DNA from: an uncultured Gammaproteobacteria bacterium
Lineage (GTDB): Bacteria > Patescibacteriota > Patescibacteriia > UBA11705 > JABHMO01
Length of the DNA: 49,323 nucleotides
Assembly: GCA_964434235.1 (NCBI GenBank)
Contig: CAYSUN010000003.1
Span: 1 to 49,323 of the forward strand
Reading direction: 5' to 3'
In this document: positions 1 to 49,323 of the stretch, one piece after another
Numbering within the stretch: position 1 is the stretch's first letter
Layout: every line of letters begins with the position of its first letter
The notes under the pieces: model-generated
What the model was told of the DNA's origin: nothing
Database searches by the model: none
What the model saw: only the letters and a program-made list of their open reading frames with translations
Translations under genes and position numbers: made by a program

Positions 1-3000
1 CAGGAAAAAGAGGATCGGAAACGACTTGAATACACTCATAAAAATCTCTTTCCAAAGCAATACAATCAACAATTTCTTGACAATATGAATAATTTGAACA
101 ATCCGCACTCGGCCCAGCTCCAGCCAATAAAGCACTTAACCCTGCTGTGTTAGCGTTAACAGAAGGTTGTGGAGCATAACCTAATTTAGCGCTATTTAAA
201 TAAGTTTCAAAAGAATAATAAGGCAAGATTGCACCGCCATCTTCATCTACTTGTCCAGTATCATTCATCAAAATACAACCATCTTTTCGACTAACCGCAT
301 TACAACTTGAAGTATCAATACTTTCATTATTTATATAATAGTAAGCCTTACCTGTTAGTTTATCTATTGCCCCAAGAGAACTATTAACTGGTGTTTGAAT
401 GTCAGTTGGATCCACAAAAGCTGTACACATATTTTCATTACTTGGACATAAACCTACCCAACCCTTATACGCAATATCTGAGGTTTTGATCATTTGATTT
501 GAACCATCATTGTAATAAGATTTTTCATCACAAGGAACCAAATTACCCTCATTGTCTTTGGCAAACCAACCATAAACTTTTTGTTGCCCAACTAAATTAC
601 TAGTATAACTACAAGTCTTATTACCTGGATTTTTGAAATACAAAGTTGAACCTTTACTATCTTTGTATTTTTCACAACCATTTTCTAAATTCGTACATAG
701 TGGTGAACTAATGTCCTCGTAAACATCAGGATCTAAACGATAAAAAACATTATTCCAATCTGTCTCTGGATTAGCTAAGTAATAATTACCAGTAGTAGAA
801 TTTACTGCTAAATTTGGCAAAGCCAAAGCTGTACAACCTTTTTGATTGCTAGCGCACTGTTTACTGGTATCATAAACCAAATACATTAACTGATCTGCCT
901 GAACATTATCTAAAGTAACTAAACATTTATTTTGAATACTATCCCAAGTATATTCACCTGGCACATACTGATCAAAATTATTACATAAAGCACTTAAAAG
1001 TAGATTCATTTGATCCTCAATATCTCCATTGGCCTTAACAATTTGAATGTAACAGCTATTAGTACCAGCTGAATACTTACCGGTAGTTGTTGAATTATTC
1101 AATTGTCCACCCAAGGTATTTAATGGATTACTTAAAAATATGTCCCAATTTTTACTGACTGTATCGCAAATAACATCTGAAGGCACAGTGTCTTGGTGTT
1201 GCTTAGCAAAAGGATAAGCACTGTTTTGGGTATTGATCATTGCTTGACAACCAATATTATTAGCTGAACATAAGCTAGAAAAACTCTTGAGATAATGTAT
1301 TGTGCCGTCTGTATCTCGATATTCTCGACAACCAAGCTGAGCTTGAGCTAAATAATTAGCTTGATCAGCTGTATCTGAATTTAATTTATAATTACAAGTA
1401 AGCGGAGTATTCCAAGTATTTTCAATCACATACTTATAATCATTGACCTTGGCTACCTTAAAATTATCTATATCAAACATCAATAAAGAATTAGCCTCTG
1501 CTATCTCAACGCCAACAGATCGACCAGAACCAAGACTTGAAGCCGGAATTCGGACATCATAGAATGTAAAATTTTTCTGTAATACTCCCTCAAAAATCAA
1601 TTCACCTTCTCCAAATCCAAGGTCATCAGTTTTTACATAAACCCTAAACTTTTTATCAACACTTATGTCACTTAATCCCTTAATCCAAAAAGAAAATGAA
1701 TAATCACCATCGTTTAAATTAGTTGTTTCTGGATTAGTATAAATCATTGACTCTGCATAACCACCACCACTAGCTACGCGCAGAAAAGGACCAAAATCAG
1801 GCGAAACACGAAACTCACCATTAGAATAAACTAAATTACCAATTGTTGCATCCAAAGTTTCTGGTTCAAAAGTATAATTAGCCACTATTTCTTCAACGCC
1901 AGATTGATTACCTTGATATTCCTTACAACCAGCATTAGCTGGAGCACAAGTTTGGCCTTCGTTTGGAATAGTCATGAAAATACATTCTCCACTTTGCCAA
2001 ATGCCCTGTCTTTCAATACACTCATCTGAAGTTGCGTACTTTATAGTTCTACGATATGGCAAACAATTCTCTGAACAAGAAATTGTTTTTGACATTATTC
2101 TAAAATATGAATTACCAGCTTCATCGAAAAATTGACGACAGTCTGGATTTCTTTTTTGTTCAAAAATTGAAGCACTACACTCATCTGAATATGAATCCAT
2201 AACTAACTTTGGTGCACCATTACCTTCTTTTTGCAAAGTATAAGCTTGTAACTGATAACCTGAGACATCATCACCTTCCCAAGTGTAATAATTTCCACAT
2301 AAATGAGCATCCTCCGGTAATTTTCGACACAATCTCATTTCCGTAAAGTATTCTTTGGATTCTCCGCCAGAAGCTAAAGCATCCAAATTTGTGAACTCTT
2401 CGCAACCAGCTTCAGCTGAATTACAAGATTGACCAGATTCTGGAATAAAGTACAAAGGAAAAATTTGATTTGCAAAAAAACTGGATTCTTGTTTATAAGA
2501 AGAATAACCACTACACTCTTGCGGACAGTAATCATTATAACCAGTTGTACCAAAAACAGTATTACCCTCCCCTGCTGGACTATAACCATCACAGCCAACT
2601 TCTTCGGCAGAGCATAACTTAGCAAAATCTGTACAACCTTTTATTGCTGGTGTACTAACCGCATCATCCAGCAAAGCAATATTTTCTTTTTCAGTTGGTC
2701 GGCCATAATAATCATCATCAACATCAAATTTACAAAAAATAGCAGGAGCACCATTATTGAATTCTTCCGTTAAACAATCAGCATTATCTTGACAAACAGT
2801 TCCATTGTTAATTGTGCCAAACTCATCGCCACAATAACCAACTCCGACATTATAACAAGACAAATATTCTGGTGCATTTTTTAAATATTTAACATTTTGA
2901 CTAGCATAATCATTATAAGCATGTCGAGCTTGAGAAGTTGGTAAATCCAATTCTTCTAACATGACTTCATCAAAATACGCAGCTGACTCAGCATTGATTA

Positions 3001-5443
3001 TAACTTTCATTCGTTCATAAGAATTTTCAATAAGCTCACCGTAATAAGTTTTTGGAGAGATTGCCACTACTTTAAACACATCTTGCCAACTTCCTAAATC
3101 AGCATTATCAGCGCTCACGTATTCATCCAAGACTCTCACATCATAATCATCTGAGTTTGGCTCAATCGCTAAATCAATACTAACATCACCAATGGCAGAT
3201 TTTTTAACTTTAACTGAAACAGCAAAATATCTTTCATTTGGATTTTGAACAACAGAGATCCAATCTGACTCCAACTCTTCTAAATTTCTTAAATTTAAGG
3301 AATAATCTCCACTTAATTTATCTTCATTATCTATAACATAAGGTCCGTGTAAGCTCCAACCTGGCACATTATAAATATTGCCATAAGTATAAACACCATC
3401 AAAAATTTCAAATCCACTATTTGGAACTAGGTTTGTGCCCAAGCCTGGTTTAGTTTGAACTAAACGAGTACAACCCTCAGCCTCTGGCGGACATTCATAA
3501 TTATTAATTTTTCCGTTTAAATAAATTCTTGAGTCAGCCAAATCTGACCAATCGAAACTATTGTTTGGATCTCGCCAAGAGCTGTACCACAAACAACCAA
3601 CATTGCTTTCATCACAATTTTTTTGATCAACTGTATTTAATAAAACACTAACTTTTTCTTTTTTTGAACTTTCCAAACTACGACAAGAATCATAAACACC
3701 AAGACAACTTTGACCACCAAATTTAAAAGTTCCACTTTCAGCTGCACAATAACCCCAGCCTTTACATGAACCATCTTCATTTTCTGAAATACAACTTGGC
3801 ATATCCACACAAACCTCTTGACGATCGCTAGCTCCTGAAGCTAACAAAACTGGCCCAGCAACTGAAGCTTGGCATTGAGTTTGAGGATTTTTTAAAACCC
3901 AATTTGGATCAATTAAATGGCAATATGGTCCTGGATTAGCAAGATCACAGTCATAAAAACCATTAATAACTTCCTGCAAAGAAACAGCTGGCCCACCTTC
4001 TAATTTTTCAGCTGCAATTTCCCAGCCAATCGGAATAATTCTGGCTTTTCGCATTTTTACCAAATTTGAATAACAATAACCTAATTGATAACAATTTGTT
4101 TGATCATTTTTAATATCGTTTGGACCAATAAAAGTCATTCCACCACTAATCAAACTTTGATCAATTGCTTCTTGTACAGTCAAGGACTTGCCCTGCATAG
4201 ACATTCGAACTGCTTCGGCAAAATCAGCATTCATAACACAATTATTAATCTGACGAATTTCACTATTCCCGTTAACTGGACAATTAACATACTCACTCAA
4301 TAAATCTATCTGCTTGGTCGCTACAGTAAAATTAATTTTGTTGGAAGCAAATTCTTTTTCTAATTGTTCACCAGTAGCATATGACTGACTGAGAGGATCA
4401 AAACTCTTTGGATCATTGGCAATACCTTTTTTGAAAATTTTATCCATTAAATAATCAGTCCACAATTTAGAAACAAAAGTATTTAAAAATGCGACTGGTA
4501 CTTGAAACGGAATTTCAGTTAAAACATCTTTGGCCATTGATATTTCTGTCTCTGGTGTTTTTTTAGCTTGTTCAATTTCCGAAGCAGTATGACTTCGCGT
4601 TAAAACTGCCGGAGTTTTTATATTTTTTCCAGTTACTCCACTAACACCCTTAAAGCCCTCATTTTCCTGTCTTTGTCTTAATTCAGCATCAACGTCTTCA
4701 TTTTGTTTATCAATCAAAGAACCTTCCATTGTTAAATATGAACCTATTTCTGATTTACTAGGCGAAAAACCAACATCAAAACTTTCTTGTAAATAGGCTA
4801 AACTTGTTCCGTATGGATCCTTGGCTTTATCCAAAACATCATAATACTTAGCAGAAACTGCGTTACCAAAAGCCTCCCAATTACCTTTTAAATCGTTCAA
4901 AGTACAATCCATTGGAGCAACTTCATCATAACCAAGATCTAGATAAGTAAACTGTAACCCTAACTTAAACTTTAATTCTAAATCTACACTAGGATGACAA
5001 ATATCTACCCCAAAAAGATCATTCATATTACCAACAAATTCATTAACTAATCCATCTTGAATATTTTGGGTAAATTCACCAATAGCTTGATCGTAAAACA
5101 TTGGTTGTTCTCCCCAGTTTCCGGTTGAGATATAAGTTACTGTTTGTTCTGCAGCTGTCTGAGCCATGCGAATTAAAGTATTTTTCAAAGTAACAGATAC
5201 AGTCAAAATCATACCCTTAAAAATCTTATCCTTCAGTTCTTCTTTTGTTTTTGAAGCTACAGTTGCAATTGCATCCTTCACTTGTAAAGCAACACGCTGA
5301 GGCAAAGCAGCAGGATCAACACTAACTTGAGCTTGAGCTTCACTCGGAAACAAAAAAGCTATAGCTGATATTTGAAAAACAAATACAAAAGCAACCAAAC
5401 TAAGAATTATATTTTGGGTCTTTTTTTGGGGAGAAAAAATCAT
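1..5443 (-). CDS. Giant secreted/membrane-anchored Cys-rich protein, >1814 aa, 3' end outside the window (not in ORF track)
   Basis: Manual translation from ATG at 5443: MIFSPQKKTQNIILSLVAFVFVFQISAIAFLFPSEAQAQ (signal-peptide-like, AQA). The same frame reads as protein at spot checks (3616 CDESNVGCLWY, 3493 CPPEAEGCTRL, 2614 CSAEEVGCDGY, 1948 CAPANAGCKEY) and at the edge (...CIALERDFYECIQVVSDPLFP). NLVPNSGFE...YFDEVMLEE resembles a CBM4/9-type jelly roll. Not every codon was checked. Confidence 0.88.
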   Translation of the reverse strand, partial: MIFSPQKKTQNIILSLVAFVFVFQISAIAFLFPSEAQAQVSVDPAALPQRVALQVKDAIATVASKTKEELKDKIFKGMILTVSVTLKNTLIRMAQTAAEQTVTYISTGNWGEQPMFYDQAIGEFTQNIQDGLVNEFVGNMNDLFGVDICHPSVDLELKFKLGLQFTYLDLGYDEVAPMDCTLNDLKGNWEAFGNAVSAKYYDVLDKAKDPYGTSLAYLQESFDVGFSPSKSEIGSYLTMEGSLIDKQNEDVDAELRQRQENEGFKGVSGVTGKNIKTPAVLTRSHTASEIEQAKKTPETEISMAKDVLTEIPFQVPVAFLNTFVSKLWTDYLMDKIFKKGIANDPKSFDPLSQSYATGEQLEKEFASNKINFTVATKQIDLLSEYVNCPVNGNSEIRQINNCVMNADFAEAVRMSMQGKSLTVQEAIDQSLISGGMTFIGPNDIKNDQTNCYQLGYCYSNLVKMRKARIIPIGWEIAAEKLEGGPAVSLQEVINGFYDCDLANPGPYCHLIDPNWVLKNPQTQCQASVAGPVLLASGASDRQEVCVDMPSCISENEDGSCKGWGYCAAESGTFKFGGQSCLGVYDSCRSLESSKKEKVSVLLNTVDQKNCDESNVGCLWYSSWRDPNNSFDWSDLADSRIYLNGKINNYECPPEAEGCTRLVQTKPGLGTNLVPNSGFEIFDGVYTYGNIYNVPGWSLHGPYVIDNEDKLSGDYSLNLRNLEELESDWISVVQNPNERYFAVSVKVKKSAIGDVSIDLAIEPNSDDYDVRVLDEYVSADNADLGSWQDVFKVVAISPKTYYGELIENSYERMKVIINAESAAYFDEVMLEELDLPTSQARHAYNDYASQNVKYLKNAPEYLSCYNVGVGYCGDEFGTINNGTVCQDNADCLTEEFNNGAPAIFCKFDVDDDYYGRPTEKENIALLDDAVSTPAIKGCTDFAKLCSAEEVGCDGYSPAGEGNTVFGTTGYNDYCPQECSGYSSYKQESSFFANQIFPLYFIPESGQSCNSAEAGCEEFTNLDALASGGESKEYFTEMRLCRKLPEDAHLCGNYYTWEGDDVSGYQLQAYTLQKEGNGAPKLVMDSYSDECSASIFEQKRNPDCRQFFDEAGNSYFRIMSKTISCSENCLPYRRTIKYATSDECIERQGIWQSGECIFMTIPNEGQTCAPANAGCKEYQGNQSGVEEIVANYTFEPETLDATIGNLVYSNGEFRVSPDFGPFLRVASGGGYAESMIYTNPETTNLNDGDYSFSFWIKGLSDISVDKKFRVYVKTDDLGFGEGELIFEGVLQKNFTFYDVRIPASSLGSGRSVGVEIAEANSLLMFDIDNFKVAKVNDYKYVIENTWNTPLTCNYKLNSDTADQANYLAQAQLGCREYRDTDGTIHYLKSFSSLCSANNIGCQAMINTQNSAYPFAKQHQDTVPSDVICDTVSKNWDIFLSNPLNTLGGQLNNSTTTGKYSAGTNSCYIQIVKANGDIEDQMNLLLSALCNNFDQYVPGEYTWDSIQNKCLVTLDNVQADQLMYLVYDTSKQCASNQKGCTALALPNLAVNSTTGNYYLANPETDWNNVFYRLDPDVYEDISSPLCTNLENGCEKYKDSKGSTLYFKNPGNKTCSYTSNLVGQQKVYGWFAKDNEGNLVPCDEKSYYNDGSNQMIKTSDIAYKGWVGLCPSNENMCTAFVDPTDIQTPVNSSLGAIDKLTGKAYYYINNESIDTSSCNAVSRKDGCILMNDTGQVDEDGGAILPYYSFETYLNSAKLGYAPQPSVNANTAGLSALLAGAGPSADCSNYSYCQEIVDCIALERDFYECIQVVSDPLFP

Positions 5444-5492
5444 ATTTAATTATATATACCACCACCAATGTTGGTAGTAAATTATTTTTATT

Positions 5493-6443
5493 TTAATTAT
5501 TCAAAGTTGTTTGACTAGCCTCATCTACTGCTTCGTAATATATTTCCATCAAAGTTTGATCATCAAGGGCATTTAACTCTGTACCTGAAAAACCTTGTTC
5601 AATCATAATTGCCCTAACTTGACTTGGCGTAAGAGTTGTCAAGGTATTCAAAGTTTGGCCAACATTACTTGATTCTAAATCGGTAATAGAAACTGGCTCA
5701 GTAGATCCTGCCGTGGATCCTGAAATATAATTTAACATTTGTTCTTTGATGTCTGGATTTTCTTCAAGCATTGTCTCATACATTTGCATTAAAGAAGCAT
5801 CACTAATTCCTTGGACTTGCGCTTCAGTTGCCTGACCACTAGCCACAATCATTTTTCGTAAATCTGAAGCAGAAACCTCAGTAACAGTGGCATTCACCGT
5901 TCCGTTACTAGAAACTGCCACTTCCTCACCAGCATCGTCATATGTGGTATAACAATCATATCCTTCTGGACATAATGGATCTGTGTAATTTTTTATTTCT
6001 ACACCATCATCAATTCCGTCACTATCAGAATCAGCCAAATATACACTCGTGTCATAAACATAAAGTTCATCAAAATCATTTACCCCATCGCCATCAGTAT
6101 CTTTGGTTTTTAGAATTTCTGGATCTTGTTCTAATAATCTTTTTTGTTCTGCCAAAATAGCATCATAAGCAGAAGTATCACCAGTATACTTATCTTCATC
6201 AGGAAAAGGAATTCTAAACATACTACTTATTTGTACAGCGCCCAAAACAACTACTAATAAAGTAACTAAACCAACTGTGACAATAGCAATGTTTTGTCTT
6301 TTTTTGAATTGATGATAACTAAAATAATTTTCGTGTTTCACTTCAGTTTTGTCCAAAATTTTACTTAGTTTTTCAGCATTGACATTTTGGTCAAAATCAT
6401 CATCAAATTTTTCCTCAAAATTCACATTATTTTCATTTGGCAT
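5493..6443 (-). CDS. Single-TM protein with DxDxDG (bacterial TSP3-like) Ca-binding repeats
   Basis: TM segment IAIVTVGLVTLLVVVLGAV; DTDGDGVNDFDE and DSDSDGIDDGVE...TDPLCP; repeated helical C-terminal unit (LRKMIVASG.../VRAIMIEQG...). Confidence 0.8.
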   Translation of the reverse strand: MPNENNVNFEEKFDDDFDQNVNAEKLSKILDKTEVKHENYFSYHQFKKRQNIAIVTVGLVTLLVVVLGAVQISSMFRIPFPDEDKYTGDTSAYDAILAEQKRLLEQDPEILKTKDTDGDGVNDFDELYVYDTSVYLADSDSDGIDDGVEIKNYTDPLCPEGYDCYTTYDDAGEEVAVSSNGTVNATVTEVSASDLRKMIVASGQATEAQVQGISDASLMQMYETMLEENPDIKEQMLNYISGSTAGSTEPVSITDLESSNVGQTLNTLTTLTPSQVRAIMIEQGFSGTELNALDDQTLMEIYYEAVDEASQTTLNN

Positions 6444-6537
6444 ATTCTAAAAATCAAACAAGCAATCGTTATGATTTAACTTGCTTAAATTTAGTATTTT
6501 TACATTATTAATTATAACACAAATCACCTTCTTACCC

Positions 6538-6571
6538 AAAACAAAAGTGGATAAATATCCACTTTTGTTTT
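6538..6571 (-). terminator. Intrinsic terminator-like hairpin after rsmA
   Basis: Perfect inverted repeat aaaacaaaagtggata-aa-tatccacttttgtttt, 30 bp past the rsmA stop. Confidence 0.7.
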
Positions 6572-6600
6572 TATTAAAATTTACTAAAAAAATCAATTAC

Positions 6601-7419
6601 CTAAACAGACTCAAATAATAATTCAGTCAAAGCTACCCACTGCTCCAAAGATAGCTCCTCAGCCCTAATCTTTTCATTCAAACTAAGCTTATTTAAGCTT
6701 TGTTTCACCTTATCAGAACCAAACGACTTGAGATTGTTTAACAACATTTTTCGTTTAGAAGAAAAACCCATTTTAATAATTTTAAACAATTTGGCCGGTT
6801 CAATATCAAATTTAGGTTTAATATTTTTTAACTCTAAAATGACACTTTCAACCTTGGGTACGGGGAAAAAACAAGTTGGACTTACTTTAAACAAAATTTT
6901 AGGATCAGCGTAGAAATTAACACTTAAGCTAAGTATGCTGTTTTGTTTAGAGTTAGGTAACATTCTTTCAGCCACTTCTTTTTGCAACATTAAAATCATA
7001 CTCTGAGGTGCAAACTCTTGTTCTAAAAATTTTCGCAAAAAAGCGCTAGAAATGTTATATGGCAAATTAGCCACTATTCTATATTTTTTACTAGAAAAAA
7101 AAGATTTTATTTGTTCTTCATTTAACTTTAAAACATCAGCGTGAATTATTTCTGTATTTTGAAAATTTTGACTTTCTAAATAATCAAATAGTTTATTATC
7201 TTTTTCAACGGCCACTACCTTTTTGGCTAATTTATCAAGTTGCTCAGTTAAAGCCCCAAACCCTGGGCCAACCTCGAGCACTAACTCCCCCTTTTTAACA
7301 TCAGCTGATTTTATTATTTTATTCAAAATATTTTTATCAACTAAAAAATTCTGCCCACGAAGTTTACTCGGATTCACGCCCAATTCTTCTAATTTTGGTA
7401 AAAATTCACTTATATTCAT
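6601..7419 (-). CDS. rsmA: 16S rRNA adenine dimethyltransferase RsmA/KsgA
   Basis: GQNFL, VLEVGPGFGALT, VANLPYNIS, MLQKEVAER, FFPVPKVES and KRKML motifs. ATG at 7419 preferred over 7464 because it avoids overlap with the upstream gene. Confidence 0.95.
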   Translation of the reverse strand: MNISEFLPKLEELGVNPSKLRGQNFLVDKNILNKIIKSADVKKGELVLEVGPGFGALTEQLDKLAKKVVAVEKDNKLFDYLESQNFQNTEIIHADVLKLNEEQIKSFFSSKKYRIVANLPYNISSAFLRKFLEQEFAPQSMILMLQKEVAERMLPNSKQNSILSLSVNFYADPKILFKVSPTCFFPVPKVESVILELKNIKPKFDIEPAKLFKIIKMGFSSKRKMLLNNLKSFGSDKVKQSLNKLSLNEKIRAEELSLEQWVALTELLFESV

Positions 7420-7423
7420 AAAT

Positions 7424-8359
7424 TTAATTATTTTTTTCCTGAAACCACTCAATAGTTTTTTCAATCCCTTTTTCTAAAATAGTTTCTGGTTGCCAAGCTA
7501 ATTCTTTATTTATTTTTTTGTAACTTAAACAACTGACTCTCTGCCCAGTGAATGCATCCTGATGCCGAGCTTCAACTGAAGAATTAAGCGCCAAGCGAAT
7601 GTAATTGAAAATTTCATTAACTGTTGTTTGAAAACCTGTACCAACATTATAAGTATTAGACTCTTGGCTACGCAAACAAGCCATATTAGCCCTAACAACA
7701 TCTCTCACATAAACATAATCTCTAGTTTGATGGCCATCTCCATGAATAATTGGACTCATTTTTTGTAATAATTTTTCGATAAAAATTGAAATCACACCAG
7801 CTTCACCTTTGGGATTTTGCCTTGGCCCATAAACATTAGCATAACGCATAATGCCATATTCTAAACCAAACTGTAAATGATAAAATTTAATATACTTTTC
7901 AATGCTAAGTTTAGCAATTCCATAAGGTGACAATGGTTCTGTGGCGTAAGTTTCTGGTGTTGGAGTAACTTCTGCTTCACCATAAAGCGCCCCACCAGTT
8001 GAAGAAAATATAATTTTTTTAACTTTATATTGAACGCAAAGCTCTAATAAACCCAACGTTCCGATTATATTTACATCCGCATCAAATACAGGATCATCAA
8101 CTGAACGATTAACATTTATTTGAGCGGCAAAATGAAAAACAAAGTCTGGTCGTTCTTTGGCAAACAGTTGATCCAGCTTTTCTTCTTCCCGAATATCGAA
8201 CTGATATAAAGTTGCTTTTTCATTTACATTATTAACTGAACCTGAAGACAAATCATCAACGACAATAACCTTATAGCCTTCATTAATAAGAAAATCTACT
8301 TGGTGTGAACCAATAAAGCCAGCTCCACCTGTTACTAAAACTTTGCCTTTGTTAAACAT
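7424..8359 (-). CDS. NAD-dependent epimerase/dehydratase (UDP-glucose 4-epimerase-like)
   Basis: VLVTGGAGFIGSH, FSSTGGALYG, YGIAK (YxxxK), RYANVYGPRQ, GDGHQTRDYVYV. Confidence 0.92.
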   Translation of the reverse strand: MFNKGKVLVTGGAGFIGSHQVDFLINEGYKVIVVDDLSSGSVNNVNEKATLYQFDIREEEKLDQLFAKERPDFVFHFAAQINVNRSVDDPVFDADVNIIGTLGLLELCVQYKVKKIIFSSTGGALYGEAEVTPTPETYATEPLSPYGIAKLSIEKYIKFYHLQFGLEYGIMRYANVYGPRQNPKGEAGVISIFIEKLLQKMSPIIHGDGHQTRDYVYVRDVVRANMACLRSQESNTYNVGTGFQTTVNEIFNYIRLALNSSVEARHQDAFTGQRVSCLSYKKINKELAWQPETILEKGIEKTIEWFQEKNN

Positions 8360-8374
8360 AAATTATACATGTTA

Positions 8375-8450
8375 TACTGCACGCCTTTAGGCTGTGCAAG
8401 AATACTACTTAAGAAACCACTTCAACGCACCCTAAAGGAATGCGGTAAGA
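8375..8450. repeat. Inverted pair of REP-like palindromes (REPIN-like)
   Basis: tactgcacgcctttaggctgtgca ... cgcaccctaaaggaatgcggtaaga; 8432-8450 matches 40597-40615 at 18 of 19 nt. Confidence 0.55.
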
Positions 8451-8453
8451 ACT

Positions 8454-9545
8454 TTATAGCTGAAGATAATCAAGAATTAATTCACTCTCAACTTCATTAG
8501 CTGGTCGTGGCTGAGCATAGTCACCAATTATCACTGGATAATATTCAACTTCTTGTACACCTTGATAATTGATTCGCAATTTAACTGCTAATCCTTGTCT
8601 AGTATCAATTGACCACATCTGATCAAAAACAAAATTACCTAAACTATAAAAAATATATTTATCTTTATACTTTTCAACTTCTTGAACTACGTGAGGATGA
8701 TGACCAATCACTAAATCAGCGCCTTGATCAATGGCTAAATGAGCAAACTTTTGCTGATGCACTCCACTCACATGATTATACTCTACCCCATCATGCATAG
8801 TAACAATTAAAAAATCAACTTGCGGACGAGCTCTCTGAATATCACCAACTAACTGACTTTCTTTCATAAGAGCTATGCCTGGGTCTGAGTCAGCTTCATC
8901 ATATTCTGCACCATAAGAATATCCAAGAAAACCAACTTTGTAGCCATTCACTTCTTTGACTACGAGTTGATTAGCAAGTTCGTCGTAATTTTTAGCAGCT
9001 CCAACATAATCTATAAAATATTTTTTTAAATAATCAAATGTTGATTGCAAACCAGCTGACCCTTTATTCAAACTATGATTATTTGCTAAAGTCATCACAT
9101 CAAAACCCGCCCAATCCAAAGACTCCGCAACTTCAGGATCAGCCCGAAAAACAAACGAACCAGTAACAACTGGTTGTCCAGCAATAATCGGACTTTCTAA
9201 ATTACCAAAAGTTATATCAGATGATTGTAAAAAATCTTGAACTTTTAAAAAAGGATAATGATAATCATTGTATTCAACCATTTTTTGTCCAACCATTCTT
9301 GAAAGCATTACATCACCAACCGCAATAAGCGTAAAACCATTTTCTTTTACTTCTTCAGCTTTTTGAGCTAAATTTTCATCAGCAATTTTTTGTTGTTGTT
9401 CTTGCCAAGATCCAAATTTAACAAAATCTTTTGTTTGCAATTGCACAACTTCTTGATCAGCTGGCTGACTTTGACCTAAAAAACCAAAATACCAAATACT
9501 TAAAAATACGACTAACGCCACTCCAATAATTATAATTTTTTTCAT
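8454..9545 (-). CDS. CapA-family metallophosphoesterase-fold protein with N-terminal membrane anchor
   Basis: AVGDVML, FGNLESP, LANNHSL, DLVIGHHPHVVQ, YSLGNFVFDQ. Confidence 0.92.
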   Translation of the reverse strand: MKKIIIIGVALVVFLSIWYFGFLGQSQPADQEVVQLQTKDFVKFGSWQEQQQKIADENLAQKAEEVKENGFTLIAVGDVMLSRMVGQKMVEYNDYHYPFLKVQDFLQSSDITFGNLESPIIAGQPVVTGSFVFRADPEVAESLDWAGFDVMTLANNHSLNKGSAGLQSTFDYLKKYFIDYVGAAKNYDELANQLVVKEVNGYKVGFLGYSYGAEYDEADSDPGIALMKESQLVGDIQRARPQVDFLIVTMHDGVEYNHVSGVHQQKFAHLAIDQGADLVIGHHPHVVQEVEKYKDKYIFYSLGNFVFDQMWSIDTRQGLAVKLRINYQGVQEVEYYPVIIGDYAQPRPANEVESELILDYLQL

Positions 9546-9547
9546 AA

Positions 9548-10642
9548 TTATTTAACTTTATACCTTAAATAAGCTTCTATAAATTCCAAAATATCTCCAT
9601 CCAAAACATTTTCTGCTTCAGTAACTTCAAAACCAGTTCGATGATCCTTGACCATTTTGTAAGGATGAAGAACGTACGAACGAGCTTGATTTCCCCAAGC
9701 AACTTCTGTATATTCACCTCTTAATTTTTGTTTTTCTTCTTCTTTTTCAGCTTCATAATACTGTTGTAGCTTAGATTTCAAAACAGATAAAGCTTTTTCT
9801 CTATTTTGAGCTTGAGATCTTTCATTTTGACAAGAAACAATAATCTTGGTTGGTAAATGAGTAATTCGTACAGCTGAATCAGTTGTGTTAACTCCTTGAC
9901 CACCATTACCACTCGCTCTAAAAGTGTCTACTTTTAAATCTTCTGATTTTATTTCAATCTCAATTTCATCTTCAACAAAAGGCAAAACTTCAACCAAGGC
10001 GAAAGAAGTATGGCGCATTTTTTCCGCATCAAAAGGAGAAATCCGCACTAAACGGTGAACGCCATTTTCCGCTTGAAGATAACCATAACTATTTTTACCT
10101 GTAACTTGGAATAAAACACTTTTAAGGCCAGCCTCACTACCTGACGACAAACTTAATATTTCCGCTTGCCAGCCTTGTTTTTCTATAAAACGCAAATACA
10201 TACGCAAAAGCATTTCTGCCCAATCTTGGGCATCCGTTCCGCCAGCTCCAGCATGAATCGCAACTAGTGCATTACCTCGATCATATTTTCCCTTGAAAAG
10301 TAAAGCAAACTCCATTTTTTCAAATGATTTAGCCAGCTTGGCAAATTGCGTTTCCGCTTCTTCTTTTAAATTTACTTCTTGATCAGTTTTATCTAATTCT
10401 GTAATTTCTAATAAATCCTGCAAATCTTTTTTGAATTTTTCCCACTCTTCCACTTCTGTTTCTAAATCACTCGCCTTTTGGCTTATTATCTTCGCCTTTT
10501 CCTGATCATTCCAAAAACCTGGCACACTCATGGCGTGCTGTAATTCTATAACTTGTTTTTTCTTGTCATCAAGCTGAATAACCTGCCAAGCTTTTGTCAG
10601 TCTTTCTTTTAACTCTAAAATTTTAGTTATTATCTCCTGCAT
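9548..10642 (-). CDS. prfB: Peptide chain release factor 2, encoded in one frame
   Basis: GAGGTDAQDWAEML, GVHRLVRISPFD (SPF), GNGGQGVNTTDSAVRITH, WGNQARSYVLHPY. Confidence 0.97.
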   Translation of the reverse strand: MQEIITKILELKERLTKAWQVIQLDDKKKQVIELQHAMSVPGFWNDQEKAKIISQKASDLETEVEEWEKFKKDLQDLLEITELDKTDQEVNLKEEAETQFAKLAKSFEKMEFALLFKGKYDRGNALVAIHAGAGGTDAQDWAEMLLRMYLRFIEKQGWQAEILSLSSGSEAGLKSVLFQVTGKNSYGYLQAENGVHRLVRISPFDAEKMRHTSFALVEVLPFVEDEIEIEIKSEDLKVDTFRASGNGGQGVNTTDSAVRITHLPTKIIVSCQNERSQAQNREKALSVLKSKLQQYYEAEKEEEKQKLRGEYTEVAWGNQARSYVLHPYKMVKDHRTGFEVTEAENVLDGDILEFIEAYLRYKVK

Positions 10643-10644
10643 AC

Positions 10645-11841
10645 TTACATTTGTCTTTTGGCTAAAATAATATTAATCATTTTTTCTTCATTTTCAGAAT
10701 AAACTTTTAAAATAATTTCATCGTTAGGCTGATACTTGGCTATTTCATTTATTAAAGTCTTTTGGCCTTTTAATTGTACACCTTGAACTTCTAAAATAAT
10801 ATCACCTTTTTTAAGACCAGCTTGCTCTGCCGGAGAATCAACCATCACAGCTTCATTCTCAGAATCAGTGGCGATTAAAGCTCCATATTCAAATGGCAAA
10901 TTGTTTTTTTCTGCTAAACTTTCATCAATTTGTACATAATAAACGCCCAGCCAAGGTCGAACAATTTCCCCAAATTCTTTCACGCTTTCAATTACACTTT
11001 TGGCTTCATTAATTGGTATGGCAAATCCAAGTGATTGTCCTTGCCAATTAACGGCTGTATTTATACCCACAACCTGCCCAGCTAAATTCAAAAGTGGGCC
11101 ACCAGAATTACCAGGATTAATGGCTGCGTCAGTTTGGATTGCTCCATCAATCGACTCAGTGCTCATAGCATTACCAGCAACTACACTTCGGTTAATTCCA
11201 CTAACCACCCCTCGAGTTACAGTATTTTGATATTCTGATAAAGCATTCCCAATAGCAATTACTGTTTGGCCGATTTGCAAATCGCTAGAATCACCAAGCT
11301 CGACTTCTGGCAAATCAGTTGCATTGATTTTTAAAATGCCAATATCACTAACCACATCTCGACCAAGAACTTGAGCTTCATACTGAGTTCCATCATTAAA
11401 CACAACTGAATAACTTGCTTCTGTGTCAGCCAAAACGTGTTTATTAGTCAAAATCAGACCAGAGCTGTCAATCACAAAACCAGTTCCGCCACCAATTTGT
11501 TTTTTGGTTTCATCCGCATTATTTAATGGATCAGAATAGTCCCAAGAATCGTACGCATCAGGACCAGTTAAATTGTAATTTACAGTTAAACCTTTACTAA
11601 CAACAATACTAACCACAGAAGGTGAAACTTTTTTCACCACATCAATCGTGGCTGATTCTTCTGTTGCTTTATAATTTCTATTAATTGTATTAATTTCATT
11701 ACCATATAAAAATTGCTGACCCCAAGAATATTTTTCTAAATATGGTTGAATGAAAAAAGCTCCAAAACCACCAGCCAATGCGCCAACCACAAAAGCAATT
11801 AAAATTGTCAAAGAAAGATTACCTTGATGTTTTGTTTGCAT
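10645..11841 (-). CDS. HtrA/DegP-family serine protease with PDZ domain
   Basis: N-terminal TM, GTGF, LTNKHV, DIGILKI, QTDAAINPGNSGGPL, C-terminal PDZ (PWLGV...SPAEQAGLKKGDII). Confidence 0.95.
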   Translation of the reverse strand: MQTKHQGNLSLTILIAFVVGALAGGFGAFFIQPYLEKYSWGQQFLYGNEINTINRNYKATEESATIDVVKKVSPSVVSIVVSKGLTVNYNLTGPDAYDSWDYSDPLNNADETKKQIGGGTGFVIDSSGLILTNKHVLADTEASYSVVFNDGTQYEAQVLGRDVVSDIGILKINATDLPEVELGDSSDLQIGQTVIAIGNALSEYQNTVTRGVVSGINRSVVAGNAMSTESIDGAIQTDAAINPGNSGGPLLNLAGQVVGINTAVNWQGQSLGFAIPINEAKSVIESVKEFGEIVRPWLGVYYVQIDESLAEKNNLPFEYGALIATDSENEAVMVDSPAEQAGLKKGDIILEVQGVQLKGQKTLINEIAKYQPNDEIILKVYSENEEKMINIILAKRQM

Positions 11842-11861
11842 ATTTATTTTATAATTTGAGT

Positions 11862-12281
11862 TTACTTTAATTTTCTGTACACTTTTTCTAACCTAATTTC
11901 ATTTTCTTTTAGAAAACCAAATTTTCTTAATTCACTTAACTTCTTAGCGTCAATAATTACAAATCCAATTTTTTGATGAGCGCGAACTGAAGCAATGTTT
12001 TCTTTCTTAATTGTGGCATATAATTTTTGAAGGTTATATTTTTTCACGAGTAAATCTTCTGCAATTTCTACTATTCCCTTACCTCTGAACTCAGGACAAA
12101 TAATAATTTGTACAAAGCCAGATTTTTCTGAAAACTTTGCTGATACACAACCAACAATCCCAACCTTTTTGTTATCACATAAAATAGTGTGATAAACACC
12201 ACTCTTTGAAAGCAAAATATCCTCACGTCCATCAAGAGTTTCGAGGTATTGTTTTTCAAATTTATCTAACTTTATTTCCAT
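11862..12281 (-). CDS. GNAT-family N-acetyltransferase
   Basis: PEFRGKGI acetyl-CoA motif and ENIASVRAHQKIGF; ATG at 12281 (MEIKLDK) is the likely start. Confidence 0.8.
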   Translation of the reverse strand: MEIKLDKFEKQYLETLDGREDILLSKSGVYHTILCDNKKVGIVGCVSAKFSEKSGFVQIIICPEFRGKGIVEIAEDLLVKKYNLQKLYATIKKENIASVRAHQKIGFVIIDAKKLSELRKFGFLKENEIRLEKVYRKLK

Positions 12282-12372
12282 AAAATACAAGGAATTAAAG
12301 ATCAATGCACAAGCTAGGGATATTAAAATCAATTTAGCTTAACTTTACTTATTATAACAAATTTATTATATA

Positions 12373-12427
12373 AAAAAACAAGTAATTACTTTAGATTCAT
12401 TATTACAAATCCAAAACAATTACTTGC
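12373..12427 (-). terminator. Terminator-like long hairpin with T-tract
   Basis: Minus strand gcaagtaattgttttggattt...aatctaaagtaattacttgttttttt directly after the 12430 stop. Confidence 0.55.
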
Positions 12428-12429
12428 TG

Positions 12430-12753
12430 TCAACGTAAAAACTGCTGTAAATCTGTTTCACTAATATTGCCATTCTGTATCTGCCCAATTACATTTAATA
12501 AATTCGCGTCTTTTCCTGCCCCATTAGTGACAGAATCAAATCCCCCAAGTATTTCTTGATATGTGCCAAAAGCTTCCCGAAAAAATGGCCAAGCATACAA
12601 ACCTGCGATTATTAAAGGCACCACAATAATTACAATTTTCACAATATTCATTATTTGCTGAAAAACAATATACTTCCGTATTTTTATAACCATTTCATGT
12701 ACTTCTTTGGTGTACTCTAAATTTTTTTGTAATAATTTTTTTAATTCCTCCAT
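12430..12753 (-). CDS. Hypothetical single-TM protein
   Basis: 107-aa ORF co-oriented with the nrd genes; helical N-terminus and TM IVIIVVPLIIAGLYAWPFF. Confidence 0.75.
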   Translation of the reverse strand: MEELKKLLQKNLEYTKEVHEMVIKIRKYIVFQQIMNIVKIVIIVVPLIIAGLYAWPFFREAFGTYQEILGGFDSVTNGAGKDANLLNVIGQIQNGNISETDLQQFLR

Positions 12754-12782
12754 ACTATAATAAAGTAATTTTAATTAAAAAT

Positions 12783-13469
12783 CTAACGAACCTTGATCAC
12801 TCGAAACCAATCCTTTAACGGTACAATAATTTCATTTAACTGTTTTTTGGTATAACTTTTTTCTTGCAAAAAACTATTGTCCACTAATTTACCAGCTACT
12901 ACAAATTGCTGTAAAAAATATTTATCAGCACCTTTAACTTGTTCTGCCATCGCCACAATATCTTCTGGAGTATGCAATGAAGGTAAAATAGTTGACCGAA
13001 ATTCATGAGCTATTCCACTGTTCTTTATTATTGTAACACTTTTCTTAATTTCTGGTAAGTCTATTTTTCGACAAGTTACTTGAGCATACTTAGACCACGG
13101 TGCTTTTATATCCATGGCTACATAATCAATCATTTTTCGATCAATTAATTTTTGTAGTAATTCTGAGTTTGTTCCGTTGGTGTCCAGTTTCACCAAATAA
13201 CCAAGTGCTTTTAGATTTCTAACAAAAGATAATAACCCACGTTGAATCGTTGGTTCTCCGCCAGTAATACACACAGCATCCAAAATTTTTCTTCTACCTT
13301 TTAGAAAATTCAACACGTCATCAGTGGCTAAAACTTTGGCAATTCCTTTAACAATATCTGGATTATGACAAAAAGAGCAGCGAAAATTACATCCGATTGT
13401 AAATATAGTCGCTGCTATTTTATCTGGATAATCAAGCAATGTTGTTTTTTGTAATCCCCCAATTAGCAT
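12783..13469 (-). CDS. nrdG: Anaerobic ribonucleotide reductase activating protein (radical SAM)
   Basis: GCNFRCSFCHNP (CxxxCxxC), ITGGEPT, KLDTNG, YVAMDIKAP; adjacent to nrdD; start MLIGGLQK. Confidence 0.93.
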   Translation of the reverse strand: MLIGGLQKTTLLDYPDKIAATIFTIGCNFRCSFCHNPDIVKGIAKVLATDDVLNFLKGRRKILDAVCITGGEPTIQRGLLSFVRNLKALGYLVKLDTNGTNSELLQKLIDRKMIDYVAMDIKAPWSKYAQVTCRKIDLPEIKKSVTIIKNSGIAHEFRSTILPSLHTPEDIVAMAEQVKGADKYFLQQFVVAGKLVDNSFLQEKSYTKKQLNEIIVPLKDWFRVIKVR

Positions 13470-13503
13470 AGGATTAAAAATCAAAAATTATACCCAGAAT
13501 ATA

Positions 13504-13650
13504 TTAAGCCTTATCAAATATTTTATCAAAAGTTTTCCTGTCATCAAATTCAGCTTTTTTACCATCATTCCAACGTTGGACAGGACTTAAATAGCCAACC
13601 ACTCTTGAGTAAACTTCACATTTTTGTCTTTGTAGTTTTGTAGCAGCCAT
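13504..13650 (-). CDS. Stand-alone 48-aa NrdD glycyl-radical domain (not in ORF track)
   Basis: Manual translation MAATKLQRQKCEVYSRVVGYLSPVQRWNDGKKAEFDDRKTFDKIFDKA*; YSRVVGYL...WNxGKxxEF matches the NrdD C-terminal glycyl-radical signature. Confidence 0.9.
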   Translation of the reverse strand: MAATKLQRQKCEVYSRVVGYLSPVQRWNDGKKAEFDDRKTFDKIFDKA

Positions 13651-13753
13651 AATTTTGATTTTACAAGATCAACAAGTTTTCATACAAAATAAGATTTTTT
13701 TAATTTATCTTATTGAATTGTAATTTAAAACTTGTAATCTGTATTTTTATTTT

Positions 13754-15832
13754 TTATTTATTTTCTTGTATATTTTGAGAATTTTGTTCTGATTGCATAA
13801 TATTATCAGTATAGCCCATTTCTTCATCACAATATGGACAATACTCATGTTCTCCATCAATATAACCGTGAATAGGACAAACACTAAAAGTTGGAGTTAT
13901 AGTAAAATATGGTAAATGAAAATTCTCAGCAATTTTTTTCACTAAATTTTTAGTACTTTCAGCTGAAGGTAAACGTTCACCAATAAAACCATGTAAAACT
14001 GTCCCACCAGTATATCTAGTTTGTAAATCATCTTGCAATTTTAAGGCTTCAAAAATATCATCAGTGTAACCAACTGGCAATTGGGTAGAATTTGTATAAT
14101 ATGGAGCTGATTGATCTCGCTGATAAGAATCTTCATTAGCTACAACAATTTCAGGAAATTTTTCTTTGTCCAAACGAGCAAATCTATAAGCTGTGCCCTC
14201 AGCTGGAGTTGCTTCAAGATTAAAAAGTTCATTTGTTTCATTTTGATAATCCATCATTTTTTCACGCATAAAATCAAGGATTTCTCGCGCAAACTTATGA
14301 CCTTCTGGATGAGCAATGTTCACTTTGAGCAAATTCAAACACGATTCATTCATACCATTAAGCCCAATTGTGTTGAAATGATTTTTCCAATATTCAGAAA
14401 ATCTATCTTTGATAGCTGATAAATAAAATCTAGAATATGGATACAAACCACCTTCAGTAAATCGTTCTAAAGCTGAACGCTTGACCTTTAAACTTTTCTT
14501 GGCTAAATCCATTAAATAAGACAATCTTTCTTTGTATTCCTCTTTATCTTTTGAAACAAAACCAAGACGAGCTAAATTTATTGTAACCACACCAATTGAT
14601 CCAGTTAAAGGATTAGCTCCAAAAAGACCTCCTCCACGTTTTCTTAATTCTCTATTATCCAAACGAAGACGACAACACATACTTCGAGCATCTTCTGGAC
14701 TCATGTCACTATTTACAAAGTTAGAAAAATAAGGAATTCCGTATTTAGCGGTCATGCCCATTATTTTTTCAATAATCGGCGCATCCCATTGCCAATCGGC
14801 AGTAACATTATAAGTTGGAATTGGCCAACTGAGAACTCGTCCCTTTTTATCACCTTCTGTCATTATTTCAATAAACGCTTGATTAAACATGTCCATTTCA
14901 ACTTGAAATTCCCCATATGTTTCTTTTTGTGGTTCACCACCAATAATGATTTGTTCAGTCGCTAAATTTGATGGCACAAATAAATCTAAAGTTACATTAG
15001 TAAATGGAGTTTGAAAACCAACTCGAGTTGGCACATTAATATTATATAAAAATGTTTGAACTTGTTGTTTTACTTGCTCGTAATCTAATTTATCATAACG
15101 AATAAACGGTGCAACATAAGTATCTAAACTGGATACGGCCTGAGCACCAGCTGCTTCACCCTGAAGAGTATAGAAAAAATTAACTAATTGACTGAGAGCT
15201 GTACCAAAATGTTTTGGTGGCTTACTTTCGACTTTACCACGAACACCACCAAATCCCTTAAGCAATAAATCCTTAAAATCCCAACCACAACAATATGGTG
15301 CTAAAAGTTGTAAATCATGAATATGGAAATCACCATTTACATGAGCATCTCTAATATCTGGAGAATATACTTTATTTAACCAATAATTTGTACTAATAGT
15401 TGAAGCAACATAATTATTCAAACCTTGAAGAGAATAATCCATGTTACTATTTTCTTTGACCTTCCAATCAAGCTGACTTAAATAACTTTCCATTAACTCA
15501 TCTGAATTAATCATTGATTGTAAATCACGAAACTTAGCGTGTTGATCTCTATAAATAATAAAAGCTTTAGCTGCTTTGATCAATTTATTATTAATCAAAA
15601 TTTCCTCAACAATATCTTGAACCTCTTCAACTGCAGGAATTGATCTTTCGTGAAATTTTTTATTTAAAGTCTCAACAACTTGGTCAGACAAAGTATCAGC
15701 TTTTTCCTGATCTGGCTCCCCAACTGCTCTCATAGCATTGAAGATAGCTAAAGAAATCTTTGCTTGATCAAAATCAACAATTCGATCATCTCTTTTTCTT
15801 ATTTGAATAATTTTGTTGGCTGTGTAAGTCAT
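13754..15832 (-). CDS. nrdD: Class III ribonucleoside-triphosphate reductase with ATP cone, lacking the glycyl-radical C-terminus
   Basis: ATP cone (IRKRDDRIVDFD), HIHDL, PYCCGW, RSMCCRL, GSIGVVTINL, EATPAEG, YTGGTVLH and zinc site CPIHG...CPYC; ends without an RxxGY motif. Confidence 0.95.
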   Translation of the reverse strand: MTYTANKIIQIRKRDDRIVDFDQAKISLAIFNAMRAVGEPDQEKADTLSDQVVETLNKKFHERSIPAVEEVQDIVEEILINNKLIKAAKAFIIYRDQHAKFRDLQSMINSDELMESYLSQLDWKVKENSNMDYSLQGLNNYVASTISTNYWLNKVYSPDIRDAHVNGDFHIHDLQLLAPYCCGWDFKDLLLKGFGGVRGKVESKPPKHFGTALSQLVNFFYTLQGEAAGAQAVSSLDTYVAPFIRYDKLDYEQVKQQVQTFLYNINVPTRVGFQTPFTNVTLDLFVPSNLATEQIIIGGEPQKETYGEFQVEMDMFNQAFIEIMTEGDKKGRVLSWPIPTYNVTADWQWDAPIIEKIMGMTAKYGIPYFSNFVNSDMSPEDARSMCCRLRLDNRELRKRGGGLFGANPLTGSIGVVTINLARLGFVSKDKEEYKERLSYLMDLAKKSLKVKRSALERFTEGGLYPYSRFYLSAIKDRFSEYWKNHFNTIGLNGMNESCLNLLKVNIAHPEGHKFAREILDFMREKMMDYQNETNELFNLEATPAEGTAYRFARLDKEKFPEIVVANEDSYQRDQSAPYYTNSTQLPVGYTDDIFEALKLQDDLQTRYTGGTVLHGFIGERLPSAESTKNLVKKIAENFHLPYFTITPTFSVCPIHGYIDGEHEYCPYCDEEMGYTDNIMQSEQNSQNIQENK

Positions 15833-15927
15833 AATTATTTCTTTTTGTTTTCTCCCTCCCAGGATTTATAGAGTAATAAAAAATAGCCTCTAAAATGCAG
15901 GATCTATTTTTTATAGTGCGTATCTAC

Positions 15928-15956
15928 ATTATACGCCAATTACAAACATGCGACAA
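15928..15956 (-). promoter_or_regulatory. Sigma70-type promoter for nrdD
   Basis: Minus strand TTGTCG-17 nt-TATAAT. Confidence 0.6.
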
Positions 15957-16025
15957 AGTTTAAACTTAATTTAAACTTTTACCTAAATTTTGTCTTTATT
16001 TAAGTGTCGCATAATCTTTAAAAAC

Positions 16026-16034
16026 TTATCCACA
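16026..16034 (+). promoter_or_regulatory. Consensus DnaA box upstream of the nrdD promoter
   Basis: TTATCCACA exact match; a single box, so function is unproven. Confidence 0.4.
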
Positions 16035-16081
16035 GAACATAACTATTTTGACTAATTTTTTAAACCAAAAATTAGCTTACT

Positions 16082-16157
16082 GCCGGCGATTTGCAAGGCA
16101 ACTTTTTATCCTGAATTTAATTCAGGATAAAGTAAATATTGAATTCAAATCGCCGGC
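16082..16157. repeat. Nested palindrome
   Basis: Perfect 12-bp arms gccggcgatttg/caaatcgccggc enclose tttatcctgaat-tta-attcaggataaa. Confidence 0.7.
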
Positions 16158-16280
16158 CCACTTAAAAACAACAGCGAAGACTAGTGGTTTCTTTCTTACG
16201 GGCTACACCCGTTATGTATGACTCTTAGAATAAACATACTTTTTTATTTAGACTATTTTACTATTAATTTACGTTTTTAT

Positions 16281-16477
16281 TTGTCGCAAAATACATAAAT
16301 AGCAAGGCGGGGTCTGCCCCAAACCAGTCTTCATTTCAATCAGACGGTTCAGGGTAAAGGGCATATTGTCACACTGCCTGCCTACCATAGACTTGTCGAA
16401 GGTAGGAGCCTGCCTGCCTGTCTTCGACCATGAGCTCAGACCGAATGGCAGGCAGGTTTGCCGAAGGGTGGCGACAA
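16281..16477. repeat. Mosaic of nested GC-rich palindromic elements
   Basis: Outer arms ttgtcgc/gcgacaa; inner gccccaaacc...ggttcagggtaaa, cctacc/ggtagg and cctgcctgcc/ggcaggcagg enclosing gtcttcgac...gctcagac. Confidence 0.65.
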
Positions 16478-16581
16478 AAAGTAACTCTCCGAAAAACAAA
16501 CATCTCTACTTGGTCAACGCACTTCAAATAATTCTATTTTAAACGCACGAACCAACTCTCACTGGCATTTTTCCTCTAACT

Positions 16582-16612
16582 AAAAAAGTCGCCATGTTTC
16601 ATGACGACTTTT
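16582..16612 (-). terminator. Intrinsic terminator after the pilB-like gene
   Basis: aaaagtcgccatg-ttt-catgacgactttt with an A-run that gives a U-tract on the minus strand. Confidence 0.7.
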
Positions 16613-16617
16613 GTTGA

Positions 16618-18018
16618 TTAAATTTTTTGAAATTCAAGCAAATCTACTTTCCCTTCTGCACACAGGGGTAGAACTTGCTCTACTAACTGAGTTTCAACAA
16701 AACCAATCAATAGTTTTTGCCCAGAATACCCACACCGATGACAATGAGGACACTGATCAGCTTGATACAACTGAGGTTCTTCGCCTGATAACAAGACAAT
16801 GTTTTTCTCTTTCAACTTCTTTTGCAATATAACCTGATCATTTTCAGTAGCTAGTTTTTTACAGCTTTCACAAAGCATTTTTACTACTGAAATATAAACC
16901 ACTTCAGCATTAACACCACTCAAATACTGGACAGCCTTGCTTTGATTTTCAACTGCTAAACTGAAAAGAACCAACTTGCCTACAAAAATCGACCGATTAA
17001 AAGCACTTAATACACTTCGATCAACATCACTGAAAATAACCACGTCAGGCGATTGATGTTGCAAAATTGCTTGTACTTGTTCAGTAATAAGCTCATCCGA
17101 GTTCGTTGAATTAACCTTATGCACATTTTTTGTTGCCACAGGAAGCAAAAGGTCTCCAAAAACAACTACACTTACTTTATCAGTATCAACATGATCAATA
17201 ATGCTTCGAAGGAAATCTTCTCTTACTCGCTTAGTTGGTGAACAAATTGCGAAAATACCTGGCTCATACAACTTGTCCCTCAATTCAACCCACTCTTTGC
17301 TATTAATAACATGCAAAGGATCAAAGCTGTAAGCATCATCCACCAGTTCCAAACTAAGTTTTGCCTCAGATCCGATTGGCACATAGCAAACTCCAAAACG
17401 AGCTGTTTTTTTCTTACCCAAGACAAGATCTAGTTGCCCTTTTTGAACTGATTTCTTTTTGGCAATATCCATGTTAGTAATTATCAAAATTCGATTGATA
17501 ATAGCACTTGCCAATCTTAAAGGCGGATGCATAATATCAATCAAAACTCCATTAACCCGATACCTAATCATAAGCTTTTTCGGATAACTTTCAACATGAA
17601 TTTCAGTTGCTCTACGCCTGATAGCATCAACTAAAACAAGATTAACCAAACGAACAACTGATTCTTCTCGAGATTCTCTTTCTAGCTCTTCAATATCAAT
17701 ACCCTCATCTACATTTTCTTCTGCAATAGTCTCCGCTTATTCGATCAGGGCCAGCAGATTATCACTTTCGCCAAATAAATCTCGTTCTTCTGGCAAAGCC
17801 TGCCCATCTTTTTGACCACCAACATCCACCACATCACCAAAAATTTTAAACCTTTGTTCTTTGGTAAAATAACCAAAACAATGTAAGGTTTCAAAAAAAG
17901 ATTTACCTGTTCTATCCATTTCTTCTTTTACTGCTTCCAGTTGTTCTTGTGTTAATAAACCTTCTCTTTGTAACTTAAGAGCTAGATCAGACACTAATTT
18001 GTCTTCAAATTTAGGCAT
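16618..18018 (-). pseudogene. Degenerate PilB/GspE-like secretion ATPase interrupted by one in-frame TAA (17737-17739)
   Basis: ORFs 17737..18018 and 16618..17649 share a frame. Read-through gives ...LALIE*AETIAEENVDEGIDIEELERESREESVVRLVNLVLVDAIRRRATEIHVE, then IRYRVNGVL, MDIAKK..Q.G, QSPDVV and CESC...CPHC..CGYSG. The Walker A position reads CSPTKRVRE. AGGAGG lies before ATG 18018. Confidence 0.75.
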
Positions 18019-18061
18019 AGAATCCTCCTCTGTGGTAGTGAAAGGAACAAATGATTAATAA

Positions 18062-18090
18062 ACATTACCCTATATTGAACAATTAATCAA
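18062..18090 (-). promoter_or_regulatory. Possible sigma70 promoter for the pilB-like gene
   Basis: TTGATT-17 nt-TAATGT. Confidence 0.4.
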
Positions 18091-18156
18091 GAGTATTAGG
18101 TATAATTAGTTCTAAGAAAATTTCACTTACAAACTTTCAAGTTATTTAACTCTAAC

Positions 18157-18184
18157 AAAAAAGACGGCAAACCGTCTTTTTTTT
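18157..18184 (-). terminator. Intrinsic terminator after ftsZ
   Basis: aaaaaagacgg-caaa-ccgtctttttt. Confidence 0.85.
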
Positions 18185-18205
18185 ATTTAACAATCTAAAG
18201 TTTAT

Positions 18206-19486
18206 TTACATCATCTTACGACGAATAAAAGCTGGAATTTCTAAATCTTCATCATCTCCTGCTGTTGAATCTTCAGAAGTATTTCTAATTACATCGTCAG
18301 GGTTAATTTTATCAGGATCTTCTGGTGCAGGCTCCAATGTATCTTTTTCTAATTTTTTGGCATCATAATCAAAACCATAGTCCATTCGATTTTTCCCTAA
18401 ATTAGAAACTACTTCATCTTTTTCTTTTTCTGGATAATCTGTTTTAAAAGATGTTTCTATTGGTCGAGCAGAAAAATAGTTCGGTGCACTTTTTACAGCT
18501 TGAGAATTTCTTAACATTGGATTTTTATTAGTCAAATCATCAAAACCAGTTGCCACAACTGTAATCTTTACTTGATCTTTTAGATTTTCATCCACAACTG
18601 CTCCGAAAATTATTCGAGCATCATTATCCACTGACTCTGTAATAGCTTTGGCCGCTTCGCTAACTTCATACATGGTAATATCTGGACCACCAGTAATAGT
18701 AAACAAGATTCCTTTGGCCCCTTCTATAGATAATTCTAAAAGCGGACTAGCAATCGCAGCTTTAGCTGCTTCAATTGCACGATTATCACCAGATGCTTCC
18801 CCCATACCCATCAAAGCAGAACCGCTAGTTTCCATAATAGTTTTTACATCAGCAAAATCCACATTAATCAACCCTGGTAAAGTTATCAATTCTGAAATAC
18901 CTTGCACACCTTGACGCAAGACTTCATCAACAACTCCAAAAGCTTCTAACAATGGAGTTTTTTTATCTATAATTTGCCAAATTCTATCATTTGGGATAGT
19001 AATAAGAGTATCAACTTTAGTACTTAAATCAGCCAAGCCATCTTCAGCCACTCTTTTTCTTGGACCACCTTCAAATGAAAATGGTTTTGTAACTACAGCA
19101 ATAGTTAAGGCTCCTAGCTCTTTAGCAATTTCAGCTACCTTTGGCCCTGCACCTGTTCCAGTTCCACCGCCAGCCCCATACGTGATAAAAACCATATCCG
19201 CTCCCTTCAAAGCTTCTCTGATCTCATTTTGGGACTCTTCTGCAGCTTTTCTACCAATAGAAGGGTTCATTCCAGAACCTAGACCACGGGTTGTACCTTT
19301 CCCAACATGAAGTTTTGTTGTTGCTAGACTGCTTTGCAAAGCCTGCAAATCAGTATTTACAACAATAAATTCAACGCCCTTAACTCGGGCTTGAATCATT
19401 CTATTGATCGCTGAACCTCCCCCCCCGCCAACACCAACAACTTTGATTTTGGCAAATGTTTGAATTTCTGGTTTAACTTCTGGCAT
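18206..19486 (-). CDS. ftsZ: Cell division protein FtsZ
   Basis: [33 protein letters not shown] and C-terminal LEIPAFIRR. Confidence 0.99.
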
Positions 19487-19518
19487 ATTTTATGGAAAAT
19501 ATTTAAAATCTATTTTTT

Positions 19519-19599
19519 AACAGAAGAAGGGATAGAGGAGCGAGAAGGGCCTTGGTAGAAAAAAATTCTACCCCCTCTAACTCCTCTGCCCCCTCTGTT
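19519..19599. other. Long imperfect hairpin between ftsA and ftsZ
   Basis: Nested arms aacaga/tctgtt, agaggag/ctcctct and ggtagaa/ttctacc. Confidence 0.6.
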
Positions 19600-19628
19600 T
19601 ACTGATATTTTACCTTATCACAGTTATA

Positions 19629-20879
19629 TCAAGAAATCAAATTCTTTATCCATTTTGTCATTTTATTTGCAGCCTCTTTAACTGACTTAAATTGATTGGA
19701 AAAACCAAACTTTCCTAAACCTTTTTCGTGCATCACATTATACCCCCACATAACCAATCCAAGTCCAGTAACAAATGATAAATCATTAACCTTATCTACA
19801 GCTGTATTAAATTTTTTACTTGCCCCAAGAGCTACAGGAAGCATTGTTTTTCTCTTTGCAACATCGATAATCCCAGTTAATTTTGCTCCTCCACCAATCA
19901 AGATTAAACCAGCTGGCAAAAGACCACTACGATTTATTTTTTGTAATTCTTCATCTACTTTTCTAAAAATTTCTTCAACTCTAGCTTCGATTATATCAGC
20001 AATGTAAACTTTGGAAAAAACTTGATCATCACCACCATACTCTCGAAGATTTACTTCATCTTCCTTAGTAAAATTTTGTGGGTTCGCACTACCTATCTCT
20101 AATTTTATTCTTTCAGCAACATCTAATGATGTTTGTAAGCCAATCGCTAAATCAGCAGTAATATGATCCGCTCCGATTGGTAAAACAGAAATATGCAACA
20201 CATCACCTTCTTCAAAAACAATAATTTTAGTTGTTGAAGCACCAATATCAACCAAAGCCACACCAAGTTCTTTTTGTCTTGGCGAAAGCACAGCCTCAGA
20301 AGCTGCCAAATTGCTCATAACTAAATCATTAATATCTAATCCAGTTCTATAAATACATTTAGTTAAATTTTTTACTTGAGAATTCAAAGCTCGAATAACT
20401 TGAGTAGTAACCTCAAGTCTAATTCCTGACATACCGATTGGATCTTTAACTCCAGATTGATTATCAATTGAAAAACTTTTTGGAATAACGTGTAAAATTT
20501 CATAATTTACAGGTGCAGCCACAGATCGAGCAGCTTCGATGACCCGCTCAACATCATTTTCTTGAATTTCTCCACTAGTTCTAGAAATAGCAATCACTCC
20601 ATTACTTTCTTGTGAAGAAATGTGTGTGCCACCAATACCAACCCAAGCATTTTCAATTGGCAAACCAATCATTCTTTCGGCTTTTTCTAAGCAAGCTGAA
20701 ATACTGGAAACAACGTCTTCAATACTAACAACTGAGCCCTTATTTAAACCAAGAGCCGGCACCTCTACAACACCAATAACATTTAATTGTTCAGTGTCGC
20801 CAGCTCTAGAAGTTTGTCCAACAACTATGCGAATACTAGAGGAACCAATATCTAAACCTGTTATTATATTTTCTACCAT
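19629..20879 (-). CDS. ftsA: Cell division protein FtsA
   Basis: GLDIGSSSI, DPIGMSGIRLE, VDIGASTT, GADHITADLA, AERIK, EARVEEI, LIGGGAKL. Confidence 0.98.
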   Translation of the reverse strand: MVENIITGLDIGSSSIRIVVGQTSRAGDTEQLNVIGVVEVPALGLNKGSVVSIEDVVSSISACLEKAERMIGLPIENAWVGIGGTHISSQESNGVIAISRTSGEIQENDVERVIEAARSVAAPVNYEILHVIPKSFSIDNQSGVKDPIGMSGIRLEVTTQVIRALNSQVKNLTKCIYRTGLDINDLVMSNLAASEAVLSPRQKELGVALVDIGASTTKIIVFEEGDVLHISVLPIGADHITADLAIGLQTSLDVAERIKLEIGSANPQNFTKEDEVNLREYGGDDQVFSKVYIADIIEARVEEIFRKVDEELQKINRSGLLPAGLILIGGGAKLTGIIDVAKRKTMLPVALGASKKFNTAVDKVNDLSFVTGLGLVMWGYNVMHEKGLGKFGFSNQFKSVKEAANKMTKWIKNLIS

Positions 20880-20931
20880 AGATTTTAGGTAATTAAAACA
20901 ACTCGGAATAAGTTATTTCTTACATACCATT

Positions 20932-20960
20932 ATAATACCTTTTTTATTAATTTTCAGCAA
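20932..20960 (-). promoter_or_regulatory. Possible promoter for ftsAZ
   Basis: TTGCTG-17 nt-TATTAT, with an overlapping TATAAT. Confidence 0.5.
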
Positions 20961-21011
20961 GGCACAAAAAGCCCAAACTTAGGGGATAATCTCCTAGTTT
21001 GTACACTAAAA

Positions 21012-21371
21012 TTATTCAAGTAAATATGGAACAAAAATAAATAAAGCAATTACTACGCTTGCAACTGAAGCGACCAAAACAATGGCGGACATAATGTCTT
21101 TAACGTCTTTTACATAATCGTGAAGCCTTGGTTTATACAGATCAACCAATTTTTCAAAAACTGTATTTAGCATTTCCAAAATCAAAACTCCAGCAATCAT
21201 CAAAACTATGAGCGACCACTGCCACAATTTAATCCTAAAAAAAACACCAAAAAAAAGAACAACAAAAGTCAACAAAATATGAATTTTAAAATTTTGTTCA
21301 CTTCTTAGCAAAAAAGCAAAACCGCGGAAAGCATTTTTAAAACTTTTAACTAATCGATTAAATTTAAGCAT
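21012..21371 (-). CDS. dgkA: Diacylglycerol/undecaprenol kinase (DgkA family)
   Basis: SFKNAFRG, EQNFKIH, LEMLNTVFEKLVD, VKDIMSA; three TM segments; follows ybeY. Confidence 0.92.
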   Translation of the reverse strand: MLKFNRLVKSFKNAFRGFAFLLRSEQNFKIHILLTFVVLFFGVFFRIKLWQWSLIVLMIAGVLILEMLNTVFEKLVDLYKPRLHDYVKDVKDIMSAIVLVASVASVVIALFIFVPYLLE

Positions 21372-21777
21372 ACATTTTCTTTAAAATTTTTCTTTCCAAA
21401 GCTTCCATTTTTTCAGCCTCAGAAACTTTTTCATGATCATACCCTAATAAATGCAAAAAACCGTGCAAAGCTAAACGCACAATTTCTTTGGCCGTTGAAT
21501 TACCATAAGCTGGAGCTTGTTTTTCTGCTTGCTTGGGACAAATAATAATTTCACCCAAAAAGTTTTTCTCAGCCCAAACCCCCTTTTCTGAGAAAGATAA
21601 AACATCTGTAATTTGATCTTTTTTTCGATAAATTTTATTCATTTTTTTTATGGTTTGAGGTGTGACAAAACCGATAGAAACTAATTTGTTTTTTTTACAA
21701 GCAACATTAAAAATAGTCTCAATGTTTTTTCTAGGACAACTATATTTTGTTTGATTATTAAACTCAACTTTGATCAT
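21364..21777 (-). CDS. ybeY: rRNA maturation factor YbeY
   Basis: YRKKDQITDVLSF, LGEIII, HGFLHLLGYDH. Confidence 0.96.
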   Translation of the reverse strand: MIKVEFNNQTKYSCPRKNIETIFNVACKKNKLVSIGFVTPQTIKKMNKIYRKKDQITDVLSFSEKGVWAEKNFLGEIIICPKQAEKQAPAYGNSTAKEIVRLALHGFLHLLGYDHEKVSEAEKMEALERKILKKMYA

Positions 21778-21780
21778 AAT

Positions 21781-22974
21781 TTAAAACTCAACTGGTGGAG
21801 CTGTATCATCATCAAGGGCAGGAATCACTAAATCAACATTACTTGGAGTTTCAACCGTGTCTAATTGTTCAAACTGAAAACTATTTACAACTAAAGCAAA
21901 AATATTTGGGAAATTCGCTTCTTCCTTCAAACCAATATTATAATTAAGTGCGTAAACTCTTTTCTTGTCCGGTGATTCAATATAAACAGAAAAACTATCA
22001 GGACTTTCGACTACGTCCAACTTATTATATGTTTGATAATGTTTTAACTGACTAATAAGAACAGATGGGGCCATGCCCAAATACCAATTATCCAAACTTT
22101 GACCGGGAAGTTTATCGTAAACAAATATGTTAATAAATTCATTTTGATTAGAGCTAATCATTAAATCGTTTGGATTATTTTGATCAAGTGGCTGAACCAA
22201 CCAAGTCGTTGGATATAAAATTTTATAACCGTAAACTTTGTTCGTATAATAATCCACACAATCTTCTTCCCACAAACGAACACTAGTATTTTGGGTTGGA
22301 CTATAAAAATTCATAATCTCTTCCTGATCTTTGTAAACATCACCATCTGTATCAACTAAATTTTCGTTTGTACCAAAAATAACTTCTTCAGCATCAGTTA
22401 ACTTATCATTATCTTTATCAGGACCACTTAACAATTTCAAACTAAACTGACTAATTGAATCTGGATTAAACTTTGCCACTTCTGTTACGACTGGTTCTTC
22501 GACAACTTCTGGCTCTTCAATGATTGGTTCCTCAATTATTGGTTCCTCAACGATAGGCTTAACTTGAGGCTCTGGCGCAACAACGACTGGTTGGTCACCA
22601 TTTGTTTGAACAACTGGCTTATCGAAACTCTTGTACAACAAAAACCCAGAAACACCAAGAACAACAACCAAAACAACAACAATTATTAAATTCATTTTGC
22701 CCTTGCTCGCAGGATTTTTAGCTGTTGGCACCTGTGGTGTACCCGTACCGCCAACATTCGCTGTCCCCTTTTTAATATTTATTGGTTTGTTCGAATTAGT
22801 CGCTGACACAGTTTTATTTCCCAAATAATATTCCATCGGCATTGTATGGATTTCTGTTTTTTCTGGTGTCGAAGGTTCATCTTTTTTTTGAACCTCAGGT
22901 GTTACTGCGCCTAATTTTTCAGGCCCAGGAACTGGCCCACTCGAAGCGGGTGTTTTTGTGTTATCGTCGAACAT
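21781..22974 (-). CDS. Single-TM protein with EEP-rich linker, DxDxD repeats and a PsbP-like C-terminal domain
   Basis: TM LIIVVVLVVVLGVSGFLLY; (EEPII)n linker; DKDNDKLTDAEE, DTDGDVYKD; YTNKVYGYKILYPTTW...VVNSFQF. Confidence 0.8.
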   Translation of the reverse strand: MFDDNTKTPASSGPVPGPEKLGAVTPEVQKKDEPSTPEKTEIHTMPMEYYLGNKTVSATNSNKPINIKKGTANVGGTGTPQVPTAKNPASKGKMNLIIVVVLVVVLGVSGFLLYKSFDKPVVQTNGDQPVVVAPEPQVKPIVEEPIIEEPIIEEPEVVEEPVVTEVAKFNPDSISQFSLKLLSGPDKDNDKLTDAEEVIFGTNENLVDTDGDVYKDQEEIMNFYSPTQNTSVRLWEEDCVDYYTNKVYGYKILYPTTWLVQPLDQNNPNDLMISSNQNEFINIFVYDKLPGQSLDNWYLGMAPSVLISQLKHYQTYNKLDVVESPDSFSVYIESPDKKRVYALNYNIGLKEEANFPNIFALVVNSFQFEQLDTVETPSNVDLVIPALDDDTAPPVEF

Positions 22975-23005
22975 ATTAAGTATTAAGTATTAAGTATTAA
23001 GTATT
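22974..23005. repeat. Heptamer tandem repeat (TATTAAG) x about 4.5
   Basis: tattaag at 22974, 22981, 22988 and 22995, then tatt; abuts the start codon. Confidence 0.9.
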
Positions 23006-23019
23006 TTTTAAGAAACTAA

Positions 23020-23709
23020 CTAATTAAGAAGCAAACCATCACCTTTTGGGTTATAACCATTATCAACTTCTTCGCCATCTAAATAACCATCATTATCTGT
23101 ATCAGAATTAAGCGGATCAGTAGTATAATCTTTAACTTCCCTATAATCATCCAAACCATCACCATCTGTATCAACTTTATTTAAATTAGTTCCAAGTGTA
23201 ATTTCCTCTTGATCAAGTAAGCCATCGCCATCTGTATCCAATTCCACTAAAATTGGGGATTCGATTTCAACCTCAGCATTTTCATCAAACATAATTTCAT
23301 CTTCACTTAAATATTCATCATCATAATTCTCATAAATATCTTCATCGAAATATTCATCATCAGAAGTATCAAATTTTAGACTTGCATCGCCAACTTTATT
23401 TGTATCTTCAGATTGGCCAAGCCCAAAAACACCAGTCTTTTGAGTAAAATCAATTAAAAAGAAAATCATCCCAACAGCCACCACAACAATGGCCACAATA
23501 ACCACTATTTTCTTTTTTTTACTTGGCGATATTTTAGGAGTTAACTGTTTTTCTTCAACAATAGGTTGAACAACTGGCGTTACTGGCGCTGGCTCTGAAA
23601 CTGAGCTTACTTGTTCAATTGGTTCTTTGTCTGATTCAAGTTTTTCCTTACTTAAATTGTCGAACATATCTTCTACTGGTGGTTGAGTTTTTTCTTTGTC
23701 TTCAAACAT
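23020..23709 (-). CDS. Single-TM acidic protein with three TSP3-like DTDGDG repeats
   Basis: TM IVVIVAIVVVAVGMIFFLI; DTDGDGLLDQEE, DTDGDGLDDYRE, DTDNDGYLDGEEVDNGYNP. Confidence 0.85.
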   Translation of the reverse strand: MFEDKEKTQPPVEDMFDNLSKEKLESDKEPIEQVSSVSEPAPVTPVVQPIVEEKQLTPKISPSKKKKIVVIVAIVVVAVGMIFFLIDFTQKTGVFGLGQSEDTNKVGDASLKFDTSDDEYFDEDIYENYDDEYLSEDEIMFDENAEVEIESPILVELDTDGDGLLDQEEITLGTNLNKVDTDGDGLDDYREVKDYTTDPLNSDTDNDGYLDGEEVDNGYNPKGDGLLLN

Positions 23710-23732
23710 AAAAATATATAATTAATAGCAAA

Positions 23733-26700
23733 TTAATAAATGTATTGATCTTCTGGAATTTGTGTGGGTTCTGGCAAGGTCACAATATTAAGCATTACGT
23801 TTTCAAGCTGACTTTCCAATGTTGTTGGATTTCCTTGCAACCAAACGCCTTGATAGTTTAGATCAGCAATACAATCAGTTGGACACAAAGGCAAGCCAAA
23901 AACAGGTTCAGCTGAACAACGTTTACCATTCGCTACATTTAAACAACCCTCACCGTCTGTACATGCTTGGCAAATACCATTAACACAATCTCCAGCACAA
24001 TCAAAATCACTGCTACAAGAAAGACCTGCACAAAGCCCATGATATCTATGCCAAAATTGGTATTTTAAATCTGTTTCATCTAAATTTATACTTCTGATAT
24101 AGAATAAATGAAATGGTGTTCTATTAGTATTGATGAGTCCTATTGTGTTTGCTCGATTTTCAAACTCAGTATAATCGTCAGCATCAGTTAAAACAACATA
24201 AACATGGTGTGAGAAATTAACTGGTACAGAATTTTTCACCTCACCAAAATTATACAGATACCGACCATCATTATAAGTTTGCTCAACCCTTGATGCTATT
24301 TGAGCAGCACCATTATAATTATATGGCGAAGCACATTTATCATAAATACCTACCGCACATTTGTTCTGACAATTACCGGTGGTACATACCTTCTGACAAA
24401 AACCAGATGCACACTGTGAATTGTTTTCACAACTTACAGATGAACACCTACCAGGTTCGCCACAATTATAAGTTTGAGCACAAGTCGCCGGTGAATCTAT
24501 ACAATTTTCCCAATTTTCAGAACAACTTAACCACTGAACAAAATTCTCAGCATTTCCCGCTGGATAATATTCCTTTCTTAAATCTCCCGAACGTGAAGTC
24601 TCTAACATATAATAAGCATTTTCACCAAACACATCATCAATACCATTTATGTGAGTACCATCAGCCTTATCAATTCCATTAATCATTTTTTTAATAATAT
24701 CTTGATGAACCCTATCTGGATCATACGTTTGCATACTGCCACTAGTATCAGCAAAGAAAGTAAATAAAACTTTTTTATTTTCATAATCATCATAAGGACC
24801 CTTGCAATCTTGATCATTATTTACGCAAGTTTGCACACTTGGATCACAATAATCAATCAAATAATCGCCATCATTATCAATACCATCACTACACTGAGTT
24901 GGATAAGTTTCATTTCTATCAAAAGCTGAGTCACAGCTTGGGTCAGCAGGCAAAAACTGCACACTACTATTATAAGTATTGCAATAATTATTTGACGCAG
25001 TACAATCATCACAACCCGCAAAATCACACGTACCATCGCCATCATTGTCCCAACCATCATTACAAATATAATCAAAATCTTCTAAAGAATCTGTAATGGA
25101 ATCACACCCAGGGTCACCACCAATTTCAGAATAATCAGTAAAGCCATTGCCATCATTATCAATACCATCTGAACATTGACCAAGAAGATACTCTTCTGGA
25201 TTATCGGGTGGCAAAGCAGGAGAAATCCAATCATCAGAATCAAAACTTGGTGTGACTATAAACTTATAAGTATCATAAGCTGGTCCTGATATTTCAAGAG
25301 CAAACTTCAAATCAAAAGCTGAACTATTGCCAGTTGCAAAAGGGTCTGTTCTAAATGAATAAACATAATGGGCAAAAGGATCTTCGTCATAATAATTAAA
25401 GAACCTTTGCAATTCACTATTGTAACAAGTTAGTTTGTCATAACCGATTGGACAATTTGAACAAAATTCCCCCGGGATCACACATTGATAATCACTAGGA
25501 TTGCCACCAAACTCAACTGGGCACCTGTTTGGCTGTTCTCCTGGCTCAAGCTGCTCAGCTTCACACACTGCTCCAGTATTAATAACATTAGTTTTTACCC
25601 ACTTAAAGTGATTCAAAGGATCCACTGGCAATGATTGTTGCAAGGTGTTCCCAAATTCATTTTGCCAAGATGGCCAAGAACTGAAAGTTCTACCTCGAAC
25701 ATAAGTACCAGATGCTAATTGTGGAACTTGTCCATTGTGAGTTGATTTGTAAATATTTAAATATTGTCGCATCAAAACCATATCCATAATACGACGAGTA
25801 TCTCTAATAAGCTTAGATTTTTCTGGTTGCACACCTTGATTCGTTACCATGTTAGTATTGAACCAAAGAAGATTAACCATTTGAGCATAAATATTTTTCG
25901 TTGCTTCATTAGCATTCAAAGTGTAGCCAAGAACATAAATATTATTATAAATTCTATTTTCAGTTTGACCATTTGTTTCTGCTACATTACTGGAAGCCAC
26001 GTAAACAGTTGCACCGTCTTGAACACCATCATAACAAAATTTACCAAAGTCATCTTCCTGACAATCCAAAGCAATCTTGTTTGGATTAGGGGTTGGATTT
26101 GGAGCATACTTTTGATACCAAATTTCTGGCGGTAAATTTTCTGAATTTTCATAAATTCTCAAAGAAATTGCATCCGCTGCATAATCATTAGTTGGGTAAG
26201 GCAAACCAGTACTTGGATCAACTTTATCGTTTACTCTAATAAAGAAATATTGCTCAAATAATTCAGGCTCTTCCCACGGATCAGTATAACTTTTACATTT
26301 TGGATCACCAATCCAAGTATCTGCATTATAATCTTTTTCGCCATCACCATCATTATCAATTCCATCATTACATTGATTTTGGAAATCACCAGAAAGTTGA
26401 ACCCACGGTAATTGTGATTCCACAAAAAATCCTTGATCTTTGGCTAATTCAGTCAGATTCATGTGATAAAAATCTCCACTCAAACATTTTGAATTCATGT
26501 CATCCAAACTACAATGAGCAACTGAACGATTATTACCAGTTACGTCAAGAACATTGTCATCAAATGTCCATAATCCTTTTAGATTTGGCTCACTTGTCGG
26601 ATCAATAATTTTATTAAGATTTGGGGCAAGGTCATCAGTATCCCAAACGCTAAACTCATCAACAAAACCAGCCAATGAAACTGAAGCTGTTCCAGTTTTT

Positions 26701-29700
26701 CCTAGCCCTCCAATATACAAATCACTATAACCATAACCAGGTGACGGTGGTTCTGTCAGGTTTACTGGCCAATAATTTAAATCATCAATACCAAATTCGT
26801 CTGGTACAGTAGCCACTTCTTCTCCATTAACATAAAGATGAGAAGTGTTTACGCCATCAAAAGACAAAGCAATATGATTAAAGCCACCAGAAAGTAAACC
26901 AGCTCCAGCTTGCGTTGTTCTCACTATTTCTGCTCCATTTGTTTTTATTGAATAAACAATTGAACGCTTATCTGTACAACCAGTACAATTGTTTGTATTA
27001 GCAAAATTACCATAAGCATATTCACAACCATTATCACAATTTTCACCCCAATATCGAAAAGCTAATTGAACGTGATTATTGGTACTAGGATCTTGATCTA
27101 AATTCTTATAAAAAAGTCTAGAAAATTTACTATCAGCATATCCTTCATGATAAACCCAAGATTCAATCATCCAGTCGTTATTTGGACTTGACTCTGAACT
27201 CATAAAGCCAAGATTAGAATCTGAGACTTGAACATAATCTTGATTTCTATCAAAATAAATTCCGTAGCGTGGAGTTACTTCTTTGGTAATAAATTCACCT
27301 AGACCGATATCCACCTTTGGCAAATCATCAGCAAAACCAGGATTACCAAAATCTCGACAATAAAATAATCCTACATTGAAATTCTTTTCATATATATAAG
27401 TTGTTTGATATTCTCCAGTACTAATCAAATTAGTAAATTTACCCCAACGATTTTCACCATTGTTGTCAGGATCTGGCGCATAAGCTGATGGTTCCCAAAG
27501 ATTGTCACAAAGCAAAACTTGGTATTTAGCATTGCCAGTTGTTTTTTCACCAACTGAACTTAATTCTTGACCAAGAAAAGTACCCATTTCTTCGGCTATC
27601 TTATCAACAACAATTACAACATTAGCAGAAATATTAGCTGTACCATTTTTATTATTACTAACTACTTCAACAAATTCATAATCCATTGCTTCGTCTGGTA
27701 ATGGTTGCTGAGCATCTTGATAACAAACCCCAGCGCCATTAGCATAAATATAATCAGCACAACCGGCCATACCAAGGATTAAACTTTCATCACTAATTTT
27801 CCAATCGTACACCCATTCATAAACACCTGGTGATTCAACAATTGGCTGATTACCTTTTCGAGCAATTGCGTTGAAAACAGTTTGCGTATTCGGTTTTGTA
27901 ACAAAAGTTTGTCCAGGTGTTACGGCTACATTATCCACTCGACAAATTTCATTACCAGTAACAAACACACTTGAAATATCACCAAGATTTTCGCCACAAC
28001 TATTTTCAAGATCTTCAAACTTGATAAGATATTCTTTATTTGCCAACAAAGTTGCACTTGGCGTAATAGTTACAATAGAATCACCACTAATACTTTCAGA
28101 AATAGAATATTCTTGTTCAACTTCACAATAACCAGCCTCAGCAAGACCAACCTTAACAAACATATTTTTTACAAACATTTTGACTTTTTGATAAGTTTTA
28201 TTGAAAAAGCCACCTTCATAACTGATATCTGGACAAGATCCAGAAAAACCAAAATAAACCGAACCTTCAGGCAAAACTACTTGCTGATCAAAAGCTACTA
28301 AAACTTGAGAATTCAAACAAACATCTGTTTCATTATTATAAGGATGAGAGTGATTATTATCGATAGAAGCTGAAGATTCACAAATTTCTATTGTGTCTTC
28401 TTCTGAATTATCCCCACAACTAGAACACTGTGGATCAGCTGGATAATCAATTGCTCCGTCCCCATCATTGTCTTGACCATCTGAACATTGAGCAGGTGTT
28501 TGTGAATTATCAACATTTTCACCATCAGTTGGTGAAGTACAATCTGGATCACAAGTATTACAGAGTTGACCAGCCTCACAAAAATCAAACAAACCATCAC
28601 CATCATTATCACGGCCATCACTACAATTGCCTATTTCATCAAGTTCACTGGTATCGCCAGCTGCTTGACAACCAGGATCTCTAGGCAAGAAAGTTGTATT
28701 ACTGTTATGAGTACCGCAATAATCATTATCATAATTACACGTACAACCTTGAGCTCCATAATCACAAAATCCATCTCCATCATTATCTAAACCATCACTA
28801 CAAGCCACATTTTCACACGATCCACCCTCTGAATCATCTTCCGAACTTTCGCAACAAGTATCATCAAGATCAACCAAAGTATCAGAATCATCATCAAGTA
28901 AATTATTACACTGTTTTTTTGTTCCCGGTGTATCTGAATAATCCGAAACATTCGGTAAAATATCTTTATACTTATTAATTAAATAAGGATCATTTGTTCT
29001 ATATTTCAACTTACCAAAACCAGTTTTAGGACTAGCGTCCTCAATCATGTTCGCTGAAATATTCGTAACTGCCTGAATGTAATTAGTTACTACATTATAT
29101 TCAAAAATATAGGCATTCTCATTATTTCTAGTTAAAATAACTGATTCAACATTTCCACTTGGAATAACCGTGGCAACATCATAAGGAGCACCCTTAATCG
29201 CCCCAGCTGGGCAGGTATTGCCTTCACTTGGATCACACGATAAATCATATTCACACTCTGGGTCTTCACCTGGTTCGAATAAAGTATTTCCATCTTGACA
29301 ATAAGAACCATATTCAGTTTGTGAACCTTTATTTATACATGAAGTTGAACAATATTCTGGAAATGTACAAACACAATTGGCTGTACCAAAAATACAACTA
29401 GCCCCATCAGGCCCTAAATATTTACATTCAGCTTCACAATCTTCATCAGGATCAAGAGATGAACCTCCGCCACCTAAATAATTTTCTCTTACTCCATTTC
29501 CACAGCAATTATTACATGAACAAGCTGGATCTGAACTATTACAATTAACTGTTTTTAAATTTTCAATGCAAGTGTCAGCTTCTGTTAATTGACACGCCCA
29601 AGGATAAACATTATCTGCTGTACATTCACTGCAATTAATAACCTTTTTACCGTAAATAGTTTGATTACCAGCCAAAGGATCAGCCACACAACCTGCAGTC

Positions 29701-32700
29701 CCAATCAAACAAGACACCTTGAATGTATCAGCTGAACTTTGACACTGTTCACAATTTATATTTTTTATTCCGACATGATTAGCTGTATCACAAGTTTGAC
29801 CAGCATAACACTGAACTAAACGTGTACCAGGTGCATTACAACCCTCAGTTTGATCTATTTCACAAGTAATTGTTTTTTTGAAAACTCCTGCTCCAATATC
29901 AGAACAACCAACCGCACCTTCATTACAAGGAACTTGCATTGTGCTTAAACAACCAGCGCCCCCAGTACAAGCTTCTATTACTTGATTACAACTAGGATCA
30001 CCAGAATGGCAAGATTCACTTTTGGTGCAATTGTTATCACAACTTGGAAAACCTTTCCACACGCACTTATTTGTGCAAAGTGGATTATTTTCAATGGAAC
30101 AAACACAATCATCACCAGTGGTACATTCATGCCTTAAGTCATCAAGACAAACTGCTTCGCACTCTTCTCCAATATCAATCCTGCCGTCACCGCAAAGTGC
30201 CATATTTTGGATTTCACTACTTTTATATTTTGATCCAGTGTGTAAACATAATGAAGATAATCCTGATTTTGCATTATTAGAACCTTTATCATCATCTTCT
30301 CCCGGTTCAACAATTCCATTACCACATTCATAACCTTGAGTTGTACCTTTGTTTAAGCAGGTGCTAGTACAAGCTGGCGAACCACTAGTTCCATCGTCAC
30401 ACTCTTCCCCAGCATCAACAATGCCATTGCCACAATCAGTACTAATAATTGGTTCAGTTAAACAAATATCACTACAACCATCGCCAGGTACGTCATTTCC
30501 ACCATCACATTCTTCTCCCAAATCATAATCAATTTTATTATCACCACAAACAGCAGCGTAAGGCTCACCACCTGTTACTTGGCATTTATCATTACAATAA
30601 GGTTGAACATTAGCTCCAAGATTTAAATTTAAAACTGTAGCAATGACCGGATACTGACTTTCCCAAGTCCAGTCATAATCAAATGGAGTTAACAATTGTC
30701 CATTTGCGTCACATTGATTTGGCATTGAATATGGTTCTGTCCAATATTCAACTCTTTCTCCAACTTTTTCTGAAATATAATATTTTGGCACTAATTCTAC
30801 TCGATCAACTTGACATTTAGTATCATCATTTTTAGTTTTAAATATCCAACTAAAAGCGTCATACGCACCAGTTGCGCCAACCTCAAAGGTATCCGCACTA
30901 GTACATTGATTATCTGGTTTATAATAAGTTGAATTTTGTTTAATAGCAGAAAGCAAAGCTGAATCTGTAATAAAATCATCGTTACTTAAATTTTGACAAG
31001 TAATAGCTGAATTTTCTGGACAAACAAGTTGCGCAGTTAATTCTGCATAACCAACAAACTCACCTTCAGAATAACAACCACAAACATAATCAAGTTCAGT
31101 TCCTTCGCCTTCAATATAACCACCTGTAACATCAATTCCTCCATCTCCGTCATTATCCAAATTATCAGAGCAATCGCCATCCGGCGCCCCAGCAGTTGCA
31201 TAATTCAAATTACTTAAAACAACTTGGCTAGAACTTTTAATTCCGTTCGTTAAAACTACCCGGTAATATGTATTAGGACTTAAAACGCCATTATTTAAAC
31301 CGATAAGTGTTCGAAAAAATCTACCCTCAGTAAAATCTGTTCCAGAATTATACTGAATATTCAAATTTTCAACAGGACTAAGGGAAGTACAATCAGAAGA
31401 AAAACAAGAATAAATTTTTACTGTGCTTGAATTTAAAGTTGTATCATCCATCTCGATATTAAAGTTGGCTGTAATCGCTGTATTGATACAGGCTTCATCA
31501 CAATTAGGATAAGACCTGATAACTTTTGGTTTTTGAAATTTTACTTGTAAAAAGCCTTTTTTATAAAGTGAATCAAACAAAGCTGCTAAATCAGCATCTC
31601 CAGGCACAGCTGAAACTGAAATTTCATAAGGGTCCCATGGCAAACTTTCAAAAACAGTATTGGCAGGGTTTTCATCAACTTTTAATTTATAATAACCAAT
31701 ATATTTCTCACTATTAGTTGGATCAGTACAAATTAAATGATTGGTAGCAGAAACTGGTGAATAAGGATTAAACTCAGAACAAGCATAACCAGCAAATTGA
31801 ACCTTGGATTGATCAGCAGTTGCAACTTGCCAATCCCAATTTTCATCAACCAAAGCAATATCCTGACATTGGTATTGACCAGAAACAATATATTTAGCAT
31901 TACCATAAAGTTCATTAATTAAACCAACAAGCGGAGTTAAAAGTAAATTTTCTGGTATGCAAATTTCTTCTTTTGTTAAAAATGACCATTTATAATTACC
32001 AACCATGTACTTTGAAGTACTTGTAGCAGTCGTTCCTATCGGTGCCCGAACTCCAGAGTAACCACCACGTACTGTAATTTCATACCAAGTATTTGGAAAT
32101 AAATAATTATCAATATTATCTACCAGCCCAGGATTAATTCCACCGCTAACTGTGTTATTATTTGAATCTTTGAGTGAACTATATAAATTAATTCTTGATA
32201 AAGCTTGACCAGAACCAACACATATACAACCTTCACTATCTGGCTGGCAAACTGCTCCACTAGAATTTTGACAACTATAATTTAATGTTTCTGAAGCATA
32301 ATCAGTTGATTGATTGAAATACTGAATTATTCTAGAAATACAAACTCCTGGCACAACACTATTTTCAGTGCTTGAACAAGCGTTTAGATCACATTTTACA
32401 CCAGTTGAATTTAAACATCTTTTAACAACTATATTATTAGAAAGTGTTGTTGGTTCTACTGGTAAACTAAAAGTAAAACCAATCGTGCCATTAATACAAG
32501 CTGAGCTTGAATTACGATATGGTGAAGGCGATTGACTATAAGCGCCAGGTAAACAAGTTCGTTCTAAAACAGCTAAAATTTCTGGTAATGGCCCAGTACT
32601 CAAAACCCACATATACTCTGATGGTAAATATTCAAACTCTTCTTCACAAGACCCAGAAGTTTGACAAATACCAGTAGCACAACACTCTTCTCCATTGCTA

Positions 32701-35700
32701 CATGAGCCTGGCGTACAACTTCCAACATTAAATATATAAGTATTACTTCGATCACTGCCATCATCTTTTTCTAGAAAAACACCACCAGATTTGGCGCCGG
32801 CAGGTACAACTGCATTCAAAATTTGTTCAGCTGACCATTCATTAAAACTACTAACGGCTACGCCCGAATCAACCTCCCCTAATGTTCCTCCATTCGCAGA
32901 AAATTTTAGAATGTAACCCCCTTGATTACCAAAATATTCACCGAACACATTAACCCCAGTTCCAACTGGTCCATTATTTGGATCAATTGAACAAATACCA
33001 GGTGTTGGCTCGCCGTCTGAAATATTAATATCAAAAGGCGCACTTACTAAACCATCGGCTGTATATAAAATTAATGAATAATCAAGACTATATGGATCTG
33101 TTCCGCCAGGCAATTCATTAGCAATATTTTCTGGAATTTTTATTATAATCTGTTCATTGTTCCAATTTATTTTGTTACAACCAAAAACTGCTGGCCAATC
33201 ATAGGAATAACCATTGATTGTTGTATGAACTTCGACAAAACCAACCTTATCACCAAAATACAAACCATTAACATTAAACATTTGTCCAATGTGTAAAGTA
33301 TCTGGGTTAACACTTTCTATTACCGGGAAATTCGCACTTGGAATAACTTGAAAAAGCGCTGGATTACTAACAACACTTTTGCAAACACAACTTTCTGATC
33401 CTTCTGAACACAAAGATCCTTCACTATCTTTACATAATAAACCTTTATCTACGTAAACATTATATGATCCATCAGCAAGGCTAGGAACTTCAATTCCAGT
33501 AATTTGTGTATTAGTCCACTGCCCTTCTCCATAAAGTGCCCCAATCAAACCAAAAGTCACATTATCATCGTTTTCTTTTGTTGTTCCAAAATTTTCACCT
33601 GAAGCCTTTACTGTATTACTAATTGCACCTTGGTTACAAGTAACTAGAATATCTCCCTGCACGCCAGGAGTACAACCCTGCAATTGAATTGAACACAAAC
33701 CTGGATAATTTATCGTTGGATCAACTATAAAATCGCCTAAATATCCTTTTTCATCATCATCAGTTGTATCAACTTGCCCTAAATAATTTACAACCTTAAT
33801 TGGTCCGGTCACAGCACCAGTTGGAACCTTGGCGATTATTCTATTTGGACCCCAAGAAGAATTAGGGTCACAAGCAACACCTGCCTCCAAATAAGTTCCG
33901 TTTGGTCCACTAAAATAAATCCTACCTTGATTTTCATTACCAAACTTTTGTAAAAAACCAACACCAACAATTGTAACCAAATTACCTGGGCCAGCACTTA
34001 TTGGAGCAATATCCACAATTTCCGGAACTGTTACGCACATACCTTCACAAGCTACTCCTTCTTCACAGTCAGAATCATTTGCACAATCAATGTTATCTTC
34101 ATCAGCACAAGATAGTCTACAAATACCTGCGCATTGATCATCATTTGTACAACTAGTTCCATCACAAGCTCCACATTCTGGTTTTGATCCATCACTGTCA
34201 CAAATTAATTGACCATTACCATCAAAACAATATTCAGGCAAAACCTTAACTGAAATAGATTTGGTTCCTATTTGTCCAACAACATCCTCTGTTTCAGCTT
34301 TTAAAATATAACTTCTTAATTCATAATCATAAGTATCCCAATAAATACTTGTTTCAAACAGCCTAGGAGTAATATTACCTTGTGGCACGTTTACACCTAA
34401 AGCTGGAGATAACTCGTCTTCAAATAAACTAGTATAACTAATTCCACCATCATCAACAGATTTTAGTAAAACATTATATTCAAAATTTTCACTTACCTTT
34501 GAACCATTTATCAAATTCATGAAATTTACACTTGGAGCAGTAACATCACAAACTGCATTTGTAGTAAATTCTGTATTACAAAGACTTCCAACACTACAAA
34601 GCAAACTGTAACTTCCCGCTATAGCTTTGACACCACCCTCATTTAAACGAACACTAACCTTGGTATTAGCATCAAAACATTTTTGTCCACTGCAAACTTC
34701 ATCTTGACAATCCTTATCTGGAGTAAAAGTAACAGTTGCACCATCACCAGACAAAGCAAAAGAACCAGCAATTTCAGTTTCTTCACCAGCTACAAATTCT
34801 TCATTTTCAACTTCAACAAAAGCATAATCAAACTTAATACAATTTGAGCCAACCCTTTTTAGATAAACATATATATCATCGCTATTGTCATAACAAGCAC
34901 TAGGAATGTCCAATTTACTTTCGCCACTTTCAGTCTTATACTCATCTGCAATATAATACTGCTTACTCCTAGCAATAGCTTCCGTTGGACCACAACTAAT
35001 ATCAAAATAAGCCCTATCCCCAGCTGCGATCAGATCAAATGCCAGTTTTACAGAAAGAGCTTGCTCATGATTAACTTCAGCCACATTATAGTGTAAAACC
35101 ATTTTATCATCACCCAAATACAAAGGGTTACCATTTGCGATTGAACATACAACCCAACCAGAATTATAAACACTATCATCTGCAATAATTTCAGGTAAAA
35201 TTATATCTTCATTACCATTAGATTCTACAGCAGAATCTGGAACAATCTGAGTAGTCACTATTTCTTTTTCACCAATTTTAGTAATTTTAATATTTTCACT
35301 TGTAACAGTGGCTGGATTTAGGGATTTAGAAAAAGAAATATTAAGCTTAGAATTAATTGGCATGCCATTTCCTTGAGGAGAAACTCCAGTAACAATCAAC
35401 TGACTTTCACTACCAATAATTATCGGCAAAGTATCTCCACCAGTATTATCGTTTGCATTAAATCCAGTTGCATCAGACAAACGGCTCAAAACAAAAGTAG
35501 TAATTGCATAAGCAGAAAATATTATAACTAAACCGATCACACCATTAATCATCCATTTCTTGGCTTTACCAACCTTATCATCACTACCACCTGAAGTCAT
35601 ATACAAAAATCCACCATAAAGAAATATAACCAAAGCGACCGTACCAACTAAGCCAAGAAAAACTTTTATAATACTACCTATTATTGTTCGGATATCCCCA

Positions 35701-35852
35701 TTGCCCAGACCTGTTTGTTCTCCCACAATGTCAACGCCTAAATTATCTTGAGCAAATACTTGATTGGCAAAAGAAAAACCAACTACTACGAATAGCATTA
35801 TTAAAAGTAGGTAAAGAATTTTAGTTCTTTTATTTTTATTTTTACTAAACAT
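23733..35852 (-). CDS. Giant 4039-aa multidomain surface protein with a pilin-like N-terminus
   Basis: Signal peptide (VFAQ); TM hairpin IIKVFLGLVGTVALVIFLYGGFLYMTSGG..KVGKAKKWMINGVIGLVIIFSAYAI (TrbC/VirB2-like); Ig-like and IPT/TIG repeats; CGNGIVDAGEECDDG repeats; about 9 CxDGxDNDGDG repeats; LamG-like WMIESWV...FNHIALSFDG...GFVDEF; pseudopilin-like RDTRRIMDM...LPVDPLN; vWA-like FADTSGSM...VLTD. Confidence 0.9.
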   Translation of the reverse strand: MFSKNKNKRTKILYLLLIMLFVVVGFSFANQVFAQDNLGVDIVGEQTGLGNGDIRTIIGSIIKVFLGLVGTVALVIFLYGGFLYMTSGGSDDKVGKAKKWMINGVIGLVIIFSAYAITTFVLSRLSDATGFNANDNTGGDTLPIIIGSESQLIVTGVSPQGNGMPINSKLNISFSKSLNPATVTSENIKITKIGEKEIVTTQIVPDSAVESNGNEDIILPEIIADDSVYNSGWVVCSIANGNPLYLGDDKMVLHYNVAEVNHEQALSVKLAFDLIAAGDRAYFDISCGPTEAIARSKQYYIADEYKTESGESKLDIPSACYDNSDDIYVYLKRVGSNCIKFDYAFVEVENEEFVAGEETEIAGSFALSGDGATVTFTPDKDCQDEVCSGQKCFDANTKVSVRLNEGGVKAIAGSYSLLCSVGSLCNTEFTTNAVCDVTAPSVNFMNLINGSKVSENFEYNVLLKSVDDGGISYTSLFEDELSPALGVNVPQGNITPRLFETSIYWDTYDYELRSYILKAETEDVVGQIGTKSISVKVLPEYCFDGNGQLICDSDGSKPECGACDGTSCTNDDQCAGICRLSCADEDNIDCANDSDCEEGVACEGMCVTVPEIVDIAPISAGPGNLVTIVGVGFLQKFGNENQGRIYFSGPNGTYLEAGVACDPNSSWGPNRIIAKVPTGAVTGPIKVVNYLGQVDTTDDDEKGYLGDFIVDPTINYPGLCSIQLQGCTPGVQGDILVTCNQGAISNTVKASGENFGTTKENDDNVTFGLIGALYGEGQWTNTQITGIEVPSLADGSYNVYVDKGLLCKDSEGSLCSEGSESCVCKSVVSNPALFQVIPSANFPVIESVNPDTLHIGQMFNVNGLYFGDKVGFVEVHTTINGYSYDWPAVFGCNKINWNNEQIIIKIPENIANELPGGTDPYSLDYSLILYTADGLVSAPFDINISDGEPTPGICSIDPNNGPVGTGVNVFGEYFGNQGGYILKFSANGGTLGEVDSGVAVSSFNEWSAEQILNAVVPAGAKSGGVFLEKDDGSDRSNTYIFNVGSCTPGSCSNGEECCATGICQTSGSCEEEFEYLPSEYMWVLSTGPLPEILAVLERTCLPGAYSQSPSPYRNSSSACINGTIGFTFSLPVEPTTLSNNIVVKRCLNSTGVKCDLNACSSTENSVVPGVCISRIIQYFNQSTDYASETLNYSCQNSSGAVCQPDSEGCICVGSGQALSRINLYSSLKDSNNNTVSGGINPGLVDNIDNYLFPNTWYEITVRGGYSGVRAPIGTTATSTSKYMVGNYKWSFLTKEEICIPENLLLTPLVGLINELYGNAKYIVSGQYQCQDIALVDENWDWQVATADQSKVQFAGYACSEFNPYSPVSATNHLICTDPTNSEKYIGYYKLKVDENPANTVFESLPWDPYEISVSAVPGDADLAALFDSLYKKGFLQVKFQKPKVIRSYPNCDEACINTAITANFNIEMDDTTLNSSTVKIYSCFSSDCTSLSPVENLNIQYNSGTDFTEGRFFRTLIGLNNGVLSPNTYYRVVLTNGIKSSSQVVLSNLNYATAGAPDGDCSDNLDNDGDGGIDVTGGYIEGEGTELDYVCGCYSEGEFVGYAELTAQLVCPENSAITCQNLSNDDFITDSALLSAIKQNSTYYKPDNQCTSADTFEVGATGAYDAFSWIFKTKNDDTKCQVDRVELVPKYYISEKVGERVEYWTEPYSMPNQCDANGQLLTPFDYDWTWESQYPVIATVLNLNLGANVQPYCNDKCQVTGGEPYAAVCGDNKIDYDLGEECDGGNDVPGDGCSDICLTEPIISTDCGNGIVDAGEECDDGTSGSPACTSTCLNKGTTQGYECGNGIVEPGEDDDKGSNNAKSGLSSLCLHTGSKYKSSEIQNMALCGDGRIDIGEECEAVCLDDLRHECTTGDDCVCSIENNPLCTNKCVWKGFPSCDNNCTKSESCHSGDPSCNQVIEACTGGAGCLSTMQVPCNEGAVGCSDIGAGVFKKTITCEIDQTEGCNAPGTRLVQCYAGQTCDTANHVGIKNINCEQCQSSADTFKVSCLIGTAGCVADPLAGNQTIYGKKVINCSECTADNVYPWACQLTEADTCIENLKTVNCNSSDPACSCNNCCGNGVRENYLGGGGSSLDPDEDCEAECKYLGPDGASCIFGTANCVCTFPEYCSTSCINKGSQTEYGSYCQDGNTLFEPGEDPECEYDLSCDPSEGNTCPAGAIKGAPYDVATVIPSGNVESVILTRNNENAYIFEYNVVTNYIQAVTNISANMIEDASPKTGFGKLKYRTNDPYLINKYKDILPNVSDYSDTPGTKKQCNNLLDDDSDTLVDLDDTCCESSEDDSEGGSCENVACSDGLDNDGDGFCDYGAQGCTCNYDNDYCGTHNSNTTFLPRDPGCQAAGDTSELDEIGNCSDGRDNDGDGLFDFCEAGQLCNTCDPDCTSPTDGENVDNSQTPAQCSDGQDNDGDGAIDYPADPQCSSCGDNSEEDTIEICESSASIDNNHSHPYNNETDVCLNSQVLVAFDQQVVLPEGSVYFGFSGSCPDISYEGGFFNKTYQKVKMFVKNMFVKVGLAEAGYCEVEQEYSISESISGDSIVTITPSATLLANKEYLIKFEDLENSCGENLGDISSVFVTGNEICRVDNVAVTPGQTFVTKPNTQTVFNAIARKGNQPIVESPGVYEWVYDWKISDESLILGMAGCADYIYANGAGVCYQDAQQPLPDEAMDYEFVEVVSNNKNGTANISANVVIVVDKIAEEMGTFLGQELSSVGEKTTGNAKYQVLLCDNLWEPSAYAPDPDNNGENRWGKFTNLISTGEYQTTYIYEKNFNVGLFYCRDFGNPGFADDLPKVDIGLGEFITKEVTPRYGIYFDRNQDYVQVSDSNLGFMSSESSPNNDWMIESWVYHEGYADSKFSRLFYKNLDQDPSTNNHVQLAFRYWGENCDNGCEYAYGNFANTNNCTGCTDKRSIVYSIKTNGAEIVRTTQAGAGLLSGGFNHIALSFDGVNTSHLYVNGEEVATVPDEFGIDDLNYWPVNLTEPPSPGYGYSDLYIGGLGKTGTASVSLAGFVDEFSVWDTDDLAPNLNKIIDPTSEPNLKGLWTFDDNVLDVTGNNRSVAHCSLDDMNSKCLSGDFYHMNLTELAKDQGFFVESQLPWVQLSGDFQNQCNDGIDNDGDGEKDYNADTWIGDPKCKSYTDPWEEPELFEQYFFIRVNDKVDPSTGLPYPTNDYAADAISLRIYENSENLPPEIWYQKYAPNPTPNPNKIALDCQEDDFGKFCYDGVQDGATVYVASSNVAETNGQTENRIYNNIYVLGYTLNANEATKNIYAQMVNLLWFNTNMVTNQGVQPEKSKLIRDTRRIMDMVLMRQYLNIYKSTHNGQVPQLASGTYVRGRTFSSWPSWQNEFGNTLQQSLPVDPLNHFKWVKTNVINTGAVCEAEQLEPGEQPNRCPVEFGGNPSDYQCVIPGEFCSNCPIGYDKLTCYNSELQRFFNYYDEDPFAHYVYSFRTDPFATGNSSAFDLKFALEISGPAYDTYKFIVTPSFDSDDWISPALPPDNPEEYLLGQCSDGIDNDGNGFTDYSEIGGDPGCDSITDSLEDFDYICNDGWDNDGDGTCDFAGCDDCTASNNYCNTYNSSVQFLPADPSCDSAFDRNETYPTQCSDGIDNDGDYLIDYCDPSVQTCVNNDQDCKGPYDDYENKKVLFTFFADTSGSMQTYDPDRVHQDIIKKMINGIDKADGTHINGIDDVFGENAYYMLETSRSGDLRKEYYPAGNAENFVQWLSCSENWENCIDSPATCAQTYNCGEPGRCSSVSCENNSQCASGFCQKVCTTGNCQNKCAVGIYDKCASPYNYNGAAQIASRVEQTYNDGRYLYNFGEVKNSVPVNFSHHVYVVLTDADDYTEFENRANTIGLINTNRTPFHLFYIRSINLDETDLKYQFWHRYHGLCAGLSCSSDFDCAGDCVNGICQACTDGEGCLNVANGKRCSAEPVFGLPLCPTDCIADLNYQGVWLQGNPTTLESQLENVMLNIVTLPEPTQIPEDQYIY

Positions 35853-35883
35853 CCGTTTATATATTATTTATTTTATAAATAAT

Positions 35884-38061
35884 TTACTGAAGCTCACTTG
35901 GGCCTAGTGGTTGGGCACATTCATCACCAGCAACTGCTTGCAATCCAAAAGTTCCATCTTGTGGACAGCATGAATAACCAGAAGAATTATTATTGCAAGA
36001 ACTTCCCTCCACTGATCCATCTTGATTTACAGTTGGACTAAAACAATTCATCCGAGTGTCTTTTAATTCTGATTTTATAATTGGTGTATATATAGGTAAA
36101 AGATCTTCACCATCTTCATATTCTCTAAATGGTGCATGAGTAATGGCAATCGTTGTCATATTAACAACTGCTGGAGTTGATGGATCTGAATCAGCATCCA
36201 CTAACTCAAAATTTGAGTCAAACCAACCATCAAAATCTTTTCCATTGCCATGTTTACCATATAAATAAACTTCTTCATCAACTGACTGTGCATCCAAATC
36301 TTCACTAAAAGTAGCTTTAATAGTTACGGTCGGAGAAATAGAACCAGCTGTAGCGCCAACACTATGCGAAGGATTTAAATTAGTTAAAACAGGACCAATC
36401 AAATCCAAAGTATTACCAGTTAAAAAATCCCAATAATAACTATCCAAAATTGTTGCTAAATCACTAGCTAAAGTATCAACAGGACCAGGTCCTTCCATTT
36501 GTCCATTAGCATTACCATCAAGAGAATTACCTCCCATATCCATAATTCCAGTTCCAGGATTAGCCACACCTTCACTAATAATTTCAGCAGCTAAAATTCG
36601 GCCTGTAATATTAGCATTACTTGGCAAACATTTCGCTGGCTCACCACAAGAATTACTTGCACCTTGCTCGCAATCCGTATCAGCTACGAACTGAATAGTT
36701 CGATATTGATTTAAACCTACTCGCCAAGTACCAGGGATAAAATTCGTATCACAACCAGCAATTGAAGAATCTGATAACATTTGAACTTCATTATCACCCA
36801 CTCCATCAGCACTACCACAACCTTGAATTTGCGTTAATGGAGGAATAACTGGCTCACTAAAATTAATATAAATTGCTTGATTTAAATAAACCTTGCCTTG
36901 ACAATCAGCATTAGAACAACCTATTTGTTTTATGCCACATTTACAATTTCTTAAACTTTCCGCTGAAATAGGATATTCAACATTGGCCGGAACTACAGAA
37001 GTTACAGTTGGTGGGGTAAGGTCCACAAATGTTCCTGTTGTAAAACGCCATTTGTAATCAGGGTAAGAAAAATTAAAAACTCCACCTCCGGCTTGTTCAT
37101 CGATACCCAACTTTTGGATAGCTGAAGTTAAATATACTATATATGTTTCATCTTTTTCTTCACTTCCGAGATGAATATTAAAATTATTAAAAGGATTAAA
37201 AATTAAAGTTTTATTATCTTCTGTCATCATGGCATAACCGGGAACAAGTTTATTACCATTACAAATATTATTGACACAATTTCCACCACCACACTCGGAA
37301 TCTACTGCACAAGCACGGCCTTCAGCAATATCGTAAAATGGAACCTGCTGACAACTCTTTGTTACATCCAAAGAATGCTCGGCCATCATATCAGCACATT
37401 TATAAACACGAATAGCATCTTTTTTTATTTCGCCACAAGTGGCAACTCCAGGAGGACAATTAGCATTGGAATTTTCATCAATAACTGATCCTGGGAAAAT
37501 CGGAGTTTTAAAAGTAACTAAAATTTGAGTATTGCGAGGAACTCCTGTTTGTTCTGGTTCTGGATAATGGCTTTGAATAATATGCCCAAAAGCACCACCA
37601 GAAATATTGTATCCACCACCAGCCAAACCTGCAGTTAAAAAATATCCAGGAGGATTTACGTTGGGATTAGAATTATCAAATAAACCGAATACAAAACTGG
37701 TAATTGAATAAGCAGCAAATATTATAACCAGACCAATAAAACCATTTTTTAACCATTTTTTAGCTACACCAAGTTTAGTTTCATCACCTCCGGCCGTCAT
37801 ATAAAGGAAACCGGCACCTAAAACAATTATCAAACCGATCGCCCCGATAAGACCAAGCGCAACTTTTATAATATTTCCAACAATGATTCGGGGATCAGTT
37901 TTTTGTAAAACTGTTTGACCAGCAACAGTATCAAGATTTGCAGTCATGTCACTCTGAGCATGAACAGCAATTGGAACAAATAAAAAAACTGCCAATATAA
38001 ACACTAAACAACTGACAGTTATTTTTATTACTCTCTGAGAGAATAGTTTATTTAAATTCAT
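35884..38061 (-). CDS. 725-aa surface protein with pilin-like N-terminus and Ig-like domains
   Basis: Signal peptide (VHAQ); IIKVALGLIGAIGLIIVLGAGFLYMTAGGDETKLGVAKKWLKNGFIGLVIIFAAYSI is paralogous to the 4039-aa N-terminus; HYPEPEQTGVPRNTQILVTF and DLTPPTVTSVVP Ig-like units; GAGGGG before the ATG. Confidence 0.88.
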   Translation of the reverse strand: MNLNKLFSQRVIKITVSCLVFILAVFLFVPIAVHAQSDMTANLDTVAGQTVLQKTDPRIIVGNIIKVALGLIGAIGLIIVLGAGFLYMTAGGDETKLGVAKKWLKNGFIGLVIIFAAYSITSFVFGLFDNSNPNVNPPGYFLTAGLAGGGYNISGGAFGHIIQSHYPEPEQTGVPRNTQILVTFKTPIFPGSVIDENSNANCPPGVATCGEIKKDAIRVYKCADMMAEHSLDVTKSCQQVPFYDIAEGRACAVDSECGGGNCVNNICNGNKLVPGYAMMTEDNKTLIFNPFNNFNIHLGSEEKDETYIVYLTSAIQKLGIDEQAGGGVFNFSYPDYKWRFTTGTFVDLTPPTVTSVVPANVEYPISAESLRNCKCGIKQIGCSNADCQGKVYLNQAIYINFSEPVIPPLTQIQGCGSADGVGDNEVQMLSDSSIAGCDTNFIPGTWRVGLNQYRTIQFVADTDCEQGASNSCGEPAKCLPSNANITGRILAAEIISEGVANPGTGIMDMGGNSLDGNANGQMEGPGPVDTLASDLATILDSYYWDFLTGNTLDLIGPVLTNLNPSHSVGATAGSISPTVTIKATFSEDLDAQSVDEEVYLYGKHGNGKDFDGWFDSNFELVDADSDPSTPAVVNMTTIAITHAPFREYEDGEDLLPIYTPIIKSELKDTRMNCFSPTVNQDGSVEGSSCNNNSSGYSCCPQDGTFGLQAVAGDECAQPLGPSELQ

Positions 38062-38153
38062 TGTGACCCCTCACATTTTACCACCTTGAGGTAATCCACA
38101 CCTAAAATTGGGTAAAACGTATATTAATTTTTATTTTTTATTTTTGTCCGCAT

Positions 38154-38600
38154 TTAGCCAAGTATTTCTTTGACTGCCTGGCCAACAACAGAACCATCAG
38201 CTTGACCTTTCAAAGCTTCCATTACTGATCTCATTACTTTTCCAAAGTTTGTTTTGTCTTCTTCTGCTAATTCTGCTATCACTTCTTGAACTTTAATTTT
38301 CACTTCTTCAAGTGAAAGTTGCTCTGGCATATATTCTTCCAAAACCTTAACTTCAGCTAATTCCTTATCAACCAAATCTTGTCTTAAACCCTGTTTATAA
38401 GCCTCAGCTGAATCTTTTCTTTTTTTAATTTCACTCTTCACCGTCGCAATAATATCATCTTCGGTAAGTTCTTTACCCATCATTTCTATTGATTTGTTTT
38501 TGATAGCACTTTTCAGCATTCGCAAAACAGACAAAACATCCTGATTCTTGTCTCTCATTGCTTGAAGAAAAGCCTGATCAATATTTTTACTTAGGCTCAT
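38154..38600 (-). CDS. yqeY: GatB/YqeY domain protein
   Basis: LRMLKSAIKN, EIKKRKDSAEAY, YMPEQLS, FGKVM...GQADG; directly after rpsU. Confidence 0.93.
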   Translation of the reverse strand: MSLSKNIDQAFLQAMRDKNQDVLSVLRMLKSAIKNKSIEMMGKELTEDDIIATVKSEIKKRKDSAEAYKQGLRQDLVDKELAEVKVLEEYMPEQLSLEEVKIKVQEVIAELAEEDKTNFGKVMRSVMEALKGQADGSVVGQAVKEILG

Positions 38601-38636
38601 ATAGATTATACTAAATTTTAACTAAGATTAAAAGTT

Positions 38637-38885
38637 TTATCTTCGCACAGGTTTTTTCTGTGGTTCTTCTGGTAAGCGACCGATTTTCTTTAAATATTCT
38701 TTCTTTTCTCTATATACTTTTCGAGATAAAGTTTCAGACTTTTGCTTATTTTTGTTAGCATCTTTTTTGAAATAAATATTTTTCTTAAATTGCAAAAAAG
38801 TACCACTTTGCATTAAGCGTCTGTTAAATCGTCTTACAAAAGATTCAAAAGTTTCACCTTTTTTTCTTTTTACTTCTATTGGCAT
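38637..38885 (-). CDS. rpsU: 30S ribosomal protein S21
   Basis: IEVKRKKGETFESFVRRFNRR; basic 82-aa protein upstream of yqeY. Confidence 0.85.
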   Translation of the reverse strand: MPIEVKRKKGETFESFVRRFNRRLMQSGTFLQFKKNIYFKKDANKNKQKSETLSRKVYREKKEYLKKIGRLPEEPQKKPVRR

Positions 38886-38926
38886 GGGAAAACACCTTTC
38901 TAGTTATAATAATAATTTCTGAATAA

Positions 38927-38955
38927 ATATTAGCTAAATTTTGGGAAAAAGTCAA
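38927..38955 (-). promoter_or_regulatory. Sigma70-type promoter for rpsU
   Basis: TTGACT-17 nt-TAATAT. Confidence 0.6.
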
Positions 38956-38958
38956 GCC

Positions 38959-40275
38959 TTATCCTAACCTTTTTTTAATTTCTTTAATTGCTTTGTCCAT
39001 TCCCAAAACTTCTTGAATTCCACTATCCATATCCCGCAAAATTACGGTTCCTTCAGTTGCTTCTTTCTGACCTAAAATTAGAACAAATTTAGCACCAATC
39101 TTTTTCGCCATATCAAGCTGAGACTTTAGACTTCTTTTTGAAAAGTTAGCCTTTACAACAAAATCTTCTTTTCTTAATTTTTCAAAATACGAAAAAGCTT
39201 TTTGACGAGCAAATTCACTTAATTGTGCTAAATAAACTTGTGGTTGTTTGACAACTGGGATTTCAATTTTATTTATTTTAAAGTGATTAAAAATACGCTC
39301 TAATCCAAAACTGATTCCCGCTCCAGGAACTTCCGGCCCACCAAGCATCTGAATCAAGTAATCATAACGACCACCACCAGCCAAAGAATACCTTTGTTCT
39401 TCTGATTCAACTACAGTTGGATAAATTTCAAAAACAGTTTTATTATAAAAATCAAAAGTACGGAAAAGGTTTGAATCTAAACGATAAGATATTTTTAATT
39501 CATCTAAATATTCCAAGACGCGGAATAAATGATCTCGACATTCATCGCAAAGCCAATCAACCATTTGTGGTGCATCGTCTCGAAGTTGAACGCATTTATT
39601 ATTTTGGCAAGAAAGAAATTTTAAAGGATCTCGAGTAACATGCTTTCGACACTCAGCACAAACAGCTGTTCGTTTTGATTTCAAATAACCGCTAAGAGCT
39701 TTAGCATATTCTGGTCGACAACTTACACAACCCATACTATTCAATCTTACCTCAACTGGTATCCCTAGATTATTCAAGAAAGAACAACCTATAATTATTA
39801 ATTCTGCATCAATTGGTGCACTTTTTTCACCCAATATTTCCAAACTTATTTGAGTAAATTGTCTAAGTTTATTTGCTTCAACTTTACCTTGTCGAAAAAC
39901 TGGCCCCCAATTAAAAATCTTAATCGGCATTGTATGATTTACCATGTTATGTGAAATAAAAGCACGAGCAACAGATGAAGTTGTTTCTGGTCGAAGTATT
40001 AATTTTTGCCCCTTATCAATAAAATTAAATGACTCTTTATCCAAAACTCCTGACTGTTTAAACAATGTATGATTAAACAATTCATATTTCTCAACAATAG
40101 GAGTGTCCAATCTTGTAAAACTATAATCATCAATTACTGACTGCATTTCTTTTTCTACAAAATTTAAATATTTTTGTTCAGCTGGCAAATTGTCTTTCAT
40201 ACCTTCAACCAAAGGTGGCGTTTTAATTTTTTTTATCTCTTCCTGTGGTTGATCTTCTTTTTTTCTTCTTGGCAT
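38959..40275 (-). CDS. hisS: Histidine--tRNA ligase (divergent)
   Basis: LRPETT, GPVFR...LRQFTQ, AGGGRYD, FGLERI, anticodon domain LKSQLDMAKKIGA; Cys-rich insertion domain. Confidence 0.88.
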   Translation of the reverse strand: MPRRKKEDQPQEEIKKIKTPPLVEGMKDNLPAEQKYLNFVEKEMQSVIDDYSFTRLDTPIVEKYELFNHTLFKQSGVLDKESFNFIDKGQKLILRPETTSSVARAFISHNMVNHTMPIKIFNWGPVFRQGKVEANKLRQFTQISLEILGEKSAPIDAELIIIGCSFLNNLGIPVEVRLNSMGCVSCRPEYAKALSGYLKSKRTAVCAECRKHVTRDPLKFLSCQNNKCVQLRDDAPQMVDWLCDECRDHLFRVLEYLDELKISYRLDSNLFRTFDFYNKTVFEIYPTVVESEEQRYSLAGGGRYDYLIQMLGGPEVPGAGISFGLERIFNHFKINKIEIPVVKQPQVYLAQLSEFARQKAFSYFEKLRKEDFVVKANFSKRSLKSQLDMAKKIGAKFVLILGQKEATEGTVILRDMDSGIQEVLGMDKAIKEIKKRLG

Positions 40276-40289
40276 ATTTGTTTAGTGAG

Positions 40290-40855
40290 TAAGTATTAAG
40301 TAATAAAAGTTAAAAAGCTTGCCCTGAACTTAACGTCTTATAGCGTTATAGTTCGGGGTAAAAGTTAAAAGTAAACAGTAAAAAAAGTTGATTAAGTTAA
40401 TTGAGTTGATTAAGTTGATTGCCTTGAAGCTTTAAGTAAATAAACAGTAAACGTTAAACATTAATTGTTAAACAGTAAGCAATAAACCAGCTTAAGTGTT
40501 TGTTACGCCTGCCTGCATACCTCCGGCATGTAAACAGGTAGGCAGGTGGTGAATGGTTTTACTGCCTTTTTGATTTTGTTTCAAGTTTTACACACACTAA
40601 AGGGATGCGGTAAGAGTTGGCAGCGCTAAACCCACTTAAGTGCTTGCTCTATACTTTATCCGTCTTCGCCACCGACTTCGTTACTATATTCGTCAAAACT
40701 ACGACAGTCAAGAAAACTATGTCGGTCAAGAAAGCTACGACGGACACATGTCTTGTGATTAAATGTTTAAATGTTCAAATGATTTAATGATTTGATGTTC
40801 TATGTTCCATGTTCCATGTTCTATGATTAATGTTCCGTGATTAAGTGCTTAAATA
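40290..40855. repeat. Intergenic mosaic of 7-9-nt tandem repeats and palindromic elements
   Basis: agttgatta-type 9-mers (40387-40420), taaacag-type 7-mers, atgttcc/aatgtt 7-8-mers (40760-40853); palindromes at 40321-40362, 40507-40547, 40591-40615 and 40659-40744. Confidence 0.8.
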
Positions 40856-40865
40856 TTTTCTTGTT

Positions 40866-41471
40866 TTACTGATAATCAACAGTAGAAAATGTAGTCAACC
40901 GCCAAAATGGCCAACCACGAAACCATACACGTCCAATAATCAGCTCTGCCTCAACAGGCCCAAACCTTCGTGAATCTAAACTGTATTCTCGGTTATCACC
41001 AAGCACGTAATATTCCGTTGGTCCAAGTGTCCATTTGCGATTTTCCAAAGTTTTCGTATTACTATCTAAATATGAACTTTCATCCAACAAAAATTTTTGT
41101 TTTGTATCATCATTTTTATAAACATAAACATTATTGTCAGAAATTTCTACTGTTTCTCCTGGTAACCCGATAACTCTTTTAATGAAAAACTGAGAAGGAT
41201 CTTTGGGATACTTAAATACAACAATATCTCCACGGGCTGGTTCATCCAAACGATAACTAATTTCATCAATAATTAAATATTCATGATCATAGAAACTTGG
41301 CTCCATTGAAGCACCCTTAACATAAAATGGTTGAATTAAAAAATAACGAACTGGAATAATAATTGCCAGCGAAACGCACACAACTTTAAGTAAATCCCAA
41401 ATAAAACGCAAAACTTTTTGCGTTGGGGTAAGACTACTTTCTAAATCAAATTCTTTATCAACAAAACCCAT
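40866..41471 (-). CDS. lepB: Signal peptidase I
   Basis: GASMEP (Ser), RGDIVVF, FIKRVIGLPGE (Lys), LGDNREYSLDSRRFG. Confidence 0.97.
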   Translation of the reverse strand: MGFVDKEFDLESSLTPTQKVLRFIWDLLKVVCVSLAIIIPVRYFLIQPFYVKGASMEPSFYDHEYLIIDEISYRLDEPARGDIVVFKYPKDPSQFFIKRVIGLPGETVEISDNNVYVYKNDDTKQKFLLDESSYLDSNTKTLENRKWTLGPTEYYVLGDNREYSLDSRRFGPVEAELIIGRVWFRGWPFWRLTTFSTVDYQ

Positions 41472-41612
41472 ATTTTCTTATGTTTAATCCTAAGTACAAA
41501 AAAACCGCTTAACCCAAAAAACAAAAACGAAAAAGTTATCCACTTTTTATCTATTTTATTATAACACAAAAATATCACAACTCCAAGCTTTGTCAAACTG
41601 ATTTGTCAAGCC

Positions 41613-41641
41613 TTGCTAAACGAACAACATTATCCTATAAT
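41613..41641 (+). promoter_or_regulatory. Sigma70-type promoter for the LCP gene
   Basis: TTGCTA-17 nt-TATAAT. Confidence 0.65.
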
Positions 41642-41679
41642 TAAGCTAGAGTTTAAATACGTTCTACATTTTTTATATT

Positions 41680-43107
41680 ATGAAAATATATCATCAAAAG
41701 CCAGAAAAACCACTTGATTCAAGAATAAATTTACTCAGTCAAGCTGACAATTCACATCCACACGGTAAAAAAATTTTTAAAATCAGCAAATTTATTTTAT
41801 ATTTATTTGTAGTTTTAACATTGGCTTTCTTGGTTTTTTCCTACCAAGTATTGTTCACCGATAATAGCATGGGTGATATTTTTTCTGGAAAAATAAATAT
41901 TTTTCAACAACTTAGCACCTTAGCTGGCAACAGCAGCCAACTTCAAGGGGAAATGGATGATCGAATAAATATACTTTTAATGGGTATGGGCGGGACAGGT
42001 CACGATGGTCCTTATCTAACTGACACAATGATTTTAGCCAGTATTCAACCATCAACCAAAAAGGTCAGTATGGTTTCTATACCAAGAGATTTATTAGTAG
42101 AAATTCCTGGCTTTGGTTGGTGGAAAATAAACAATGCTAATGCTTTTGGTGAAAAACAAAGTCCTGGGGATGGCTCTGAATTGGCTAAACAAGTAGTTCA
42201 ACAAGTATTTGATATACCAATTCATTATTATGTTAGAATTGATTTCGCTGGTTTTGAAAAACTAATTGATGATGCTGGAGACGTTAAAGTTTATGTGGAA
42301 AACAGTTTTACTGATTATCAGTATCCCACCAGCGACCATAAATACCAAATTGTTTCTTATGAACAAGGTTGGCAAACAATGGATGGAGAGACTGCACTTA
42401 AATTTGCCCGTTCTAGACACGGCAACAATGGAGAAGGTTCAGACTTTGCTCGCAGTCAAAGACAACAAAAAATTATCCAAGCTTTTAAAGATAGAATTTT
42501 ATCGTATAATTTTCTTTTAAGTCCTAGAAAAATAAAAAAATTTACTGATAATCTAGCTGAACATTTACGAACTGACTTTCAACCATGGGAGCTTGTTAAA
42601 CTGGCTCAATTCGCCAAGGACATAGACACCAGCAATGTAATTACACAAGTGTTAGATGATAGTCCTGGCGGATTTTTATATGCCAATATGGTTAATGAAG
42701 CATATGTACTTCAACCAAAAGGTGACGACTTCACTCAAATTCAATATCTAGTAAAAAATATTTTCAGAACAAACAATACTTCAGAAATCCAGGACAAAAA
42801 AACGGCCACAGTAGAAATTCTAAATGGTACAATCGTTCCAGGTCTAGCTTCTCTAAATTCGGATGAGCTTAAATTGGTTGGTTACAGAGTAAATAAAATT
42901 GGTAACTCGCCAGAACAAAATTACGCCAAGACAATTGTGTATCAACTTTCTAAAACTGGTTTTGACGAAGAAAAAGCATTTTTAGCTTCAAAATACGACA
43001 CTGAAGTTCAAGACAAAAATATTCCTGATTGGATAACAAATATTTCTGCGCTTGATTCTGACTTTTTAATTATTCTAGGCGAAGATAATAATGAAAATTA
43101 TCAATAA
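41680..43107 (+). CDS. LytR-CpsA-Psr (LCP) family protein with LytR C-terminal domain
   Basis: RINILLMG, TDTMIL, SIPRDL, KINNA, ALKFARSRH, SDFARSQRQQ; VEILNGT..PGLA and IILGED. Confidence 0.94.
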   Translation: MKIYHQKPEKPLDSRINLLSQADNSHPHGKKIFKISKFILYLFVVLTLAFLVFSYQVLFTDNSMGDIFSGKINIFQQLSTLAGNSSQLQGEMDDRINILLMGMGGTGHDGPYLTDTMILASIQPSTKKVSMVSIPRDLLVEIPGFGWWKINNANAFGEKQSPGDGSELAKQVVQQVFDIPIHYYVRIDFAGFEKLIDDAGDVKVYVENSFTDYQYPTSDHKYQIVSYEQGWQTMDGETALKFARSRHGNNGEGSDFARSQRQQKIIQAFKDRILSYNFLLSPRKIKKFTDNLAEHLRTDFQPWELVKLAQFAKDIDTSNVITQVLDDSPGGFLYANMVNEAYVLQPKGDDFTQIQYLVKNIFRTNNTSEIQDKKTATVEILNGTIVPGLASLNSDELKLVGYRVNKIGNSPEQNYAKTIVYQLSKTGFDEEKAFLASKYDTEVQDKNIPDWITNISALDSDFLIILGEDNNENYQ

Positions 43108-43251
43108 TAGCTATTACGATCAAATCAATTTACGACCTAGACAAAAACTCAAAAATAGTGTAAGCTTAGCAAATTAAATTAAACATAAAATTAGTTTTAG
43201 GCTTTTTAGTAACATTAGTACTGAATAACTACTTCTATCCCAATTTCAAAT

Positions 43252-44748
43252 ATGACAGAAATCATTAAAAAATATCCAACGGTTGCTCTAATCGGTCGAA
43301 CAAATGTTGGTAAATCAACCATTTTTAATCGTTTGACAGATAATGCCATAGCGATAGTTTCTCACATTCCAGGAACTACTCGAGATCTTCGACATGGAGA
43401 ATGTCAATGGATTGGCAAAACTATTACAATTACAGACACAGCTGGACTTGATATTGTGTCAGATATTATTATTGATAAAAAATCAGTTAACATGGCTGAA
43501 AAATCTATTGCAGAATCTGACTTAGTCCTGCTTATTGTTGATGTCAGGGATGGTTTATTACCACAAGACAAAGCTTACATAAAATTAATTCAAAAGTCTG
43601 GTAAACCTTTTTTCTTGGTAATTAATAAAGTTGATTCACAAAGATTAACTGAACAAACTGATGAATTTTATAAATTGGGTGTAGAAAAATTCCACATGAT
43701 TTCCGCCAAAACAGGTGCTGGAACTGGTGATTTACTTGATGATGTTTTTGCAACTCTAGAAACAAAAAATATTTCCACTGAAACGACCGAAATTAAACCT
43801 GCTAATAAAAACAACATTAATATAGCTTTAATTGGTAAACCTAATGTTGGGAAATCTTCATTATTAAATGCTATTCTTGGCGAAGAAAAATCAATTGTTT
43901 CAGAAATTCCCCACACCACTCGTGATAGTCAGGATTTTACTTTTTATTACGAAAAAGAACACAGCAAAAAATCAAAATTTATTTCTAATCATGCAAAACA
44001 AATAAAAACCAACTCAGCTGAACCAGAAACAGCAGATAATAATAAATCAACGAGATATTCTTTAACTTTTGTTGATACTGCTGGTATAATTAAAAGCCGA
44101 AAAATCAATGATAAATTACAAGAGCTCAGCATTGCTCAAAGTTTAGATAGTCTAAAAAAATGTGATATTGCTTTGCTTCTTTTTGATGCTGGTGAACCCG
44201 TTACCATGCAAGACAAAACCTTAACTCAAGAAATAGAAAACAATTACAAATCAATTATTTTTGTTGTAAACAAATGGGATTTAGTTGATGACAAAACAAC
44301 TCATAGCGACAAAGAATACACTCAGTACCTTGCCAGCGTTATCCCCTTTTTGACTTGGGCTCCAGTTGTTTTCGTGTCAGCCAAAACAGGATTTAAAATT
44401 CAAAAATTAATTGATGTAATTATTGAAATATACGAAAAAGAACAAACTGAATTTGAGCAAACAGCACTGGATGATTTTCTAGCTTCCTTGCTTAAAAAGA
44501 AAACTCCACCAAGAGTTTATGGCACCAAAGCACCTTATCTTTTCTCAATGAGACAAACTGGCCGTGGCCCATTAACTTTTGAATTTTTAGCTAGTCAGTC
44601 AATTCACATTGATTATTCATATCAAAGATTTATCAAAAAATATCTTCGTCAAAAATTTGATCTTGCTGGTTGTAGTATTAAATTAAATTTTGTAGAAAAA
44701 ACCATTCAGCACGGAGAAGGTCAACCTATAAAATTTTCTAAACACTAA
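43252..44748 (+). CDS. der: Ribosome biogenesis GTPase Der (EngA)
   Basis: Two G domains: GRTNVGKS/TTRD/DTAG/NKVD and GKPNVGKS/TTRD/DTAG/NKWD; KH-like C-terminus. Confidence 0.96.
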   Translation: MTEIIKKYPTVALIGRTNVGKSTIFNRLTDNAIAIVSHIPGTTRDLRHGECQWIGKTITITDTAGLDIVSDIIIDKKSVNMAEKSIAESDLVLLIVDVRDGLLPQDKAYIKLIQKSGKPFFLVINKVDSQRLTEQTDEFYKLGVEKFHMISAKTGAGTGDLLDDVFATLETKNISTETTEIKPANKNNINIALIGKPNVGKSSLLNAILGEEKSIVSEIPHTTRDSQDFTFYYEKEHSKKSKFISNHAKQIKTNSAEPETADNNKSTRYSLTFVDTAGIIKSRKINDKLQELSIAQSLDSLKKCDIALLLFDAGEPVTMQDKTLTQEIENNYKSIIFVVNKWDLVDDKTTHSDKEYTQYLASVIPFLTWAPVVFVSAKTGFKIQKLIDVIIEIYEKEQTEFEQTALDDFLASLLKKKTPPRVYGTKAPYLFSMRQTGRGPLTFEFLASQSIHIDYSYQRFIKKYLRQKFDLAGCSIKLNFVEKTIQHGEGQPIKFSKH

Positions 44749-44774
44749 ACACTCAAAAACTTCATCAATATTTT

Positions 44775-45326
44775 ATGAAAATTATAATTGGTTTAGGTAA
44801 TCCAGGAAAAAAATATTTATTTACTCGTCACAACATTGGTTTTGCTATGCTCGAATTTTTGCGTGACGAATGGTTACAAGCTGAAGGTTTTTCTAATTGG
44901 AGCGACAACAGTAAATTTCAATCTAGGTTATGTGAAGGCAATCTAAACGGACAAAAAATAATTTTAGCCAAACCTACAACTTTTATGAACAATTCAGGCG
45001 AAGCGGTTAGTGCTCTAATGAATTTTTATAAAATCGAACCACAAGATTTGATTGTTATTCATGATGAAGTTGATTTACCTTTTGGTAATTACAAAATCCA
45101 AAACGATAAATCAGATGCTGGACACAATGGTATCAAATCAATTATTGAAAAAATTAACAGTCAAAATTTCACCAGAGTTAGAATTGGAGTGGGCAAAGAA
45201 GACAAGGCCAAGCAAGGCGACACAGCTAGATACGTACTTAACAATTTTGGCTTTTTAGAAAAATTCAAATTAAAAGAACTTAAACTAAAAATATTAGAAG
45301 AATTAAAAAACAAACTTCAAAAATAA
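44775..45326 (+). CDS. pth: Peptidyl-tRNA hydrolase
   Basis: IIGLGNPG, TRHNIGF, KPTTFMNNSG, HDEVDL, GHNGIKS, RVRIGVG. Confidence 0.97.
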   Translation: MKIIIGLGNPGKKYLFTRHNIGFAMLEFLRDEWLQAEGFSNWSDNSKFQSRLCEGNLNGQKIILAKPTTFMNNSGEAVSALMNFYKIEPQDLIVIHDEVDLPFGNYKIQNDKSDAGHNGIKSIIEKINSQNFTRVRIGVGKEDKAKQGDTARYVLNNFGFLEKFKLKELKLKILEELKNKLQK

Positions 45327-45339
45327 AATTTATAAAAAT

Positions 45340-45380
45340 AAAAAAGCACCCAAACAAAAATTAAACTGGGTGCTTTTTTT
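45340..45380. terminator. Bidirectional terminator between pth and the convergent gene
   Basis: aaaaagcaccca...tgggtgcttttttt. Confidence 0.75.
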
Positions 45381-45466
45381 ATTTAAATTTATGATTTAAA
45401 ATATAATTTAAAAAGTGAAGAGCCCTGATCAGTTGATCAGGACTCAAATGTTTTTCGTTGTGGCCG

Positions 45467-45829
45467 TTATTTACGACCACCCCTCCCCCTCTTACCTTTG
45501 CCTTTCTTCCCCTTTTTACCAGAGGAAGTGGCTTTTTTGCCATGACACGACTTGCCATGACAGGACGACTCAATGTGGACAGGTCGCCCAGGCGACGTCA
45601 CAATCACCGTTTGTTGGTGATGAGGCCGACGAGGTCGAACTGCCGGCGCTGGACGGCGAGACTGATACCGGCGAGGCGCATAATACCGACCACGCGAGTA
45701 GTACCCTCGTGATGAATGGTATCCACGAGAATACCCGGACGGAGAGTGAACCACGTAAGTCGGCCCACAACCGCCCAAAAAACTTCCAACCAGAACGAAC
45801 CCAATAACGAACAAAAAACTCTTATACAT
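45467..45829 (-). CDS. Small cationic low-complexity putative lipoprotein (120 aa)
   Basis: GGAGG before ATG 45829; MYKSFLFVIGFVLVGSFLGGC (lipobox-like); YxSRG repeats, SCHGK x2 and a K/G/R tail. Confidence 0.7.
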   Translation of the reverse strand: MYKSFLFVIGFVLVGSFLGGCGPTYVVHSPSGYSRGYHSSRGYYSRGRYYAPRRYQSRRPAPAVRPRRPHHQQTVIVTSPGRPVHIESSCHGKSCHGKKATSSGKKGKKGKGKRGRGGRK

Positions 45830-45958
45830 GGTAGCCTCCAAAAAGGTAAAAGGTGAAAGTTCTCAACAAGATCCAAAAATTAAAATTCAAAATTTAAATT
45901 CTATTTTTTGCTCTTGTTATATTTTTTAAAGATCTTTCAACGCTAACCCTTAACCCAC

Positions 45959-46082
45959 AAAAAAACTGATCAACAAAACTTAGCTCACCAGTCTAAGATA
46001 AATCCTAGAATTGGATACTCCACAGTTAGGAGGGGACACTGTCTTTCTCCATACTGGTAAGCATAGTCTTATAGACCAGTTA
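45959..46082 (-). ncRNA. Candidate structured small RNA or leader of unknown family
   Basis: Three stacked helices whose four non-Watson-Crick pairs are all G-U on the minus strand; two apical hairpins; U7 tail; upstream TTGACA promoter. Confidence 0.55.
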
Positions 46083-46089
46083 TACCAGT

Positions 46090-46119
46090 ATCTTATACTA
46101 TCACAGTTTATATTGTCAA
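46090..46119 (-). promoter_or_regulatory. Sigma70-type promoter for the candidate RNA
   Basis: TTGACA followed by TATAAG (16-nt spacer) or TAAGAT (18-nt spacer). Confidence 0.55.
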
Positions 46120-46203
46120 GAATCATAATTTATTCATATTGTAATTGTATCATATTTTTATTAAAAAGTCAATAGATTGCACAAATTTTGTCTAATTATA
46201 CAT

Positions 46204-46229
46204 AAAAAAGCCCAGTATTACTGAGCTTT
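46204..46229 (-). terminator. Intrinsic terminator after the 46234 gene
   Basis: Minus strand aaagctcagta-a-tactgggctttttt. Confidence 0.75.
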
Positions 46230-46233
46230 ATCT

Positions 46234-46905
46234 TTACACTAAAACCTTTATTAACCACATGGTCATAAGTGCACTGAACGGCACCCAAAAATTATCCCAA
46301 TCTGTTGTAAACAGTTCGACTAAAGTTGCAGTGACCACTCCTGCAATCAAAACTAACCAGCTCATTTCTACATTGGCAATTGAAGAAAATAAATACACTA
46401 CCAAAACAGAAAAGATAAAAAATGAAGCTGAACCAGCAAAAGTTTTTTTACCGTACAAACACATCCTTCGCCAACGCAATCCAACAAGGCCATTAAACCC
46501 ATTGTGCTTCCACTCTTTGCCAACAATCCGAGCTATGGGATCACCAACTGCCAGCATCAAGCCACTACAAGTTGCTAATTCTCGAGGCAAATCAAAAAGA
46601 ATTTTCAAAACAACAACTACCAAACCAACAAAAACGAATTTAGCACCAGAGCTAATCTGATTTTTCTCAGAATCACGAAGCATGTTGAAAAAAAATTTAC
46701 CAGTAAAAAATTTGATTAAACTGATAGCCCATAAATCTTTCACTGATCTCCGCCAATCAACAAATAAAAACAACAAACCAAAGCCAACTAAAATTCCTAA
46801 AAACAAATCATTACAAAACCAAAATAACAATGAAGCACAACCAATTCCTAAAAAATGCCAAATTGCTCGCTTGTAATCCTGATGTTTTTTATTAATAAAG
46901 GACAT
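46234..46905 (-). CDS. CTP-dependent polyprenol/diacylglycerol kinase family membrane protein (dolichol/phytol kinase-like)
   Basis: RAIWHF, LRDSE, VGDPIARIVGK, KKTFAGS, LVELF...DNFWVP; multiple TM segments. Confidence 0.8.
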   Translation of the reverse strand: MSFINKKHQDYKRAIWHFLGIGCASLLFWFCNDLFLGILVGFGLLFLFVDWRRSVKDLWAISLIKFFTGKFFFNMLRDSEKNQISSGAKFVFVGLVVVVLKILFDLPRELATCSGLMLAVGDPIARIVGKEWKHNGFNGLVGLRWRRMCLYGKKTFAGSASFFIFSVLVVYLFSSIANVEMSWLVLIAGVVTATLVELFTTDWDNFWVPFSALMTMWLIKVLV

Positions 46906-46990
46906 TTATCCCCTCCTGACGATTGTTAATCGATTTTTCTTTTGTTATGATAACATAATATCCCAAAATATTAAAATACACTTTATTTTT

Positions 46991-48082
46991 ATGAATAATT
47001 TAAAATATTGGTTAGCTTTTTCTCAAATCAATCGTTTAGGTGCTAAAAAGTTCCAACTCCTACAAAATTACTTCCCAAATTTAGAATACGCTTGGCAAGC
47101 TTCAGTTTCTGAATTAATTGAAGCTGGGTTAGAACAAGGTCTAGCTGAAGAAATTGAGCTACGTCGAAAAAAAATGGATTTAGATAATGAACTGGACAAA
47201 ATTAATCGTGAGAATATTAAAGTTGTCACAATTGAAGATGAAAATTACCCTAAACTTTTGAAACAAACCTACTCCCCGCCATTCTTATTATATTACAAAG
47301 GAAATTTAGATAATTTACATGATCAAGCCTTGGCTGTAGTTGGAACAAGAAAAGTTTCAACTTATGGACAAACTATCACTCCTCAAATTGTGAGCGAACT
47401 AGCTAATCAAGGTTTAATTATTGTGAGTGGATTGGCACTTGGAGTAGATGCGATTGCTCACACAACTTGTGTTAATAATAACAAGGTCACAGTCGCTGTT
47501 TTAGGCTCTGGATTAGACAAAGAAAATATTTACCCTACAACTAATCGAGCTTTGGCTAATTCAATTATTGAAAATAATGGTTTAATTATTTCAGAATTTC
47601 CAATCGGTATGATGCCACTTCGACACAATTTCCCAGCTCGGAACAGAATTATTTCTGGCTTAAGTTTAGGTACGTTGGTGGTCGAAGCTGGTGAAACTTC
47701 TGGCGCTTTAATTACGGCCAAGTTTGCTTTGGAACAAAATCGTGAAGTTTTCGCTGTGCCAGGTCAAATTCATCATCCCCTTTCAGTTGGTACAAATAAT
47801 CTAATCAAGCGTGGAGCCAAATTAGTTCAATCAGCCAGTGATATTTTTGAAGAATTAAATTTGCAAGAAATTAAACAACAAAAAAAAGTTCAAGCAATCA
47901 TTCCAGATTCTCCTGAAGAAGCAACAATTTTAAATGTTTTAAAAAATGAACCATTACACACAAATGACATTATAAAAAAAACTGCTATGTCCGCCCAAAA
48001 AGTTAATTCAACTCTTATGCTTCTTGAAATGAAAGGCCAAATAAAAAACTTGGGCAATTCTAATTACTTAATTTCTAGTTAA
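46991..48082 (+). CDS. dprA: DNA-processing protein DprA
   Basis: AVVGTRK, VSGLALGVDAIAH, AVLGSG, FPARNRIISGLS, VVEAGETSGALITA, VFAVPG; C-terminal winged helix. Confidence 0.97.
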   Translation: MNNLKYWLAFSQINRLGAKKFQLLQNYFPNLEYAWQASVSELIEAGLEQGLAEEIELRRKKMDLDNELDKINRENIKVVTIEDENYPKLLKQTYSPPFLLYYKGNLDNLHDQALAVVGTRKVSTYGQTITPQIVSELANQGLIIVSGLALGVDAIAHTTCVNNNKVTVAVLGSGLDKENIYPTTNRALANSIIENNGLIISEFPIGMMPLRHNFPARNRIISGLSLGTLVVEAGETSGALITAKFALEQNREVFAVPGQIHHPLSVGTNNLIKRGAKLVQSASDIFEELNLQEIKQQKKVQAIIPDSPEEATILNVLKNEPLHTNDIIKKTAMSAQKVNSTLMLLEMKGQIKNLGNSNYLISS

Positions 48083-48183
48083 AAACCAACTCGTCATCCT
48101 GAACTTACTCTAAAAATTTTACTGAATATTTCTAAAACCAACTCGTCATTCTGAACTTGTTTCAGAATCTCCAAGTTGGTTTT
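48082..48183. repeat. 25-bp direct repeat at the dprA 3' end; the second copy is part of a palindromic element
   Basis: aaaaccaactcgtcat(c/t)ctgaactt at 48082 and 48134; attctgaacttgtttcagaat hairpin inside aaaaccaact/agttggtttt arms. Confidence 0.8.
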
Positions 48184-48188
48184 TCATT

Positions 48189-48231
48189 AAACAAAAAAGA
48201 GCTCTGACTAAGATCAGTAGCTCTTTTGTTT
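48189..48231. terminator. Bidirectional terminator-like hairpin
   Basis: aaaagagct-ctga...tcag-t-agctctttt between convergent genes. Confidence 0.65.
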
Positions 48232-48238
48232 GAAAAGA

Positions 48239-48726
48239 TTATCGCATATCACACAGAGCATCAGAACGCATGGTCCAACCGAGAAATTCACCTCCAACAG
48301 ATTCACACACACGTGGATTATGCTCACGTATTTCAAACGATGGCACAACGCAAATTTCAAAGGGCAAATCTCTTACTGAGTACGAAAGACCATGGATTGT
48401 TCGGCAAGAACTTGCCTGTGCTTCCTTGCTCAGCCAGTCATCAAGACTTGAACTGGGAACAGCGTTATTCTCGATTTCTAAAACATCATCTTTTACTTCA
48501 CTGTCCTTTTTGTCAGCAAGGCTTTGCACTGCTAATAAATTTGCAAACGCCTCTCACAAGCCATATACGCTTTGGCTCCATTGGCAAAGCTATCCAAAAA
48601 AGAATCTGCAGGTTCCATTTTTTCACAAATAGTTTTACTTTCTTTCCCACTAGCACGGCAGAAATAAAACCCACCGACAAACATCCCAACCGCAATAAAA
48701 ATTATTCCCCAAAAATAACCCTTCAT
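48239..48726 (-). pseudogene. Hypothetical membrane-anchored Cys-containing protein, probably frameshifted (or two small ORFs)
   Basis: AAGGAGG before ATG 48726 (MKGYFWGIIF...YMACE). The frame of ORF 48239..48529 opens at about 48553 (EAFANLLAVQSLAD), so one added base at GAGAGG would join them. Confidence 0.45.
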
Positions 48727-48784
48727 AAAATCCTCCTTGAATGTTTTTATACAATTTAAACCAATCAAGAAAAACAACAACAAA

Positions 48785-49183
48785 TCAATTCTTTTTCTTA
48801 TTTTTTTGAAGATTAATTTTAAAAACAACAGCAAAAAAATAAGTACAAATCAAAGATATTATTCCAGAAAACAGAATAATGAAAATAGACAAAATTAAAC
48901 CAATCAAACCATTGACGGAGATTTCACCAATGCAAGTGGACAAAAGACCAACAGGGATAGCCAAAAGAACATAATCAATAAATACAGAATAAACTTTGTG
49001 ACTAAACCAGACTGGCCAGAACAATCTAGCCAAACCCGTAATTACAAAACCCTCAATCACGCCAATAAACAAAAATCGAGAAAAACTTTCAGAACCAGGC
49101 CACATATAGCGACCGACCAAAAACATGATCACGGCAATTACACCAACACCAAAATAAATGGCCCAAGATTCTTTCATTTTCAT
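48785..49183 (-). CDS. Hypothetical multi-pass membrane protein
   Basis: GAGGT before ATG 49183; about four hydrophobic segments and a basic C-terminal tail. Confidence 0.7.
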   Translation of the reverse strand: MKMKESWAIYFGVGVIAVIMFLVGRYMWPGSESFSRFLFIGVIEGFVITGLARLFWPVWFSHKVYSVFIDYVLLAIPVGLLSTCIGEISVNGLIGLILSIFIILFSGIISLICTYFFAVVFKINLQKNKKKN

Positions 49184-49323
49184 AGTAAACCTCACTTACG
49201 ATAATAGTTATTATTAACGAACTGAATATCAAATAATAGCACGGAAAACTTATCCTGTCAACGACTACGTGTTTTAGGCACACACATTTTGCACTTTTTC
49301 TAACGCCTCATTTGGAGTTAGGC

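Follow-up and report, generated by a model that had tools for sequence, protein, structure and literature searches.

A separate 48-codon gene encodes the glycyl-radical loop in a class III ribonucleotide reductase

Glycyl-radical enzymes are generally pictured as single-chain proteins that bury their own radical loop, with GrcA/YfiD, the spare part of pyruvate formate-lyase (PFL), as the one known exception. A 49,323-nt stretch of DNA from an uncultured bacterium (the window, i.e., the whole stretch that was analyzed) raises the question of whether a class III ribonucleotide reductase (RNR) can be made in two pieces: its nrdD gene ends without the radical-glycine motif, and a small ORF between nrdD and nrdG encodes one. 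An initial annotation had read this arrangement as an obligate two-chain NrdD with a cheaply replaceable radical peptide. The gene order on the minus strand is nrdD, a 103-nt spacer, the 48-aa ORF, and nrdG. The nrdD gene (13754..15832, minus strand; stop codon at 13754-13756) encodes a 692-aa chain composed of an ATP-cone (residues 9-99; 15536..15808, minus strand; PF03477, E = 2.9e-18), a catalytic barrel, a zinc ribbon, and a short tail, without a Gly-radical loop. This large chain scores 1038 bits against NF006126 (cut-off 548), 498 bits against TIGR02487 (cut-off 326), and 595 bits against PF13597 (E = 1.6e-178; cut-off 26.2), the last match covering residues 127-671 and profile positions 1-532 of 562. 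The finger-loop cysteines C386 and C387 (SMCCRLRL; 14672..14677, minus strand), which we take to be the thiyl radical site, belong to a motif (S384, M385, C386, C387, and R388) that is invariant in 48/48 split large chains and equally so in 42/42 fused relatives. Further downstream, alignment conservation points to a C-terminal zinc site on the large chain, C652-x2-H655-x9-C665-x2-C668 (13829..13879, minus strand), comparable to the CxxxHx6CxxC given for T. maritima in PMC4493059. Catalytic residues and zinc ligands are invariant among the split large chains (for the ligands, C652, H655, and C665), with C668 at least 90% conserved. The remaining residues, 669-692 (13757..13828, minus strand), form a tail that opens with a conserved D-E-E-[MI]-G-Y (D669 and E671 at least 90% conserved, G673 invariant) and runs into a Q/N/E-rich end that varies in length and sequence. 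The C-terminus reads ...FSVCPIHGYIDGEHEYCPYCDEEMGYTDNIMQSEQNSQNIQENK before the stop codon, and RxxGY is absent from the chain, as the initial annotation had described.

The missing motif is found on the separate gene (13504..13650, minus strand), which encodes the 48-aa sequence MAATKLQRQKCEVYSRVVGYLSPVQRWNDGKKAEFDDRKTFDKIFDKA, i.e., an RVVGY loop followed by the NrdD C-terminal tail. Coordinates and sequence bear out the earlier description of an ORF with its own ATG, 103 bp downstream and in another frame (offset +1 relative to nrdD); the intervening spacer (13651..13753, minus strand) is AT-rich and holds three stop codons per frame. Gly19 (codon GGC, 13594..13596, minus strand) is the predicted radical glycine and aligns with the RIVGY / RITGY loops in the NrdD structures 4COI and 8P23. 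Cys11 (codon TGT, 13618..13620, minus strand), which precedes EVYSR, is at least 90% conserved. The peptide matches PF13597 at profile positions 531-562 of 562 (E = 1.1e-10, 41.3 bits, cut-off 26.2), and the two ORFs tile the profile as 1-532 (large chain) and 531-562 (small chain). The same junction is seen in an alignment to T. maritima NrdD (PDB 4COI), in which the large chain reaches residue 610 (CPVCGK), the peptide spans residues 610-647, and both ORFs meet at 610. PF13597 is the sole match, and the PFL-type Gly_radical domain (PF01228) was not found in the peptide (Pfam, E <= 0.01). On the large chain, the break comes after C668; on the peptide, it lies eight residues ahead of Gly19 (at Cys11). 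The separate gene is the Gly-radical loop and C-terminal tail only, and the zinc half stays with the large chain; of the proposal that the whole glycyl-radical domain had become a separate gene, the part concerning loop and tail stands, and the zinc ribbon has to be taken out of it. The third gene, nrdG (12783..13469, minus strand), encodes a radical-SAM activase with the motif CNFRCSFC and scores 203.6 bits against TIGR02495 (NrdG2; cut-off 131.15). Its ORF opens with TTG (13484), and the likely start is the ATG at 13469, the point from which the relatives can be aligned; the distance from the peptide gene to nrdG is 19-34 nt in the window.

Could the locus simply be a broken gene, whether through misassembly, an artefactual frameshift, or recent decay into a pseudogene? 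The window is one sequence only, and one of its relatives (L057) has a probable frameshift elsewhere in nrdD. We fetched 65 genome loci, 59 of which cover both the nrdD and the peptide regions; all of these relatives are metagenome-assembled genomes, most of them labelled Patescibacteria, and locus L010 is from the complete 886-kb chromosome OZ246416.1. The split layout is present in 53/59 loci and the fused one in 6/59, and nrdG is the next gene after the peptide in 52/53 split loci. The layout recurs far beyond chance. The large chains of the split relatives are 60-85% identical to that of the window, and 12 residues are the same in 48/48 peptides (M1, E12, Y14, S15, R16, G19, P23, W27, N28, K31, E34, and R38). 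The peptide is under purifying selection: dN/dS has its median at 0.155 and does not exceed 0.49 over the 195 usable pairs of 1128 (860/1128 pairs have saturated synonymous sites). A broken gene is hard to reconcile with these data: 53 independently assembled genomes have the same layout with differing spacers and frames, both pieces are under purifying selection, and the ~190 nt of extra sequence between the conserved blocks is beyond any single indel. We therefore give this explanation almost no credence and regard the split as real, as opposed to a sequencing break.

A second possibility is post-transcriptional joining of the two ORFs into one protein, by an intron, by programmed frameshifting or bypassing, by stop-codon read-through, or by protein trans-splicing. 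Phage T4 nrdD contains a group I intron, and inteins do occur in the nrdD genes of relatives, at residue 386/387. Over 48 split loci, including the window, the spacers, however, range from 11 to 411 nt (median 93), with a length that varies and is not conserved among relatives; the frame offset is 0, +1, and +2 in 22, 13, and 13 loci, respectively, and stop codons block all three frames in 40/48 loci, the window included. Most spacers (11-128 nt) are too short for self-splicing introns. No Rfam match was found in the spacer in a search of 12500-16300 at E <= 10 (five weak matches, none of them in the spacer), and the whole window gave no match at gathering score; the idea of an intron or riboswitch in the spacer was dropped on this ground. 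The ~24-aa tail and the ~10-aa peptide leader are far below the size of split-intein halves, neither ORF contains an intein domain (Pfam), and the ATG of the peptide is invariant. Joining of the ORFs is, accordingly, very improbable. A mobile-element origin was likewise rejected, as the long spacers (141-411 nt) are without homing-endonuclease-like ORFs. One of the long spacers (L025) contains a GC-rich tandem repeat.

As for expression, a promoter-like site (TTGTCG-17-TATAAT, 10/12 matching positions; 15928..15956, minus strand) lies 5' of nrdD and is, on weak evidence, the likely operon promoter; promoter-like sites are not enriched in 12600-16100 (24 vs. 17.2 ± 5.0 in shuffled sequences). 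No terminator was found in the same interval, and the promoter/terminator scan gave no sign of separate or raised expression of the peptide. A candidate promoter of its own, TTGTAT-N18-TAAAAT, picked by eye before the ATG, fails the scan rule. Separate transcription of the peptide is not supported. Shine-Dalgarno (SD)-like 4-mers are present upstream of 8/48 peptide ORFs (2.8 ± 1.6 in shuffles, maximum 8), and the peptide ORF of the window is without one; because the genome of the window hardly uses SD sites (1/25 genes has one), their absence here is normal.

Structure models suggest how two such chains might fit together. The model of the complex between peptide and large chain has a score of 0.88, compared with 0.00 for the best of three controls; by approximate counts based on our own alignments, this mark is reached by 58/80 solved complexes and by 2/110 mismatched pairs. 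Contacts agree to at least 94% between runs, the partner pLDDT is at least 80, and the modeled interface comprises 171-172 contacts. In the model, the peptide sits on the zinc-ribbon strands and in the barrel, with Cys11 set against the zinc-site residues C652 and C665; it names no confident contact that links Gly19 to the finger loop (C386/C387). It should be noted that the score may reflect memory of the solved single-chain NrdDs (T4, T. maritima, and P. copri), in which case it would measure likeness and not binding. AlphaFold2 monomers have a low-confidence flap and finger loop both in the split large chain (mean pLDDT 77.6) and in a fused relative (L012, 84.9), and the sole clear difference between them is in the zinc-ribbon blocks (~65-71 in the split large chain vs. 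93 in the fused protein).

Our main reading, to which we assign a probability of roughly 0.8, is that the nrdD-peptide-nrdG operon encodes a functional two-chain class III RNR. The 692-aa chain would supply the ATP-cone, a ten-stranded barrel that holds the catalytic cysteines, and the zinc ribbon; the 48-aa chain would add the buried Gly19 loop plus a C-terminal tail running across the barrel surface. The peptide would be translated independently from its conserved ATG; according to the model, its residues 9-15 would form an added strand beside the zinc-ribbon strands 648-652 and 661-665, and the remainder would thread into the barrel. NrdG would then abstract a hydrogen from Gly19, the activation and subsequent catalysis being those expected from the chemistry of the family. 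Because the neighboring NrdD is without any loop, in the window as in the 53 related loci, the peptide is predicted to be obligate; this applies to the 49-kb window and the related loci, and a second full-length nrdD may be present elsewhere in the genome.

Whether the split brings any advantage is a separate matter. It may be neutral, or nearly so: a stop and a start would have arisen in an exposed, permissive linker, the interface would have held the pieces together, and the arrangement would have been inherited without gain. We put the chance of this somewhat below even. Both genes are adjacent in one operon with neither a terminator nor an enriched promoter between them, the spacers look like any other intergenic DNA and are unconserved, an interface as large as the modeled one would accommodate a break, the conserved residues of fused and split forms otherwise resemble each other, and split class II RNRs (NrdJa/NrdJb) exist (PMC9669993). 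Against neutrality, the split has persisted across a deep clade, with none of the 46 Patescibacteria rows of the tree seen to have returned to the fused state, and both the tail (DEE[IM]GY) and the peptide N-terminus (MSPIETKR / MAAQKLERQK) have gained conserved motifs of their own. Moreover, two loci (L013 and L015) have a second, different break point, inside the zinc knuckle, where a Cys of the peptide seems to complete CPxC, and it is mainly on this break point that a recurrent origin of the split rests: a tree of 86 NrdD cores needs three state changes, two of them forced by well-supported branches, but according to an AU test the grouping of all 49 split rows in one clade cannot be rejected (p = 0.15). 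These points do not exclude neutrality. In a locus labelled Caldisericum (L062), the end of NrdD resembles that of a split large chain; peptide and nrdG were not found in this 8-kb locus, even at E <= 10.

If there is an advantage, it could lie in activation. When a glycyl-radical enzyme is fused, its Gly loop has to leave the barrel to meet the activase. A free peptide could be reached by NrdG directly, activated off the enzyme, and docked later, which would make the radical a diffusible protein cofactor. The published excerpts available describe a buried NrdD glycine that needs a large conformational change for activation (PMC4493059), a highly mobile glycyl-radical domain (PMC11226230), and a PFL-AE able to install the radical on free YfiD (PMC13450708), and nrdG lies directly 3' of the peptide gene in the window. 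However, the zinc domain, conjectured in PMC4493059 (in part available) to be the activase docking site, is kept on the large chain, which argues for activation on the assembled enzyme, and we consider a carrier of this kind unlikely. An advantage could also lie in repair. If oxygen cleaved the backbone at the glycyl radical, the small chain alone would be lost; in the terms of the initial annotation, the damage would cost 48 aa and not about 740 aa. Scission chemistry of this type makes a replaceable loop attractive (PMC13450708). By analogy with GrcA/YfiD, a replaceable peptide is plausible; that replacement after oxygen damage is the selected benefit of the split is a more doubtful proposition. 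Equally tentative is the fuller version, in which the 48-aa protein is an exchangeable protein-radical cofactor that is loaded by NrdG on or off the enzyme, joins it by strand addition, and is swapped after oxygen cleavage.

How does the two-chain reading compare with known systems? Single-chain NrdD/NrdG pairs (phage T4, E. coli, T. maritima 4COI/4U3E, and P. copri 8P23) share the profile, ATP-cone, barrel, finger-loop cysteines, zinc ribbon, RVxGY motif, and adjacent activase. In these, RVxGY is on the barrel polypeptide, whereas here the chain is broken between zinc ribbon and radical loop, loop and tail form a 48-aa protein with a translation start of its own, and the large chain ends in a new tail, DEE[MI]GY plus a variable end. 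GrcA, at ~127 aa, is longer than the peptide and belongs to the PFL-type Gly_radical family, whereas the peptide matches PF13597 (NRDD) only; and GrcA serves as back-up to a full-length PFL already equipped with a loop, whereas the neighboring NrdD here has none. The likeness is that GrcA/YfiD and phage T4 Y06I are also small free-standing proteins that bear the radical-glycine loop of a glycyl-radical enzyme; presumably, the activase of the parent enzyme activates them and they act in trans in the parental barrel (PMC13450708). Within the same excerpts, this 2026 review knows spare parts for formate lyases only and leaves their existence for other glycyl-radical enzymes as an open question. 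The enzyme also recalls an oxygen-cleaved NrdD or PFL, i.e., a large chain without its C-terminal segment plus a small C-terminal fragment (PMC13450708, likewise in part), except that oxygen damage cuts at the glycine and the break here is genetic and lies before Gly19. NrdJa/NrdJb of Pseudomonas aeruginosa is an RNR catalytic subunit naturally split into two adjacent genes, the second of which encodes the C-terminal functional module (PMC9669993, which cites Crona et al. 2015); it is a class II, B12-dependent enzyme without a glycyl radical and with a zinc-finger / IscU-like module on the second chain, whereas the enzyme described here is class III by profile, keeps its zinc site on the large chain, and has the radical loop alone split off. 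In a full-text literature search (with subscription journals and RNRdb notes outside its range), we found no publication on a split NrdD or on a class III radical peptide encoded separately.

A naturally occurring class III RNR that has its radical loop on a separate 48-aa protein, as the 53 split loci suggest, would be well suited to studies of how a glycyl radical is installed and delivered in trans, of the activase site, and of oxygen-damage repair, since the loop could be labelled or mutated without altering the 692-aa catalytic chain. Should the peptide in addition prove to be an exchangeable cofactor, it would be a GrcA-like system, the first for an enzyme other than a formate lyase, obligate, and widespread in Patescibacteria. 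The layout also matters for annotation: genes of 47-55 codons are easily overlooked or taken for fragments, and the large chains would then be scored as truncated or non-functional RNRs, in organisms for which neither the window nor the related loci reveal another RNR. Similar small ORFs were suspected at the outset to be in the databases already, and they are; some entries of 47-55 aa carry the automatic names 'anaerobic ribonucleoside-triphosphate reductase' or 'hypothetical protein'. A phmmer search of 1.84 billion protein representatives gave 2743 matches at E <= 1e-3, the best 150 of which are all 47-138 aa long; among these best 150, upstream large-chain sequence is present in 0/140 newly found proteins. 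Small proteins of 26-84 aa form 126 clusters, and small-peptide matches bear the names of other phyla too; peptides labelled Synergistales and Elusimicrobiaceae occur. In a tblastn search of 50,697 phage records with the peptide, the split form was not seen among the three matches; two of them coincide with genes annotated as (putative) anaerobic RNR, and the third is in an unannotated record. Finally, related ~110-aa proteins that combine a zinc ribbon with the loop exist, as does a loop-glutaredoxin fusion; if the peptide were an exchangeable cofactor, these would extend a hidden family of radical loops that act in trans.

The nrdD gene (15832-13754, minus strand), which encodes 692 residues, is followed after a 103-nt AT-rich spacer by a 48-aa ORF on the same strand (13650-13504; ATG start, +1 frame relative to nrdD) and, 19-34 nt past the latter, by nrdG (minus strand, from an ATG at 13469 or a TTG at 13484 to 12783). 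The large ORF carries an ATP-cone at residues 9-99 (PF03477), scores 1038 bits against NCBIfam NF006126 (cut-off 548) and covers positions 1-532 of the 562 in the NRDD profile PF13597; the small ORF matches positions 531-562 (E 1.1e-10, 41.3 bits, cut-off 26.2), so that together the two ORFs cover the whole family model. Likewise, on Thermotoga maritima NrdD (4COI) the alignment of the large chain runs as far as residue 610 (CPVCGK), and the peptide aligns with residues 610 to 647, including the RIVGY radical loop. The downstream activase is of the NrdG2 type (TIGR02495, 203.6 bits, cut-off 131.15), with the cluster motif CNFRCSFC. ORF coordinates and both sets of alignments bear out all the sequence observations of the initial annotation. 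All three genes appear to form a single operon: a promoter-like site was found upstream of nrdD, in a region not enriched in such sites, and a scan of the nrdD-peptide-nrdG region returned no terminator-like site. No Shine-Dalgarno site precedes the peptide ORF, and an SD-like 4-mer at -18 to -4 is seen in 1 of 25 window genes (starts between 5493 and 48082), the upstream regions being merely AT-rich.

Where the chain is broken can be read from fused (single-chain) relatives in the same NrdD clade, which have the pattern FS[VI]C-x2-[HC]-GY-x2-GE-x4-C-P-x-C-x3-C-E-V-Y-S-R-V-V-G-Y. The window's large chain retains C652-x2-H655-x9-C665-x2-C668 and continues into a new tail (DEEMGY, then 18 Q/N/E-rich residues), and the peptide consists of a 10-residue leader after which the motif picks up again at C11-E-V-Y-S-R-V-V-G19-Y. 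The predicted zinc half of the C-terminal domain has therefore not been detached. Judged from sequence, the separate part is the radical loop and C-terminal tail only; the description of the peptide as the glycyl-radical domain overstates this, as C652...C668 stay on the large chain. Past the zinc site, the tail motif C-D-E-E-[IM]-G-Y, in which G673 is invariant (window 13757-13828), recurs in the same region of relatives L019-L063; in many relatives a variable acidic linker and an ERDLIxAxA or VEQILI ending follow, and the window's tail has no such ending.

Scanning one genome per species yielded 65 loci with an NrdD relative (L001-L065), six of which were not scored: L036, L037, L044, L048 and L064 end before the C-terminus, and L062 has no peptide match. 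Both parts are covered at 59 loci, of which 53 share the window's split and 6 are fused (L012, L014, L017, L018, L039 and L052; L017 was counted as fused on the basis of in-frame read-through to the contig end). The layout proposed for conservation analysis is kept in relatives, with nrdG next after the peptide gene in 52 of the 53 split loci, the exception being L055, whose contig stops first. When the window is added to the 47 split loci that align cleanly (n = 48), the spacer is 11-411 nt long (median 93), the peptide starts in the nrdD frame in 22 cases and is offset by +1 in 13 and by +2 in 13, and stop codons separate the ORFs in all three frames in 40 (the window has three per frame). 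The peptide, 44-52 aa long, has twelve residues identical in 48/48 (M1, E12, Y14, S15, R16, G19, P23, W27, N28, K31, E34 and R38). In a 34-codon block synonymous sites are saturated in 860 of 1128 pairs, the median non-synonymous difference is 0.22, and dN/dS, computed for the 195 pairs whose dS is usable, has a median of 0.155 (maximum 0.49); these data establish the gene structure and the selection on the peptide. Across split large chains, the NxN flap and SMCCR finger loop are invariant, as are the zinc ligands C652, H655 and C665, with C668 at least 90% conserved. An assembly error or a decaying pseudogene is ruled out, because the layout recurs in relatives with varied spacers and frames and both chains are conserved or under selection, with invariant catalytic residues. 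Two loci showed local peculiarities: the 411-nt spacer of L025 (L025:5068-5478) is a tandem repeat of 49% GC, whereas spacers at other loci are AT-rich, and nrdD of L057 changes frame near residue 270 (L057:3792-3794; two HSPs, frames 1 and 2), probably through an assembly frameshift.

A continuous NrdD could also be restored by rejoining at the RNA or protein level, but this is very unlikely: the spacers are short, show no conservation and occur in all phases, Rfam has no match in the nrdD-peptide spacer, Pfam finds no intein domain in either ORF, and the large-chain tail and peptide leader are far below the size of split-intein halves. True inteins do occur in relatives, as in-frame insertions at residue 386/387, away from the break and exactly at the catalytic CC finger loop (L034:3337-4326, with LAGLIDADG, and L052:2447-3019; Intein_splicing). 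Further insertions lie at residue 274/275 (L034:2035-3000, L054:3823-4626, and L059 between 1075 and 2033); those scanned, in L034 and L054, gave no Pfam match.

We modeled the complex from large-chain residues 100-692 and the peptide, each supplied as its own alignment, and obtained a score of 0.88, against 0.00 for the best of three controls. Of 80 solved complexes, 58 reach this mark, as do 2 of 110 mismatched pairs; both counts are rough because we supplied our own alignments. Three runs agreed on at least 94% of contacts, with partner pLDDT of at least 80. The contacts of lowest error join peptide residues 9-15 to large-chain residues 648-652 and 661-665, the two strands of the zinc ribbon, with Cys11 against C652 and C665. 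Peptide residues 16-45 touch the NxN flap (126-132) and barrel segments 332-338, 364-366, 543-552, 565-593 and 612-622, and the C386/C387 loop is absent from the confident contacts listed. The pass may reflect memory of intrachain packing, because single-chain NrdDs have already been solved; the model shows likeness, not binding, its two pieces reading as a cut NrdD. AlphaFold2 gave the large chain alone a mean pLDDT of 77.6 (zinc-ribbon and tail blocks 45-71) and fused L012 a mean of 84.9 (corresponding blocks 82-93); flap and finger loop have low confidence in both, so the monomer comparison adds little. As a mechanism, the peptide would be made as a separate product, clamp onto the zinc ribbon by strand addition and insert Gly19 into the barrel, both docking steps as modeled, and would be activated by NrdG, with activation and catalysis presumed to proceed as in the family.

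Oxygen is well established to cleave the backbone at the glycyl radical in this enzyme family, and the spare part YfiD/GrcA replaces the damaged loop of PFL (PMC13450708). In a two-chain NrdD such cleavage would automatically hit the 48-aa chain only, as the initial annotation proposed, and by analogy replacement of the peptide may be the selected benefit of the split, a reading to which we assign a probability of roughly 0.3. A scan of the operon region for promoters and terminators gave no sign of excess or independent peptide expression. That the split is a neutral, structurally tolerated break is a real possibility, at somewhat under even odds. An unlikely third reading is that a separate loop was selected as easier for NrdG to reach; it draws on two papers according to which activation of fused enzymes requires their buried loop to move outward (PMC4493059, PMC11226230). 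All three fit the same data and are not mutually exclusive.

The two-chain unit has every sequence feature of class III RNR that we tested, except a radical glycine on the barrel chain. Like GrcA/YfiD, the peptide would be a small trans-acting radical loop, but it belongs to a different family (Pfam returns PF13597 only), and whereas GrcA/YfiD is a back-up, the peptide partners an adjacent NrdD without its own loop and so would be obligate. The split class II RNR NrdJa/NrdJb shares the two-gene catalytic subunit but differs in class, cofactor and detached module (PMC9669993). A June 2026 review names formate lyases as the only glycyl-radical enzymes with spare-part proteins and treats the existence of such parts in others as undecided (PMC13450708). 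Our full-text literature search, which took in few subscription papers or database notes, found no description of a split NrdD, and an earlier mention is possible. The split NrdD is a variant within a known enzyme kind, and, as the initial annotation had anticipated, such small ORFs are already deposited under automatic names, some as 'anaerobic ribonucleoside-triphosphate reductase' or 'hypothetical protein'.

A word-indexed search limited to proteins of 26-84 aa gave 126 small-protein clusters (41-74 aa in the best 120 of 126), from Patescibacteria, Falkowbacteria, Kuenenbacteria, Synergistales, Elusimicrobiaceae and others. When 1.84 billion 50%-identity representatives were searched exhaustively with phmmer, 2743 matched at E <= 1e-3, and the best 150 are all 47-138 aa long. 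None of the 140 among these that were new in that scan carries upstream large-chain sequence: 122 are short peptides opening with a start residue, 3 have their own zinc ribbon, and 15 are variants with a longer leader or motif substitutions. A second type of free-standing loop protein, about 90-138 aa and absent from the window, places its own N-terminal CxxC...CxxC ribbon (GKCHDCG ... KCDxCF) ahead of CEVYSRVVGY, and Pfam detects only the NRDD C-terminus in it (database proteins P0121, P0125, P0127, P0148, P0149, P0157, P0158, P0179, P0187, P0203, P0224-P0226, P0237, P0239, P0240, P0296, P0339 and P0351); they may represent either splits of the whole domain or genuine spare parts. P0379 (138 aa), likewise not in the window, is a radical-loop peptide with a fused C-terminal domain that resembles glutaredoxin and has a CDGC motif (PF00462, E 4.9e-4, below cut-off), which hints at a redoxin reductant for the window's NrdD clade.

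A tree was built from 86 NrdD cores trimmed of their C-terminal region. In it the 46 split rows from Patescibacteria form one group (SH-aLRT 81), with L013/L015 and L062 placed outside. Three changes between split and fused states are required, two of them forced by well-supported branches; under the AU test, one clade holding every split row is not rejected (p 0.15), so recurrent origin is not proven by the tree alone. In L013 (L013:4950-5157) and L015 (L015:4950-5219), labeled Desulfuromusa and Deltaproteobacteria, the break is at a different residue, in the second zinc knuckle. With ...SCP-HHQEGQAA closing the large chain and MAT-KC-DGKTEVYSR (MATKCDGKTEVYSR) opening the peptide, the break falls inside the CPKC knuckle. 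This argues for a second, independent splitting event, in which the fourth zinc cysteine would be on the small chain. The NrdD of L062 (L062:2998-5672), labeled Caldisericum, has an end resembling a split large chain (CPYCDEEMAQKEDNSNAPKFFVE); the gene directly after it appears ThyX-like by eye, and the 8-kb locus yielded neither a radical peptide nor nrdG.

The window is chromosomal and carries the housekeeping genes (ksgA, prfB, htrA, ftsA, ftsZ, ybeY, hisS, lepB, der, pth and dprA); its 49 kb hold no other RNR gene, tRNA or Rfam family. Two giant minus-strand ORFs, at 23733-35852 (4039 aa) and 2-5443 (>1814 aa, running off the window), lie near a protein with TSP3 repeats and another that combines Big_5 and T4SS-pilin-like domains. 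The closest nrdD relatives are labeled Kuenenbacteria, Parcubacteria, Falkowbacteria and other Patescibacteria. Ten loci are titled 'uncultured Gammaproteobacteria bacterium' (L001, L004, L010, L025, L038, L045, L049, L055, L060 and L065); their NrdDs nest among Patescibacteria and share the split layout, so these labels look doubtful.

Follow-up and report, generated by a model that had tools for sequence, protein, structure and literature searches.

What use might a bacterium make of two proteins, of 725 and 4039 aa, that begin like the short pilins of a T4SS, continue into large ectodomains and are encoded amid housekeeping genes? The window (the whole stretch of DNA analysed, 49,323 nucleotides) carries the genes for both proteins, here G1 and G2, followed by those for two small membrane proteins, G3 and G4. 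The four-gene unit with its giant gene takes up about 1% of the 1.1-Mb genome of an ultra-small lake bacterium, an investment that implies a central role.

Layout and conservation of the four-gene unit

The features of the locus are as follows:

38154..38885, minus strand: upstream conserved flank, rpsU (S21) and yqeY (Pfam)
35884..38061, minus strand: G1, putative modular pilin of 725 aa (open reading frame and translation; PF18895, Big_5; 25 aligned orthologues)
37678..37893, minus strand: pilin-type hairpin of G1, residues 57-128, made up of helix 1, the basic loop AGGDETKLGVAKKW and helix 2
23733..35852, minus strand: G2, putative modular pilin of 4039 aa (open reading frame, Pfam, hydrophobic segments)
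35478..35693, minus strand: pilin-type hairpin of G2, residues 54-125 (PF18895, PF04956, AF2 model)
26640..26951, minus strand: LamG/concanavalin-A-like lectin domain of G2, residues 2968-3071 (PF13385)
25293..26255, minus strand: conserved C-terminal core of G2, residues 3200-3520 (22-25 of 26 orthologues)
23020..23709, minus strand: G3, 229 aa, one membrane span
21781..22974, minus strand: G4, 397 aa, one membrane span
21865..22272, minus strand: predicted PsbP/Mog1-like domain of G4, residues ~235-370 (AF2 and Foldseek)
21012..21777, minus strand: downstream conserved flank, ybeY and dgkA, then ftsA and ftsZ (Pfam)

A first-pass annotation of this DNA had described four co-oriented genes with gaps of 23-45 bp, and the open reading frames, of 725, 4039, 229 and 397 aa and all on the minus strand, bear this out: the gaps from G1 through G4 measure 31, 23 and 45 bp, and ybeY starts 3 bp past G4. 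No RNA sequencing runs containing the locus were found. The idea that the four genes travel together also held when relatives were compared. The gene order hisS-rpsU-yqeY-G1-G2-G3-G4-ybeY-dgkA-ftsA is retained in all 26 of the fetched loci, with the four genes contiguous in 23 of them; 21 of 26 relatives have yqeY immediately before G1 and 24 of 26 have ybeY immediately after G4, and matches to G1 and G4 share a contig in 26 of the 40 relatives. A second, independent sample of the class agrees: all 16 same-class genomes have full-length G4, which none from other classes has, and the G1 ectodomain occurs in 14 of these 16, or in 15 of 17 by another count, and in none of 284 genomes from other classes. 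A survey across Parcubacteria had been suggested, a name that is only roughly right, the relatives being named Falkowbacteria, Kuenenbacteria, Uhrbacteria, Komeilibacteria and Buchananbacteria. Each relative of the class with a good assembly retains the four-gene unit, which is vertically conserved class-wide and, in the genomes sampled, restricted to one class, and it is a clean, vertically inherited marker of this large uncultured class.

Heads, ectodomains and small membrane proteins

G1 and G2 each contain three hydrophobic segments, namely a signal peptide and the two helices of a hairpin. The signal peptide is of the Sec type and ends in A-x-A before Q; the helices are joined by basic loops (SGGSDDKVGKAKKW in G2 and AGGDETKLGVAKKW in G1), and in both proteins a Gly-rich linker leads from the hairpin to the ectodomain. 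The positive-inside rule alone gives any membrane hairpin a basic loop between its hydrophobic helices. In the inferred topology the loop is cytoplasmic and the hairpin faces outward at both ends, and the entire cargo that follows helix 2 (~590 aa in G1 and ~3,900 aa in G2) is therefore extracellular. The AF2 model of G2 has helices at residues 6-33, 54-86 and 91-129, with a pLDDT >90 for 54-86 and 91-129.

The resemblance of this shared signal peptide and TM hairpin to TrbC/VirB2 pilins, first noted by eye, was substantiated in that both N-termini pass curated Pfam thresholds. Searched as whole proteins, G1 and G2 score 28.7 and 44.1 bits against PF18895 (T4SS_pilin; cut-off 26.6), and the first 450 residues of G2 alone reach 46.9 bits against PF18895 and 30.7 bits against PF04956 (TrbC/VirB2; cut-off 27.9), the latter family giving 26.5 bits, below its cut-off, on the whole of G2. 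Pairwise alignment of the two proteins recovers a shared head with 37% identity over 198 aa (E 7e-31) that includes the string GFLYMT.GG...AKKW..NG.IGLVIIF.AY.I. Against the G2-head profile, the genome's own short pilin at C4:23039 scores 123.5 bits and the G1 head 119.5 bits; by such scores, the heads are as near to the nine short pilins of the genome as to one another. A Foldseek search of the head against the PDB gave no match at E <= 0.001, a VIA wide structure search returned only generic helical hairpins of the ESCRT-III type (Z about 10), and no solved VirB2 was found among PDB sequences with the head profile.

The hairpins are under marked constraint. Across 26 genomes, the mean pairwise identities of helix 1, loop and helix 2 are 53%, 52.5% and 55% in G1 and 57%, 52% and 57% in G2, as compared with 23-27% for the membrane spans of G3 and G4, 26-32% for the signal peptides and 37% for the G1 ectodomain; the hairpins carry invariant Gly, Ala and Met positions in addition to the conserved loop. 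Moreover, the G1 and G2 heads of the same genome have a median identity of 57.5%, against between-genome medians of 46% (G1-G1), 51% (G2-G2) and 46% (G1-G2). In four genomes the two heads are sisters with strong support, and in one their identity reaches 90%. Both the strong constraint on the hairpins relative to the plain spans of G3 and G4 and the greater likeness of the two heads within a genome fit specific head-to-head or head-to-machine contacts.

A machine that the heads might contact is encoded in the same genome. A search for VirB4-like or T4P ATPases elsewhere in the genome had been suggested, and a VirB4-like ATPase was found on another contig as part of a Gram-positive-type T4SS core: the VirB4-like gene and PrgI (VirB3-like) lie on contig C1 and a VirD4-like gene on C24, the module itself being on C3. 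The genome also has an array of nine short T4SS-type pilins of 120-140 aa, and a VirB4-like gene with 58-88% identity is present in 39 of 41 genomes (the relatives plus its own). The module was never seen adjoining T4SS genes, VirB4 being at least 30 kb away in the three relatives where the two share a contig (G033, G038 and G039). A scan of the genome's open reading frames for the class III signal-peptide/N-methyl motif picked out five other proteins, the true type IV pilins. In the sections of PMC12102498 that bear on this, only 1135 assemblies out of 1948 from Patescibacteria have pilin genes close to virB4, and no adhesin is assigned to the patescibacterial T4SS. A cultured Saccharibacterium is described as requiring its VirB2-like pilin arrays (Wang et al. 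2023, PMC10633639), and excerpts of three reports state that epibiotic growth requires the T4SS in the single species tested while calling its function completely unknown (PMC10633639, PMC11665869, PMC12102498).

The ectodomain of G1 (~590 aa) contains cysteines and SbsA-type Ig-like Big_5 domains (41.1 bits), with 44 invariant columns among 25 aligned orthologues. In the ~3,900-aa ectodomain of G2, which contains 198 Cys, Big_5 Ig-like domains are joined by a LamG-like domain, by Cys-rich repeats and by six C..G.DND.DG motifs, and these parts differ in their conservation. The LamG domain (PF13385, 29.2 bits in a segment scan; cut-off 27.6) lies in a region found in only about 7 of 26 orthologues, the last 480 C-terminal residues occur in about 2-3 of 26, and the Cys-rich repeats vary. 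The widely kept core at residues 3200-3520 is marked by the motif RDTxRxxDxV..L..Y...G..P.L..GTY.RG...S.WPSWQ...LP.DP.N. and has no Pfam or PDB sequence match; hhalign aligned it locally, over 29 columns and with a probability of 90%, to the alpha-1C helix of the type IV pilins that the genome itself encodes. No Pfam adhesin families beyond the Ig-like and LamG domains were found in G1 or G2. A vWA domain at the C-terminus of G2 was considered and rejected, the sole indication being a DTSGS motif seen by eye at residue 3702, with no VWA family at E <= 0.05 and no PDB sequence match. A tail of 3,900 aa rules out cyclisation or trimming in the style of VirB2 and would be intolerable on every subunit of a filament, both of which count against reading such a protein as a VirB2-type pilin.

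G3 and G4 had been described as single-TM proteins with DxDxDG repeats, and each does have one hydrophobic segment, with the N-terminus cytoplasmic in the inferred topology, and TSP3 repeats. G3 starts with MF[DE]D, and its short cytoplasmic tail, which also has an EDIF motif, is followed by a non-conserved TM, an acidic linker, three TSP3_bac repeats (PF18884, 46.8 bits; cut-off 25) and a GYNPxGPGKLLN tail. In G4, a cytoplasmic tail with an invariant MP in IHxMPxEYY is followed by a TM, a Pro/Glu linker, two TSP3 repeats and a C-terminal domain; it shares a 50-residue DxDxDG stretch with G3 (BLASTP E 1e-7), and its two DxDxDGLTDxEE repeats are invariant over 26 orthologues at D186, D188, D190, D208, D210 and D212. 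No part of G4, the C-terminal domain included, has a Pfam match at E <= 0.01. The AF2 model, with a pLDDT >90 over residues 180-370, predicts a PsbP/Mog1-like fold for that domain: Foldseek against the PDB gave three matches at E <= 0.001, CyanoP (2xb3) among them at E 9.8e-5 with a target TM-score of 0.55, and further rows comprise PsbP, Mog1, Tsi3 and Apa of M. tuberculosis.

The head is also joined to other cargo. Another class has a 1239-aa pilin-headed protein inside a short-pilin array, and in further proteins the head precedes SLT plus amidase, SLT plus GDSL lipase or C39-like peptidase domains. In some proteins, a single signal peptide is followed by 2 to 17 hairpins in tandem.

Possible roles of the pilin-type hairpin

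We propose that G1 and G2 are VirB2-type pilins of modular build, which display adhesin-like cargo and are engaged by the T4SS, with G3 and G4 as accessory proteins, a reading that in our estimate is about as apt to be right as wrong. The Sec signal peptide would be followed by a ~75-residue hairpin of two hydrophobic helices and a basic loop that is the same module as in the nine short pilins, and this hairpin would act as a carrier module rather than a passive anchor, letting the cargo dock to, or polymerise with, the short pilins by way of the chromosomal Gram-positive-type T4SS. G1 and G2 would then sit as minor components either in a pilus, at its tip or base, or on the secretion machine, where they may present an adhesin-like surface to the host cell, and G3 and G4 may serve this complex as Ca-binding accessory subunits tethered to the membrane. 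In favour of this reading are the Pfam matches, the constraint on the hairpins, the conserved unit, the T4SS genes of the genome and the other fusions of the head; against it are the distance of the module from T4SS genes, the long tails after helix 2, the generic outcome of the fold searches, the lack of Pfam adhesin families other than Ig-like and LamG, and the basic loop to be expected in any membrane hairpin. The results support in part the interpretation of the first-pass annotation, in which pilin-like heads would co-assemble in the membrane or a pilus and display a giant adhesin, with the small proteins as anchors or Ca-dependent chaperones, in a host-contact system of an episymbiont. 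G1 and G2 are thereby candidates for the missing host-attachment part of the T4SS.

The carrier role has to be weighed against another, in which the hairpin is only a membrane anchor and G1-G4 form a surface coat or adhesin complex of the cytoplasmic membrane unrelated to the T4SS or any filament. We regard this as possible though on the whole unlikely. It would account for a module that sits in an operon of housekeeping genes, at a distance from those of the T4SS, and for a cargo whose size speaks against a regular filament subunit; Big_5 is the Ig-like family of the S-layer protein SbsA, and PrgK and TraG of Gram-positive T4SS are simply membrane-anchored. A passive anchor, however, would be expected to evolve like the spans of G3 and G4 (23-27%), whereas the hairpins stand at 53-57%, and the nearness of the heads to the short pilins, the tracking of the two heads within genomes and the fused pilin within a short-pilin array of another class also argue against it. 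Of clearly lower probability is an envelope or division-linked structure, such as an S-layer-like lattice or a septal surface structure, with a functional ybeY-dgkA-ftsA-ftsZ neighbourhood and no role in host contact. The strictly kept place between rpsU-yqeY and ybeY-dgkA-ftsA in 26 loci, the universality of the module within the class, the SbsA-type domains and a share of ~1% of the genome befitting a bulk structural protein are what recommend it. Yet housekeeping gene order is often conserved without shared function, the lineage-specific inserts of G2 (LamG, the C-terminal 480 residues, the Cys-rich repeats) are typical of ligand-facing rather than lattice proteins, and Pfam scans found no S-layer homology or cell-wall-binding domain.

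An artefact, be it a chance frame, a mis-assembly or a spurious Pfam match on a hydrophobic stretch, has a negligible probability in our view. The scores of G1 against PF18895 (28.7 vs 26.6) and of the PF04956 matches are near the cut-offs, and a control search gave one match at E <= 0.01, in Haloferax; nevertheless, the heads score 119-133 bits with their own profiles, 14 control genomes have no head match at E <= 1e-7, and the stretch is present in six DNA sequencing runs. Orthologous G2 frames of 2184 to 3880 aa with the same head are open in 25 relatives, and a 12-kb frame that is open and orthologous in so many genomes is more than chance.

A broader and distinctly speculative generalisation, which we rate as rather improbable, may be drawn. 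The patescibacterial VirB2-type hairpin would be a general carrier, and the essential, relaxase-less T4SS would build or dock a heteropolymer of short pilins and of pilins covalently bearing giant adhesins, peptidoglycan hydrolases and lipases, as a contact-and-breach device against hosts rather than a DNA conduit; the four-gene unit would be the attachment organelle of this class, with G3 and G4 as its Ca-dependent membrane base. Pilin heads covalently joined to adhesin-like and to wall- or lipid-degrading modules provide concrete, testable candidates for what the T4SS presents to a host.

Relation to known systems

Mature VirB2-type pilins are roughly 70-130 aa long, and canonical VirB2 pilins are often cyclised or trimmed; together with phospholipid they polymerise into an extracellular pilus through VirB4/VirB6. 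G1 and G2 share with the VirB2/TrbC pilins the signal peptide and the two hydrophobic helices with a basic loop. However, VirB2/TrbC pilins end after helix 2, as the genome's nine short pilins do soon after it, whereas G1 and G2 continue for 590 or 3,900 extracellular residues; and the former are encoded with virB3, virB4 and virB6, whereas the latter lie in a housekeeping operon, always grouped into one four-gene unit with the genes of two TSP3 membrane proteins. With the T4SS pilins and patescibacterial arrays, as presented in the relevant parts of PMC10633639 and of Quinonero-Coronel et al. 2025 (PMC12102498), they have PF18895 and PF04956 in common.

Among the small proteins, G3 and G4 carry Ca-binding TSP3 repeats, as do other proteins of PF18884, and the C-terminus of G4 has its predicted fold in common with extracytoplasmic PsbP/Mog1-fold proteins (PsbP, Tsi3, mycobacterial Apa), a fold that is a protein-binding module in solved examples. 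Unlike in these known proteins, a cytoplasmic N-terminus, one span, TSP3 repeats and a PsbP-like domain are combined in G4, and this combination is confined to its class.

In Gram-positive T4SS, the adhesin PrgB and the membrane-anchored peptidoglycan hydrolases PrgK/TraG are surface proteins of large size, with tasks in cell contact and wall opening for a monoderm machine. G1 and G2 may be likened to them by role; the anchor of G1 and G2 is a pilin hairpin in place of a plain membrane span or an LPXTG motif. The pilin-headed SLT plus amidase or lipase proteins of another class, in turn, resemble VirB1-type hydrolases. Giant surface proteins of Patescibacteria are also the subject of PMC8080830 and PMC13059738, and those of Absconditicoccaceae are, like G2, very large and exported with adhesion-type domains (concanavalin A and Ca-stabilised repeats), for which host contact was proposed. 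They belong to a different class, and the relevant text of PMC13059738 describes no VirB2-type head, smaller paralogue or four-gene unit for them.

The closest parallel in design is with the modular type IV pilins, such as PilB (vWA) and PilC (lectin) of Streptococcus sanguinis (Raynaud et al. 2021, PMC8179133). In the account given there, a small N-terminal pilin carrier is followed by a short linker and a grafted C-terminal module (an adhesin, a lectin or a peptidase) that a filament is to display, a design that G1 and G2 share, and a LamG/ConA-like module is found both in G2 and among the type IV proteins. Beyond this design, the two differ: type IV pilins are an unrelated pilin superfamily, G1 and G2 lack a class III signal peptide or N-methyl motif, their carrier is a hairpin of two helices, both ends of which lie outside, and cargo reaches 3,900 aa in G2, as against an extreme of 860 aa cited in PMC8179133. 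Should the proposed reading hold, the idea of a modular pilin would reach beyond type IV pili and take in the VirB2 pilins, an unrelated family.

A conserved four-gene unit and its setting

The window, with a G+C content of 34%, belongs to a 1.13-Mb genome assembled in 63 contigs, and carries on its minus strand the four genes G1 to G4, hereafter the module:

38061..35884, minus strand: G1, ORF of 725 aa
35852..23733, minus strand: G2, ORF of 4039 aa
23709..23020, minus strand: G3, ORF of 229 aa
22974..21781, minus strand: G4, ORF of 397 aa

The first-pass annotation had described four co-oriented genes with gaps of 23-45 bp, and this is confirmed, with 31 bp between G1 and G2, 23 bp between G2 and G3, and 45 bp between G3 and G4. 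A promoter and terminator scan of positions 20900-39000 gave counts close to the shuffle expectation and placed no terminator-like site in the three intergenic gaps, a weak result that carries no weight here. By Pfam matches, the 5' flank comprises hisS, rpsU, and yqeY, and the 3' flank ybeY, starting 3 bp past G4, and then dgkA, ftsA, and ftsZ. The window also encodes a PilT-like T2SSE ATPase (16618-17649) and DprA (46991-48082); thus, the surroundings of the module encode functions in competence and type IV pili. A motif scan recovered five type IV pilin candidates, all of them elsewhere in the genome. The stretch is present in six lake-water metagenome DNA runs, and no RNA runs containing it are listed.

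We surveyed synteny across 40 relatives, 4 from within the genus, a further 11 from the family, 10 from the order, and 15 from the class. Matches to G1 and G4 fall on one contig in 26 of these, and in all 26 loci the order G1-G2-G3-G4 is kept on one strand, which bears out the proposed co-conservation of the four genes. The genes are contiguous in 23 of the 26 loci; in the genomes G006, G033, and G038, additional ORFs are present or the giant gene is split or accompanied by a second one, and G3 is duplicated in two loci. The genomic neighborhood is similarly stable, with YqeY ahead of G1 in 21/26 loci and YbeY after G4 in 24/26. In the remaining 14 relatives, G1 and G4 are on different contigs or the G4 match is weak (genomes G009 and G030); these assemblies are in 20-150 contigs, so that absence of the module is not shown there. 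A second sample of 300 genomes drawn evenly from the phylum (16 of the same class and 284 of other classes) delimits the distribution further. Full-length G4, with its C-terminal domain covered, is found in all 16 same-class genomes, and in 12 of them G1 and G4 are separated by 9-14 kb on the same contig and strand. The profile of the G1 ectodomain, i.e., the region beyond its N-terminal head, matches 14/16 same-class genomes and the source genome at E <= 1e-8, and none of the 284 genomes of other classes at that threshold. Among the G4 matches listed from other classes, just the part combining the membrane span with the TSP3 repeats is covered.

Pilin-type heads, their cargo, and the small proteins

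The first ~200 residues of G1 and G2 are 37% identical (E 7e-31). Each protein has only three hydrophobic segments. The first is a signal peptide with the ending VHA|Q or VFA|Q, and the other two are helices joined by a basic loop ending in KAKKW. The pilin-type N-termini posited from the sequence were recovered by the PF18895 (T4SS_pilin) model with 28.7 bits in G1 and 44.1 bits in G2, against a cut-off of 26.6; when residues 1-450 of G2 were scanned alone, PF18895 scored 46.9 bits and PF04956 (TrbC/VirB2) 30.7 bits (cut-off 27.9). A 642-aa homologue of G1 also carries the NCBI name "pilin." An AlphaFold2 model of the head, built from 27 sequences, is a confident hairpin with helices at 54-86 and 91-129 (pLDDT >90). 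Comparison of this model with the PDB by Foldseek and with VIA wide returned generic helical hairpins only, and a search of the PDB with the profile of the heads found no solved pilin by sequence, both outcomes being uninformative for a two-helix hairpin. Hence, the putative assignment of the heads to the VirB2/TrbC type draws on Pfam profiles and topology rather than on a comparison of folds. The class III signal motif is absent from the heads of G1 and G2 and present in five other proteins of the genome. In VirB2 the loop lies inside the cell and both ends of the hairpin lie outside. With a cytoplasmic loop, both hairpin ends point outward, and all residues past helix 2 of G1 and G2 would therefore be extracellular.

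The cargo that follows the heads is of an adhesin-like kind. The G1 ectodomain combines SbsA-type Ig-like (Big_5) domains with 23 cysteines. G2 has several Big_5 matches by Pfam, 198 cysteines (4.9%), six C..G.DND.DG motifs, a LamG/ConA-like domain (29.2 bits; cut-off 27.6), and DUF4215-like Cys repeats scoring under the cut-off. Comparison with 26 orthologues delineates a conserved core of G2 at residues 1-200, 400-1500, 1700-1900, 2500-2850, and 3200-3500, and three lineage-specific inserts, namely residues 1900-2500, the LamG region (present in ~7/26), and the last 480 residues (~2-3/26). For residues 400-1500, an ESM Atlas look-up reached a best score of 0.78 and gave SbsA Ig-like leads only. 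A candidate vWA domain at the G2 C-terminus was rejected, as it consists of a DTSGS motif only, with no family match and no PDB match.

The segment spanning residues 3200-3520 of G2 (window 25293-26255) contains an RDxxRxxD...Y...G..P...LP.DP.N motif that resembles the alpha-1C region of the type IV pilins of the same genome. Alignment of this core with those pilins by hhalign gave a probability of 90% over 29 columns only, and Pfam and PDB profile searches with the conserved C-terminal core of G2 were empty; we keep a type IV pilin-like domain here as a lead. In two class-level G4 orthologues (L065:11597-12904 and L068:10503-11738), an inserted domain carries a motif of the same RDxxRxxD type.

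The layouts of G3 and G4, established from alignments of 28 and 26 orthologues, respectively, are alike. Each has one hydrophobic segment, a cytoplasmic tail often beginning MF[DE]D, a membrane span poorly conserved in sequence, then a low-complexity linker, and TSP3 Ca-binding repeats (three in G3 and two in G4) in which the aspartates are invariant throughout. The tail of G3 has an EDIF motif and that of G4 an invariant Met-Pro within IHxMPxEYY. G4 further possesses a C-terminal domain of ~150 residues, modelled at pLDDT >90. In structure comparison this domain matches CyanoP/PsbP best (E 9.8e-5, target TM-score 0.55), with Mog1, Tsi3, and mycobacterial Apa also among the top matches. On the basis of the model, the predicted fold of this domain is that of PsbP/Mog1, which in solved cases is a protein-binding module. 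A complex prediction with the G1, G3, and G4 ectodomains gave no answer (score 0.00) and speaks neither for nor against binding. A pairing like that in the module recurs elsewhere in the window, where a 316-aa single-span membrane protein with two TSP3 repeats (6443..5493, minus strand) is encoded immediately upstream of a secreted protein measuring at least 1814 aa (5443..2, minus strand), whose signal peptide ends AQA|QV and which continues beyond the window end. This larger protein has no Pfam match and no pilin head. Genome-wide there are only five TSP3-like small genes, too few to test an association with giant genes.

Related hairpins and secretion genes

Of 121 genomes sampled from the phylum, 117 have a PF18895 match. 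In the source genome, the locus C4:19866-26191 contains an array of nine short PF18895 pilins of 120-140 aa, preceded by genes for a nucleotidyl transferase and a solute-binding protein; the array is flanked by these and phosphoglucose isomerase, and does not adjoin the VirB4-like gene. In a genome of another class (G048, C1:496000-515900), the same transferase/solute-binding context includes, between short pilins, a pilin-headed protein of 1239 aa with CARDB (PF18895 47.7 bits, TrbC 35.5 bits). A further class (G130, C33:40000-51653) links the pilin to SLT and Amidase_2 in a 606-aa protein and to SLT and a GDSL lipase in a 702-aa protein. The order of that locus, namely a PD40 protein, one or more pilin-headed hydrolases, and RadA, is conserved at C1:47231-53645 of the source genome, where a 783-aa protein joins the pilin to a C39-like peptidase (Peptidase_C39_2). 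These pilin-headed hydrolases resemble VirB1-type wall hydrolases placed on a VirB2-type head. In a 1028-aa protein at C32:6897-9983 the hairpin is C-terminal (residues 958-1020, 28.6 bits) and not N-terminal, an arrangement compatible with a hairpin whose two ends both lie outside the cell. More widely, the hairpin profile retrieves 97,354 cluster representatives at E <= 0.001, and the best 150 of these mostly contain 2 to 17 tandem hairpins, e.g., eight behind one signal peptide. Such public proteins (P0023, P0024, P0039, and others), with a single signal peptide, constitute a kind of "polypilin."

The canonical T4SS models PF03135, PF04610, and PF02534 have no match in the genome; only PF19044, PF12846, PF01935, and PF10412 recovered VirB4- and VirD4-like genes. 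The VirB4-like ATPase sought beyond the window is a 635-aa protein on contig C1 (P-loop_TraG 103 bits, AAA_10), in a core of Gram-positive type with three large unannotated proteins and PrgI (VirB3-like), and contig C24 encodes a VirD4-like coupling protein (TrwB_AAD_bind, TraG-D_C). Five genes precede the ATPase at C1:18862-25966, among them those for 1049-, 520-, 406-, and 222-aa products lacking a Pfam match, which are likely to be divergent VirB6/VirB8-type T4SS parts. The VirB4-like gene is present in 39 of 41 genomes (the relatives and the source genome) at 58-88% identity, and never adjoins the module.

Carrier or anchor, and comparison with known systems

The hairpin could be a carrier that makes specific contacts or a plain membrane anchor. 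Over the 26 genomes whose loci were compared, the helices and loop of the hairpin have a mean identity of 52-57%, as against 23-27% for the membrane spans of G3 and G4, 26-32% for signal peptides, and 37% for the G1 ectodomain. A profile of the G2 head matches all nine short pilins (C4:22261-26191), and one of them (C4:23039, 132 aa) scores 123.5 bits, above the 119.5 bits of the G1 head. Further, the heads of G1 and those of G2 are not reciprocally monophyletic, and in four genomes the same-genome heads are sisters with strong support. The median identity between G1 and G2 heads within a genome is 57.5%, compared to between-genome values of 46% (G1-G1), 51% (G2-G2), and 46% (G1-G2), figures whose weight is limited by the kinship of the genomes compared (L045-L071 and the window). 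At the locus L065 the identity of the two heads reaches 90% at the protein level and 86% at the DNA level. This likeness suggests either co-evolution or gene conversion between the neighboring genes.

Taken together, the constraint on the hairpin, its likeness to the short pilins, and the likeness of same-genome heads favor a carrier under specific constraint. Our preferred reading, held at even odds, is that G1 and G2 are modular VirB2-type pilins, displaying adhesin-like cargo via specific contacts of their heads with short pilins or the T4SS. The plain membrane anchor is the main rival: the conservation of the hairpin beyond that of the other membrane spans speaks against it, the kinship of the genomes tempers the evidence from head identities, and we consider it a rather unlikely, if serious, contender. 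A structural role in the envelope or linked to division appears improbable, and an artefact is excluded for practical purposes. Contact with a host, incorporation into a pilus, and the roles of G3 and G4, which the first-pass annotation had cast as anchors or Ca-dependent chaperones, are inferred.

VirB2-like pilins of Patescibacteria and their arrays, essential in Southlakia, are already published (PMC10633639, PMC12102498, PMC12857230). The patescibacterial T4SS survey states that it detected no adhesins such as PrgB, and in the passages covered here "fused" denotes VirB3-VirB4 only (PMC12102498). In the literature passages and listings covered, we found no description of this module or of VirB2-type heads fused to large ectodomains. 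Type IV pili offer the closest concept, the "modular pilin" (PMC8179133), which has the same design; however, the carrier in G1 and G2 is unrelated, and their heads are missing the class III signal motif of type IV pilins.

Follow-up and report, generated by a model that had tools for sequence, protein, structure and literature searches.

A conserved structured RNA family displaying an invariant anti-Shine-Dalgarno loop in Patescibacteria-like genomes

Introduction

The blocking of ribosome-binding sites (RBSs) by C-rich or anti-Shine-Dalgarno (anti-SD) loops is an established mechanism in small RNAs (sRNAs) of Gram-positive bacteria. RsaE/RoxS and the RNAIII loops fall in this group, and the cia-dependent csRNAs of streptococci, which act on competence genes, likewise carry an unpaired region complementary to the SD sequence. 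In type I toxin mRNAs, the leader ahead of the small membrane-protein ORF is structured and has an anti-SD element that sequesters the mRNA's own SD. Among the housekeeping RNAs, 6S RNA is near 180-190 nt in length and has a large central bubble between its closing stem and a long apical stem, and domain IV of the signal recognition particle (SRP) RNA is a GNRA-capped helix with paired internal loops. The Candidate Phyla Radiation (CPR) makes up a large share of bacterial diversity and is marked by small genomes and odd ribosomes; to our knowledge, almost nothing is known of its regulatory and structural RNAs.

Here we describe an RNA gene on the minus strand of the window, i.e., the whole stretch of 49,323 nt that was analysed. 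The original prediction for this locus was a novel small RNA acting as a trans-acting repressor of SD-led mRNAs or as an attenuating leader of the adjacent lipoprotein gene, with a divergent 6S-like RNA as the alternative. Like RsaE/RoxS and the RNAIII loops, the window RNA would be about 100-130 nt long with its own promoter, and it has an unpaired C-rich loop that complements the SD core, for which RBS occlusion is proposed. It differs from them in having no sequence or structure match in Rfam (the scan includes those families), in carrying one C-rich motif and not two or three, in the seating of this motif on a closing helix of 23-26 bp that pairs the ends, and in a synteny kept across deep divergence, in hosts that hardly use SD sequences. 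With the csRNAs it shares the small size and the unpaired region complementary to the SD, and it adjoins a competence gene, dprA; yet the window dprA has no SD-like sequence, and the architecture and the phylum are different, with no homology between the RNAs. The likeness to 6S RNA lies in paired ends, internal loops, one or more strong promoters and possibly a length of about 180 nt from the upstream promoter, but the window RNA lacks the long apical helix and has, as its conserved element, a C-rich loop on a hairpin where 6S RNA has a promoter-like bubble. As in type I toxin leaders, an anti-SD element is part of a structured 5′ region ahead of small membrane-protein ORFs in some members of the family; unlike in those leaders, there is no evident antisense partner, the ORFs that follow are not related to one another and are absent in two members (L003 and L009), and the window anti-SD sits in a loop, unpaired with the SD. 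Finally, the 3′ tail of 16S rRNA carries the same hexamer, single-stranded and exposed (motif CCTCCT in PMC9297842), whereas the window RNA has a small gene of its own, which lies between pth and dprA and outside any rRNA gene.

Results

Predicted fold and strand of the RNA gene

From 46081 to 45964, the minus strand of the window forms a long three-part closing helix that carries a loop-bearing hairpin and a small second hairpin. This RNA core (45964..46081, minus strand) is bounded by the outermost base pair of the closing helix, as given by the predicted fold and the family model R3. In the minimum-free-energy fold, the 5′ strand of the closing helix (46053..46081, minus) and its 3′ strand (45964..45992, minus) pair as three stacked helices, 46081-46074 with 45971-45964, 46072-46065 with 45980-45973, and 46062-46053 with 45992-45983. 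The loop-bearing hairpin, P4, occupies 46022..46042 (minus), and the second hairpin, P5, of 6 bp with a 4-nt loop (45993..46008, minus), is variable among the family members and absent in L001. A single fold, led by the closing helix, dominates the ensemble of the window RNA, and no alternative anti-terminator or SD-sequestering fold was seen in the predicted ensemble.

The minus strand was chosen because the fold energy and four G-U pairs favour it. Its predicted fold has -47.1 kcal/mol (z = -4.18), which none of 200 shuffles equals, while the plus-strand fold has -31.0 kcal/mol (z = -2.23), equalled by 6 of 200. Exactly four G-U pairs, fitting the minus strand only, lie in the three closing helices, which is where the count of the original prediction holds; one more lies in the small second hairpin. 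The other elements that it had named, i.e., a TTGACA promoter, the three stacked helices, the hairpin with the stem ACAGU/ACUGU and a run of seven U, are all in place.

A small protein encoded within the RNA was considered (a 48-aa ORF at 46126-45980 and a 19-codon frame from GUG) and rejected, because the longer ORF has no SD, the peptides are unrecognisable, and the helices vary among members by compensatory substitutions and indels. Searches with blastn against phage and plasmid collections gave no match.

Promoter-like sites and 3′ ends

As had been predicted, promoter-like sequence precedes the window RNA, and there are two such sites. The proximal one, P2 (46090..46119, minus), consists of TTGACA (46119-46114) followed after 18 nt by TAAGAT or after 16 nt by TATAAG, these -10-like hexamers lying at 46097-46090; a start from P2 would yield a transcript of about 125 nt beginning just ahead of the closing helix. 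The upstream one, P1 (46144..46172, minus), has TTGACT, a 17-nt spacer and a TG-extended TACAAT (TGnTACAAT), with 10 of 12 consensus matches, and would yield a transcript of about 179 nt. Promoter-like hexamers number 12 in the region against 5.6 expected, and AT-rich genomes give many. In seven of the nine family members, a site with at least 10 of 12 promoter matches lies no more than 130 nt upstream (L001 reaches 12/12); in the remaining two, TTGACA is perfect but the -10 is weaker. It is from these promoter-like sites that we infer that the RNA is probably transcribed.

At the other end, a U7 run (45959..45965, minus) directly follows the closing helix and is the probable 3′ end of the window RNA. 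The run stands immediately past the helix in the window and L002 only (2/9), and in L001 and L003 a complete hairpin terminator, distinct from the helix, follows the RNA, so that four of the nine members have a terminator or U run after it. The intrinsic-terminator scan does not call the window RNA a terminator; its hairpin spans 118 nt.

A conserved family with a covarying closing helix

A DprA-anchored scan listed at least 600 stretches, and its best 80 loci, in which DprA is at most 53% identical to that of the window, held eight relatives of the window RNA. The family of nine (the window, L001, L002, L003, L004, L008, L009, L044 and L054) is a lower bound in size and distribution, as closer DprA relatives (69%; Kuenenbacteria and Falkowbacteria, from a protein search) lie outside this locus set. 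All relatives have Patescibacteria-like contexts, with DprA 40-53% identical to the window's, and each locus has one copy, which lies between pth and (mfd-)dprA, with dprA itself on the other strand.

A model built from the window RNA alone, run over 1.09 Mb, picked out L004 (E=3.2e-5) and L002 (E=0.83), and L009, L001, L008, L044 and L054 were added through reading of motif and synteny. These five of the eight relatives were initially chosen by eye and went on to train models R2 and R3, so their model scores are partly circular; those found by a model blind to them are L002, L003, L004 and the window. R2 found L003, which was absent from its training set, with E=6.5e-6, and on the best 80 loci plus the window (default filters) it returned its eight training members, L003, three weak matches (E 0.49-4.2) and nothing else. 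R3, trained on the eight other members only, had its sole window match at 45966-46079 on the minus strand (28.3 bits, E=2.6e-5). When seven further CPR-like loci were searched with the model without filters, nothing but palindromic terminators and noise came up, and the palindromic terminators of L032 and L055 reach only 13-20 bits, equally on both strands. A model-made alignment (A6) contained a spurious terminator row and was set aside.

In the sequence-only alignment A8, both partners have changed in 18 of the 23 closing-helix pairs, and 91% of cells are paired; none of 500 shuffles was as high, and slid alignments had 29-46% of cells paired. The predicted folds of the members have a closing helix of 19-26 bp and a junction with a hairpin of 4-8 bp and a variable second hairpin. 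The covariance model proposed as a check in the original prediction has thus given a family of nine with a covarying helix and a reciprocal match in the window. The window RNA belongs to a conserved family, and the eight related copies, the covarying helix and the invariant loop heptamer described below put the observation beyond chance.

The family is new and uncatalogued, and its proposed function is considered in the Discussion. No family of Rfam 15 matches the window RNA, and no match at gathering score occurs anywhere in the window; the best overlapping score is that of a plant microRNA hairpin, with 20 bits against a threshold of 120. The Rfam models of 6S, SRP and 5S RNA, among them the known housekeeping RNAs against which a check had been advised, found no match even at E<=10 in 801 nt and 196 nt around the RNA, nor at E<=1 in five related loci, and neither the small nor the large model of bacterial SRP (4.5S) RNA matched the window or these five loci. 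A 5S rRNA had been considered for the GAAA/AGUAG elements and the three-way shape, and was rejected as the 5S model had no match at E<=10. A full-text search, covering literature outside subscription journals, found no description of such an RNA in CPR, Patescibacteria or Parcubacteria.

The invariant loop heptamer

Hairpin P4, a 5-bp stem (ACAGU/ACUGU) with an 11-nt loop in the minimum-free-energy fold, displays UCCCCUCCU. Within it lies the heptamer CCCUCCU (46028..46034, minus), which includes the anti-SD motif CCUCCU; CCTCCT is the anti-SD motif of the 16S rRNA 3′ tail according to PMC9297842. A non-conserved loop would have refuted the original prediction, yet the loop proved to be the most conserved part of the RNA: CCCUCCU is invariant in all nine members and mostly unpaired, with a mean predicted unpaired probability of 0.69 in the window and 0.44-1.00 across the family. 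A stem of 4-8 bp, different in sequence in each, encloses the heptamer in eight of nine members, and the remaining one has 2 bp. The P4 stem is modestly supported, with a combined p of 0.0055 in a flank-shuffle test in which the per-member p ranged from 0.02 to 0.90. The hairpin is flanked by a conserved internal-loop/junction motif, with GAAA on the 5′ side (46044..46047, minus) and its partner AGUA on the 3′ side (46016..46019, minus). By a strict motif scan, GAAA stands upstream of the heptamer in four of nine members, with variants in the others, and the partner is AGUAG-like in most. GAA opposite AGUA may resemble a loop-E/bulged-G module.

Genomic context

Upstream of the RNA lies a gene for a 223-aa multi-pass membrane protein (46234..46905, minus), which has no Pfam or NCBIfam match and is followed by a terminator-like hairpin of its own at 46229-46207. 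Only two close homologues were found among 5.8 billion proteins, and a homologue with 59% identity is called ‘dolichol kinase’ in one source. A four-sequence search of species-representative genomes matched 19 DNA stretches, none of which was confirmed as this gene, whose relatives lie outside that genome set, and the gene is absent at all eight related loci. Downstream is a gene for a 120-aa basic, Arg/Tyr/Gly-rich lipoprotein (45467..45829, minus) with a signal peptide ending in LGGC and a GGAGG at 45839-45835; the stretch that separates the gene from the RNA showed no promoter-like site.

A small same-strand ORF with an SD begins 20-130 nt after the RNA in five of the nine members, and its product is a lipoprotein in the window and L001, a membrane zinc-ribbon protein in L004, a small membrane protein in L008 and a 74-aa soluble protein in L002. 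These ORFs are unrelated to each other; even the two lipoproteins are similar in composition without sequence homology (BLASTP E=1.0). In L002, L004 and L008, the downstream ORF lacks the space for, or any trace of, a promoter of its own. No ORF follows the RNA in L003 and L009, and in L054 the RNA heads a run of three same-strand tRNA genes. Across the members, the RNA does not keep a constant position upstream of one coherent gene class. The gene der, for a ribosome-biogenesis GTPase, adjoins the RNA in six of nine members, the window included, and the lcp-der-pth / dprA synteny also occurs in four loci without the RNA (L005, L032, L055 and L058).

Shine-Dalgarno use and candidate targets

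The loop complement AGGAGGGGA occurs exactly twice in the window, once on the plus strand opposite the loop itself (46028-46036) and once on the minus strand at 46909-46917. The latter is the RBS of the 223-aa membrane-protein gene (46909..46917, minus); it complements the loop perfectly over all 9 nt and lies 4 nt ahead of the ATG. The predicted loop-RBS duplex of -22.5 kcal/mol ranks first among the 33 window ORFs (median -2.7), and the next two ORFs also show strong matches, at -17.5 and -12.9 kcal/mol. With one mismatch allowed, AGGAGGGGA was found 3 times in the window against 4.18 expected, which is not above chance. Any sequence containing CCUCC complements an SD, so complementarity alone shows no targeting. 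The match to the RBS of the adjacent gene, which the original prediction pointed out, is real and the best of the 33, but a conserved function is not supported: none of the eight related loci has the 223-aa gene, which rules it out as the conserved target; its RBS is a candidate lineage-specific target.

A 5-mer SD-like motif precedes only 5 of the 33 window ORFs, and SD-like 4-mers at first starts were found for 12 of 98 ORFs in member loci against 197 of 760 in other loci. Outside the RNA genes, the member loci hold eight AGGAGGG sites, three of them 4-6 nt before an ORF start; when these sites were listed in all member loci (5-17 kb each), none recurred at a homologous gene. The candidate targets in the window are the 223-aa membrane-protein gene, the gene of a pilin-like 725-aa surface protein, a 93-aa ORF and the downstream lipoprotein gene, and extended loop-RBS complementarity, in the window perfect over 9 nt for the first, marks no target that is conserved across loci.

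Discussion

We tentatively favour the reading that this is a structured sRNA that stands alone and pairs, through its exposed anti-SD loop, with rare RBSs of the AGGAGGG type. As the invariant loop copies the sequence with which the ribosome docks mRNA, the RNA probably controls or reads the few genes that still bear an SD-like signal. The gene would then produce an RNA of about 120-180 nt belonging to a Patescibacteria-like (CPR) family, in which the covarying closing helix may serve as a rigid, nuclease-resistant scaffold and the short hairpin atop it would display CCCUCCU. By binding AGGAGGG-type SD-like sites at the RBSs of a few mRNAs, the loop would shut out the ribosome and so may repress their translation, and the small ORFs that may be co-transcribed downstream in some members are possible targets in cis. 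Since most genes in such genomes have no SD, AGGAGGG-type sites are rare, and the target set would be small and specific. This narrows the trans-acting repressor of the original prediction. The anti-SD loop is indeed kept, but because SD motifs are scarce in the window genome, ‘SD-led mRNAs’ can mean only a few special genes and not translation in general.

Base-pairing sRNAs usually evolve fast. Here, the invariant loop, the internal-loop sequences, the long helix and the synteny are kept among loci whose DprA shares only 40-53% identity with that of the window, a pattern more typical of protein-bound housekeeping RNAs, which argues against a pairing sRNA. Conceivably, this is a housekeeping RNA bound to a protein or to the ribosome, in which the loop and the GAAA/AGUAG junction form a surface for a protein that normally reads the CCUCCU tail of 16S rRNA, or for another partner, and which titrates, guides or regulates that factor rather than pairing with mRNAs. 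We regard this as possible, though on the unlikely side. The preserved helix geometry and genomic position across distant relatives, the single copy per locus and the strong promoter-like sites all fit it, as does the copy of L054, which leads its three tRNA genes in the manner of a stable-RNA operon. The adjoining der in six members points in the same direction, and no conserved mRNA target was found locally, within the 5-17 kb of each locus. On the other hand, no candidate partner protein is consistently encoded beside the RNA, the synteny with lcp, der and pth also exists in RNA-less loci, and one motif copy per RNA makes no multi-site sponge.

A cis-acting 5′ leader or attenuator of a small envelope-protein mRNA, in which the helix and U run would terminate transcription early or the loop would sequester the SD, is a doubtful explanation. 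It draws on the small SD-bearing ORF that follows in five of nine members, four of these five encoding a lipoprotein or small membrane protein, on the lack of space or sign of a second promoter in three of them, and on the U run that abuts the helix in the window and L002. The attenuating leader of the lipoprotein gene, as originally proposed, keeps this much and is otherwise weak: the proteins encoded downstream are not related, the ORF is missing in two members and replaced by tRNA genes in a third, and two (L001 and L003) close the RNA with a complete hairpin terminator of their own. Moreover, the loop complements the downstream SDs by the 5-6 nt of the SD core only, and the closing helix dominates the predicted ensemble with no alternative anti-terminator fold.

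An improbable, though far-reaching, reading is that the RNA supplies the anti-SD in trans, being the main or only reader of SD-like sequences in lineages in which the 16S anti-SD may be lacking and, as in these genomes, almost no gene has an SD. The helix and junction would dock on the small ribosomal subunit and bring in AGGAGGG-led mRNAs, so that the anti-SD would be detachable and hence open to regulation; alternatively, the RNA may mark AGGAGGG-led mRNAs for a separate fate. A survey (PMC9297842) reports the 16S anti-SD motif in only 48% of Parcubacteria and suggests that some of them form no SD helix.

It is very improbable that the RNA is a highly divergent 6S, SRP/4.5S or 5S RNA missed by the Rfam models. 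The rod-like shape with paired 5′ and 3′ ends, the strong promoters, the single copy and a length of about 180-190 nt from the upstream promoters in some members, which is near that of 6S, would agree with such an origin. But the divergent 6S-like alternative of the original prediction is opposed by the failure of the 6S, SRP and 5S models at every scale searched (the surroundings of the RNA, the five related loci and, at gathering score, the whole window), and it would have to accommodate an apical stem of only 4-8 bp with a large loop in place of the long apical helix of 6S, the lack of the GNRA-capped helix of SRP domain IV with its paired internal loops, and a second hairpin that is variable and, in L001, absent. 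That there is no functional RNA at all, and the locus is an inverted repeat that arose by chance or an oversized bidirectional terminator between convergent or divergent genes, is scarcely credible, for the intergenic position, the terminal U run and the abundance of promoter-like hexamers in AT-rich genomes are contradicted by compensatory changes in 18 of 23 pairs, an unpaired heptamer invariant in all nine members, a fold energy and G-U pairs that favour the minus strand, reciprocal model matches, and true palindromic terminators (L032, L055) that score low and strand-symmetrically.

In essence, this is a compact RNA family, supported by covariation and with a clear and testable functional element, an exact and invariant anti-SD hexamer in a loop, within genomes that have largely abandoned SD-led initiation. 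The family alignments and models are a ready probe for surveys of genomes and metatranscriptomes. Should the presence of the RNA track the loss of the 16S anti-SD reported for Parcubacteria in PMC9297842, the family would bear on how translation starts in these organisms, and an anti-SD provided in trans, if true, would be a new way of organising bacterial translation initiation. If the loop pairs with a few SD-like sites, as we favour, the RNA would govern a small post-transcriptional regulon, in the window mostly of envelope and accessory genes, in organisms without most known regulators.

Layout and fold of the RNA in the window

The candidate small RNA lies on the minus strand between a gene for a 223-aa membrane protein, which ends in a terminator-like hairpin (46229-46207, -), and a gene for a 120-aa lipoprotein. 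From the sequence, we recognized a promoter-like site at 46172-46144 (-; TTGACT-17-TGnTACAAT) and a second at 46119-46090 (-; TTGACA-18-TAAGAT), followed by a 118-nt element at 46081-45964 (-), the ends of which pair with each other in the predicted fold, and a run of seven U (45965-45959, -). From these tandem sites (46144-46172 and 46090-46119, -), products of ~179 and ~125 nt are predicted. The predicted fold is closed by three stacked helices (8 + 8 + 10 bp), and the junction atop them carries a 5-bp hairpin (P4) with an 11-nt loop holding UCCCCUCCU, plus a 6-bp second hairpin. The fold energy was -47.1 kcal/mol on the minus strand (z = -4.18; 0/200 shuffles as good) and -31.0 on the plus strand (z = -2.23; 6/200), and the closing helices contain four G-U pairs on the minus strand, the same positions being A-C mismatches on the opposite strand. 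The 9-nt complement of the loop has one further occurrence in the window, 4 nt upstream of the start codon of the 223-aa gene. The original prediction, which had described the promoter, the helices with their G-U pairs, the U7 tail, and the 9-mer match of the loop, was correct in every detail at this site. Further downstream, the lipoprotein gene has its own terminator-like hairpin (45445-45420), and pth and the lipoprotein gene, which converge, are separated by an 18-nt inverted repeat flanked by A/T runs (45335-45384), with the look of a two-way terminator.

Relatives of the RNA in other genomes

A genome scan using the 223-aa protein returned nothing. For a second scan, an alignment of 17 DprA proteins was the query and the best 80 loci (designated L001, L002, etc.) were taken; among the DprA matches listed, the best locus had only 53% identity. 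A model from the window sequence alone, searched against 1.09 Mb, matched L004 at 33.7 bits (E=3.2e-5) and L002 at 17.2 bits (E=0.83), with the loop sequence plus flanking GAAA and AGUA in common. Scanning 81 sequences for GAAA, the loop 9-mer (one substitution allowed), and AGTA gave only four places, in the window, L002, L004, and L009. L001, L008, L044, and L054 were added by reading the pth-dprA intervals of loci with the gene order of the window. Model R2, made from eight sequences including the window, then recovered a ninth member in the unseen L003 (35.9 bits, E=6.5e-6) and gave no credible match in the remaining 71 loci; five relatives had been picked by eye before entering the training set, so that their high R2 scores are partly circular. 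Model R3, trained on the eight relatives and not on the window, had a single match in the 49-kb window, at 45966-46079 (-; 28.3 bits, E=2.6e-5). An unfiltered model search of seven further CPR-like loci found no member.

The RNA is positioned after pth and points away from dprA (from mfd-dprA in L002 and L044). Within the best 80 loci, pth is present in 11, and 7 of these carry the RNA, as does the short contig L003. Immediately upstream of pth in L008 (6266-6353, +), we noticed a tRNA-Sec-like match of 44.8 bits, the Rfam threshold being 47.

Conservation of the structure

Covariation was measured on a sequence-only MAFFT alignment of eight members. The closing helix comprises 23 aligned pairs with standard pairs in 91% of the cells and changes on both sides in 18 pairs; none of 500 column shuffles reached any of five closing-helix measures, and pairing fell to 29-46% when the 3' partners were slid by 1-3 columns. 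The heptamer CCCUCCU is the sole block invariant across all nine members, and its mean predicted unpaired probability ranges from 0.44 to 1.00. Around it, a P4 stem of 4-8 bp is present in eight of nine members, with a different stem sequence each time (under the strict rule, L009 has just 2 bp). The evidence for this stem (flank shuffles, combined p = 0.0055) is supportive and much weaker than that for the closing helix. GAAA-like and AGUAG-like elements stand on either side of P4, the helix has a ...CUGCC.../...GGCAGUA...-type internal loop, and the second hairpin is variable in length and missing in L001. Just downstream of the RNA in L009 is a very stable long hairpin (2510-2600, -; z = -8.2), whose 5' arm carries the C-rich motif again and whose 3' arm is the G-rich complement; it may act in cis as a decoy or partner of the loop, and no such hairpin was seen in the other loci.

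Host genome and scarcity of SD motifs

The window (34% G+C) belongs to a Patescibacteria (CPR) chromosome. Its genes include hisS, lepB, an LCP-family gene, der, pth, and dprA, along with giant ORFs of 4039 codons (23733-35852, -) and >1814 codons (2-5443, -); its DprA shares 69% identity with proteins assigned by name to Candidatus Kuenenbacteria and Falkowbacteria, and the only close relatives of the 223-aa protein are at 59%, one being from Candidatus Falkowbacteria. The labels of L001-L004 and L054 ('uncultured Gammaproteobacteria' or 'Pirellulales') are probably wrong, because these loci resemble Patescibacteria in gene order (lcp-der-pth, dprA, topA or mfd) and in the scarcity of SD motifs.

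In only 5 of 33 window ORFs (non-overlapping, >=80 codons) is any start within the first 60 codons preceded by a 5-mer SD-like motif. The regions upstream of hisS, der, pth, dprA, lepB, and the LCP gene are AT-rich and lack an SD motif (e.g., those preceding the genes at 38959-40275, 43252-44748, 44775-45326, and 46991-48082), and the genome seems to initiate translation largely without SD pairing. By a crude count with uncurated starts, 12/98 ORFs of member loci versus 197/760 in the others have an SD-like 4-mer ahead of their first start. A published survey recovered the anti-SD motif CCTCCT from the 3' end of 16S rRNA in no more than 48% of Parcubacteria and suggested that some of these bacteria do not form the SD helix (PMC9297842).

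Against this background, the predicted loop-RBS duplexes were -22.5 kcal/mol for the 223-aa gene, -17.5 for a 725-aa gene (T4SS-pilin and Big_5 domains), and -12.9 for a 93-aa ORF, the median of all 33 ORFs being -2.7; the lipoprotein gene (GGAGG) was displaced from the scored set by an overlapping ORF. The 725-aa gene (35884-38061), next after the giant ORF, has one of the few SD-like motifs, GAGGGG, complementary to the RNA loop. In the member loci, eight AGGAGGG-type sites lie outside the RNA genes, three of them just before a start codon.

Possible function of the RNA

Tentatively, we suggest that the RNA may act by loop pairing with AGGAGGG-type sites. The long stable stem would serve as a display device holding out a short hairpin with an unchanging loop; in the simplest mechanism, the loop would pair with the rare AGGAGGG-type sequences of these genomes, and pairing just before a start codon would block initiation. 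Known C-rich-loop sRNAs of Gram-positive bacteria block initiation by such pairing. Counting against this reading, no conserved target was found among the AGGAGGG sites in the member-locus DNA examined, and the best window target, the 223-aa gene, is absent from relatives. The depth of conservation also looks more like that of a protein-bound RNA, which favors a protein- or ribosome-binding RNA presenting the same motif as the 16S tail, a possible if rather doubtful alternative.

That the RNA is a leader of downstream small genes is unlikely. Same-strand downstream genes encode a basic lipoprotein with a long Arg/Tyr/His/Gly-rich tail in the window (45467-45829, -) and L001 (6547-6942, -), alike in composition and not alignable in sequence (BLASTP E=1.0). 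L004 has a gene for a membrane-anchored zinc-ribbon protein in this place, L008 one for a small membrane protein, and L002 one for a 74-aa soluble protein; three tRNA genes follow in L054 (4514-4757, -), and nothing follows in L003 and L009. As evidence for a separate gene, seven of nine members have a promoter-like site with at least 10/12 consensus matches within 130 nt upstream (12/12 with an extended -10 in L001), and the other two have a perfect TTGACA with a weaker -10. A separate hairpin terminator stands just after the helix in L001 and L003, and a U run directly after it in the window and L002. Several relatives have an unconserved 5' extension of 30-60 nt between promoter and helix, and in L054 no obvious terminator separates the RNA from the tRNA genes, giving the look of a stable-RNA operon.

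A very divergent known housekeeping RNA is highly improbable. Rfam 15 (including the 6S, SRP, 5S, RNase P, tmRNA, and RsaE models and all riboswitch and ribozyme models) gave no match at gathering score in the whole window, no relevant match at E<=10 in 801 nt and 196 nt around the element, and nothing at E<=1 at the corresponding sites in five related loci. Phage and plasmid collections gave no blastn match, and no description of such an RNA was found in the openly accessible full-text literature on CPR/Patescibacteria/Parcubacteria. The RNA represents a new family. The covariation excludes a chance hairpin or a terminator of unusual size, and this alternative is hardly credible.

In essence, the mode of action proposed here is of a known kind. 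Unlike known anti-SD sRNAs, however, this RNA has an exact anti-SD hexamer, its structure and position are deeply conserved, and its hosts barely use SD motifs. On the boldest reading, which we consider very unlikely, the RNA would supply or replace the anti-SD function in trans.
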